A stretch of DNA of 64,000 nt from Mytilus trossulus (GCF_036588685.1 NC_086374.1:46190001-46254000), one strand, 5' to 3'. Numbered from the stretch's first letter, positions 1-64,000 are shown. The notes: generated by a model not told the origin, from the letters alone. Program-made: numbers and translations.

Positions 1-117
1 TCCTGTTGCTCCTGTGACTGCGACCAAATGGCTCTTCCCCGTTCCACTTTACCCCAAAACCAAAAGGTTATGACCATTTTTTACCTCATTTAATGCTATT
101 AGCTGTTTAACATTCAT
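1..117 (-). pseudogene. PIF1-family (SF1B) helicase N-terminal relic, probably transposon-derived, running off the left edge
   Basis: The minus strand from ATG at 117 reads MNVKQLIALNEVKNGHNLLVLG*SGTGKSHLVAVTGATG. This contains a Walker A-like G*SGTGKS with an in-frame TAA at 49-51. The PIF1 motif Ia-like VAVTGATG follows directly, so the usual spacer appears deleted. It lies in the inferred first intron of ENDOG. Confidence 0.65.
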
Positions 118-1160
118 TTTGTTATGAAACACGCGTGTACACGACTCTGTACACAACGACACTAATGTAGAGTTATAAATTGACCAAAATTTCCCACTTT
201 TATTTTTAGCCAGACGATTGACCAATGAGAAACAAGTATAAAATTACATGCGGACTGGGTGTTGCCAAAAAATTAGACGAAGGCAAAGAAACATCCCGTT
301 GACCGACTTGTGAGGCCTGCTACTAATGATCCCGACAACAATGATAGCCGTGTCATACACCATTGTGTAGATAAATCAATTTAGATTTACGGCATATAAA
401 GTTTAAGTAGGTTTGACAACCGAGAAATAAAAAAATAACGTGAATTCGGGACTGGGTGTCATTTTTCAAAAAAATTAGTTAAGTACCTTGTGTTATATTA
501 AGGTATAGAGGTGATTTTTTTTCTGAGACAAGTGCCTGTGATATATATTATATATGACAGTACGGTTGCCATAATCAGCAATATGCGGGTAACCTCATTT
601 TTCAGTTATATACAACATGTATAAATTATGAGAATAATAATATTAAAGGCTGTGGCCAAATACTGCCAATTTGTTGTTTGGTCTTACTAAGCATCTGGGA
701 TAACAGATACCAATCCGTTTTATTTGGTAATTCAGTGAACAATATTAGAATGTACAAAAACTGATGTAGGACGGCATGATTGTATATAAGCAGGTTGAAT
801 AGTTAAGTAACTGTGATTATTATTTTAGTTACTAGTATTAAAGATTATTAATTGGGGTTCATTAAAATTTGACTAAAATACAAAATTATTGTAAGTAAAA
901 CAAACACGAAATATTATCGTCATAATTAATTGTTTTACAAATGTAGTTTCAGATTATAACTGATATAGCTTATGTTGGAGATGATAGGTCGTTTTTGGCT
1001 GCAGGTTTTCATTGATGTGATTCGAAATTTCTTAAAACAAAATGTTTTAGAACCAAGCGAATTTACAAAATAGCTGTTTAATTCCATTAAAAAAATGGGG
1101 GGGGGGGGGGGGGGGGGATATATACAATATTGAGTTTTCTAATAAAATAATTCCTGTATA

Positions 1161-2575
1161 TGTAACAGTAAATTTGGTCCGGTAGGAAAATTTGTCCGCC
1201 GGACATTTTCCCCTAGGTAATCAAGTCCATGGCCATAATTTTACTAGGAAAATAAGTCCTAGGACAAATTCTCCTAGGAAAATAAGTCCATAGCTAGTAA
1301 AATAAGTCTGGCATTTATTTTCCTAGGAAAATTTGTCCTAATACATGTTTTTTCTAGTAAAATTATGATCATGGACTTGTTTACCTAGAAAAAATGTCTG
1401 TTAGCAAATTACATTCTGGAAGCAAAAGAAAATGAACACTTTTTACCGGATAAATGGATAAGTACAATGCAATAGATTAACATAAACAGTAAATCATGAC
1501 TGGTGATTTAAACATTGGTTATCTTAAAAACAAAAATCTCTACTAGAAACAATTAAATGATGAAAACTATTGAATAAACAACCCCATCTTAGTTAAGAAT
1601 TGAAAGTTTTGATAATAATTTCCAATTAACATAAAGAAAGTGGACCAAATTTCCTAGGAAAATTAGTCTTAGGAATTATTTTATTTTAAATCTAAATACA
1701 TAACTCTTTAACAATATCAAAACAACACTTAAAAATAACAAACATGGACGTTTCTACCTAGGAATAATAAGAACATGGACATGATTTCCTAGAAATATTA
1801 GTCTGGGTATTTTTTTCTTTCTTCATATTATCAATACACAATTCTAAAACAATATTAAAACAACACAAGCCATGTTAATTAACCTTTAAACATAATTGAT
1901 ATGGGTGTCTTTAATCTTTATCCAGGAATAATAATGACATTAACATGATTTCCTAGGAAAATTAGTCTGGGGACATAAATTTAAAAAATATTAATACATA
2001 ACTCTAAAACAATATTAAAACCATTTATGTAAATAAACCTTTGAAATACAATGATATGGATGTTTTTATCTAGGAATAATTATAACATGGACATGATTTC
2101 CTAGGAACATTTGTCTGGGTACATATTTTTTTTCATATATATTATTACATAACTCTTTAACAAAATCAAATATGAAAGGTACTGGAAAAAGTTAGTTTGG
2201 TTAAAAATAAGTTTTAACCTTTAATTTAAATTATAAAAACCATGGACGTTTTGCCCTATTAATATTAATACCACGGACATGATTTCCTAGGAAAGTTAGT
2301 CTGGTTACTTACATTTTATCAAAAAATAATAACTCTTAAAAAAATGTTCAATTATGTAAATGAATTATGTTTCAGATTTAAAAAAAAAAGGACATGGACA
2401 TTTTTACCTAGGATTATTAATGACATGGACTTAAATTCCTAGGAAAATTAGTCTGGGGACAAAATTTACTAACATCAGACTATATTTACTAGTAAAATTT
2501 GTAACCATGGACATTTTATACTAGGAATTTGGGTCCGCCCGGACATATTTTACAAGGACAAATTTATCGCTTACA
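1161..2575. mobile_element. Non-autonomous foldback-type DNA transposon with imperfect terminal inverted repeats (TIRs) and internal palindromic repeats
   Basis: Left end TGTAACAGTAAATTTGGTCCGGTAGGAAAATTTGTCCGCCGGAC matches the reverse complement of the right end, TGTAAGCGATAAATTTGTCCTTGTAAAATATGTCCGGGCGGAC. TATA flanks both sides (TA or TATA target-site duplication). The interior has many copies of the TTTCCTAGGAAA palindrome with GGAC/GTCC arms. Confidence 0.75.
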
Positions 2576-3103
2576 TATACATGTATCATTGACAAATGAG
2601 TTGAGCTATCTTTTTCACACATAATTATATATTATAATTCGGTTAAGTTTCACCTAATTTATCTTTAACTGTTCTTTTTGTGTATTTATATCTATAATTA
2701 ATTGTACATTGTTCTAAGAAAATCTGGAATTTTTTTTTTGGATATGGTAAACTGAATTTTTATTATTTTTTAAGCAAAAATTAAAATTAATAAAATATTT
2801 GGACCTGTAAAATATAGTACTACAATGTACATGCAGAACTGTACGTGTATGCTCTTATTTAAAATATATCAAGCTATGATAAATAAAGAAACCATTTTGC
2901 TTGACAATGCTTGATGACTTCCATACATGTTCAATTGCATGCAAGATACATTTTTAGTCAACCTAAAAAGCTTGCCCAGATTATTTTTTGTTGTATATTA
3001 CACCTATTTTTTATTGTATATTACACCAGAACCCTTTTGTGTTTCCCAAATCCTGCCTTTATCTATGTGTGAAATGCGAAAACACTGAAACTAATATAAA
3101 TAC

Positions 3104-3673
3104 CTGTGGTGATACATTGCTGAGAGTAAAAGTCTGGTCCATAGCTTTCTGTGTGTGGCGATGGTTAGCTGCCGCTGCAAGATGTCCTCGATCATAGCCA
3201 CTGTTTTTGAAGTCATTTTTTGTAGCCCGAAAGAATGTGTGGATGATGTTGTCTTCCAGGAATTCTGATTTACCTCTCTTGATGTTTTCATTCTTCATAA
3301 CATGTTCTGGTTTAATGTGTTCAAATACCCATTGTGCATTCCTATTCCTTCTGTCATAAGACAGTACAAAATTGTCAAATGATCGAACTTGATCCAAACT
3401 TGGAAAGCCAAACTTCATGATTTCTGACACGCGATTTACAGGCTGTGATTGTGGAAAAGTTGCAGGCATACTTGTACTTGTAGTGGCAGGAATAGACGAC
3501 GAGGCAAAAACTGACGGAACGAATAATGCTTTGGTGTCGGTCAAGTGTAACAGATGAGTTAGGTGATCTTTATTTCCCTTCTTCAGCCTTTCATATTTGG
3601 TACCAAAAAATAAACCAATTCCCATAGAAGCTCCACAAAGGCTGGCAGTTGTAATAAAACGAACACTTGACAT
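3104..3673 (-). CDS. ENDOG: Endonuclease G, mitochondrial - exon 1; the remaining exons are not seen and probably lie left of the window
   Basis: ORF 3059-3673 contains IMKFGFPSLDQVRSFDNFVLSYDRRNRNAQWVFEH and the catalytic motif GYDRGHLAAAANH...TFTLSNVSPQ typical of EndoG. A CAG|GTATTT donor ends the exon at 3104, after which the ORF loses similarity. Confidence 0.93.
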
Positions 3674-3929
3674 TTCGTGAATAGTCCAATGTTAACACTG
3701 ACAACGTGCTAAATAATGAACCGGATGTTTAATAAAATCTGAACTAAATAATGGTGATTAACATGCGGAAATTTTTAATTCAATTTATTTTGTATTGGAC
3801 GTTCTTTCTTCAGTTATGGATTATACATTATTTTTTTAACCAAGTGTATTTTCATAGCGTATAAAATGATATCATTTATATGAAGAACATGCAAAGTATT
3901 TTCAGATGAACTGGACCACTGTTTGGTAG

Positions 3930-4381
3930 GTTGCTGCCCCCCAATTGGTATTTTTAAGTAAATTTTGCCGTTTTGGGTTATTATCTTGAATATTATTATA
4001 GATAGAGATAAACTGTAAACAGCAATTATATTCAGCAAAGTAAGATCTACAAATTAGTATCATGACCGAAATGGTCAGTTGACCCCTTAAGGAAGTATTG
4101 GCATTTGCCCTTTATAGTCAATTTTTAACAATTTTCATTAATTTGGTAAATTTTTGTAATTTTTTACAAAATCTTTAAACATTTCCTCTGTAACTAAAAG
4201 GCCAAGTTCATTATAGATAGAGAAAATTGTAAGTAGCAAGAATGTTCAGTAAAGTAAATTCGACAAAGACATCACCATCACCAAAACACAATTTTGTCAT
4301 AAATCCATGATCTGTGTCCTTACCGTTTAATATGCATATAGACCATAGTGAGCGATACATGCTATTAATAGCCTCTAGTTT
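3930..4381 (-). mobile_element. Dispersed repeat fragment, possibly Helentron-associated
   Basis: The minus strand starts AAACTAGAGGCTATTAATAGCATGTATCGCTCAC and has a duplicated internal segment (TTATAGATAGAGA...TTCAG(C/T)AAAGTAA at about 3995-4050 and 4210-4265). The family assignment comes from recall only, and the left boundary is uncertain. Confidence 0.35.
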
Positions 4382-4465
4382 CTGATATGTTCCTACAAAA
4401 CCTGATCATGTTGTCTATCATTTAACGGTTTTTATCCTGAATCAGCCTCGAGAACCTCTTTGGCG

Positions 4466-5220
4466 ACATAGTAGGTTTAAGATTATTCGCAGATGATAGT
4501 ATTATTCATAGGGAAATTAAAAAAAAACTTGACCAGATGACACATATACAGTCTGACTTAGAAGCGGCTGGCAAATTTGAGCAGGACTGGCTCATGCATT
4601 ATTATCAGTGTAACTCAAAAACGCAAACCTTTAGACTTCACTTATAAATTACATAATCACTCTCTACGAAAAGTCGACTCTACAAAATATTTAGGCCTAT
4701 CTCTTCAATCAAATTTAAAATGGGACAAACATATCGATAACATGACATCAAAAGCAAATCAATCATTTAAATTTATTCGTAGAAATCTTTAAAAAAAAAA
4801 AGCCTCACCAAAAGTCAAAGCTCACGCTCTCAAAAACAGCAAATTTCACAAATTGAAAAAGTTCAGAGAAGAGCAGCACGCTTCTCATGCAACCGCTTCC
4901 ATAACACACGCTCAGTTACTGCAATGACGGCAGACCTAAATTGGTACCCACTTGACATTAGGTGTTTACGATACAGACATGTTGTCTTTTACAAAATTAT
5001 GCATGAAGTTGTTGCAGTCCCTACAAATAACTTTTAGATCCCACTATACAATAGAACCAGACATAGCAATCCACACTCATTTAGGCAAATACAAACATCT
5101 AAAGACAGTTATAAATATCCATTTTATCCACGTACAGTTATAAATTGGAATCCCATGCCACAAAAAATAGTATCAATTACTTCATGCATATCGAACATAA
5201 AAAAAGGAGTTTATAGTACA
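4466..5220 (+). mobile_element. Degenerate 5'-truncated CR1/L2-like LINE (reverse transcriptase C-terminal region)
   Basis: Across frameshifts it reads LRLFADDSIIHREIK, KYLGLSLQSNLKWDKHIDNMTSKANQSFKFIRRNL, QIEKVQRRAARF, SVTAMTADLNW and SYKYPFYPRTVINWN. These are typical non-LTR RT and post-RT motifs, interrupted by stops and frameshifts. Confidence 0.88.
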
Positions 5221-6401
5221 TTTAAATAAATCGTTTACTTTTTTCAAGTGATTTATTTTGTATTAATAAACTGCAGTGGTGCAGGATTACTATATTAATC
5301 GTGTATGAGGACAGTGCACGACCGGCTTCCTGCAGAGTTGTTTACATTTAAAAAAAAAACAGTTCTAAAAGTTTTTGAAATTGAAAACTGACATTCAGGT
5401 TTTTCATTATAAATTTTGGGTTTCGAGTATCACTTAAAAACACACAAACCAGAGGCAATAAGTCCAGTGTTAAGTATTTCATACATTACCAGGACAACAA
5501 CATACTAATAATAAATACAATAGATAAGTTCTATAATGAGAAGCGGAAGAATATTTTCCGGAAATTTTGCATTGTACCTTAAAAAAGTTAATTTTTCCGG
5601 GAATTTGGGATTAGGCCTAAATTTGTACGGTTAGTACAAATTTACAATAATCGGGACTCGGAATTTAAAATTACTTTTTGGAAACGGTGAATTACCGCTT
5701 TTTTTTCAGGACTTCAGTATGACTCCTTCATTCCTCTTAATATGATCGTGGTTGTTTGAAATAAAAGTCGGGGAAATTCTAACTTCCACTAGATAATAAG
5801 GATTTATGAAAAGGGACAAAAATGTTACAATTCAGCATACCACCGATGGCACCTTGAGAGATTGTTACAAGGATTTGAATATGTAAAGAGTAGGGAATCT
5901 CCCTACAGGAGGTATCTGATTAAATATATCCACATTATAACATGACATTGCTGCGTATCTTTACATCCCACACAGCCGAACAGAGGCCACATTTTGACAA
6001 ATAAGTTCGATAAGACGAAATTCCGTTATATGCCTCTTACTTGACTGTCAACCCTGCTAAAACTTGTTATATCGTTAATCTAAATTGATTTATCTTTACA
6101 ATGGTGCATAACACGCCTACATTAAATTTTGTTGTCGGAATCATTCGTAGCAGTCATACCTAAGTATGTCAATCATAATAATTTTGCCAACCGCTGAAAA
6201 GTTGGAAAGAAACGTCTCGCAGTATATTAAGGTAAATAAGAAAAAAAATTCTGAGACAAGTGCCTGAGTTTGACAATTATAAAAATATGGGAACATAAAA
6301 ACTTGAGAATAATTGCTATCTTATCTTTTTACTTACAGAACAATGATTGTGAAAGAAGATGCACGATCATTTTGTCTATGTTTCGTGCAGGCTGTACCAA
6401 A

Positions 6402-9400
6402 ATGCACTTATTTATTTTGATTTTGCTCACTGCAGATTTAGTGTATGTTAACAGGTCAGTACATGTATGTAATATATATTCACTTTGACTTACACAAAAA
6501 GAAATAAACGACAGAATAAATTGCGTATGCACCAATAGGGAGTTATCATTGATTTAATAGTCATAAGGTTACATGAGCGGTTTTAAGTTTCAATTTATAA
6601 CATTAAAATGCATCTTTTTGACCGCCTTAAATATATTTCTGGCAATTTTCTGTCTCCGAGAGAAGGAATATCTGACCATGGGAAGAGACGTGCTGAAAAT
6701 CAATAAACATCGAGAATGAAAAGTGTCAGTTAGAACAATATTTTAATGGTTATCCACGTTTTCATGAATTGCCAAGAAAATTTAAATCTTTTCTGGTACA
6801 TGAGCAATTGGAAAGCGTCAAGATTGTCTTATGCAATCGAAAAATTTAAACGCGTGTCTTTTAAGTGTTATCGGGGTCAGCTGTTAGGGAGCTGAGTTCA
6901 GATTTAAAAAGAAAGACTCACCAAAACCCATTTTTCTTTTAAAAATTACAAATTACTCAAAGTCAGTCAAGTATAAGAAGTAATATATGTATTTCATTTT
7001 AGCCAAACGACACAAGGGTACAATCTGAAAGCTTTGAGCGTCAAGGAGTTTTTACGGTTTGATGGCAATCATGATGGAACCATTACTTTAAGCGAATGGG
7101 AAAGTGTTCTAAGAGGAGACGATGATAATGGTAAGTCAATTAAATGCTCAGTGGAAACGGTGATGTTGGTAGGTACGGTATGTGCTCAAAAGGGACGATG
7201 GTAATGGTAGATACAGTTTATGCTCATAGGAGACGACAATGTCTGAATGTACAGAATTTTCTCACAAGAGACGATAGATGACGGTAGGTACAGCAAGTTC
7301 TCAGTAAAGACGATGACAATAGGTACGATATATGTTCAGAGGAAACGACGATGTTTTATATATGTAGTCTTTGCTCAGAGGAGACTTTTGAGATAAAGTA
7401 TGTGCTCAGAGGAGACAAGGATGACGTTAGGTACAAAATTGGCTAAGTAAAGTTGACGTTGACAGAATATGCAGAAGAGATAATGAGAAGGCAAGATTTC
7501 CATTTTAGTAACTTAGACGTGATCTTTATAGCTAATTTAATAGATTTCGGTTAAAAAAAACGTTTGTGACGTAATTAATTAAATTTAGCCAACCTCTATG
7601 TTACTAATACATCTTTGTCACTGTGTGAGTTGGGGTTTTTTGTTTGTTATTGACGACTTAACTTTATTGGCAAGTACAGTTTTCAATGATAGCTTATTAT
7701 TTATACACACTGTCCATCATGTAATGTATTACACATTTGTTATTCTATAAAATATTTTAAAAATAATAATATTCCGAAATAGTAAAATAATTTGAATATT
7801 TATTTCCCCGTATGTCTTATTTTCTGTATGAATATTTTCATAATTGCATGCCCTGAAAGAGATAATTTTGGTTGGATACTTGATATTATTTCTACGCCAA
7901 CAAAATTGCATTTTCCCAACAGGTGACGGAATCATAACTTGCGACGAGTATGTTCGTCATTCCACATCACCACATGACATTGCTTTGGGAGTACTGAACC
8001 AATTCAATGGCGGCGATTGTAAGTTAACGCACGATGAAGGACTGGTTCCATATCACCACATGGACGGAAACGGTAAATTTTAACTTATATTTTGAGTGTA
8101 AGCCAGGTGATGCGCCTTTGACTCAGTGTTGTAGTAGGTTAAGCATTATCATCTATTAAATTTTTATTGTTAAAGTACAATAAACTTTTATTTCAATTAG
8201 TATTATTATGAAAAGGGATGAAAATCAGGATATAAATGTAAAATAAGACTTAATAAATTATATGCGCCCAGAGCATTCTTTTTGGATGATCTCCATCAGG
8301 AACGCTCAGAACCAAATATTTAAAAGCCAATGAAGTTCAGATACACGAAAAGAGAAACAAGTAACTCTAAGGTAACATTTAAAAGAAAACACACCATGGC
8401 ATAAAAAGAATACGAAAAGTCCACAAAAAACTACACAGGCTACAATATCAGGCAACTCGAGCCCACCAAAGTACATATGGCAGATACTCAGATTCTTCAG
8501 ACGCTCCTACTCGAATAATGACACTTGTTGTGTTGTTCATGGGAAGGTAAAGTACTGTAATAAATTCCTGTCTGATGGGTCACAATCAAAAGAATCTTTT
8601 AAAAACGTCTGTGAAATTATTAACACCAGTCATACAAATGTTAATGACTCTAACTTACTCTTCAGAGCCCCTGATGTAAAGTTTTCAATGTACTAAACAT
8701 TAATCTCCTCTCAAAATAATCATTGTAGGAAAGTCTTGTATTATAGAACTACTTATAGGGAAATATTTACTTCATATTTAGGTTCTGTTAGTATGTTGTT
8801 GCATAGACATGGAAAATTCCTAATAATAGAATAACTAAAATCGTATTTCTTGACGCAAAGTTATGTGTTAGGTCATTATCAAAGCTGGAATGATCCCTCT
8901 TTATAAATTTAGATTTTTTTTTAATCTTGTTTAAATGGTGCTTTAAGAAAAGAATATACAATTTTTTTATTTATTTCAGGGGATGGGATTCTTCAAGAGA
9001 TTGAGTTTATAAATTTCTACATTCAGGTAAATTTTCTTGAGAACTTTAAAACTGTTCATAGTTTTATTGCTCATTCAGCATACCAATTAATGTGTTTATA
9101 TTCTATTATTTTTATAAAATTTAATAAATGTATTGTTATTTATCATTATTAACACCTTCAAAACAAAAAGACATGAATCGTCACTATGAAGTTTTATATA
9201 CAGATTGAAATGGAAATAATTTTGTCCTTGTTTTGTTTGTTTTAAATCAGTCATCACCATCTTGTTGTATGTTGGATACCAATTTTGGTTGGTTTTGTTG
9301 GTATAGGTGAACCAAAGATTTGAATATTCAACGAATTACAAATTGTTCATAGGCTTGTAAATGCCGACTGTTGCCAAAAGCAGAAAATAAAAAAACATAA

Positions 9401-9617
9401 AAATGCGTTTTCCCTTATATCGACGAAAATTGGTACCCACTTAAATAAACAAATCAACGGTATACATGTTGTGTCGATATTTGTGTAGTGTCTTTTGATT
9501 ATTTTTCGTCGTTGGGTTACGGTTTCCAAATATCTTAACACATCATATTTCTTTTTATTTCAGGTTTTGAAAAATCTTGGACTTACTGATCATGGACAAA
9601 CAACAAAGAGCACTTGA
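6402..9617 (+). CDS. Secreted EF-hand calcium-binding protein, paralog 1 (143 aa; resembles molluscan secreted EF-hand / shell-matrix IMSP5-like proteins)
   Basis: Coding exons are 6402-6454, 7003-7130, 7923-8072, 8980-9026 and 9564-9617. All introns are GT-AG with phases 2,1,1,0. Protein: MHLFILILLTADLVYVNSQTTQGYNLKALSVKEFLRFDGNHDGTITLSEWESVLRGDDDNGDGIITCDEYVRHSTSPHDIALGVLNQFNGGDCKLTHDEGLVPYHHMDGNGDGILQEIEFINFYIQVLKNLGLTDHGQTTKST*. It has a hydrophobic signal peptide and DxNxDG loops. AATAAA at 9617-9622 overlaps the stop codon. Confidence 0.88.
7109..7445 (+). repeat. Degenerate ~38-bp tandem repeat (about 8-9 units) derived from the coding exon 2 / intron 2 junction of EF-hand paralog 1
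   Basis: Units start at 7109, 7147, 7185, 7223, 7261, 7300, about 7335, 7374 and 7405. The consensus is approximately CTCAGAGGAGACGATGATAATGGTAGGTACAGTATGTG. The first unit is the real exon end plus its donor site. Confidence 0.75.
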
Positions 9618-11158
9618 ATAAAAGATATTTTGATTAAACCATGTCATTGTTACATGTAATGGTCATTGGTTTTACTATCATGTCGATATTGTTAATGCTA
9701 TGAAAGTTTACTACGACCTCAGGTTGACCATAAAATTTTATTTTATAATGTGATAATTATTCATGACGAGAGGGAAACAACGGGTGCCACCAATGAAGCA
9801 GAAACTACAAACCATAATGGAGAACATGAGTTTACTCGTAGTTTTGGTTGTGGTTCGTGTAGCTTATTGTAATGTTTGATTTTTTGTAGTTTTCTTTTTG
9901 GTTCTGGTGTTGTCTTCTATTATAGGACTTTTGATTTACATAATGGGTATATTTTCTCTGTCTTTTCTCAATTATACAGGTCTCACTTGAAATATCACTA
10001 TCACTATCTGGTTGAAATCTAGTTGAAATCTGGTATTATTGTTTGGTGCTACATCGTGGTCCCAAGTAAATAATGACCATTTGAATTGAATTGTTAAATC
10101 GTCCATATAAATGTTTCAGTGAAATGAAAGTCAAAGTTGCTGGAAAGTGAATATTACAAGATAAACATTCGTTTGTTTCAACCAAATGAATGTATAACAA
10201 AAGATACATATGAAAAGCCTTATGCATGATTGAACCAATAAACTATATAAATAATATGAAGATGTGTACGTTTTTTTCTTTCTTTCTATTCTGTGCCATC
10301 GACTCCCCTACTGTATCTCGACTCTCTACTTATAAGACTTATAAGAATTTCAGAGTGTATAGAAACTAGCATTACACACAAAACTTACTTCAAAATATGT
10401 TATATTTATCCTTTTTTAGAAGAGAAAGGTAGCGAGGAAGTCTCAGATAACATAAATTACAATATCTGTAGTTGGCACAAACATATTAACCTTGTTAGCT
10501 TATGGTAAATAAATTCGACCAAATGTCATTTCCTACAAAAGTGTAAAAGACCGAAGTTTTACCGAAAGTGGAAATCGATTGACAAAGATTATAAAAATAA
10601 CTATTAGCTGAAATATTCCGTCAGCAACGAATGCAAATTTATATTGTTGTTGAGCAATTGCAGATGCATTTAAAACATTATTAAGACGGTATAAATAATT
10701 CATTTATTATCAACTGTAAATCTTTAAAAATATGTTTGTTTCTTTCGTCATATTAAAATACTTGAAAAAAAAAAAAGGAAAAAGTAAAAGAATTAATCTA
10801 CTTTGGAACAAGACATATTTTGGGATCATATTGTTAATGAGGTGAGGTGCTTATACATATACACTTATGTCATTGTCACACGTTGACCTTGACATATGAT
10901 CTTCTGTGTCAGAGTAAGCTTTTAATTATTGAGACGTTTTCGTGCAGTGGATATTATTAGGCCGTAGTACATAGAGATTTCGAAATAAATCAGACTGACG
11001 TTGCTCCAATGGCGATTGTCGTGCCTTATCAATATAATGCATTTAAATTCTAATTCGTAAACTCAAACGAACATAAAATATTTATCAAATAACCACAAAC
11101 TCTTACATGGGAGACGCCACTTGCAGAGACAAGCGCACATTTTATTATAAATATGAGT

Positions 11159-12563
11159 TTAATCACAGAATCCATTTTTAGGCAGAAACATAACAAACAA
11201 ATAACTATTGTGGAAATAACGGCCACAGTTCACTTAGAATGACGAGGTCTGACATGATTACAGAATGCCGACATGCTAGTTTTAACTGACAAATCTGTGC
11301 ACCATTGGTAGCAATGGATGCTCAAGTTCCTCCAGGTTAAATTCTAAAGAGAACGAGGGTTATGATCCCCAAATACGTCGGGTCTTATTCGCATCACCCC
11401 CTGGTTTCAGGGGAGTAAAGATTAACATTTTTTATATTATAAAACACTGAATACATAGGCCATACTATGTATCATTAACAGTCAAGCTCGAACTGGTACC
11501 AATTCAGAACCGGCCACTCAGGGTAGACATGAGATGGTCTCAACAGAACTTCCTGCGGTACCGCAGGAAAGTAAAAACCTAATATGATCCGACGTACAAT
11601 TACGGGAAACGATCATAACCCCTTAATCTTGCCAGATCCCGACATCCTTTTTGACTGTGACGAATGATTTTATTACAAAACAATGAACAATTAGAATCGA
11701 GTAATTAAAATAAATGCTGCATGATTTTTATCCAAATAAAGTCAAAAGTTAAATGCATCTAGGCGAAGAACTAATACCAGGTATTGGTAATTCCATTTTC
11801 GCACTGAATGTGTCTAAATGTTTAGATAAAGGTGGTAGCCATTCATGAAAATTAGCATTGACATAATTATTATAGTTCTCGAGCGTATGGTTCAGCTAGC
11901 AAATCCATCGGCTTGATTGTCTCCTCTTTTTTGTCCAAAAAGTTATGAATCCGGCATGTTCTGGTCATTCTGAAAAGATAAATAAAACAGCAACAGACAC
12001 AAGAATTGTTATAAGATGGCAGATTGCAAGGGGAGGTGGGTGGGTTTTTGAAACTTTTGGTTTATCTTATAAAAGCGATAAACCGTATTAATCACAGAAT
12101 CCATTTTTAGGCAGAAACATAACAAACAAATAACTATTGTGGAAATAACGGCCACAGTTCACTTAGAATGACGAGGTCTGACATGATTACAGAATGCCGA
12201 CATGCTAGTTTTAACTGACAAATCTGTGCACCATTGGTAGCAATGGATGCTCAAGTTCCTCCAGGTTAAATTCTAAAGAGAACGAGGGTTATGATCCCCA
12301 AATACGTCGGGTCTTATTCGCATCACCCCCTGGTTTCAGGGGAGTAAAGATTAACATTTTTTATATTATAAAACACTGAATACATAGGCCATACTATGTA
12401 TCATTAACAGTCAATCTCGAACTGGTACCAATTCAGAACCGGCCACTCAGGGTAGACATGAGATGGTCTCAACAGAACTTCCTGCGGTACCGCAGGAAAG
12501 TAAAAACCTAATATGATCCGACGTACAATTACGGGAAACGATCATAACCCCTTAATCTTGCCA
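11159..12563 (+). repeat. Near-identical 476-bp direct duplication (11159-11634 and 12088-12563)
   Basis: The copies are offset by 929 bp. The only difference I noticed is G11486 versus T12415. Each copy contains an inverted-repeat-bounded segment (AGGGTTATGATC...GATCATAACCCCT) and the perfect palindrome TTCCTGCGGTACCGCAGGAA. Confidence 0.9.
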
Positions 12564-13423
12564 CTTGAGTGTGTCTATACACACTCACAAGAACCCCCCC
12601 CCCCCCCTTTTCCTACAACCTAAAGGTCCATTTAGGTGAACTAGCTAAGAAGGCATTATTCTTTGTTAATATGTTTGAATCTTAGACAATCATATTTTTC
12701 CTTTTGTAATAGCTTTGTTATAAAGGTGCTGTTTTTGAAGATATCACTTCTTTCGTTGTATTATCCATGTTATATATATATATATATATTTATCATCATA
12801 AAACGCATTAATTTATTTTATCAGTAATACATCCACTGATAAACCGATCATGAATAACAAATGGGTTTACTAAAAGAGTTATCTCGCCTTAACCGGCTTA
12901 GTTGAACAAAATGTATTCTGAAGCACATATATGTTTGGAACTTGTAAAATATTTCTAAGAGATATAATGCGATAAATCAGGAAGTTTCTTCATAAAAATA
13001 AACAGTACATGTATAATCAATAAAACTGAACATCTGTGTTAGTGTGTACACATTCGGAGATTTGGGTAATAACTAGACTGATTGGTCACTGCAAAAGTAC
13101 AATGCAAGATGGTGGTATGCCATGAATCTACTCAATTGCTTTGTTAATCTGTAATATGCACTAATAATTTAGTTTTCCATTTTCAATTTTATTGTCCTCT
13201 ACAAAGTTTACGAAAATACATTACCTGTATATATAATAAGTGCTATATCCTAGGCACTCCTTCAAAGTCGTGTACATTTGTATAGGCTAATCTATATATT
13301 AATTTAAACAAGTAACGTGACCAATATTTTAGAAACCAAGGGAGTAGAACGTACACAAAAAAAAAAAAAAAAAATCATATCAATCAATACATAGAAAGTA
13401 CCACATATCATGTACTAACATGA

Positions 13424-13683
13424 CTAAATTGGCAATCACATGCATTCCTAGTAGTACTTAAAATTCGGATACAACTAAGCAGTATGTGCCGCTTTTTTGG
13501 AAAGTTCAAACTTGAATAGTTTTACGTCGAATATATTTTGTGACCTAAAAGAACTAGGCGTTTCCTATACTAAATTGGCTACCCTATGCATTCCTAGTAG
13601 TACTTAAAAATTCGAATACATGTTTTCGGAAAGTTCTATCTTGAATAGTTTTGCGTCGAATATTTTTTGTGACCTAAAAGAAC
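13424..13683 (+). repeat. Imperfect tandem duplication of about 115-145 bp
   Basis: ACTAAATTGGC...ATGCATTCCTAGTAGTACTTAAAA...GTGACCTAAAAGAAC occurs at about 13424-13554 and about 13569-13683. Confidence 0.75.
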
Positions 13684-14599
13684 GAGGTGTTAAAGTAAAA
13701 TTCCATGGTATTACTTTAAGTAATGGATAGTTGATTTATTCCGACTAGAATTAAAAAGATTGTGTCCATCAGCTTCTAGATAAGAATGCTAACTGTTCCT
13801 TTTGATAGAATCAAGAGTATTTGAAATAAATTTAAAACTTCATCGAGTTTCCCATCTGGATAATATGCGTGTTCGTTTGTAAAAGTCCTTAACAGTAACT
13901 TATATACCGCATATTTGTTTTGTTTCTAAAAATAGATGTGGGGAAGCCTATAGTTCGTGCCGGCATGTAAAATAAATATGATAGTAAAATACAAACGTAT
14001 TAAAACATCAATGTTCACATATCTGAGTTAGATAAGACAATCAAAAATAATCTAAACAATACATGTACATGTATCATGTGGTATATATACAATAACGTTA
14101 TCGCACTTCAAAGTATAGAGGATGTTGTGTACCATGCTCTGTCTGCTGCTTCGTGAGTTATAAAGTAATTTGATAATTGTGTGAATAGTGCACATAATTC
14201 TCTTATTTGCTCTAAGTTGACTTGTTGGTAAACTTATTGTCCTGTCCATGAGCATAAGTAAGCTATTTGAAACCTGTACAGACTATTGCTTGTATAACTA
14301 TATTTGCTTGTATCACTATATGAATTATATTTACGCAAGTCAGAAAATTTAGGGTCGGGCTTGGTATGTAGGATTCAACAACGTAAACATGAGCTCTGCA
14401 AATCTCTCACAAGTTCAACTGACGTGATATTTCAAATCAAAATCATATATCAAATTTAATATAAGCATATTTACAACAGGAACACATGCATAAGGAAAAT
14501 AGCTAGGCAAACATGCAAAAATTAAAACAAGCAAGCTAACAAGAAAATAACGCAAATTGAAAAGTATAAATATATACATAACAAGCTCACTCGTGTAAA

Positions 14600-15050
14600 T
14601 AGAAGTGGTATGATTCAATTAGACAACTCTTCACAGTAGAACAAACGGCAAATAAAATAATAACAAAAAGTCATTTTACTGCCTTCAACACTGAGCAGAG
14701 ACCATGCCACATTAACTATAATTATTAGTAGTCACTTTTCTGCCTTCATTTTTGAGCAGAGCCCATGCCACATTAACTATAATTAGTCACTTATCTGCCT
14801 TCATTTATGAACAGGGCCCATACTGCATTAATATCAATAAGTCTGTGTACTGCCGTCAACAATGAGCAGAGCCCAAGTCGCATTAATAACATTTAGTAAC
14901 TTTTCTGCCTACAACAATGAGCAGTGTCCATACTGCATTAAACGAAGTCATTGTCCTGCATTCAACAATGAGCAGAGCCCATGATACTGCATTAAAGAGT
15001 AATTAAAAACCAAAAAGAAAGAATGTTAAACAAGTCAAACGAGAAAACAG
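14600..15050 (+). repeat. Copy of a common dispersed repeat with internal ~60-bp tandem expansion (about 6 units)
   Basis: The repeated unit is approximately GTCACTTTTCTGCCTTCAACAATGAGCAGAGCCCATGCCGCATTAA. A single-unit relative lies at about 50175-50430 (GTCACCGTACGGCCTTCAACAATGAGCAAAGTCCATACC). A related copy lies on the minus strand at about 58920-59185. Confidence 0.7.
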
Positions 15051-17699
15051 TAGGCATAATGTATGTACATTTTTTTTTTTATATAGTAATGCCGATTTAA
15101 GTGTATCAAACAGTTTAGGAAATATTTAAGACTGTACATGTTCAAAGGATTTCCACTTGTAAATATTTTAATCTAAGCCATCGACTCTGATGGATTTAAT
15201 CTAAAGCTATCGCGTCATCCGCCACAAAATTTGTCTTCTAACTCTCAAATAGTGTATTTCATCTATTACACGTCAGCTTAGCCATCTAACACATAGTGTA
15301 AAATTGTGTATAATAGTGGTAGAATCTATAAAGTAAATAAAGATGAGGAATTTGCACTTATTGCCCTCGTGTGTGTATCTTTTGTGTAATAACGCTATGT
15401 GCGTCTTCAAAACGACTGCATGGTTATATAATTTATGTACATTAAAGCAGACATGTAAAAAAGTCCACGAATTAAATATATGACATCAAATTATAATAAT
15501 AAATAATTCTTTCTGTAATCTTATCTTATCACCATCAGATTATCTCATTCCTAATGAGATAAATATCAATTAATTTAGAATAATTATACACCACAAAACA
15601 TCAACTTTTTTTTTTTTTTTTTTCTTTTTTATATATAAATTCAACATACCGAGGTTAAAGCTTGACGAAATCTGCAAACCGCTGGAACATGCAGGTAGTG
15701 AATTCTTTGGATCAGTGGTTTTCCTTCTTTTAAATCGTGTTTTCCTTACAAGTGCATCTTGTGCTGTGTGATATTCTAAACGGGGGCTCCTGGTGTGAAG
15801 ATTTTGTTCTGCCATTAAATTGATCACCGGTCAATGAGCCACTGACAAATTGGAAGCTGTCCCTGTCATTCGAGCATTGTATAACTTTTATGGCGAAGAT
15901 ACATTATTAAAATGTTCTAATAATCTCACAAACATTAACATGTCGAAAGAAGCTGGATGTGTTCCTCGTGTTGATGGCTCGGTTGGTGGCATCGGATGTG
16001 TGGTGAAAGTTCGGTTTACCTTTCAATATCGTCGTTTGCTGACCCTTGCAAATGAAAATCCTTTCTTGGAGAATTGTCTGGTCTCTACGATAGTTTCATT
16101 TCAAAATATTAGAACATGATATGCGGATGTCAAAGATTTTTTACGATTGCATTTTTTGAAACTTTTACATATCTACAAGATTGGCTAGTGCAATGTAATG
16201 CTGACGAGTCATGTGACGTTGATTGGCGGGAAACAAGAACCGGATCCGAATGAGGCAATAATCATTTCTCTTTAATTAAATTGGTTTATCTTATAAAAGC
16301 GATAAACCGTATTAATATTGTTGAAAGTTCATATATATACATGTATATATAGCTATTAAGTCGCTTGTACTGGTTTCCCCATACTTCTGGTCCACAAATC
16401 TGAAAATAAATAATATGATTAACAAGTGAAACTGCGAGCTACTGCTCACTGATGATACCCCTGCCGCAAGTGGATAATATTAATAGTGTAAAAATATGCA
16501 AGTGTTCGGTAAACTGGAAGTTGTCGAGTGATGAATCTGAAAACGCATCACACGTTATAGCTGACTTATATAATTTCAGAAATCCTTTATTGTAGTATTA
16601 TTATAGGATTATTGCATGCAGTGCTAGCATTGATTTCCTTAAAACAAGTTTATAAATGTAGTTATTGGTTAAAACAAATATAAATATGGCCAAAATCAAG
16701 TACACCTTTTAGGGTGCGCTTTACTTTAGTGACTTAGCACGAGGTGTTTTGGAATTTACAGGTTGTTTAGAACTTTTTGTAAAATATAAACACTAGCACA
16801 TCATAGAAAATCAAGTGAGTAATTTATGTTTCAAATTTTATAACAAAAATCTCTGTATTAAAGGCTGTGGATTTTCTATAAAAATCTTGATTTATTTGCC
16901 ACAAAGTCCTCTTTTTCAATTAAATGCAATTAAACAGTAAAAAATAATTCTTTGCATCAAGTTTTCCCTTTGAATATGTACACAATGGCCTATCTCTATT
17001 ATTCATTATATCTCGTAGTTTTGATACAATTGAAGTTTAAAAAGTTCGTACAAAAATGGCTACAGAAGGGTACATAAACCTTAACTATATACAAACAACA
17101 TTTTACATGTTCGATTTTGTACAACTTTGATAAATGCATTTAAATTCTAATTCGTAAACTCAAACGAACATAAAATATTTATCAAATAACCACAAACTCT
17201 TACATGGGAGACGCCGCGTGCAGAGACAAGTGCTCTCGAAACACAAAGAACGGGGGAAATAGCATTGGATATTTGTTTTAATTTCTTAATTTCGATGAAC
17301 AGATAACTGTGCTGGAAAGTCTTTTCTAACGTAACCATCCTTTCCTCTGTCCGATTTTAACCTGTTATGCTTCAGAAAAATCTTATCAGAAGTACAGGTG
17401 TTAGCTCTTGCTCTTGAATACGAAAGACGAATCATTTTGAAAACTTATGAACATTTGACTACTTGGTGAATTTTATTTTAGATTATATATTGATCAAGGT
17501 GTATGTCAGCATCTTAAATATGACTATTTAAAGAAATTTATTTAGTTAAATACTAAACCAATATACATGTCTGAAATTCAGCCTAATAGCTTCAGTAACA
17601 ATTCGCATTGTGTAAACTTTCGCCCTAGTGACTTAGATAATAATATGCTAAGTTACTTAAACAATTAAATAGTCTAGTAGCCACCTGCATAATGTCGTC

Positions 17700-20455
17700 A
17701 ATAATAACTGTTACATCTGTAAAACCAACATGTCCAGTGTTTTCCAACAACAAACAGTTCAGTGTCTTCAATAACAACATACCCAGTGTCTCCAACAACA
17801 ACCAGCCAAGTGCCTTTAATTTAACTTGCCCAGTGTTTTCAACGACAACAACCTCAGTGTCTTAAGGGCATACGACACAGTTACAGGGGAGGTAATGACG
17901 TTGCTAAGGTCAAATGTTATTTTCGCGACGTCAAACTATGACATATCGGGAAAAGATGCATGTTTCGACTGATTTTTATCATTCAAACTGATTTAATTTG
18001 AAAACGAGTTCATGGACCCCTATTTTTCAAACCAGCAATTTGTTTCATTTTGCGATTATGTGACCCAAATTTTAAAAAACTGTAAATAGAGGATTTTTTT
18101 AATTTTTGATAAACATGCAGCAAAAAATTACGTATTTTTCAACAATTGAAGAACATTTGATAAATATGAGTTATTTCTGAATAAAAAATGCATAATGTTT
18201 TATGATACTTATAAAATACAGAAATGACCAATTATTTAACAAAAAATAATTTGTGTTTATCCTTTATAACAAAAAAGTTATGTCTTTCTTTCGAAAAAGA
18301 AATTACGGCCACAAATCTGAATTTTGAGCAAATATACCAAATTTCGACCTCATTTTATTCAAAAAGTAGCACATTAAGGTACATTTTTTATTACATATTT
18401 GACTTAATTATGTAAAAAACAGCCTATATGCAAATTTTCACGAACTTGTAAATACAGGATCAAAACTGTATCGTATACCCTTAATAACATCTCCAGTGGC
18501 GTATACAAAAAACTGATCCAGTGTTTTTAACAACAACCAGTCCAATATCTTTAACAACCAGCAGAGAATTTCAACAACCAGCTCAGTGTTTTCAATAACA
18601 ACAAACCCATTGTCTTCAATAACTAAACAACCTGTCGAAAGTCTTCAACAACAATCAGCAGTGTATTCAATAACAACATACACAGTGTTTTCAACAACAA
18701 CCTCACTAGTCTTTTTAACATCAACATGCCCAGTGTCTTGAATAACTACCAGCCAAGAGTTTGTTATAACAACCTACCCAGTGTTTTCAACATCAACATG
18801 TCCAGTGTCTTGATTAACTATCAGTCAAGTGTTTGTAATGACAACCTGCCCAGTGGCTTCAACAACAACCAGCCAAGTCACTGCAAATGTCTTCAACATC
18901 TACCAAACCAATGTCATCAACACCAAGCCCAGTGTATTCAACATTTATCAACCCAATGTCCTCAACACCAAGCTCAGTGTCTTCAATATCTACCAACCCG
19001 ATGTCCTTAACACCAAGCCAACTGCCTACAACATCTACCAACCCAATGTCCTCAACACCAATCCTAGTGTCTTCAATATCTACCAACCGAATGTCCTCAA
19101 CATCAAGCCCAGTGTCGTCAACAACAACTACGTACCAAGAGTCTTCAATAACTACAAGTGCAGTATCTTCAATAAAAACATGTCCAGTTGGTGGTTAATT
19201 ACTTTCAGTCCATTAGCTTTAATTACAAATTGCTACAGTTTCTTCAATAACAACACGCCCGAGCTTCAACAACCTGCCTAGTGGCATAAACAAAGACCTG
19301 CCCATATATTGGAGTCAATAAGAACAAGGCAAGAGTTTTCACCAACAGACTGCCCACAGGCTTTAAAAACAACCTTTCAAGCGGCTTCAATACCAATCCG
19401 CCCAGTGGCGTCTATAACAACCTACCCAGTGGCCTGAATAACAACACACCCAGCTACGTCTACAACTTGTCCATCGGCATCAATAACAACCAGTCTAGTG
19501 GCTTCAACAATAACCAGCCAAGTGTTTTCAACAACAACTTGCCAAGTGGTTTTACAAACAACCAGCCCACTGTCTCCAATACCAACATGCCAAGTGGAGC
19601 CTATATTAACCTGTTCATTGACTTTACAAACAACCTACCCAATGGCTTCAATACCTAATTGCGAAGTGGCGTCAACAACAACCTGTCCATCGGCATCAAT
19701 AATAACCTGTCTGATGGCTTAGATAACTTGTAGCCCATGGCTTGAATAACAACATGCTCAGTGGCTTCAATGTCAACCTGCCCAGTGGCTTTAATAACAA
19801 CGCCCAGTGGCGTCAATAACAACACGCCCTGTCGCGTCAATAACAAACCAATAGGCGCCAATAACAACCTGTCCAGTGGCTTCAACAGCATCTTGCCCAG
19901 TGGCGTCAATAACAACCTGCCCAGTGGCGTCAATAACAACCTGTCAAGTGGCGTTTATAACATCACGTCAATAACAACAGTGGTGTCAATAACAATACGC
20001 CCAGTAATGTCAATAACAAGCCAAGAGGCGTCAAAAACAACCTGTCCCGTGGCTTCAACAGCATCTTGCCCAGTGGCTTTAACATCATCTTGCCCAGTTG
20101 CTTCAATGTCAACCTGCCCAGTGGCTTTAATAACAATGTGCCCAGTGGAGTCACCAACAACTTGCCCGGTGGCGTTAAATAACAACACGCCCAGTGGCGT
20201 CAATAATACGCCAAGAGGTGTCAATAACAAACTGCCCAGTGGCTTCAACAGCATATTGCCCAGTGGCTTCAATATCAACCTGCCAAGTGGCTTTGATAAC
20301 AACACGCCCAGTGGCGTCAATAACAACCTGCCCAGTGGCGTTTATAACATTACGCCCAGAGGTGTCAATGACAACACGCACAATGGTGTCGATAACAACC
20401 TGCAAAGTGGCGTCAATGACACGCCAACAGGCGTCCATAACAACTTGCCCAGTGA
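17700..20455 (+). repeat. AAC-rich degenerate minisatellite array (mainly ~24-bp units, with 45-bp units at about 18890-19110)
   Basis: The recurrent unit is approximately AACAACCTGCCCAGTGGCGTCAAT. It translates as LPSGVNNN or TKPSVFNIYQPNVLN repeats, but with stops, frame switches and a MITE inserted at 17866-18480. Confidence 0.85.
17866..18480. mobile_element. Non-autonomous DNA transposon with TTAA target-site duplication (Kolobok-type MITE)
   Basis: Structure is TTAA|GGGCATACGACACAGTT ... AACTGTATCGTATACCC|TTAA, giving ~17-bp TIRs and TTAA at 17862-17865 and 18481-18484. Purine termini fit Kolobok rather than piggyBac, whose termini begin CCC. Confidence 0.85.
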
Positions 20456-20794
20456 GTTAGTACTTATTAAAAATCTGATGTATACTGAACTGGATACCAC
20501 GGAAAAAGGTCTTAGAACTGAATGAATTTATTACCAAACGTGTTGTTTAACTACATGTAGGTAAAAAATGGTCCCCTTTTACAAATCCTTTCTCTGGAAT
20601 AGCTTCTGAAACATATTCAGCATTTTTATACAGTTCTTGGTTTTTTTTATATTCAAATGACATGTACTGAATTGTATCTAAATGTTCATTTTATATAATA
20701 AAATTTTATATTCAATATGATGAAAATCCATACATTATGTTAACAATACTTGTCACCTTGATCTTTAAAACGCTCTTGTTACTTGTTTTACTTG

Positions 20795-20975
20795 GTGCGT
20801 CAAAGTCCGTGTTACAGCGGACCCAATCTTCTTATCATCGGAAAACTAAGCAAGCTCGTCTGACAGGTATTTTTCAACTGTATCCCATCCTGCTGGTGAC
20901 TTATCAGCAACCGTAATAAACTTGTTCCGCTTAAGAAATTGTTCAAAGATTGTCGGCAACTTTGGTTAATATGTC
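20795..20975 (-). mobile_element. Relic of a DIRS/Ngaro-type (tyrosine-recombinase retrotransposon) gag-like ORF
   Basis: The minus strand reads FLKRNKFITVADKSPAGWDTVEKYLSDELA*FSDDKKIGSAVTRTL. This resembles the RNKLIxIADKSxAGWxTVxEYxSDELASDSxDEKRI motif I recall from ORF1 of invertebrate DIRS/Ngaro elements. There is an in-frame stop. Confidence 0.62.
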
Positions 20976-21119
20976 CCTATCTGTTATGTCAGTATCATAA
21001 TGTCATAGATGTGACTTTCTTCACGTTCATAACTTGCCGTATTACGAAAAGTACAAAGTGGAGAGAAACTTATAAAATGCTACTGTACACTTTGACTGCA
21101 ATGGCTCGAATGACTTTAA

Positions 21120-21701
21120 GGTTCATCATAAGGAATTGAAAAATATGGCCGTGTTTACACCTCAAAAATTACTATGAGTACAGACAAACTGGTACATCCA
21201 GGAAAGTTTTAAGGCATGGCAGGAACTAGATATATAAAAGTTATACGAAGTCTATGTTTCAGAAAATTAAAAACTTACCTGGATTTTCATGTCCAGTTTT
21301 TTTCAGTCTGCAGAAGATAGCAAAATAAACAAACACCTGAGTTTCATTTGATACGGTCCACTCAGTTACACAGTTTAAATCACCTATTGTTTACAGGTGT
21401 GTATTGTCCAACCATTGTCCATTTAAATCAATATAGCTACTCACAACATTGATTATATGAGGGGAGCTTCTCAATCGTTTTCACTACTTAGTTAATTTTT
21501 GCACCTTCTACAGGCACGAAAAAACTGGAAGACAAAATCTAGAAAAGTTTATAATTTTCTAAAACATAAAATGCATTTAAAATTTATATATCTAGTTCCT
21601 GCCATACCTTAAAACTGCTGCAGGTGCATAGGTTAGTCTGTACTTAGAGTAAAATTTGGGGTGTAAATACGGCCATTTTAGCCAAAAGGTTGTGATGAAC
21701 C
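21120..21701. mobile_element. TTAA-flanked MITE with long (~200 bp) imperfect TIRs (Kolobok-type)
   Basis: Structure is TTAA|GGTTCATCATAA ... TTGTGATGAACC|TTAA. Inverted homology extends inward, for example AGTTTTAAGGCATGGCAGGAACTAGATATA versus TATATCTAGTTCCTGCCATACCTTAAAACT. Confidence 0.85.
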
Positions 21702-24700
21702 TTAAACCACCCGAGTTCACTCGTGCATGAACCCAATATCCCAATCGATCCGAACAAACACGTGTTAACTATAAACAAACAACATTTTACATGTTCGATT
21801 TTGTACAACTTTGATAAATACATGTATTACTGTCTGATTTTTAGCAATGTATTATTTTTCAGTGTTTTTCTTGTTCCTTCTGCATGCATGTTTGCAAAAC
21901 ATCTCCAAAAACGGATATAACGAAAATGGCGTCATAGTTAAAACTTCAAAAGTATTTACCAGTCATTGTAACGAAAACATCGATGCATTAGTAATACTAC
22001 ATGACTTTTTATGTCTTTGTTTTCATATTCACAACAATTTACATCTTATACTTTTGTGTTATATTTTTAGATGGTTTATGTGGGTTTATAATATGTTTAA
22101 GATCAGTATGGCACGAATCGTTGACAGGTATAAAAAGATTTTTTTGTGGGGTTTAAATAAAAGGGCTGTACTATATATCACTGTTAATGTACGTATGGCT
22201 ATGATTCAACTCTTAAAGTAATATGAATAAAGAAAGGCAACAGTAGTATACCGGTGTACAAAAGTCATAAATCGATTGAGAGAAAAAAAAATGGGTATCA
22301 AACTTAAAAGCCAGGGAAACTCACCAACTGAGAGAGGAAAACAGAGGAACAACAAAAATACTGAAGTGCGACAAAAACAAAAGACAACATACAAAGAACA
22401 AACTATTAGATAACAAATGCCATATTTGTGACTTGGTACATGTAATTATAAGACAAAATTAGTGAGTTGAACCTGGTTTTATGGCTAGCCAAATCGCCCG
22501 CTTATGCGACAATGTTAAACTAGTTCGTTTAAGTAAATTATTGAACCAATGTATTCATATGTACTAAACGAAGTCCTCTATGCGCGCTTTTTCATAAAAT
22601 TTATAACGAATCAATGAAGTATTATTATAATCAACAAAAAAAATTCATTCAACTATTGGTGATTGAAAACATTGGTTTTGCCGAAGTTCAAAAGAGAGGT
22701 CACTGCATATTGAACTATTTTCGACGAAGTGGCAGTACGGAAAGACAATAATTTAGTAGTTTATTTCTGTAGATTTTGATAATATCAAAGATTTTCATTT
22801 AAACAAACAAATCATAGATACCAATATTGAAATTTTGTATTTGCGCCAAAGACATTAAAGGTCATGCCTTATAAGCGTGTTTCATAGTAATTAAAACCTT
22901 AGTCATTAGATATAACATATTCAACTTTTTTTTTATTTAAAAGATGATTTGACTAAGCAAAAATCGAGAAAAAAACCCGACAATATAAATATTCATTTGA
23001 ACATATTTCAATATAATCGGCCAGTCGTTAAATGTTTTCCCACCCAATATTTCCATTGTTTTGTTGAACAGTGGACAATGACCTGTGATTGAACTGGTAA
23101 ACATAAAAACAATTCCCCATATGAACTGATCATCAATTTTCACCTACTTATATATGGTTTGTACAAATAAAAGGCATTACAGATAATAGAGATCATGCAT
23201 AGACATAAAATTTGAAATAGAAATACTTTATTAGTAATCCAATTATGTATATCAATATCTATATTTTGACATAGAAAAATAGGATTTATCATTTTTAAGC
23301 ATATTTGTGATGTATAGAAAATAATGTTGATGTAAAGTGTTCTTTCCACTTGACTGTCTGCTGTCTGAAATACAATAGCTTCCGAATGCTAGCAATATTA
23401 TCATTTGAGATATATCCTCAACAATATACCGGCTTCGTTATATTTTACTGTCAAGTCTGGACTTGACTGTTCAATTTTTCAATTTTTCTGTTTTGCCTTC
23501 GCTCTTTCTGATCTTTAAAAGCAGTTGATATGGTTTCTGGTTGACATGTGCACTGTCATCTTCTGAAAATATAACTATTAGACAATTAACAATTGTAATA
23601 ACAGTGATAATTTCGTATGGTTGGTACGGATTCTTTTTAATCTGCCATATGATTGACCAAAAAAAGGATAACGCATGCTATTTTGCCTGTAATTGATTTT
23701 CGTTTTAGCTCACAAGATTAATCTGTGGAGACAAAATAAATTACAACACAAATAGCATCAACGACATCATGACTTGAAATAATGAAAACTATTTCTAAAT
23801 ATGGAATTTCAAGTATAACTAAGGTCAGGCAAACTAAAGAAAACGTGATTTGTCAATACCTGTATACAGATAAGAATAATTACTTAGCTTTGAATACCAG
23901 TCTAGTCTAGTCTTTGTAAGTCTGCTCTTTGGATCAAGGTGAGTCCTAAATTTATATCGTTCTAGATACCTTCAAATTTATAGTAAAACTTATACTACCA
24001 GTAATGTGTATGTGTACTTCAAATTTTACTGTCTCTTTCGAGATTTTAATTTCATCAAATTTTAAATTTCTATACGATAGGATTTTGCTGGCTTTTTTTG
24101 TGTGTCTTTCTTCAAAATATGAGAAAATTATTAAAGAATTTGGTTCAGTCTGATTTTTGTAAATAAACATTTCTTTCTAGAATAGAAAAAAAGTAAATAA
24201 AATTAAACGTATTACTATAATAAAAGACGACGGTAATGCATATATACATATATTCCCTGACCTTAGAATACAACAGATTAAAAGTTACTTGGGCAATTCC
24301 TGCAATACATGAATACATGTGCAATCAACAACTGGATCATGAGGACAACTAGTTCAATAGGAATACGAACTGCCCGACCACTTGAATTATATAGGTATAA
24401 AGACTTAGGAAAACGCCCCTATAACCTTACTATCGTGTCCATTTATACTTCTGACTGAGACAACATCAACATGCACATTTATTCTTAGAATAAACACTTA
24501 TAAATGAAAGAATTTGTATTGTAGACTTATAAATAAGTTTATGTAGACTTAGAAAGACGTATATTTCAACATAGAAATACGTTCATGTAGACTTGGAAAT
24601 ACGTTCATGTAGACGTAAATATACGTTCTTATTGGTATTTTGTGCATTTTCCTTTGATCTTGTTTTGTGATAATTTTTCATATCATGCTACTCGCTTGAG

Positions 24701-25302
24701 ATGGAAAATTATCGCTAGAAACTAAGGAGGCACGTGGCGTTACTAAGGACATTGACATGATATTGACATCGTCATCATAGGTGAAATAGCGATAAAAAGA
24801 TTGTCATCGGTCATCTCAACTCGATTGCATTTCTCGATTTCGCCGTCCCGGCTCAAGCGAGAACATCAATCTCGTTGAAATGATCAGCGATAACCTATAA
24901 ATATACTTAGAATTACTTAGAAGAACTTAAATTATTTTAACAGAAATAAAGAAATGTATAACTATATTGTTCCCAAAGCCATGACACAACGATTTTCAAG
25001 TTTTCATACAACATTTTGGAAGAAAACTTTACAAAACACTGGCATTGGCAATTTTGTAATAGGTCTTATTTTGTAATACCAAAGATTTCCTCCCGCCCAG
25101 ACCATTGGTATCAAAAAGTATTTTTAGCCAAAAAAGTCATATACGACATTTTGGAAGCCCAGCGACGACATATTGACTATTTTCTGCTATCTGGTCGGAT
25201 TGTTTTCTCTTGGACACATTCCCCATTTCCTTTCTCAATCTAATGTTGTCAGGGAAATATTCAAGCACTAAAGACTTGTTTGACATTTTGTTTCAGATCA
25301 TC

Positions 25303-28300
25303 ATGCAGTTGCTCGTCGTATTATCCCTTCTTTTTGGATATGCTTATTGGTAAGTCATAATCGTATTTTTATATACTGCCTTGAAATTCTTGAAAAACTA
25401 AACTCGTTGACTAGATCAACTTTTATCTATGTAGAACAAAATTGATAGGCGACTTTTCATGCACTGAACCAGGATTATAATTTAGTACGCCAGATGCGCG
25501 TTTCGTCTACATAAGACTCATCAGTGACGCTCAAAAAAAAATAAAGCCAAACAAGTACTAAGTTAAAGAGCATTGAGGATCCAAAATTCTTAAAAGTTGT
25601 GCCTAATAAGGCTACGGTTATCTATGTCTGGAATAAGAAAATCCTTAGTTTTTCGAAAAATTCTAATTTTTGTTAACAGGAAATTTATGAAAATGACAAT
25701 ATTTTTGATATTAATGTCAACACCGAAGTGTTGACTACTGGGCTGGTGATACCCTGAGGGACGAAACGCCCAACAGCAGTGGCATCGACCTAGTAAAATA
25801 TGATAGATAAACAGATGCATTTTACAGCAAAACACTTCAAAAGCATAAGATTTACTAAAAGGTCAATCTAATAGATATTGTCAATAGACTCTTTATAGTT
25901 AAACCTCAAGATTTTCAAATAAACAAAGTTAACATTGAAAAAAGGTATATAGTTATTTATAAGAATGAAGATGTGGTAGGATTGCCAATGAGTCAATTTT
26001 GTGAACTAAACAAAATCAACCGAAATATAGCCTAAATTGAAAAAGCGACTATGATCAGTAAAACAATACCTGTAGCAGGAGTCGTTTGATTGAGTATCAA
26101 ACGACTCCTACTTCATTTTCCTAGAATACATAACATTTTCTTAACGAAAATACACACCTATTTGAATACTTAAGATTTGAAAGTCTATATATTCTGCAGT
26201 GTATATTCTCACGAATTTTCTCTTTTTAAATGATTACTACCCTGTTAATTTGACAATTCATTATTTATTAAGCAGTTGCACATGTTAAGTTATATTCATA
26301 ATGAATTTTCTTTCTAATATAAAAAAGAAGATGTGGTATGTCTCGTGAAAATGTAATATATTTAGATCATATATATTGATATATAGATTATAAAGTTTTT
26401 TGTTTTTTTTCAATTTGTTGATTTCAAATTAATAATCTGATGTTCTGTTGTTTTCCTCTTTAAGTAGATGTGGTTTCTTTTGTTATGATTTGTGAACCGG
26501 AATTGTTTTCGCTTGATCGATTTATAACTATTGAACATCGGTATACAACTGTTGCCTTTAATGAAGTTATATCAGGGAAACTAACCCATGAGAAAATCAC
26601 ATGTTCTTGCAAATGCATTGCTTTTTTTCACAGTCAGATCCAAGTCCATGGACATGATTTGAATGTATTGGTAGCTAAAGGGTTTGCTCGTCTTGACACG
26701 AATAAAGACGGAATTTTGGAAGCCAACGAATATGAGGCTGTTTTAAAGGTTGACGACACTAATGGTTTGTGATAATATATAATACATAATTCGATAGGAC
26801 TCCCAAATCGATGGCCGATTTTATACCCCTCTAATCAAAGGTTTTTTTTTCAAATCACAAATTGACGTCCAAATCTTTGACTCACGACTCTGAAAAATAA
26901 AAGGTGAAACAAACATGATAGAATGTTATTTAATCAAATTAATAGTATGTTGTCATTCATTGTCATGTTGTCGTTTTCATAACCCATGTTTGTTCTTTTA
27001 TCTTGTTTAAGGAAGTTCGCTTGTCATATTTTGGATTTTTGTCAAATTTTCGAAATCCCCTGTTTTTATCTATTTTAATGCCTTAAAACAATTCGCCCAT
27101 TGACCCCCATTTTTCTTTTTATGAATCTTTTACATGTATACTTATAAGCCATCTGTAAAAGTCTTATAACACTTTTGTTATTTTTTAACAGTTTTTGAGA
27201 ACTTAAGTGGCTGTCCATGTAAATATCAGGCAAATCCTATGATATGGGTGGCACAACATAATTTTTTCCCCACTGAGTTTTTGGTTCCAATGCAATTTTT
27301 ATATCATACAGAGGATATGTATGTGAAAGATATTTTTGAATCAACAGTGGATGGCTCTGAAAATGATTTTAAAGTTCACTAACAATGCAACCAAATTTTT
27401 TACAAAATGAAGAGTTATCTCCCCTTTTAATGAATTTTCAGTGCTTTCTATGTATTTTTTTTTCTCTTTATTTTTTGCACTTAATAAAATAAAAAAAAAT
27501 AACTTTGAGAAAGAATGAATTTTTGATATGAAATAGATGAACAAATTTTTAAAACAAAATATGTCATGTGCCATCCACTGCCCGGGTTTTCCATGGACAC
27601 CCTCTTAATTAGTTATCAAAGGTACCAGGATTATAATTTAGTACGCCAGACGCGCGTTTCGTCTTCATAAGACTCATCAGTGACACTCAAATCAAAATTT
27701 TTATGAAGCCAAACAAGCACAAAATTGAAGAGCATTGAGGATCCAAAATTCCAAAAAATTGTGCCAAATACGACTAAGGTAATCTATACCTGGAATAAGA
27801 AAATCCTTAGTTTTTCGAAAATTCAAAGTTTTGTAAACAGGAAATTTATAAAAATTACCACATTAATGATATTCATACTACTGGGCTGGTGATACCCTCG
27901 GGGACGAAACGTCCACCAGCAGTGGCATCGACCCAGTGGTGTAAATAGTTATCAAAGGTGTCAATGATAAAGGTCAATGATAAAGCTATCAAAATTAAGA
28001 GAGAACAATGGCTAATATATCGAGAACAAGTACATTTACCTATATTTTATTTTCGCTCATTTGATTCCTTTATTAATCAACGTAAATATATACTGATAAT
28101 ATGAAAAGATTGTTATTTTGAAAATGAGTAACAAACTTCCTTAATTGACTCTTTGGGACGGGAATCTGTCCTGTGTTGTTCATTTTTCATAAGTCAAATA
28201 CGTTAGTATGATTTGTATATATATATGCCGTTTTAGGCGACACAACTTCAAAAACAAAACAATGAATACAAAAGAAATTAGTAAAGACTAAACTGTAAAT

Positions 28301-31300
28301 AAAACGAATTATTATATCATATATAATTCATCGATTAGGGGAGAACCCAATAGTCTATAACCGATTGGACATCTTTTTGTAATTGTAATACATGACGTCA
28401 TAGTTGATTATGATAAGAGAATGAACAATATTTATTGGCGTCATTAATTTCCAATTGTGCGTTTATTTGAAACCGATCAAAAACTTTTTTTAAATACAAG
28501 ATTTTATTTTAAAGTAGATCATAAGTATATAATATTTTAGATAGAATTTTCTTATACTTTGCCAAATTATACTGCGATTGTACAATCCAAGATGGCGGTA
28601 TACCATGGATGTTTAATAGTTATCCCACGATGACGCGGTGTGTCAGTGTAAGATCATCCCGATGGCCGGAGGCAAGAAGCTGATCTAACATTGACACACC
28701 AAGTCCGAGTGTGATAACTATTTTACATCCCAGCTGTTTTAGATTAGACGAAACATCATTTACAATTCATAAAATCTAGTTTAGAACGCCACACAACCAT
28801 TATAATATACTTTATACATTACTGTATGATGTATACCCTTTTTGACACCCGAACAAGATGAGTAGATATCAAACAATGTCAACTCGCTCCAACCTATATC
28901 GCCACTTTATGAAAAAAATCGCCCCACTCTTGTTTACCGACTCGCCCCACTTTTGAAAAAGTGTAAAATAAACTGAAAAATCACTGACAACTCACTTATT
29001 AACGAAAAGGGTTTAAACCCCACTGAATAAAGGTCTGCCAACTCGCCCCACTTATTTAAAATATATTGCTTCCTTTAAGTATGTTAAAGGAGTAGGTTCA
29101 GTAAGGCCCTTTTTTGGCCCCAAAATAGAACAGTTTTACAAAATTGTGAAAATATAATCTTTTAGCTATTTATTTATTGGAAAGAAGAATGCTTCTGCTT
29201 CATAAATATGGACTGTTTTGACCATATCATGCGCATATATCGGATACTAGCATCATAAAGTCATGCTAAATTACTGAAATCTTCACAATTTAAGCATTTT
29301 AGTTAAATTTTAGACGGTTTCCGTCTTAAATGAAAGTTGCGGCATTTGTGTTTATCTATAATATTGAGATGTTAGTTGTATTTGATGATAATACATAACA
29401 TATATGAAGGTTGAGGATGAACACGGATGAGGCCACTTTTATTTTTAACAAAAACCAACTAAAAAGTGACGTTTTTTGGCTTAGATAGATTTTTCATATT
29501 TAAGCTTGAATCTGAGAGTTTTTAATGACTTAATTAGTTAAAATATTTCACATAAACAAATGGAATCAATTTAAATAGACACTTAAGTGTTTAAAAAGTG
29601 TCCAAAATCTTTCGTTAGAAGAACCTGAAATTTGAGGCCAAATTCGACCCTTATCGGACCTACTCCTTACTGACAGTTTGTATCCAGTCGTCCTGGTGTA
29701 GTGGTTGTGTCGTGGCTTGATATGCTAAAGGTCTTGAATTCGAATCCTATTATATACACTGGATTTTTTTCTACGTGAATTTTGATAGATAGTCTTTTCC
29801 GTATAATTGTATATTAATTATAAGTTTTATAGTGGATTTGACATTCCCGCCAAAATGCTACAGAACAAAGGAATGCATGCATAACAAAGAAACACAAACT
29901 GCGGTGATCTGGCAGGGGTGATTCGGCTCAGATCACCCATGTTAGGACAAAGGAGCTGGGATGTAAACCTTAAGACATCGTTACATTGTATTTGTACAGT
30001 TATAATGTTTCTATTATTAAAGGTGACGGAACGATTACCTGTGATGAATACGTAGCTCACTCGTCTGCGCCAAAGGCACTTGCTTTACAAATATTTACGG
30101 CAGTTGACCCTGATCATGACTGTTCTCTTACTCATGCAGAAGCTTTGAGCTTACTTACAAAAATGGACCAAACAGGTATTTGTTTATTTACAGATCATAG
30201 AAAAGTCTAATACAAGTATTGAATAATCTTGGAGATGCGTACTATGACTGTTTTATGTGATATCGACATCATGTATCATGTCTCACATTTAACGGTTGGA
30301 AATGTTGTTTATTTATACCCTTCATTTTGACAAATGAATAGAAAAGATGTTCACATACACATTGGTAAATGAACAGCAGAAGCACTACTGAAATCAGAAA
30401 TACAACGTTACTTATCTCACGCATTTGGAAGTCCAATAATTTTTTTTTATTCCAGACAAATGTTACACGAATTAAAACAACATATTTACAATGAATTTTT
30501 ATACAGAAAATACATATATAGTAGATGAAAAAAAGACCAAACAAAGGCAAAAACTGACACCTACATTATCTAGGAACCCGTGATCAACGCCATCACTGAT
30601 CAAGGAGTTTCTATGCCTAAAATATAGTTATGATAATTACTATGGTAACCAAATGTGCTTGTTGATTTGGTGTATTTATTTTCATGAATATATTTCATAT
30701 TTTCAGGAGATGGACAGGTCAGCGAACATGAGTTTGAACATTTTTACGTTCAGGTAAGACTATAATGGCAACTTCCAGTGCTCAAGATACTGGCCATGTA
30801 TGCATTTCTTTCAAATTCAAAAAAATACCAAAAGCAACATATTGCTTCGATTATGTATGTCATTAATAACAAGAATGTGTCCCAAGTACATGGATGCCCA
30901 ATCCACATTATCATATTCTATGTTCCGTGGACCTTAAAAATGGGGTAAAAACTCTAATTTGGCATTGAAATTACAATGATCATATCATAGGAAATATGTG
31001 TGCGAAGTGTCAAGTTGATTGGACTTCAAAATCATCACAAACTACATCGATCAAAAACTATAACCTGACCTCGACCAAAAACTTTAAACTGAAGAGGGAC
31101 AGACGGACGAACAGACGAACGAACGAACAGACGGACGCACAGACCAGAAAACATAATGCCCATATATGGAACATAAAATTTGAATATCTCTTTTGAATAC
31201 GTCTGTAAATTGCATTTTGATACCTCTATAAATTGCTATTTACGGTTGCTTTTGTATACGACTATATACCGTGCCTACTACAAAGTGGTGTCGTCCTCTT

Positions 31301-34043
31301 GACATCTGTGTGGTTATCTTTGTCATTGGGCGGCTTACTCATTGACGTTGTACCCAAAATATAGTTATGTACAGTTGTATTTGTTTATGTCTGTCATATC
31401 TTAACAGTCATATGTTTACAGACATAATCAAATACAACTGTACATAACAGTATATTTTGGATACAACGTCAATGAACTAGCCACCTAATGACAAAGATAA
31501 CAAACAGGTGTTAATTTAATAGATGCTTTAGTAATTTTTGTAAAAAAAAAATGTTTTATGATTTTAACACAGGGATGACTGCCGTACCCATATTTTGACT
31601 ATTTTATTTATTATGTCTGTTTTGTTCACGCAGCGTTGTAAATATAACGGAATTTGACGAAACTGTCGTACAAGTGAGAGGGTTAGCTCTATAAAACCAG
31701 GTTCATTCCACCATTTTCTACATTTGAAAATGTCTGTACCAAGTCAGGAATATGACAGTTGTTGTCCATATGTTTGATGTGGGGTTTTTTTCATTTGATT
31801 TTGCCATGTGATTAGGGACTTTTCGATTGAATTTTCCTCGGAGTTCAGTAATTTTGTGATTTTACTTTTTTTTGTATGGCAGAAACATCAGCATTAATCT
31901 TTAAAATAACTAATTTATACATATAAAACAGATTTGACAACAATAGTATTCTCCCAATGTTTGAGTATTTTTAATCATGCTTGAACGTAAGACAGGACAG
32001 GAGTTTTGAGTAATGTAAAAAACAGAACAGGAGTTTTGAGTAAAAAAATGCAGAGGGAGCAACTTTTCCAAAAAACGACAGGATGACAATTTATGTTAAA
32101 AGTCAGAATGAACATAGGCGGGACTGACCAAAGCAACACATAATAAGGCAGGACAGAGATAACAATTTCAAAAATACAGGGCAGAAATTTTCATCCTAGA
32201 TCACCCGCCTCCCTCACAAAAAAATCAAGAAAATGAAATTGTAGCTCCCTTTATGAAAATATCATTTTTTAGTACAATAATGTCATGACTTTTGTTTGTT
32301 ATTGGAAATGTTTTTAAGGATGTCTGTGGGTTCGTGGAAACCGCATCGCAGGATCAAATTTATAGCGGCTTCTTTCCGACTTTTAAGTCCCAGTAGTGAA
32401 TACATATTGTTAAAATAGTATTAGTATTCTTATCGAAATACTTTCTTTCAACACTCACACACAGACACACACTTATATATATATATATATAATCGTTTGT
32501 ATAGCAGCGTGGACAACCGCATTACTTTTTTTTTTATTTTAAATGATACTGAATCATTTACCTGTAACTCTTTTGTCATCGGCTATCTATGGTGAGTCTT
32601 GTGTGGACAAGGCGCGTTTTTGGCGTATTGAATTTTAAACCTGATGCTTTTGTTATCTATTAATCATGTTTTTCTTTGTCTAATATGTTCTCCTATGTAT
32701 TTTTATTGTAGTCCTGTAATATTATGTTGTCATTTCAATGTTTTATTTAACTTTGCCATTAAAGTGCGAGGTTTGGCATGCCACAAAACCAGGTTCAACC
32801 CATCACTTTTATTCCCCTTTAAAAATGTCCTGTACCAAGTCAGGAAGATGGCCATTGTTATATTATTGTTCGTTTCTGTGTGTGTTGCATTTTAACGTTG
32901 AGTCGTTTGTGTTTTCTCTTATTTTTGAGATATTGAGATAAGACGTGGCACGGTACTTGTCTCTCCCAAATTCATGTATTTGGTTTTAATGTTATATTTG
33001 TTATTCTCGTGGTGTTTTGTCTGATGCTTGGTCCGTTTCGGTGTTGTGTCGTTGTTCTCCTCTTATACTTAATGCGTTTCCCTCGGTTTTAGTTTGTTAC
33101 CCCGATTTTGTTTTTTGTCCATGGATTTATGAGTTTTGAACAGCGGTATACTACTGTTGCCTTTATCTATCTTTAACAGTAATTTACGCTCATTCAGTGT
33201 GTCAGAGCTTCAAATAGTGATTAAAATAGAATAAAAGAGTAAAGTACATGCAAATGAACGAGAAAAAAATGAAAGTTTAAGGATGCAACATTTAAATCAA
33301 CACACAAGGTTTAGTCCTCTGCACGTTATTCGTATGATTTGATTTAGGCGTTTATAACCTTTAGTAGCAACCCCACAGTTTAAATGTCTGTAACACGTTC
33401 GATATGAAAAGTGGGTGTTACAGACGAATGTTCACCCAATCTGACCCAGTCAATTGATAACCGGAGCGCGCCAAAAAAAATCTTGTCCACGTTATTATGA
33501 AAATTATTCTATTTACATATGGCCTGCCGAAGGCTATTTGTTCAGCTGAATTATTTGTCAAAACGATTTTATTACGTTATCTTCATATATTATCATTTAT
33601 TTGAATACCGTTGCGCAATTTTTTAAACTTTGTAACATTTTCCGTATTTGCGCAGCATCGTCCTGTACATATTAAATTTGTTGTTCGGTTATTTTCTATA
33701 GACCTAGATGTTTCATCTCAAATTTAACCAAACATTGTACTAAGATCACTTACTTTGTGTTAGAAAGTTTTGTTTTTCCCTCAGCGGGGTTCGGACATTT
33801 CCGTCTGTGACATTGTTGCAATATTTCCTGAACCGTTATCAACGCCCTACTTTTGGACCACTTTGGCTACATAAAAAAATATAGCTTTCGGGGGTAGATT
33901 TACATGTAATGACTTTGTTCGTTGATTTAATCTAGCGTTGTTTATAATTGTTCAAGATCGAAACAAAATTATATTATATGTTTTTTTTTCAGATCTTGAA
34001 ACACCTCGGTCACGTGGACCATGGTCACCAAGTAGTGGGTTGA
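25303..34043 (+). CDS. Secreted EF-hand calcium-binding protein, paralog 2 (142 aa, His-rich)
   Basis: Coding exons are 25303-25349, 26634-26764, 30023-30175, 30707-30753 and 33993-34043. Introns are GT-AG with phases 2,1,1,0, identical to paralogs 1 and 3. Protein: MQLLVVLSLLFGYAYCQIQVHGHDLNVLVAKGFARLDTNKDGILEANEYEAVLKVDDTNGDGTITCDEYVAHSSAPKALALQIFTAVDPDHDCSLTHAEALSLLTKMDQTGDGQVSEHEFEHFYVQILKHLGHVDHGHQVVG*. Confidence 0.9.
27207..27604. mobile_element. TTAA-flanked MITE (Kolobok-type)
   Basis: Structure is TTAA|GTGGCTGTCCATGTAAATATCAGGCA ... TGCCCGGGTTTTCCATGGACACCCTC|TTAA, with imperfect ~25-bp TIRs. Confidence 0.7.
27610..27959 (+). repeat. High-copy dispersed repeat family (AAGGTACCAGGATTATAATTTAGTACGCCAGACGCGCGTTTCGTC...)
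   Basis: Related copies lie at about 25468-25795 (+), 40805-40950 (+), 41153-41270 (+), 59212-59480 (-), 32594-32645 (-) and 63965-64000 (-). This copy begins and ends with TAGTTATCAAAGGT. Confidence 0.8.
29088..29667. mobile_element. MITE with imperfect TIRs, probably Kolobok-type, nested in an older repeat
   Basis: Structure is TTAA|AGGAGTAGGTTCAGTAAGG ... CCTTATCGGACCTACTCCT. The right target-site duplication is degenerate. Confidence 0.7.
30868..31178 (+). mobile_element. Helentron-associated non-autonomous element (pearl/CvA/DINE-like)
   Basis: It starts AACAAGAATGTGTCC, contains a GACA/GACG/GAAC tetranucleotide microsatellite at about 31098-31143, and ends with an imperfect hairpin ATGCCCATATATGGAACAT followed by an A run. 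This matches the architecture of bivalve pearl/CvA-type elements. Confidence 0.7.
31302..31511. repeat. Long inverted repeat (~90-bp arms, ~25-bp loop) in intron 4 of EF-hand paralog 2
   Basis: GTTATCTTTGTCATTGGG...CATTGACGTTGTACCCAAAATATA...GTTATGTACAGTTGTATTTG...TTATGTCTGT pairs with ACAGACATAA...CAAATACAACTGTACATAAC...TATATTTTGGATACAACGTCAATG...CCTAATGACAAAGATAAC. Confidence 0.85.
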
Positions 34044-35356
34044 TCTGTAAGTTCTATGTTGATTATGATTATTAACATTATTCAATGTTGTTTTCTTGTA
34101 TTATATTTATTTCTGAACACAAAAAGATACTATTACCATAAAAACTTTATCACACAGAATGTATAAGATATTGTCCTACTTTAACCGTTCGTAGACTTTT
34201 TAGCCCCTTAAAACATTTTATTTGAAATGCACTACAGACGGAAAATCGGCCTCACCAAATACTTTTTTCAATCTAAATGCAACTTTGGCTGAGGGAGTTG
34301 AAACCTTAGTTACTTATAATTTCAAAACTTATAAACGAACAATTTTTAAATGTTTTCTTATAAGATAAGATGAATAAGTACAAGCTGATAATATCATGGG
34401 GACTGATGGTTCTGTAATAAATGAAGCTACACGATACAAATTTCAAGCATTTGAAAACCAAGGATATTTAAGAACCTAATCAGTTGGAAAGCTTTATTAC
34501 CAAACATGACATCAGCAAATAGCAATATTAATATTATGTATACTCCGCATGGGGATGTTGTTTGTTGTTTGGACTACTGAAAGACAAAACAAGAAGAATA
34601 TTTACCAAAAGAACCGTGGTATAACATAGTCAAAGTCATTCGAGAAATAGCTGTGCTATATAAGGATCATAAATTAGATAATTAAACTGCAATAATATAA
34701 CAGAAGCTTAGAAAATAGCGGTAAATTAGAATAAAAAGTAACAGTAGCAGTACCAGAGAAGTGGTAACAGTTGCAGTACAAGTAGAAGCTGCATTCGTTG
34801 TAGAAGCAATATTCATACCTTTTCTTCCTCTATTCCTCTAGATCTGTTTTTGGTGTTTCTTTTTCGTCCACTTATTAGAATTTCATTTTTCAATGTTGTA
34901 AAGGTTTAAATAAACATAAAATGGACGATTGTATTTGTTTTGTTTGTCAAATACTATTTCATATCACCTTTTTTTCATATGATATAATAATAACAAACGC
35001 ACGATATTCAACATTTCATATTTCAGCTCTCCTTACTAAAGCGACATGATACCAAATAGGAGTCAGACCAAGTTTTAATAAAGGACTAGCATTATATCCT
35101 TAGATTTGTTCTTTCGATTTTAATAGCATGATGACTTAAAAAGAAGGGGGCGAAAGATACCAGAGTCAAACTCATAGATCGAAAACAAACTGACAACGCC
35201 TTTGCTTAAAACGAAACAGACAAAAAGACAAATAAATATTATAGTACACATGATACGAGAGGGAAAATGGATTCGAGAATTAGTAAAAAGTTGTTATCTG
35301 TAATTATAAAATGAACTAATGAACTTGATGGTTCAGATATTTTGTCAAATGCAGTG

Positions 35357-35541
35357 ATATCATAAACAGTCACGGCCATTAATACACAACTGAGTCTCAT
35401 ATCGTGTAAAGGATAATTTCACAAGCGGTCACGGCCATTAATACACATCACCTGAGTCTCGTACCGTATACTGGATAATATCACAAGCGGCCAGAGCTAT
35501 TACTACACGCCACCTGAGTCTCGCACCGTGTAATGGATAAT
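35357..35541 (+). repeat. ~60-bp tandem repeat, 3 units
   Basis: The unit is approximately ATATCACAAGCGGTCACGGCCATTAATACACATCACCTGAGTCTCGTACCGTGTAATGGATA. Confidence 0.75.
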
Positions 35542-36319
35542 CTATTGTCCAGTGTCTATAAACATTTTCGTTTCAAATTGTTTTCCTTCAATTATTAAAA
35601 AATGTAAAATTACAAAATTACTGAACTCCGAGGAATATTTAAAAAGAAATATCCTTAAGCAAATGGCAAACTCAAAAGTTCATTCACATCAAACGAATGG
35701 AATGGATCAAAAGTGGCATATTCCTAACTTGGTTCAGGCATTTTCTTATGTAGAAAATTGTGGATTAAACCTGGTTTTATAGGTAGCTTAATCTCTCACT
35801 TGTATGACAGTCGCATAAAATTTCGTTATATTGACAACGATGTGTAAACAAAACCACAATACATAATAGATAAAAATGTTAATAATAGGGGTGCAGCATT
35901 CAACATTGTGTTATTATCTTAATCACTCTAAAATAAACAAATATGATAACAAACATTAACGATGGCTAAATAGCACAATGACGGTATGTATAAGTACAGA
36001 GTGTCATATGTAAAGTTATCAAAGCTCAATTAACTATTTCAAGAGGCAAACAAAAACTTTTTTTGACACAGAATTTTGCTAATAGATTTTGCTAATCGCA
36101 GACTATTCAAATCCGTCAATCTATTTCAAAAGATGACGAAAACCTATTTATGTTTAAAGTAGAATTCACTGATTAGTTTGATGATACATATAAGTAATAT
36201 TTTTTACCAAAGTATGTACAAGTAATACATAATTTCTTCAAAGATAAAACTTCACCTGTCATTTGTTATATCAAAACCAAACCCACTGCATCTTAGACAT
36301 TTCAATGCAAAAGGTAAAA

Positions 36320-37065
36320 AAGAGGGACGAAAGATAGCAAACTCATAGATAGAGAATAAACTGACAATGCCATGACTAAAAATAAAATATTAACAGACAA
36401 ATATTAGTACAGATAACACAACATACAAAACTAAAGACTAAGCAACATGAACCCCACCACAAACTTGGGGTGATCTCAGGTGCTCCGGATGTATTAGCAG
36501 AAATTTAACCTATGGGAAGTATTACAAAATAAAAATCTATCAATATATATATATATATCTTATTTATCAAGTAATTTCCTATCGGTATCACAAAATTTGC
36601 CTCTTCTTATAGCGCTTAGATATCTAAATTAATATACAATACGATTTTGTATGTTCACACTATAAGAATTTCATTACCAAGGCAGTGCTCCTTATCTAAC
36701 ATACGTGGAAGAACGATTTAAATCGACACGACATAAATTTACGGTCACTAGCAAAAATTAGTTTATCAATGCGATATTCTGTGTAACAACTCACTAGCGA
36801 CATGACCTGTTTTTGCGAGCTTAGATATTTAGATAAAAGGATAGTGGTCTGCTCTGTTATCTCACCGATTGTCTCCTTTACACAATTTCAAACTCATAAA
36901 TAAAACAATTCTGACAATGTCATGGCTAAAACGAAAAGGACAAATGAAAAAGACAAACAGACAAATAAATAATAGTACACAAGACACAACATAGAAAACT
37001 AAAGACTTGAACATGAACCCCATTAAAAACAAGAGATGATCTCAGGTGCTCCGGAAGGGGTAAGT
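36320..37065 (-). repeat. Two copies of an abundant dispersed repeat (...CCTTCCGGAGCACCTGAGATCA...TTTAGTTTTCTATGTTGTG...)
   Basis: Copies lie at about 36320-36500 and 36890-37065. More diverged relatives lie at about 8350-8540 (-), 9775-9970 (+) and 61575-61780 (+). Confidence 0.65.
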
Positions 37066-40000
37066 TCATGCGATTCCCTCCGTTTTATTGCGATTTTGAG
37101 TGTGTGTTTTCGATTCATGAGATTCATCTGCTTCAAGAGAATTAAAGAACGGTAAACTACTGTTGCCCTAAGACCTCCCCATACAAATGTTTTCATACTT
37201 GTCATGTAATTATCCGGGTACCAATTATCCGGGTACCGGGGCAATCGTAAACAAGAATACAACTGTAGAAGTTGTCAATCAAGAACTAAACCTGCTACAT
37301 TCCCCAGCCTATCCAGTGGAAAAATAAAGTTACTGATTGGTGCAACCGATGAATATGTCAGAAACATCTGAACGCGAGCAAAATGGGAATAAAGCAAACA
37401 CCTGAATATATAAAAAGTTGTTCGGGTTTGCATTTCAAACTGCAGTCCAAACTCTCTGACTGTATTTTAAAACGGTTGAGATTAAATATGCGTATTCTCT
37501 GTTATAACAATTATTTTTCTATTCCAGAAGGCAAATGAAAAATCCTGTTTTTAGATTGCTGAACAAAATAAATTGGGATTCATTTCTATTATTAGAATCC
37601 TACTTTTAAAACACTTACATTATTCATTTTAAGGGAAATGTTAAATAAATCACAACTCTTTTCTATTTCTTTTGTATTTTATAACAAAAGTGGATAATTA
37701 AGAAGGCAACAGTAGTATTACGCTGTTTTAAACTCATAAATTGATAGAAACCAAACCGGGTTACAAACTAAAACTGAGGGAAACGCATTAAATATAAGAT
37801 GAGAACATCGACACAACAGAAACACAACATTAAAATGTAACACACATAGAGATGAACTAAACATTAGACAAAATCCGATGAGACATGTTCAATTACGATC
37901 ATTGCATATCAAAATATCATTTACACAACACTTCCATTCCCTATGCTAAATTGAAAAATTCAAGGGTGATTTTTCTACAAAAAAGGGCAATCGCAAGATC
38001 TAATATATTGTTTTATAACTTGCAAAATATTATTCTGTATTACTTCACACTGATTTTAACCCTGAAGACGATTTTACTAGCAATCATTTTTTGAAACAGG
38101 ATAAGCGCAACGCGGTTGTTGCTCAGAATAAACCTCGTCCTATTTGATAGCAACACCTGCAATTGGTAATCCAGATCAATAGACCAAAGTATTTTACATT
38201 TTTCAATCCATTGGAAAGATATGGCTTTTATTTTATAGTGATTTTATAAGCAATCAGATGTGAATTATTAAGAATCATATATACATCTTCAAATACGACA
38301 ATTGTAGATTTCCAATGATATCAAAACATTGTTTACATAACACTACCATTCCTCAGGCTCAACTGATCAATCTTTGCATTTAACAATGATTTTTCTACAC
38401 AAAAAAAAACGGAAATCGCAGACTCTAAATACTGTTGTATATCTTGCAACATATTATTATGTATTAATTTATACGGATATCAACCCGGTAGATGTTTTTC
38501 AGTTTTGTCTAGCAACATAGTTGTCGGTTTTGGAGATTTGATTCAATGGAATCTCTTTGTACATCCTTATTTTTAAACATACCTTTGCATCAATAAAGAA
38601 TATCTCAATGTATAAAGTAAGTAATCAAGTAAGTAAATTGTTTTTTATAGTGACATGTGTAAGTCAGCATAAATATATAAATGTGTACAAAATATAGTTA
38701 CATATATAATACACCCGGCCCAAGGGACCAATAAGTCACCTTTTACTTTTAGTTCAATATGATTGTTCTAAAATCACGTGTCAATTGCCAATTAAAATTT
38801 AAATACAGATAATGAATAACAACGTGCATTCACAATATGTATTTCATCAGCGAGAAGAATCCCTGACTGCGTTGAATGTTTGCAAAGAGCTTTGCGAAAA
38901 CAAATCTTCAAACTTCCCCCATATCATTCATAATTCAGATCTTTACAATCATTCTTCTTTTAACAGAATAAACACATTGGGGTTTTTGCTCATACATTCA
39001 AGAAAATTTCACAACTATTTCCTTTAAACCACCTCCCATTTGATTATAACACCTGCAAGTGTTGATTTAGATAAATAGACCAAAGTATTTTGGATTGATA
39101 GTCTTATGGACAAACATTGCTTTTATTCTGTTGTTATATTTTGTTTTCTTCATATTTATGCTATTTTAGCTCGACATGTAAGATAGTTTTACAGCAAAAT
39201 GCCAGTAGCAATTTACATACGTACCTTAAAATAGATGACTACATTTTAAGAGAGAAGATCAATTTTGCTATGCATTGTTGACTTTAGCAAAAGATCAAAT
39301 TCTGCATTGGAAATTCGACAGCCTGTAATATAAGTGTCACGTTTAAATTAGATAACGGCTAGGATTGATATGTAGGCTGAGTTCAGGGACATTGACACAT
39401 ATTTAGAAATAATACATGTATTGGTACAAAATTAAAAGTTGCATTTCTCTAACAGGTGATAATATAGGGAGAATAATTATAGTTTTTTCCCATTTAAAAT
39501 TCCAGCTGGCGAAATCATATTTCTAGGTACAGGTAGAAAGATAATGGAAAAAACAGGAGACGATACGAAGTTGTCAATATAATATATCATGCTGGTAATA
39601 CCCTTTGAAACTCACAGTTCACTATAGGTATAGACCCAGTGGTAGTGATACGATAAACGTTACCAATTGTATTACAGTAAATAAGTATTTCAAGAAGTAA
39701 TGTTTGTTCAGTGATGCTCGAGTGTAAACATATTTGAAAACCCTCAATTGTGTACAAACATAACGAAACGATGGCTTACAGTATACATATACGACTCTGA
39801 AAACGCGATGGAAATCCGACTGACAATGGTCATGAAGTAAGATGGTTTGACGCTGATGTGCGCTCAAGAAAAGTCTGAAGGGCGATGGTACCGTGGGATT
39901 GTGATGCTATCGTATTGCCGAAGTGCGTTAATTTTAACGTTGAGGTGTATGGTTTGTTAGAAGCATATTTGCACATGATCCAAACTTGTATGGTAAATTG

Positions 40001-41642
40001 TTGCAATTCTTTTTACGAGTCTATCATTTTAACCATAAAAATATATATAATCGATATCGAAATGCCTTAAATTTTTATGGACAATACTGAATGTAAATTA
40101 ATATGCGAACATAAAACAAATATACTTTCCATTATGATTGCAAATCTGTAGATTTAAAACTAGCCACCACGCGTCATATTGACCATTGCACTTCAGCGAA
40201 ATAACCATCACACTTCAGTACAGATCATCGCACTGCAGCATTCCCTTCAAATCAGTCGCATGTTCTTTCTGTAGTATCCCTGTTTTAGGGAAGTTTGCAA
40301 TAGATGTAATCAATATAATTACATATAGAAAGCTTTTGCCAATCTAGTGACAGGACCTCGAGATAAATACATACTTATTGTATTCTTTTGAGAAGCAAAT
40401 GGTTAATGTTTACCTCATATGAGTAAAAAAACAAGTCAATAAGAAGAAGAGCCTAGTTGTTTCCAATAGGAATCCGACGATCTTTTGGTAAATACATGAT
40501 CCAACTCGCATTATAGTTTTGGTGTTAATAAAACTTCAGGCATCATGAGAGAACATTATGGTCTTCTTAGAGTTCAGCATATTGGTTAAAACATGCATAG
40601 CGCTGATGTTTCTCTGCCAACTGTGCATTGGATCTCATGTATATGTTCAGTCAAAGTTTGATTTGTCCTTTTTAACAAGATATGTGTATCTTCGTTTGTA
40701 GAACCAAAATTCGAATACATAAATTAGAAGTTCAATAAGGAACACTGATGTAAAACTTTGGAGACGACCTTATGGGATAAATAATTTTGAAAGAGTAAAT
40801 ATTTATTAAAGGTAACAGAGTTATTATTTAAAACGCCAGACGCTCGTTTCGTCTGCATCATACTCATCAGTGACGCTCAGATCGAAAGTAATCTATGCCT
40901 GGAATAAGAAAATCTGTACTATTTCGAAAAACTCATACTTTTGTAAAGGCCAAATCGGTTCTACCTATTTACCATGCTTATAATTGCAACACATGTTTTA
41001 TTATTTATTATACACAAAATAGTAAGAAAACATATCATTTAGAGTGCAGTTATCCATGCATGATCTATTCAAAAGAGAATTGAGTTAAATCGACATGGCA
41101 TACGTTTGTAACATTTACCGATGGTGTTGAATAAATCGATTGACATGTTATATTTATCAAAGGTACCAGAAATATATAATTTAGTACGCCAGACGCACTT
41201 TTCGTCTACATAGGACTCATTAGTGACGCTCATATCGAAATATTTATAAAACCAAACAAGTACAAAGTATAAAATTCTTTGTGGTTAAAAGTCTTATTAT
41301 TTAGTTGTTGATGTGGTTGCTAAGGCTTCAATGATTGATTCTATGCAGGAAGTGTTGACATTGATGCCTCAGTAGTATTTGTATAGTCCTTGTTTAGGTC
41401 GGATCAAGTCACGTTTAAAATGTCCAAGTTTTATGAACCTAGGTTTGAAATGTTTTGGTTTATAAGTTCAGATTTAAGTAAAATATACTGATATCTTATT
41501 GTTACTACCGTATTCGAATTTGTACCAGAGAGTTGTACAATTTCCTTGTAAAGTTTAAATTTACCTTAAATAAAAGCACGATGTTGGCGTACTTTAGCGG
41601 ACTTTTTAAGATTGAAGGTTAAAGGTGTCCACGATCACAGAG

Positions 41643-41717
41643 TATAAATACACCTTCAACCATTGTGACATTAACCATTTGTGATCAATATTTTAAGAAA
41701 GAGGAGAATATTGTAAA
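41643..41717 (+). promoter_or_regulatory. Candidate TATA box and short non-coding first exon of EF-hand paralog 3
   Basis: TATAAATA lies at 41643, and an AAA|GTAAGA donor lies at 41718. The first coding exon is preceded by an acceptor (TTCACAG, AG at 42676-42677) only 6 nt upstream of the ATG, which implies an upstream UTR exon. Confidence 0.4.
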
Positions 41718-42683
41718 GTAAGAATATATTTATTTTCTATGCTTATTTTAGATCGTTTTTGCAGAATCGTTTCAAATTATTTTCATAATTAGTGTATGCT
41801 GTTGGTATAATTTTTATAAACAAGTGCCAAATAGGAAAAGTGTGGCTATTCGTCATGCTGTTTGGTATCGGCTTTGAGCTATTATCCTAACACTCTTGAG
41901 ATGACATGCAGAAGTTCATTACAAAAAAAAACGTGTGCGCATATAATCACCGGTATCGCTCAAATGCTTATACGAGAGTCATACTGCCAAATACCATAAA
42001 ACATGTGGACATTTGTCAGTCTTAATCTGAGAACTTGCATCTTAGATAATATCATTGCCAAAAACGAATTTCGGCACAACTGGTCGTTTTACTGGTAAAA
42101 CAAATACCAGTGACACTAGTTATGAAGACGAATTATAATTTCGAAAAGGATATGGTTCTTTTTGTTCAAGTACAGTGTATACGTATTTTTTTGTATGTTT
42201 ATATAATGGTAGATTAATAAAGTGATACCTGGTTTTAAAAAAGTTATTTCCTACTTTCCGTAAATGAGCATATTTAAGCAGTGTTGTTGATATTTTATAA
42301 TCGATGTTGATAAGTTGTTGCATATAACATAGCAGTACCAAAATGTTATGCTTTGTTCAGTTTTATGAATATTTTACGTTTTACCAGATACATTCATTTC
42401 ATTAAGTAGATTACTCATGAAAGACATTAAGCTAATAAATTATTAAGTTAGACGCTCGTTTTCTGCTTCGTACTAGTATAGCAACTCAAATACGAAGCTG
42501 AAGAGCATTAAAAAAAACTAAAATTTCAAAAAGACGTGCCCATTACGACTAAGAAAATCCCTGTCTTATGTCGAAAATCCGGAGTGTTTCGAAAAATAAA
42601 TAATGATTAACAGCAAAATAACTGATAACTACCTTGTAAATGATTTAACCGAAGATTATGTACTTTTATATTCACAGATCAGA

Positions 42684-45600
42684 ATGAAACTGATACTTGC
42701 TTTGTCTCTGTTTCTTGGATATGTCACTTGGTATGTATGATGAAAAAATTATGCTTTATAAATTGTGAACGTACGAAGTACTTTTTGAGACTAAGCTTAA
42801 CCAGGAACGCTCAAACCGGAACATTTAAAAGCCAATTATTTAAACAGGCAAAGACATGTAAAAGCGTATAACATACACGGCATTAAAAGAAGAGCCAAAA
42901 TTCTTTTATGGACGATTTAACCTGAGATTCCCAGTAGTTCCTTAAATTTTTAACAGGGAATTTTAAAACATAATGGTTTAATTTTTGAATTGTTGTTTGG
43001 ATGGAGAGTTGTCTCATTGGCACTCACACCACATCTTCCTATATCTATATGTTATAAATCGTGTCCGTACCCAAGCACTGACTATTGCGCTAGTTATTAA
43101 TTCAGAGACTAACAGATCTAGTACGGCGTAATTTTATTTATTTTTTTCTAAATTCTGCTATTGGATCTAGATAACATGTCGAATGCAAGTAAAATATGTT
43201 AGGTTGTTACAATTTTTTCAACAAAGAAGCGCAGAAAAATTGATTACAATGCATATAATTGACGAGAGCATCTATATTTTTTATAATTATGTTTCCCTAT
43301 TACATCAAACTGAATAATACTATATTTAAAATCATTGCAAGGTTTTTATTAATCAGAATAAGACGACTTAGTAAAAAGTAGAAAAGTAGATAAATTGAAA
43401 ACGAAAAATTCCCTAATCAAATGGCAAAATCAAAGGCTTACACACACCAAACGAATGGATAAAAATCTGGGTATTTTTATCTGCGTTTTATTAGTAGTCT
43501 AACTAAGCCTAACCCTTTGAGTCCAAGCCTTGCAGTTTGTTAAATTATGTGTTTCCGAATTTGTTTCAAAGGATTTACAATTAGCCCGTTCAAATCAGTT
43601 GAGAGGAGGTTTAGCGCTATTAAATTTACCAATGTTCTACATTTGAAAATGCCTGTACCAAAGTCAGAAATATGACAGTTGTTGTCCGTTCGTTTGATGT
43701 GTTTTATCATTTATTTTGCCACTTGATTAGGGAGTTTCCGTTTCAAATTTTACCGCGGAGTTCGGTATTTTTGTGATTTTACTTCCTTTTGTTTTTGTTT
43801 TGCAGTCAGACTATCCATGGTCATGAACTGAAAGTATTGGCTCAGAGTCAGTTTAATGGCTTTGATCACAATCACAATGGTATTCTAGAGATGGACGAAT
43901 TTGAAGCTTCTGTCCATGGCACTGACACCAATGGTTTGTATTCTTACATCATTTGTGGAATATTGTCTCGTGAATTTTGAAATGACAAAATACTATAAAT
44001 TCATTTAAAAAAAATCAACCGTGAAATGTTAACAAGACAGCGGTCATTGAGATACACAAGTAATACTTCTTTTTATTTTTGTTTTACACATTTGCTCATT
44101 CATACTTTTAAACGTCTTATATTAGAGAATATCGAGCTTTAAAATTTTCAGGAAATAATTGATTTATGGTTATAATCAGGAAAAAATACACATTAAGAAA
44201 AATATAAATTCATCATAGATATCATGATAACAATTTTGTACAAAAGACCCAAAAAAAGCTTAAACCAGAAAAATTACGAAAATTAAATACCATTGACAGT
44301 TCTTAGGTTTATTTAAGTATAATAAAGTGGTTAGTTAGTTGCAAATGAATATATAAACTTTGAAAATAATAGAAACATTTAACTTTCTCTTAAAATGTCT
44401 TCTTTAAACCCACGAAGACATGCAGTTTCTTATTAAAGTTTTTAAATTGCCGAACATGTAATATGTTTTTATATACAAGACTCCAATATCATTTAGTACA
44501 CAGTAAAGGGTTTAATTAGTGGCGTATTCAACAATTTTGACAAAATCATGACATTGTGCAATACAATGCCAAAATATTATTACATTATATATATTGGCAG
44601 GATGTAAGATCAGGAGTTTTCAACTTCGTACTTTATTTGGTCATTTTTACTTTATTTTATTCGCGCTACAACGATGAGTCTTATGCATATTAAAATCAAA
44701 TTAGATTTAAAATTATTTCACAGGTGATGGAAACGTAACTTGTGCTGAATATGCCGCTGCAACTTCTCAGCCACATGCTCTAGCACTTGAGATTTTCCAC
44801 CATTATGATCAAGATGGAGATTGTATCATGAGTCATGCAGATGCATTGGCTACACTTCGTCAAATCGACTCAAACGGTAGTTATGTATTAATTTTACACC
44901 TTATATGAGAAAGCCAGATTTTGATTGGTTGATAGCCAGAGTATTTTTCGCATATTCTAATATTTGTTCCTTATTTCAAACAAATTTACCTGTTTTTCAC
45001 CACTGCCGGAGAATTTGTCTCAAAAACCATGGATAATCCTTTTTTTTACCCTCTCGAGTATCTTCCCGCCAAACATTTTCGGAGATAACTTTACATTAAA
45101 ATGCGAGCTAACGCGTAATAGTACATGTATATTTCCCGCGGTTTTATGATAATTCCTCTTATCCTCAAAATTATGCATAAACATGTTAATGAATTATAGC
45201 TTTCAATTAGTAAAAGATATCTTCACCGTTACAAAGAGTTTCATTCCAAATCTATTCGGTGTAATTAAACAGATATATCATGTTATGGAGAGGTATTACC
45301 CGTCTTGGGACTGAATTTCCCTAGCTCGACTAGCTGCAATGAAAATTTTACAGTCCCTTGACTGGTATTTTTCGCAAATACCCTTCCATAACATAATATA
45401 TCTGTTCAAAATGCGAAATTATTTTAAGTAAAAAGCTATTCGCAATCGTCTTGTATTTTTTTAAATTGATTTGTTATCGTTTTATTCCGCCATATTTTTT
45501 CTCCAGTTTCTCCCAATTTCTTTGTCTACAAATCCAATATTTGATAACAATTCTCACGCAAAGAGAAAACGGATATATTTATATCTGTAGTTATGAACTT

Positions 45601-46258
45601 TATAAGTAGAATATTCTCTCATTTGTTGCATTCAAGTTTTCAACCAAGTGCGGTAAAGACACTACAAAGGTTACCAAAATGTATTTTCCGTTGAGCCATC
45701 TAAGCTTTGTCACAAATTATTTCTTTAATGGCAAAATTGGAACGAAGAAGCAAATCTATGCTTAGATGACAAAATTGCAAACAAATACTTCAAGAAATAA
45801 AAAAAAAAATAAACAAAATCTGTTTTAACAGGTGATGGAACTGTGAATGAACACGAGTTTGAACATTATTACACACAGGTAAAGTATAAATAATTTACAT
45901 TGGCAGCACATATTGTTCGATACAACATTTATTTCTATTAATTGCACATGTATTTTTTTTAAATTTGTGATAATTTTGAATTTGAGTGAATTAAAGCATT
46001 TGGATTTAATGTTAGAACTTTTATTAGAGTTTAGAGTAAAAGATGCTTTAATCATTTGATTTTGCTATTTGATAAGGAACTTTCCGTTTTAAATTTTCCT
46101 CGGAGTTCAGTATTTTTGTGATTTTACTAAATGGTATTGAGTAAACTTTTTATTTGTTTGACAAATCTACTAGTATGTGATTATATTTATTTATTGTTTG
46201 TCATCTGTAGATAATGAAGCATCTTGGACATATTCCTCACGGCCATAATGGAAGATAA
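42684..46258 (+). CDS. Secreted EF-hand calcium-binding protein, paralog 3 (140 aa, 15 His)
   Basis: Coding exons are 42684-42730, 43806-43933, 44724-44876, 45832-45878 and 46211-46258. Introns are GT-AG with phases 2,1,1,0. Protein: MKLILALSLFLGYVTCQTIHGHELKVLAQSQFNGFDHNHNGILEMDEFEASVHGTDTNGDGNVTCAEYAAATSQPHALALEIFHHYDQDGDCIMSHADALATLRQIDSNGDGTVNEHEFEHYYTQIMKHLGHIPHGHNGR*. Confidence 0.9.
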
Positions 46259-47129
46259 GGTAATTTAAGCGTTACTTTTTCCAATTGATATAAAAAAAAA
46301 AACATGACATGTCTTCGATTTTAAAATTTTCAATTAAATGACTTGCCACTTAATGTATCCGATAATTATAGTTGAAGTCTTTAGTTGTTGATCTGGTTCT
46401 TAAAAAGTATGTTTATCGATTGTAATCAGTTAAAATGTGATCAATTAATAACCATCTACATAAAGGTATCAGTAGTACCGCTGTTCGAAATTCTCCAATC
46501 GTTTGAGGAAAAACAAATTCTGGTCACAAACTCAAACCGAGGGAAACACATCAAATATAACAAGAAAACAACGACACAACAGAAACACTAAAATTCAACA
46601 CACACAGAAATGAATTATACGATAACAATAGCTATTTTCCTGACTCTGAACAGAACACTTTAAGAAAAACGGTTTCAATTAACTCAGTTCTTAAATCTAC
46701 GAATTATTTTTCTATTCATATCATTTCTTTTTCTGTCATTTGAATATGCGGAAACATATATAGCTGTACCATTTTGTGTATCGAGCGGTTATATTCTCAG
46801 TCTGTTTAAAAATGTGAATAGCTTCTGTTCATTCTCGTTTTAAGAGCTAAGAAAAAACGAATATCTACCTGTAATCAACGAATTATTCTGTACATTTTGT
46901 TTTTGCAGGTGGGAGGATCCAAGTCTACCTCTGTATAAAAGTTTTAGTTATTAAATATGTTTCGGTTGATCTTTATTTTACAACGTGAATGTATGAAAAA
47001 GAGTTAATGTTGCTCCACAGTTGTTTGGGTAGTCTTATCCGTAAAATGATCGAAACCATAAAAAAAATGAAAATCAGCTCAAACCACATAAGTCAAGTCA
47101 GGTTATGTAGAATTACTAAAACGTTACAG

Positions 47130-47335
47130 GTTACTTAATACGGAACAGCTAATTCCGCCTTATGTCAGTTTATACCAGATCAATTATCAAACCGTCTGAT
47201 ATCAGTTAATGCAGTACGTCTTACCCGTCCAGGTCAGTAAATGCAGAACAACTTAAATCGTCTGTGGCCATTAAATGGAGAACAACTAAATTCGTCTATG
47301 GTCAGTTAATGCAGAACACCTAAAATCGTTTAGGT
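47130..47335 (+). repeat. Degenerate ~35-bp tandem repeat (about 5-6 units)
   Basis: A motif like GTCAGTTAATGCAGAACAACTTAAATCGTCTATG recurs. Confidence 0.55.
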
Positions 47336-47922
47336 TTTACTTTGTAAATACAGCCTCTTTTGGGGAGATGTTGAATATTCATAGAAAATTAATTTTGTTT
47401 ACATACTGGTTCCCAGTTATGCTCTCTTTGTTCCATCTCACAGAGACACAACTTGGGTATGTTACCAGTAAATTTACATGCGCATATTGTTTACATTGAA
47501 ATATGTGGTAACCTTTCATTCGATGTTAGTTTAAACCCTGAGAGGTTCAGGGCATATAAAATTTCATCAGGCAAAGTTAATCTACTGTCTCATTATTTGA
47601 ATACTTTTGGATTTTATTATCTCAAAAGTAGCATAATTCAGGCTTTAAATGCGATTGGCCTCTTGCGGACTACACGTCATATATTGATTAACAAAGCACT
47701 CAAAAATAGTGACATAGCACATCTTTTTATAAGTTTGTTTTAATGGTTTAAAACTTTATTTATACGTTGAAGTTGTTTACATTCATTCGAACCTTAAAAA
47801 CTATAGTTCCCGCACATGAAAATCAAACTTTCGCACACATTTTCCAAAATATTTCAAACATTTTTTATTACATTTTCTCATTTCTCTCTCACACAAATAC
47901 TCCGTTTCGACCTTTTTCATAT

Positions 47923-50900
47923 CTAATGTGGATTTAATTTGTGTGAACGCTTTTTCTTATATCGATAATAAAGACAATATAGCACAAGAATAAAAATCGA
48001 CAGAAATGAATATCTAAATATCTTCGTGTTAGAAGGAAGTTTAAGTTCTTCCGTGATCTCTTGACTTTGAATCCAGGGACCCCAATATCCCTCATGGTAT
48101 TTCGGATCGGCCATGAAGTCATTTTCAGGATAAAAGCAAGGTACCGAAGTCAATGCGAATTTTGCCAACATCTCAAGTAAATCTCTCACAACCTCTGGTC
48201 TTTTGGTAGATAAGTCATGCTTTTCATATGGGTCATTCTCAATGTTAAAAAGCCAAACGTTTTTATCATTTGGCCTTGCATATAGTTTATTCTGGTTCCG
48301 TCCTCGAATTGAAGTATAAATCCACGATCCATTTCCTACAATATATCGAGAAATGTTAAAATCTTATTTTTTTATTCAAACTTCGGAGTCTTCAATTTCT
48401 CTGGCTTATTTATTAAATTACACAAATGTTCTGTTGTTCTTTATTTGGTTTTGTTGGTATAAGAAGACAGTAATTTATTACATAAAATCAAAAGCATGGT
48501 CTTACACAATTGAATAAAAAGAAGTATTTTATAATATTTATTGAACATATAAAAAAATGTGCAGTCAACATATGCTGTCGAAACAACAAAAGACAAAGAC
48601 TGGGCGTACATCTCATAGAAAATGTTATATCCTCGAACTCGTGATTAGATCATATGTAAGACTATTAATTGGCCTATCTAGACAGTAGTTACATAGAAAT
48701 GTGAATCCGATGGACACCACTTTTGATTTCCTTCCACTTTGGTGGAATTGTGCCTTTCTATCAGTGTGTTTGTACATTGCCTATGATGATAAATTTATAA
48801 AAACTGGCTATTGACGAAAATTGTGGTAAATTGTTGACTAAATCAATAAATTGAACTTTTCGAGGTTCATACCTGGATCGCCTGTAATAATTTTCCATTC
48901 ATTATGTCGAAGTGCTGCTCTTTCTCTGGTATCGAACTGATTATCAGATTTTCGTTCTCCAGCATGGGAAAATAATGGATCAATGTTGTGTAGAATAGTC
49001 TTTCGTTGACTTTGTTCACCGTAACTAGTTTAAAGAAATAAACATATGCACTACGTTATTGCATTCTGGATACCAATAAACCAATTTAAAAGTATGACAA
49101 AACTCGACCAATTTAATCCAATTCTATTCCAATTGTAACGATTTTGATCTAGAATAGATAAATCTATTGTTATCTGTTGATCATAATTTTTGATAATAAA
49201 AATTAATTCACTAGTCTGTCTTTCAGTTTTTAACATTAAATGTTACTAGTTTTACTGCAAAATATAATGCAAATTTATTCAGTCATAATAGAATAGTATC
49301 AAAATACAAACCTTAAAACTAACATTGGCAATCGGTTGAAACAAAAATGGTAAAAATAACTATAGCAAAACCTAGACAAAATTCAAAGGAAATTTTTAAC
49401 TTTTGGTAAAGATTGATAAGCGAATAGTATGTTTATTTGATTTCTAACTTCTTTTCTTTTAATTTTGATTTCATATAACATTTTACAATTTGAAGCACAA
49501 TCAAAACACCTTTTATAACTTAATCACATCAAACATATTTAGCTTGGATAAAGACCTGTAAAAATATGTACATATTGTGACCAAAATTTAATCCTTCAGA
49601 ACAAATTCATTTACTAGTTTTATGGAATAGAGAATTAGAACGGAAAATGTTTCAAAGAGACGACAACCCTGTCAAAGAGCAGAAATCAACCAAAAGCCAC
49701 TTACGGGTATTCAACGCAGCGAGAATAATTCATGCATTCATTCAAAACAAAAGCTTGATTGTAACTTCACTAAGACTCACTCATTCGCCTTGTATCGAAA
49801 CCATTATATCATTGATTTCAAAGGGACATATATTGTTGATATTACAACTTGTGAGTTACTATGAGCAACTTAGATAAGTTAGAATAACTATCCAGTACAT
49901 CAATGCTCTGAATCCTAATTACTTAAAGTTGTGAAGAAATGTGACAGAGACATATCAATTCCTAAACAAAGCGGTAATAAAGCACATATAGATAGGATAT
50001 CAATAAGTCATATTTTGGCAAATTTCGGAAGGCCGTACGGTGACCTTTAGTTGTCAACTTTAACTTTTATGTCATTTGAACACTGGTGGAGAGTTGTTCA
50101 TTTGTATACCCTACCACTTGTAAATAGGATGTCAATAGGTATTGGTTTTTCTCATTGTTGAGGTGTTACGGTGACCAATGAGACAACTCTCCACAAGAGA
50201 CCAAAAAGACACAGAAATTACAAACTTAAGGTCACCGTACGGCCTTCAACAATGAGCAAAGTCCATACCTTATAGTCAGATATAAAAGGCCCCGAAATGA
50301 CAATGTAAAACAATTCAAACGAGAAAACTAACGGCCTTATTTATCTTGAAAAAATGAACGAAAAACAAATATGTAACACATAATCAAACGACAACCACTG
50401 AATTACAGACTCCTGACTTGGGACGGACACTTACTTATCAATCATACATTAGTTTTTTTTATTTTATATTGTTCAAATGTGGTTTACTAACATATCAAAG
50501 TAGGAGGGAAACATTTCACATTTGAAAGATTGTATGCCTGCTGCCATGATTGACTGAAACCGATGAATGTATTGTAGGAATATGATATCGTGTCTCAATG
50601 AAGGTGAAAGCAGAGTTTTTCGTCGTTTAAAAGACACAAAAAATTCTTTCAGAGATCCTAATCTCATTTCAGTGATTTTGATAAAGTATATTAACACGCG
50701 TTGGTGAGGTACAAGCGTTATATGTTAAACAAATGGCCACATTAACAAATACTCTATACCTTATTGTTCTCCACTGGTCCACACCGTCAAGCGGATTCGT
50801 TCTTTTCAATGATCCATTTGCGAGATTAATTAAAGTTGGAAACCAATCAGAAATATGGATTAGTTCTTTTGAAATGGCGCCTTTCTTTTGTATCATTTGA

Positions 50901-53900
50901 CCATGAACAAATCCAACAGCTTTGACACCTCCTTCCCACAGGGAACCTTTCCATCCCCTTAATGGCCAGTTATCTCCACCGTACAACACTTGTCCTCCAT
51001 TGTCTGTGAAACATTATATAAATAACACATGGCTGAGAGGGTGATAGAGCAGATTGGTACCCCGAGAAAACATTGTCAACTGAGGCGAAGCCAAGGTTGA
51101 CAATGTCTTTTCGAGGGGTAACAATCTGCTCTATCACCCTCTCAGATATGTGTTATTTAATTTATTATACTGAACGTCCTACCGTTTTTGTCTTTTACAG
51201 ATTAATTTTATTTCAAAAGGATTTTATATGACGTCATGTACATAACAACGTTACGAGTATTAGACATAAACAACAAGATGTTTTTTAATTTATTTTTACT
51301 GTTAAATAGTAAAATTTGATCCAAAACGTAAAACTTAAGCATTTTATTGAACAACTTGATGTAAATTCAATCCATTGTCCTTTAAATTGTCGATTTTTGA
51401 TTGGTTTAGACGAGAGGGTAACATTCAAAAAAATTGTCACCCTCGTCTTAGCCAATCAAAATATGGCATTTTAACGTGAAGTATAATAAAAAATTATATC
51501 AAGTGCAACAAAAAACAAATACTGTACAAGTCTGAAGATAACTTTTGAAAATGCGATGGTGCGTGTGGTTAGTTTTTGGGTATTATTGTATTTCCGAACG
51601 TTTTGAATAATCATATATAACACTTGATGTATATATTTGTATAAATAGTCTATTCTCGCATATGTACCAGAAATAAGTAACCGGAATCTTAAAAAACAAA
51701 TAGTGGACTATACAACACACCAACCACTACAAGTTGGACTTTCTCTTTGTCTGATAAATATCAATTCTCTGTTACCACCAACCAAGTTGTGGCACGCATA
51801 CACTCAGATTTTCTTGAAATTTGGTTTGTTGGAAGCTATCGATAAACAAACAAGAAATATGTTAACAAACAATTTGTTTACGCCCCCGTTGCCAGGGTAA
51901 CGGGTCCCTTTGGATTTGCCTCAAAAATGCACATTTTAACAAACACAATTGATATATTTAGAGCAGTTATCAAGCACACATTTCAAGTTTTAAAAATATA
52001 TTTGACTTTTGGTTTGACATAAAATAAAACTATTTATGAAAGATAAAAAATCATCTGAAAAAAGGGGAAGAAGGAAACAGCACTGATTTAAAGAGTGGAG
52101 TTTTCAATAAATTCAAGAAAGCAAATTATAGGCATTTTGCATGACATAATTTTACACTTTTGCATCCACAACAAATGATACAAGTATAATAAATGTATAA
52201 TTTATCAATAAAGGTATGGGAAAACGGTTGATAGGGCGGTTGCTATGGAAACATAAAAGCGTCATTTTTTGTATTTTGTAATAGAATTTTGACATTGTTA
52301 TTTAAATAGCTTTAAAACAGTGACAGATACAAAATAAAAATCACGTGGGAGATGTTGTCCATTCAATGACCTGAAAGTTGACCTAACGGTCAAGGCTTAT
52401 TGTTTACCTTGACTTTGACCTTCAATCTTTTTTATTTGAAAAATTTGTAAAATTCAGATACCTTGAAAAGATATTATCCAAAAAATTAGTCATATTAAAG
52501 TCGAAAATAAACTAACAACGCCATGGCTAAAAAAGAAAAGACCAAAAGGCAAACAGTAGAACACAACACACAACATATAAAACTAAAGACACAATCTCCA
52601 CCGTCGGCGATATCACATTTAACTTCTTGCCGTTATGTGTACCTGTTGTGAAGACCACCAATGTGTCTTGCCATAACCCTTTGGACTGGAAAGACATCAC
52701 AACATCGCCTATTCCCTCGTCCATTGCCGATGTCATACCTATAACGAAAGAGACAGCTTTTAGACGAGTAGACGTATTTCAGGGACTTTGATGTGTTGCT
52801 GTATCATGGCATAAAATTATACAATTCGCCCCTTTCATATACAATCGGTATAAAATTAAAATAAAAATATCCAATATACTTGTACTAGTATATGATTTTA
52901 TTTTGATTGTTATTACACCATTTTTTTTATTTTAGCCATGCCCATCTAAAACCAGGTTGATTTGACTGACTTTAACTGCAAAATGGTACAGCTGCATGAA
53001 ACATTAAATATTGAGTCTTCTTTTTTCTAACTTTTATTGCAAGATAAACACAAAAAAGATGTGTCCCTCATCGGGATTCGACCAATGCATCTGACCTATC
53101 GGAGCGAATTCGCCTGCACTGTATCCATCCAACTACCACTCGAACAACTAGGCTATACAAATATAGCTTTCGTTAGCCGAGTATTGCTTTTATTTATCGG
53201 TATTGTCTGTATGGTGACAGAGCTAAATGGCTTACCTTGAAGACTATATGTGTTTTGTCTGTATGGTGACAGAGCTAAATGGCTAACCTTGTAGACTACC
53301 TGTGTTTTGTCTGTATGGTGACAGAGCTAAATGGCTAACCTTGTAGACCACCTGTGTTTTGTCTGTATGGTGACAGAGCTAAATGGCTAACCTTGTAGAC
53401 CACCTGTGTTTTGTCTGTATGGTGACAGAGCTATATGGCTTACCTTCTAGGCCACCTGTGTTTTGTCTGTATAGTGACAGAGCTAAATGGCTAACCTTGA
53501 AGGCTACCTGTATTTTGTCTGTATGGTGACAGAGCTAAATGGATAACCTTGTAGACCACCTGTGTTTTGTCTGTATGGTGACAGAGCTAAATGGATAACC
53601 TTGTAGACCACCTGTGTTTTGTATGTATGGTGACAGAGCTAAATGGCTAACCTTGAAGACTACCTGTGTTTTGTCTGTATGGTGACAGAGCTAAATGGCT
53701 AACCTTGTAGACCACCTCTGTTTTGTCTGTATGGTGACAGAGCTTAACGGCTAACCTTGTAGACCACCTGTGTTTTGTCTGTATGGTGACAGAGCTATAT
53801 GGCTAACCTTGTAGACCACCTGTGTTTTGTCTGTATGGTGACAGAGCTATATGGCTTACCTTGTAGACCACCTCTGTGTTGTCTGTATGGTGACAGAGCT

Positions 53901-56900
53901 TAACGGCTAACCTTGTAGACCACCTGTAATTTGTCTGTATGGTGACATAGCTATATGGCTAACCTTGTAGACCACCGGTGTTTTGTCTGTATGGTGACAG
54001 AGCTATATGGCTAACCTTGTAGACCACCTGTGTTTTGTCTGTATGGTGACAGAGCTAAATGACTAACCTTGTAGGCAACCTGTGTTTTGTCTGTATGGTG
54101 ACAGAGCTATATGGCTTACCTTGTAGACCACCTGTGTTTTGTCTGTATAGTGACAGAGCTAAATGGCTAACCTTGTAGGCTACCTGTGTTTTGTCTGTAT
54201 GGTGACAGAGCTAAATGGATAACCTTGTAGACCACCTGTGTTTTGTCTGTATGGTGACAGAGCTAAATGGATAACCTTGTAGACCACCTGTGTTTTGTAT
54301 GTATGGTGACAGAGCTAAATGGCTAACCTTGAAGACTACCTGTGTTTTGTCTGTATGGTGACAGAGCTAAATGGCTAACCTTGTAGACCACCTGTGTTTT
54401 GTCTGTATGGTGACAGAGCTAAATGGATAACCTTGTAGACCACCTGTGTTTTGTATGTATGGTGACAGAGCTAAATGGCTAACCTTGAAGACTACCTGTG
54501 TTTTGTCTGTATGGTGACAGAGCTAAATGGCTAACCTTGTAGACCACCTCTGTTTTGTCTGTATGGTGACAGAGCTTAACGGCTAACCTTGTAGACCACC
54601 TCTGTGTTGTCTGTATGGTGACAGAGCTTAACGGCTAACCTTGTAGACCACCTGTGTTTTGTCTGTATGGTGACATAGCTATATGGCTAACCTTGTAGAC
54701 CACCGGTGTTTTGTCTGTATGGTGACAGAGCTATATGGCTAACCTTGTAGACCACCTGTGTTTTGTCTGTATGGTGACAGAGCTAAATGACTAACCTTGA
54801 AGACTACCTGTGTTTTGTCCGTATGGTGACAGAGCTAAATGGCTAACCTTGTAGACCACCTTTGTTTTGTCTGTATGGTGACAGAGCTAAATGGCTAACC
54901 TTGTAGACCACCTGTATTTTGTCTGTATGGTGACAGAGCTAAATGGCTAACCTTGTAGACCACCTGTGTTTTGTCTGTATGGTGACAGAGCTAAATGGCT
55001 AACCTTAAAAACTACATGTGTTTTGTCTGTCAAAGCTAAATGGCTAACCTTGTAGACCACCTGTGTTTTGTCTGCATGGTGACAAAGCTAAATGGCCAAC
55101 CTTGTAGACCACCTGTGTTTTGTTTGTCGTAAATTCAGTTAATTTTACTTACCACGACTTCACAACAAATTACAATTTTATTATATACATTTAAAGTGCA
55201 CTGTGTATCCAATATATTAAAAAGGTCAAATGTATCCAATATATTAAAAGAAAGGTCAAATGAAATACAGCAAAAGAATCTGAATATTGCAGGCTTGTTC
55301 ACGTACGATGAATTAAATCAGTCAAAAGCTATATTTACAGGTTTGTATGTGGAATTTCAAACTATAAAAGGGTCAACAAGCATGTAAAACAACAATTATC
55401 TCCAGTATTAGTGTTTACCTGCATAGATTTTTCTGTCCATATCTTTGATATGTCCGTACTGTCTCAGATACTTGTCTGGAACTTGTAATGGTAAATGAAC
55501 TGCTTGATATGACAGGTACATAAATAACGGCTAGCAAAAATGATATTTTAAACATGATAAACACTAAATTAATTATTGTTTTATAATTATTTTACATGTT
55601 CACTTGAACTAAGAACACTTCAATATCATCATATGAAAGGATACAGTGCACCTTATTTTCACACAAAGTTGAAACTTGTAATTCAAAAACCTTAAAACCA
55701 ATCCAATTCACAATTGTCTCCATAATGCGAATTTGCAATGATTTACAGATTATTGTGTTTTATTTCCCCATAAAAGCAATCCTTTCAATTTGCTGAATAT
55801 CTTTTATAAATGCAGGGTTGAACATGTGTTAAGTAAAACGAACTTGTAAGTAGTTATTTGAAATAATTGTAGAACATCTGTGTGATTAAACATCATGTAA
55901 TTGCTATTTATACAAAACAAGACCCAAGAATAATTCGAATGTATTTTACTCTAACATGATAGTAGAGATATTGCCTTTTATTAACAAATCAAAAACTGAA
56001 TGAAAGCTATTACTTTTTGTTTTCCATGGTTACAATGAAATTAATATATATTTTACTTTCCATTGTTTTAAATCAAAAAACACTGGATAATAAGTAAAGG
56101 TTACGAAATAGTTTCCACATAGACAGGAGAGGACTGGTTAAGAGGGACAATACGTACTTTTTCTGAATCATGTTTTTCTACAATTTCGACAGCTTTCTTC
56201 GTGTACAAATTAGTAGAATATTGTCCTCTATATTCATTATTTACTCTCTGAATTCCATCCCTTAGATCCAGTCCATTTATTCCCATTGCCGAGTCATTGT
56301 ACTGGTAATGATCGGCTTTTCCATTAAGAATACCTTCAATTCGAAGAATCTTATTAATAAGATATTTTGTATTACTTACTTATGTGATAGAAGTAGTTTC
56401 GCATACAATGTTGAAAAACATGAAATTGAAAGTATTATACTAGGTAGTTTTGTGACAACTTAATTAACTTTTCATTTGAATGTGATATTCGATATTCATC
56501 TGTCCGTAGACAGAAAAGATCACTAGAGCATAGATTTATTTATAGGGTCCGCAATGGAAGAAGGAAGAATTGATTCGCGTTCAAAGCTATATTAAGTTCT
56601 TTTTTTAACGATCAAATTGCAGATTCAACATTGTTATCGAAACAGTAATTTTTGTTTTTCAGTCCTTTTTGAGAGATTTTTGTAAGACGCCATAAAGGAG
56701 CAGACTATTTACCGCGAATTTGTTTCTCAAAAAAATAAGAATTCCGTGATTTTTTTGAATTAACTAGAACACACCCGTGATATCGCGGGTCCGTGACTGA
56801 ATTAAAGTATATAACTATGCGCAAGCCTTATTTTAGTATTAGTATTATCATCTGATAAAGATTTCAAATCTTTCTGTTTGAACCCGTCGAACTGGAACTT

Positions 56901-59900
56901 ATCAATTATTGGTAATATTAATTATTTGGAAAACAAAAGGTCCTGGAATGGAGTATTTTTTAATCAACAGCAATGTCCTATATAAGTTATAAATAAAGTT
57001 GAATTCTTTGATTCGCTGTTTTACGTCATGCCCGCTAACAAATTGAAAATGTACTTATACACCTTATTTTTAGTCCAGATTTTTAGTATTCGTATTGTTA
57101 TCTTAGAAAGTCTAACTGATAAAAATATTGCAATAGGTTACAATTTGAAAATTTAGTAGTGTCAACCCTATGATTATGACCCGTGTATATAGTATATTAA
57201 TTCTGAATACACCGTTTGTTGGTGCGCCTGTCAGATGCGGAATATACAGATAAGGTAATAGGTAACAGGTGAATATACTATTGGTATCGGTATCGGACTC
57301 GACCCGTAACTTCTTAATTATTGGCAATATCAATTACGTGGAAAACAAAAGGGCCTTGAGTGGTGTAACTTTTAATCTACACTTTTGTACTATATTAGTT
57401 ATATATAAAGTTGAATTCTTTGATTCGTCGTTTTTACGTGATGACGGCTGACAAATTGGACCTCGTAATTTTAGTATTATAGATATTGCAATTGAAATGT
57501 TTAACAAGTCAAGAACTTGGAAGGGAAACAGATATTACGTGATGGTAAAAAGACCTTAGACGTTTCATTTGATGGTTTAAGTTTTACCATCTAAACTTTC
57601 CTTCTTGGCATCTTACCACAGTAAGACAATTCTAGATATTCTCTATGGAAACAACTTCTTAACGTATCTTGTGGTATCCGAGATACATTATATTTCATAT
57701 GCAAATACTTCTAGAATGTTGCTGCATATATTTGCATGAACACAGTTACTTCATAATTGAAATACTGCCTTCGTAAAGCAGAGTGCTTGATCTAGGGGAA
57801 AAGAAACAAATTATATTTATATTAACTACGTACCGAAAAATGTGTCAAATCCTCTGTTTGTTGGTAAATATTCCTCTTTGAAGAATCCAAGATGCCATTT
57901 ACCTACAGCATGAGTGGAATAGCCTGCTTCTCTAAATTTATCTGCCAAGGTTGGATCTTGTAGTGGAAGGCCGTTTGGCTGCAATGGCCAAAATATGCCG
58001 TGTTGTATTCCTGTATGTATCTGAAAAATCGGATTGGTTGCTTATTCTATATGAAAGCATTCATAGTGGAAGCATTGCTAATAAATTTTAATAAGCGATT
58101 ATGAAATATGTGCAACTAAAGTGGAAGCAAGTCTCTTTTTTCTTTTGTGTACACTTTATTCTATCTAATTCTTAATTAGTTACTTAAGTTAGTTGGGGAT
58201 GTTTAACGTCCTGATACGCAAAGTAATGCTCTTAGTCGGACAGATCTTACTTCTACCCAAGATTTTCTGTGAAGCAATGTAGACCGACGTTTGTAGATTC
58301 TGTTTTTGTTTTAGTCATGATAATGTCTTTTCGACTTATGTTTTCTATGTCCCTTTGCTAGTATATGGTTATGCTAAAATTTATTTCTATGACGAGTTTA
58401 TAATGACAAGTTTTTTGCAATCAATATTTTTTTCAATGACCTTTTACAATTTCTTTTTCGGTTTACTTTTGTACGAAAGCTTATTTCTATTCTGTGAGTA
58501 CTATAAAACCAAATTTCCAATATTTTGTCTTTTGTCTTTTTACTAGATGTTTTATTTATTTATTTGTTTTGTGTTCCTATCTTAAAACTCAAGCCCCCTT
58601 CCAACCTTTTTATGCAGTTTTTTTTGTCGAGTTGATTCAGTACTTGCCTAGGTTAGGCGAGGGGAGAGCTCTAAACATATTAAACCTCGAATTAATCTTT
58701 GTGTCTGTTTAAAACCATATACCTATAATCCAGTGAGTGTCCGCGTTGGTTGTTTTTTATTTAGAATTATTTCACATTTGAGTATAGCAGGGCCTATTAT
58801 AGCTTACAATGAAGTGAGATAAACCCATTATGTAAGGATCTTTAAGGCCGTACGCTGACTTTTAGAACCGTTGTCCTTTGGTCTATCGATTTTGTCTAAT
58901 ATAATATAATAGGTATTTTGATGTTCAGTAGATGTCGTTTGTTAATGTAGTTCATAAGTTTTTCTCGTTTTTCGTTTTTTTATATAGATTAGACCGTTGG
59001 TTTTCTCGTTTGAGTGGTTGTACACTAAGTTAAGTAATATTTGAGGGCTCTTAATAGCTTTCTGTTAGGTGTGAACCAAGGCTCCGTGTTGAAGACTGTA
59101 CCTTGACCTATAATGGTTTAATTTTATAAATTGTGACATAGATGGAGAGATATCTCATTGGCACTCATACCACATCTTCCTATTTTTATATTCACTAAAT
59201 CAACATATGATGTTGACATGAATATCAAATATGTGGTCATTTTTATAAATTTCCTGTTTACAAAACTTTGAATTTTTCGAAAAAGTAAGAATTTTCTTGT
59301 CCCAGGAATAGATTACCTTAGCCGTACTTGACACAACTCTTTGGAATTGTTGATCCTCAATGCTCTTCAACTTTTTACTTGCTTGGCTTTATAATTATTT
59401 TGATATGAGCGTCACTGATGAGTCTTATGTAGACGAAACGCGCGTCTGACGTACTATATTATAATCCTGGTACTTTTGATGAACTATTATGATATATCAT
59501 CAGAAATCCATTCCTAAAATATGCAAACTTGCCTTGCATTTATAAATGCAAATTTTTATCACTCACTTTTATTTTCTTTATTATAAATTATTCGTTTGTA
59601 TACATAAGGTATTGATGGATTTAATTTAATAAATCAAATAACTGTCGATTTCCATGTTATTTTGCATTGAAATATGTGATGAGAAAATAATTACTTGCAT
59701 ATAAATTACCAAAAAGGCTATTTATTCTCCAAACATTTTGATATTAACAATATATATAGACTGGACGTTATATTCAATATGCTTTTTGTAAATTTACTAG
59801 TTCTGCACATGTATGTTGAGAATACACAAATTTCATATACTAATATTGACATGTATATATATATATATATAGTGTGTACTGTAACAATGTGTAATGTTTT

Positions 59901-60195
59901 GGTATAAAAACCACAGGTAAACTAACACGTGGCTTAGGTTGTCATAACATCTTACCTGGTATCTACCGGTCATTAATTGTGACCTTGAAGGTGAACATAT
60001 CGGCTGGACATAGTAATTCTCTAGTTTTACACCATCTCCTGCCAGCCTATCTAGAACTGGTGTCTTAATTTCTGATCCATGATACCCAATGTCATTATAT
60101 CCATAATCGTCGGCTATTATGAACAGAATATTTGGTTGTCGTTTTGTCCTTACCGTAGTTGTGAAGCACAATATAGCAATAGCTATTCGTATCAT
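47923..60195 (-). CDS. ARSB: Arylsulfatase B/I/J-like formylglycine-dependent sulfatase, 539 aa, 8 exons, with a C-terminal hydrophobic extension
   Basis: Exons (minus strand) are 59956-60195, 57834-58020, 56158-56333, 55419-55530, 52643-52738, 50760-51003, 48873-49024 and 47923-48335. All are GT-AG and phase-consistent, totalling 1620 nt. Motifs: signal peptide, [24 protein letters not shown] (CxPxR), [69 protein letters not shown] and YWGPW. Orthology to ARSB versus ARSI/ARSJ is not resolved. Confidence 0.93.
51020..51490. mobile_element. Palindrome-bearing non-autonomous element (possibly Crypton-like) in sulfatase intron 5
   Basis: A hairpin with ~65-bp arms spans 51020-51158 with a GCGAAGC loop at 51085-51091. 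A second hairpin spans 51395-51461 (TTTTGATTGG...CCAATCAAAA). The family assignment is inference. Confidence 0.6.
53060..53155 (-). mobile_element. tRNA-derived SINE head (degenerate)
   Basis: The minus strand has an A-box-like TGTTCGAGTGG and a B-box-like GGTCGAATCCC, but I could not fold a convincing cloverleaf. Confidence 0.35.
53203..55128 (+). repeat. 52-bp minisatellite, about 37 units, in sulfatase intron 4
   Basis: The unit TTGTCTGTATGGTGACAGAGCTAAATGGCTAACCTTGTAGACCACCTGTGTT repeats head to tail without unique spacers. Confidence 0.97.
56764..57483 (-). mobile_element. Non-autonomous Helitron (720 bp) in sulfatase intron 2
   Basis: The minus strand begins A|TCTATAATACTAAAA and ends with the hairpin ACCCGCGATATCACGGGT followed by GTGTTCTAG|T. 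This gives a 5'-TC start, a 3' hairpin plus CTAG, an A|T insertion site and no target-site duplication. An internal ~150-bp segment is duplicated (about 56895-57045 and 57308-57460). Confidence 0.88.
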
Positions 60196-61342
60196 AATTT
60201 AACTTTTTCATACCGTCGACACGGCATTATTTCTCAGTATTTATGAAAATCGTATCTCACGATGTGCACATATGTCAACGCTTGGTGTTTTGTTACGGTT
60301 CAATAACCTTAACAATTAATTGTAAATGTTAAACTTATATCAAGTATGTGTTGTCTCCAATATTTATACAATGTGTGTACATTTATTTGAACTTGTAAGA
60401 AAAGTGAGTCTTACAGAGCTTTTTTATTTAATTGCTTATCAACTAAAAATACATAATCAGTATAGATATGGGACAATGTGTATGTATTGATTTTTCTCGC
60501 GTTCAAATTGTCGCTTTAACATTCGGTTTTAAAATGCAAAAAAATGATTTATATTTTTAATTTGTCGAATTAAGGAAAACCTATTCCTGAATTGGTATTT
60601 GTCATCACGCACTTGATTTCTGTTTGCTGACAATATCTTTTAACTAAAAAGATAAACCATAAAAGTACAGTCCTGAGTATGAAATTGTTCACATTATAAT
60701 TGCATATTGTTATTGTTAACTGCTTCTAAAAATTGATTGCCCTGAAGATAATTTAAAAAAAACTTTATTAAAATCAGAGGTTTTGATTTTGTAAATAATG
60801 ACGGTATTTTAAATGATTATCCTGTTAAAGAACAAATTCCTGGATATTTCTGTAATACTGAACTAACTCTTATTTGTTGTGTTTACAAAAAAATCTTCCC
60901 GGAAATATGTGTTTAATTTTTGCCAAGACTTAGTGTGTATCGCTTAATAGCAGTAACAATATATGATATCTACGTCATGGTATGTTTGCTTGACTGTATG
61001 CAATAATTTTCATATATCGCAATATTTAAACTTGCTTGTGGTCTAGGTTTTAATACATTGTAGTAGGCTGTACGAAGTTTTACAAATGTTTGGTTTTTGT
61101 ACACGTGCAGTACTGATCTTCGGAATGGTGTTCATTTGACGTTTCCGTTAAGTAAGTAAGTAAGTAAATCATTTATTAAAGTGACATGTGTAAATATGTA
61201 CAAAATATAAACATACAATATATGAAAAATATTTATACACCCGGCCCAATGGACCTATAAGTCACCTCAAATAAAACTAAATAATTATAAAACAATTGTA
61301 TCACGTTCTTGAATATAAAAAAATATTTGTGTATTTATTCAC

Positions 61343-63468
61343 CTTAGAAGACTCATGGTCATTTATTATTCCTTCGACTTTCTCGGTGAATTAGTGTGTC
61401 GAGTATACCCCGTTTGCCTTTGCAGGTTTAGTGTTATTTCGAAGATCCATACCACAGTATTGTCAAATCTTGTATGATTGTAATAATCTTCTGCTCCAAG
61501 TAAATAGCCTTTGAAATATAAATAATCAAGATATCAATCAGATTATCAGGAAGTTTATCAGACCAAGTGAATAACAAGACAGGTCCACTAGTGGAGTGAA
61601 ATCTGGTAGGACGTCATGAGCACCTATGTTCAACCCTCTGTGTATGGCATGGTGTGTTCCTCAATCATCTTTTGATGTAACTTATTTGTTTTCTTATTGT
61701 TTTTTCTTTTTTATTTGACTATGGAGTTGACTTATTTTGTTTGGCCTATGATAATGATTTCCTTGCGTTTCATCTCTCTGTTTTAGAAAATAAATAAAAC
61801 TAGTACGTCAAGGAGTTCTCATCTCTTAACATATTAAGAAGTCAAACTACCACTTGGGCATCACCAGCCCGGTAGCCAGAACTTTGGTACTGGTATGAAA
61901 ATACGGATGGTTTTGTGTCATTAAAATGTGCTGTTACAAAATGTTAGAAATTATTATAAATTAAGGAATGTATCTCCCTCATGCAAAGCACTGATTCCTT
62001 TCACGGATTTGACTATACTTTTTGGAACTTTTGGATTAAAGCTCTTCGTCTTTTGTATAAGCTTTGGATTTTTAATATTTTGGACACGAGCATCACTCAA
62101 GAGACATGCATTGTCGAAATGTGCATCTGGTGCAGGAATATTGGTACCGTTAATGTTATTATAACATATATAATCAAATTCTCTTTTAATTTTTCAATAT
62201 GTTTTTATTATTAATATTAACTAGACTGCTTACTTTTTTTTAACTAATGATCAATTGCACTTCTGTGAAGAACAATTCAAGTCAGGAAAATGGCCATTGT
62301 TATATTATAGTACGTATCTGTGTGTATAATATTTTAATGTTATTTCTAATATGCCGTTGTTCTCCTCTTACAATTGATGCGTTTCCCTTAGTTTTAGTTT
62401 GTAACCCGGGTTTGTTTTGTTCTTAATCGATTTATGAGTTTCAAACAGCGGTATAATATTGTTGCCTTTATTTAGCAAGCATTAAAAAGTTCCATTTGTC
62501 AATGTTTTCGATCATTCATCAACTAGATTACCAATCTATATTTTGATTATAGGAGTGTTAAACGCCCTTACAGAAAAGAAAAGAAAGACGATAAGAAATA
62601 CATGTTAATTGCATAACATGAAATGAATATGATATAAAGTTTACTAGTAAATTGAATGAGATGAGACTTCAAAAGGAACGATGAGTGACCTCCAAAACGA
62701 TATACATTTTTTAAAGATTTTGGCACCGTCGAAATGTATATAACCTTAATATGAACTCGACTGAGTCATTTAGGATCAAGAATGACAAAATAATTTTACA
62801 GATGTTTTCCTGCATAGAAGGTCTCTCCTTAAGTTAACCATTCGCTAAAGACCGTTACCAAGGATTTATTGCGTATTTGATAAATCTTATAACCTTGCAT
62901 GGTAATTTGTATTCGTCGGCTTGAATACTTTTGTCAAATTCCTAACCCCAAGGGTTCCCTCAAGGGTGTTGAAGATTGATACAGTCTTAAGCCGTCGGAT
63001 GGAATTGAAAAGTCGAGTAATCCTATTTGGATTCTGATAAATAAAAACACATTATTCATTTATTGTCGTTGTAATCAATTTTCGTGGAATGCTGAAAAGT
63101 TTCCTATTCGTGGATATTTGATTTCGTGGTATTGCATATCGCTGTATACAAAGACTTTTGAAAATATGTAATTCGTTGAACATTTGAATGCGTGCTTCAC
63201 CTGTATCCACGAAATCCACGAAAATTGGTATACAACGAATAATAATGAATCTACAGTAATACTTATGATATAATGCACCCACCAAAGAATGTGTCAAAGC
63301 CTCTGTTTGTTGGCAAATATTCTTCTTTGCGAAATCCAAGATGCCATTTGTCAACTGCATGAGTGGCATTACCTGCCGACTTCATCTTATCAGCTATAGT
63401 TTGAATTTCAAGTGGTAGGCCATTGCTTGTCTAGGATGGATAACACCATGTTGCAGTCCTGTATGAAT
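61343..63468 (-). pseudogene. Arylsulfatase B-like paralog pseudogene (exon 2 and exon 3 equivalents; exon 1 presumably right of the window)
   Basis: Exon 63283-63468 is 186 nt versus 187 in the intact gene. It reads [62 protein letters not shown], with a 1-nt frameshift and GKW changed to DKW. Exon 61343-61508 reads GYLLGAEDYYNHTRFD/YCGMDLRNNTKPAKANGVYSTH*FTEKVEGIINDHESSK, with a frameshift and a stop. I found no exons 4-8 before 60195. Confidence 0.85.
63048..63258. mobile_element. Small TA-type MITE (Tc1/mariner-like ends)
   Basis: The right end AATGAATCTACAGTA has inverted counterparts ATTCATTTATT...AATTTTCGTGG and CCACGAAAATT...AATAATGAAT. A diverged relative lies at about 9250-9462. 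Confidence 0.55.
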
Positions 63469-64000
63469 CTAAAACATGAAGCTGTTATAATATATGTTGT
63501 TGCATTAACTGTAAAGCTCCTAGATTAACTGTTTGGTAATTTGCCAGCGACAAGACACTTTGGCAAAACCTTAAACAGTGTTTCCGTCAGTTTTAGTTTG
63601 TAACCGGCCGGATTTGTTTTCTCTCAAGCGATTTTATGGCATTTGAACAGTGGTATACTTCTGTTGCCTTTATCAACGCATGGAGTAAGCGTGTTCAGTT
63701 ATTAAAAGGAAAATAATGTAAACATTGAAAGTAAAACACGTGCACATAAGGACGACAATAGTATACTGCTGTTAAGAAGACATAGATCGATTAAGCGAAA
63801 ATAAATCCGGGACAAAAACCAAAACTGAGGGAAACACATCAACTATAAGAAAAAAAACAAAGAAACACTGAACTGCTACACAAACAAACACGAACATACG
63901 TAGAAACGAACAATTTTAAAAAGAAACTGTCACATTCCTGACTTGGTAGAGGACATTTTAACAATGGTTGAGTCTTATATAGACGGAACGCGCGTCTGGC

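Follow-up and report, generated by a model that had tools for sequence, protein, structure and literature searches.

Among the closest described systems are proteins of the molluscan mantle. According to the parts of the sources consulted, the abalone protein Hdh-SMP5 comprises 134 aa with a signal of 16 residues, a pI of 4.31, and EF-hand loops at 36, 56, and 112, and is enriched in the mantle and up-regulated after shell damage (PMC10741955), and an IMSP5-like gene is a marker of oyster mantle epithelial cells (bioRxiv 10.64898/2026.05.15.723513). In the literature searched, no biochemistry was found behind the IMSP5-type "shell protein" label.

Among other EF-hand proteins, the EC domain of SPARC combines extracellular EF-hands with a disulfide, S100 proteins carry His-based Zn sites, and the ER-luminal CREC proteins comprise about 300 aa with 6-7 EF-hands and often an HDEL-type end. 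Lanmodulin of Methylorubrum extorquens (6MI5) is small (<200 aa) and exported, with four EF loops, as the proteins studied here are predicted to be; as far as the consulted portions of the reports go, a single helix connects its EF1 to EF2, EF2 lies close to EF3 (PMC13738343), and adjacent EF-hands are 12-13 residues apart (PMC10232371). Its further hallmarks are Pro at position 2 of one or more of the loops, a fold consisting of a three-helix bundle, and lanthanide affinity in the picomolar range.

The gene array and its transcripts

The window, namely the whole stretch of 64,000 nucleotides analysed here (C2:46,190,001-46,254,000 of the 1.30-Gb genome), contains on its + strand an array extending from the ATG of g1 (6402) to the stop of g3 (46258). 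Joining of exons at GT-AG sites gave three intact spliced paralogs, g1, g2, and g3, of 143, 142, and 140 aa, with pairwise identities of 62/144, 54/144, and 75/142. As the original prediction had proposed, all three models closed with five coding exons and intron phases 2,1,1,0, and none contained an internal stop. The features of the array are as follows.

6402..6454, + strand: g1 coding exon 1, putative signal peptide (gene model and RNA contigs)
7003..7130, + strand: g1 exon 2, Gln start, EF1, start of EF2 loop (gene model and RNA contigs)
7923..8072, + strand: g1 exon 3, Cys67, degenerate EF3 with Cys93 (gene model and RNA contigs)
8980..9026, + strand: g1 exon 4, remainder of EF4 (gene model and RNA contigs)
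9564..9617, + strand: g1 exon 5, tail with 1 His, stop (gene model; joint not found)
25303..25349, + strand: g2 coding exon 1, putative signal peptide (gene model; spliced product is P0006)
26634..26764, + strand: g2 exon 2, Gln17, VHGH, EF1 at 37-48 (gene model; loose contig ends)
30023..30175, + strand: g2 exon 3, Cys66, EF3 at 88-99 with Pro89 and Cys93 (gene model and RNA contigs)
30707..30753, + strand: g2 exon 4, EF4 at 108-119, EHEFEH (gene model and RNA contigs)
33993..34043, + strand: g2 exon 5, HLGHVDHGH tail, terminal Gly, stop (gene model and RNA contigs)
42684..42730, + strand: g3 coding exon 1, putative signal peptide (gene model and RNA contigs)
43806..43933, + strand: g3 exon 2, Gln17, IHGH, EF1 (gene model and RNA contigs)
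44724..44876, + strand: g3 exon 3, Cys65, EF3 with Cys92 (gene model and RNA contigs)
45832..45878, + strand: g3 exon 4, EF4, EHEFEH (gene model and RNA contigs)
46211..46258, + strand: g3 exon 5, HLGHIPHGH tail, Gly-Arg end, stop (gene model and RNA contigs; product is P0164)

The array is real and expressed, and g2 and g3 are already annotated. In RNA contigs of public runs, at least 9 of the 12 coding introns were joined at the modelled sites (g2 intron 1 lay outside the stretches compared), so the spliced transcripts expected at these junctions were indeed found. Among the matches listed, g3 intron 1 was joined in 3/4 runs, introns 2 and 3 in 4/4, and intron 4 in 2/4, and g2 introns 3 and 4 were each joined in 3/4 runs; the evidence for g2 intron 2 consists of loose contig ends reading exon 2. 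For g1, intron 1 was joined in run X1, intron 2 in 3/4 runs, and intron 3 in run X2; no joint for intron 4 appeared in the RNA contigs of 4 runs, and spliced g1 was not found in run X10. Contig depth reached about 25,000 at the g3 joints in run X2, a figure that does not constitute an expression ranking. Untranslated regions were likewise spliced in the RNA contigs: the first coding exon of g1 starts near 6339, downstream of a 5' UTR intron, the 5' UTR exon of g3 ends at 41717, and a 3' UTR intron (34047-35026) follows g2 exon 5. An in-frame ATG upstream of the g1 start, at 6378, appears as ACG in the contigs from runs X1 and X6.

The g2 and g3 proteins are identical to those of the RefSeq Mytilus trossulus genes LOC134707395 and LOC134707396, both labelled "uncharacterized", and hence these genes were not missed by automated annotation, contrary to what had been anticipated. 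One run, X14, is an invertebrate-gut metatranscriptome that contains spliced g2 and g3; being the sole run with a tissue label, and from one study, it provides a lead that expression is not limited to the mantle.

A fourth paralog, located on contig C5, has the same Cys pair and open exons 2-5, and is devoid of the N-terminal His. No additional copy was found in the 20 kb before or the 10 kb after the array, and an Rfam search of the window returned no match. Searches of the same genome with the distant homologs P0092 and P0098 yielded no match and g3 exon 3 only, respectively; since such searches are insensitive, four paralogs should be taken as a lower bound. Orthologs across Mytilus are 84-96% identical, a fused gene model of M. 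coruscus preserves the g1-g2-g3 order, and further g2-type copies are present in M. galloprovincialis and M. californianus. Diversification by local duplication, as envisaged for the array, is supported. Introns 2 and 3 interrupt EF2 and EF4 at an identical loop position, which points to an ancient internal duplication.

Secretion, calcium loops, and family membership

The N-termini of g1-g3 are hydrophobic (best 9-mer 3.0-3.3 by hydropathy), in accordance with the anticipated signal peptide, which is likely on this hydropathy measure. No KDEL/HDEL end was present, the C-termini being TTKST (g1), HQVVG (g2), and GHNGR (g3), and the proteins are almost certainly secreted, as judged from these sequence features. 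With these ends, only 140-143 aa, and four loops, assignment to the CREC proteins was rejected.

EF-loop motifs occurred 4 times in the six frames of the window and in none of the 30 shuffles (0 in 30/30), and the Pfam EF-hand_1 profile scored 54.3 bits for g2 and 48.3 for g3 (cut-off 25.4). The 12-residue helix-loop-helix pattern of the EF-hand superfamily with its D-x-D/N-x-D...E ligands was present, g1 EF3 being degenerate (Asn at position 1 and one residue deleted). The proposal of four EF-type loops per paralog thus stood as regards the loops themselves and required qualification at EF3: this loop is degenerate in g1, and its position 12 is occupied by Asp in g3. Across 19 non-redundant homologs, the ligand positions 1/5/12 were largely conserved in EF1, EF2, and EF4, and Ca2+ binding is highly likely. 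The resemblance to SPARC would lie in extracellular EF-hands with a disulfide, and that to S100 proteins in His-based Zn sites. SPARC itself was rejected, the SPARC_Ca_bdg profile (PF10591) scoring 18.4 bits, below its cut-off of 22, and neither a follistatin domain nor any other domain being found; unlike SPARC and S100 proteins, g1-g3 have no 14-residue pseudo-EF loop and have four loops rather than two.

Homologs were collected by a search of 1.84 billion representatives and a profile search, from which short, signal-bearing sequences were retained and long bacterial multi-EF proteins and calmodulins were excluded. The search for molluscan relatives proposed for the spliced proteins was fruitful: short full-length homologs were obtained from Dreissena, Mactra, Mercenaria, Ruditapes, Mya, Sinanodonta, oysters, Haliotis, and Lingula, including P0092, which bears the automatic RefSeq name IMSP5-like (E 5.6e-12 over residues 7-138). 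Loop starts were spaced by 20-21 / 30-35 / 19-23 residues in all 33 of the 33 homolog rows tabulated, and in the ESM Atlas g2 fell with mollusc-dominated EF-hand clusters (0.92-0.94).

Like the IMSP5/SMP5-like proteins, g1-g3 have a putative signal of ~16 residues, 130-145 aa (here 140-143), an acidic character (mature pI 4.66-5.19), short loop spacing, a weak third loop, and no ER-retention end. The distance from the start of loop 1 to that of loop 2 is 20 residues both in g2 (37/57) and in Hdh-SMP5 (36/56), and loops 1 and 4 start 71 residues apart in g2 versus 76 in Hdh-SMP5. In contrast to that family, His clusters are found at both ends, which are absent from the two Haliotis homologs retrieved, and the Cys pair described below is confined to the Mytilus group. 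Taken on their sequences, g1-g3 most likely belong to the molluscan IMSP5/SMP5-like family, IMSP5 and Hdh-SMP5 having been matched by description, and are therefore not a new kind of protein; the notion of the array as a system apart is not upheld.

According to the consulted part of one report, an IMSP5-annotated larval transcript of M. californianus, given with no identifier and not tied to g1-g3, changes with copper, the text stating an increase and the table giving log values of -3.3 and -2.8 (PMC8696127). Identifiers of the oyster homologs were absent from the entries listed in the consulted portion of a Zn/Cu supplement. The literature searched, from which most subscription papers were out of scope, contained no published study of g1-g3, their His ends, or their fold. 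Further shell, mucus, or byssus proteome tables could contain these proteins.

Predicted fold and cysteine pair

An AlphaFold2 model of g2 was built from 39 sequences (pLDDT 85, pTM 0.76) and comprises six helices and four short strands at 43-44, 63-65, 94-96, and 115-116; its tails are of low confidence (pLDDT of the final two blocks, 70 and 42). A single lobe of CRACR2a (6psd) aligned with 73 residues over model positions 21-130 (Z 9.5, rmsd 1.4), and a centrin lobe (5d43) with 77 residues over 21-132 (Z 10.0, rmsd 1.9), although Z scores of this size (9-10) are no more than moderate among helical folds and the aligned ranges give end points only. As these lobe alignments span the whole model, we read them as EF1 paired with EF4 around an insert. 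When residues 61-110 were folded alone, just the two inner strands (63-65 and 94-96) were kept and 50/50 residues aligned to a lobe (rmsd 1.8), which indicates that EF2 would pair with EF3. The predicted fold is hence one of nested pairs, EF1/EF4 outside and EF2/EF3 inside.

As in calmodulin-type lobes, the EF1/EF4 pair and the EF2/EF3 pair can each be superposed on a single canonical lobe. In calmodulin two lobes follow one another, whereas in the g2 model the lobes are nested and share helices, in a protein that is likely secreted. Searching the PDB with Foldseek produced no match with E <= 0.001, none of the structural matches listed covered the whole fold at low rmsd, and PDB sequence searches returned generic EF-hand matches only. 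The modelled nested fold would accordingly be one with no solved example, and it is undescribed in the literature searched.

As had been proposed, each mature chain contains two Cys residues, at EF2 loop position 10 and EF3 loop position 6 (C67/C93 in g1, C66/C93 in g2, and C65/C92 in g3). The strands of an EF-hand pair usually run antiparallel in register about loop position 8. Under this register, which sets 63 against 96, 64 against 95, and 65 against 94, the next cross-strand pair is 66:93, that is, Cys66 and Cys93. Since the model places the two residues at facing positions of the EF2/EF3 sheet, they very probably form the anticipated disulfide.

Conservation was evaluated on 19 rows below 70% identity out of the 39 in alignment A3 (16 bivalve and 3 Haliotis/Lingula), in which the unnamed rows P0014 and P0190 were assigned to groups by tree position. 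The EF2-10/EF3-6 Cys pair occurred in 4/4 rows of the Mytilus group and in 0 of the remaining rows. The pair claimed as conserved is thus shared by all paralogs yet not family-wide, and marks the Mytilus group, for which the tree support was 98/98 with full sequences and 93/92, unstarred, with the core only. Other bivalve rows have different Cys pairs (at loop positions 7/7, or on either side of the His tail), from which it follows that disulfides were probably gained more than once.

The histidine-bearing ends and their possible role

The His totals are 8 in g1, 11 in g2, and 15 in g3; the latter two counts reproduced the predicted ones, and the expected VHGH/IHGH, EHEFEH, and HLGHxxHGH motifs are all present in g2 and g3. 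In g1, there is no His at the N-terminal end and the tail holds 1. In a canonical EF lobe, the first helix packs against the last, so that His21/23 would be expected near His130/133; the model implies that the fold should bring the His-bearing chain ends together.

The His23 column is His in 14/16 bivalve rows (12/12 non-Mytilus and 2/4 Mytilus group), being kept across oysters, heterodonts, and a unionid, and the His136 column in 13/16 (11/12 and 2/4), although the His-rich query favours His-bearing matches and may overstate this conservation, the rows are related rather than independent, and the tail alignment is of low complexity. None of the 3 Haliotis and Lingula rows (0/3) has His at either end. 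The predicted conservation of the His clusters thus reaches far beyond Mytilus, and terminal His is apparently bivalve-wide, with no prior description found in the literature searched. The N-terminal His is absent from 2/4 Mytilus paralogs, and the patch therefore appears dispensable there. Endings in G/GK/GR, which we take to be a C-terminal amidation signal, were seen in 12/19 homologs versus 23/195 other matches, among related rows with Gly-rich tails; g1 has no such ending. These candidate amidation-type endings were not found described in the literature searched.

Our preferred reading, the chances of which we regard as about even, is that g1-g3 are secreted IMSP5/SMP5-like nested EF-hand proteins and that the His ends of g2 and g3 likely bind Zn2+/Cu2+ outside the cell. 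Cleavage of the signal peptide would occur before Gln, and the Gln start and the amidation-type end could serve as chain-end caps. From general EF-hand chemistry, the loops would stay filled in Ca-rich extracellular fluid, and Ca2+ may therefore be a structural brace rather than a signal. In the model, EF1 would pair with EF4 and EF2 with EF3 via two shared short helices; by lobe geometry, the N-terminal HGH would meet the end of the last helix and the HLGH..HGH tail. The resulting patch could act as a buffer or carrier of transition metals in fluids secreted by epithelia, for instance extrapallial fluid, mucus, and gut fluid, and g1 and the C5 paralog, having lost most of it, would mainly bind Ca. 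Zn/Cu/Ni binding in vitro is probable on the sequences; that such binding is the physiological job is somewhat doubtful.

A bolder and rather speculative version, which we think unlikely, is that these are bivalve metal scavengers capped by pyroglutamate and amide, in which Ca2+ switches on a two-ended His Zn/Cu site. If so, they would be scavengers on a nested four-EF scaffold with lanmodulin-like loop pairing, as yet without a solved structure, would represent an unrecognised main extracellular transition-metal route in mussels, clams, and oysters, and would include paralogs tuned through His gain or loss and different disulfides. Zn and Cu uptake by bivalves is considerable, and these animals are a standard choice as sentinels of pollution. 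The natural His-rich (g2, g3) and His-poor (g1, C5) 14-kDa paralogs make the metal question directly testable, and the predicted nested fold might find use as a small scaffold for several metals. Should the His ends prove to be without function, the array would amount to an ordinary expansion, within one lineage, of a family already known.

Alternatively, the proteins may be plain shell-matrix Ca binders from the mantle that gather Ca2+ or steer CaCO3, with the His residues incidental or an aid to packaging. The acidic pI (about 4.7-5.2), the mantle enrichment and damage response of Hdh-SMP5, and the IMSP5-like epithelial marker all accord with this, but column-specific retention of His23, the occurrence of spliced g2/g3 in the gut run of one study, and a motif search of five supplementary files of the M. 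galloprovincialis shell proteome, the part of that source covered, which gave no match (PMC4517812), argue against it, and we judge it rather unlikely.

Returning to the ends of g2 and g3, their His residues might also function as a switch that responds to pH, or cross-link molecules through metal, being protonated inside acidic secretory granules and bridged by Zn/Cu at seawater pH. Byssal collagens are bridged in this manner through His-Zn/Cu. His-Gly repeats at both termini, together with the Gln start and amidation-type ends that point to regulated granules, would fit this by analogy, but the modelled protein is compact and globular with short tails, has no repetitive or fibrous domain, and comes with no evidence of foot expression, so that we hold the idea to be improbable. 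Quite improbable, in our view, is an antimicrobial role in mucus or haemolymph analogous to that of S100 calprotectin, in which Zn, Mn, or Ni would be withheld by the Ca-loaded protein to starve microbes. The combination of EF-hands with a His patch, the paralog expansion with g2 copy-number variation across Mytilus, and the gut transcripts could be so explained; on the other hand, the parallel with calprotectin is one of analogy, the ortholog identity shows no rapid immune-type change, and S100 features are absent.

There is, in our view, very little room for a lanmodulin-like trivalent-ion binder whose short-linked loops prefer lanthanides over Ca2+: four EF loops on short single helices, weak full-stretch sequence matches (8fns, E 0.0028; 6mi5, E 0.0036), and Pro at position 2 of g2 EF3 recall such a protein, but the loop gaps are 8/19/8 versus the 12-13 given in the consulted part of the report (PMC10232371), calmodulins and an Entamoeba CaBP score equally or better, the model has six helices, and g1 and g3 are devoid of Pro2, which is thus confined to one loop of one paralog. 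Having failed the spacing test and scored no better than calmodulin, lanmodulin identity was rejected. Lanmodulin was not among the best 50 structural matches, an absence that does not show that the folds differ, and the likeness probably resides in convergent loop pairing.

A fourth paralog and variant family architectures

Outside the tandem array of the three paralogs g1–g3, a further copy was located on another contig of the same genome.

Contig C5 (G000:C5), ~21,417,980-21,428,915 (stretches L009 and L010), minus strand: fourth EF-hand paralog

This copy retains the Cys pair of g1–g3 (EF2 loop position 10 and EF3 loop position 6) and lacks the N-terminal His; its intron 3 has a GC donor, and exon 1 was placed tentatively.

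Among the family homologs, two family modules per chain were found in P0075 (Dreissena), P0030 (Haliotis) and P0086 (Lingula). In a heterodont subgroup (P0031, P0044, P0064 and P0074), EF3 position 12 is His, Phe or similar, and two Cys residues bracket the His-rich C-terminal tail, possibly forming a disulfide-closed His loop.

Repeats and other genes around the array

20 kb upstream of the window (L015/L014): large inverted repeat
3059-3691, minus strand: exon of a DNA/RNA non-specific endonuclease, endonuclease G-like (PF01223)
11159-11634 and 12088-12563: direct duplication, 476 bp, 99.8% identity
17700-20500, between g1 and g2: degenerate 24-nt repeat
47923-60198, minus strand: sulfatase gene of several exons; the frame at 59833-60198 matches PF00884
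53203-55123: tandem repeat with a 52-nt unit, present in 37 copies at 92% matches

Both arms of the inverted repeat hold near-identical open frames of 134-207 aa, and the element is possibly a DNA transposon. The 476-bp duplication represents either a very recent copy or an assembly artefact. Translated, the 24-nt repeat gives frames as long as 259 aa built from Asn-rich units of 8 residues, with stops in all six frames; this stretch would be either a satellite or a repeat gene gone to decay. The 52-nt tandem repeat falls inside the span of the sulfatase gene.
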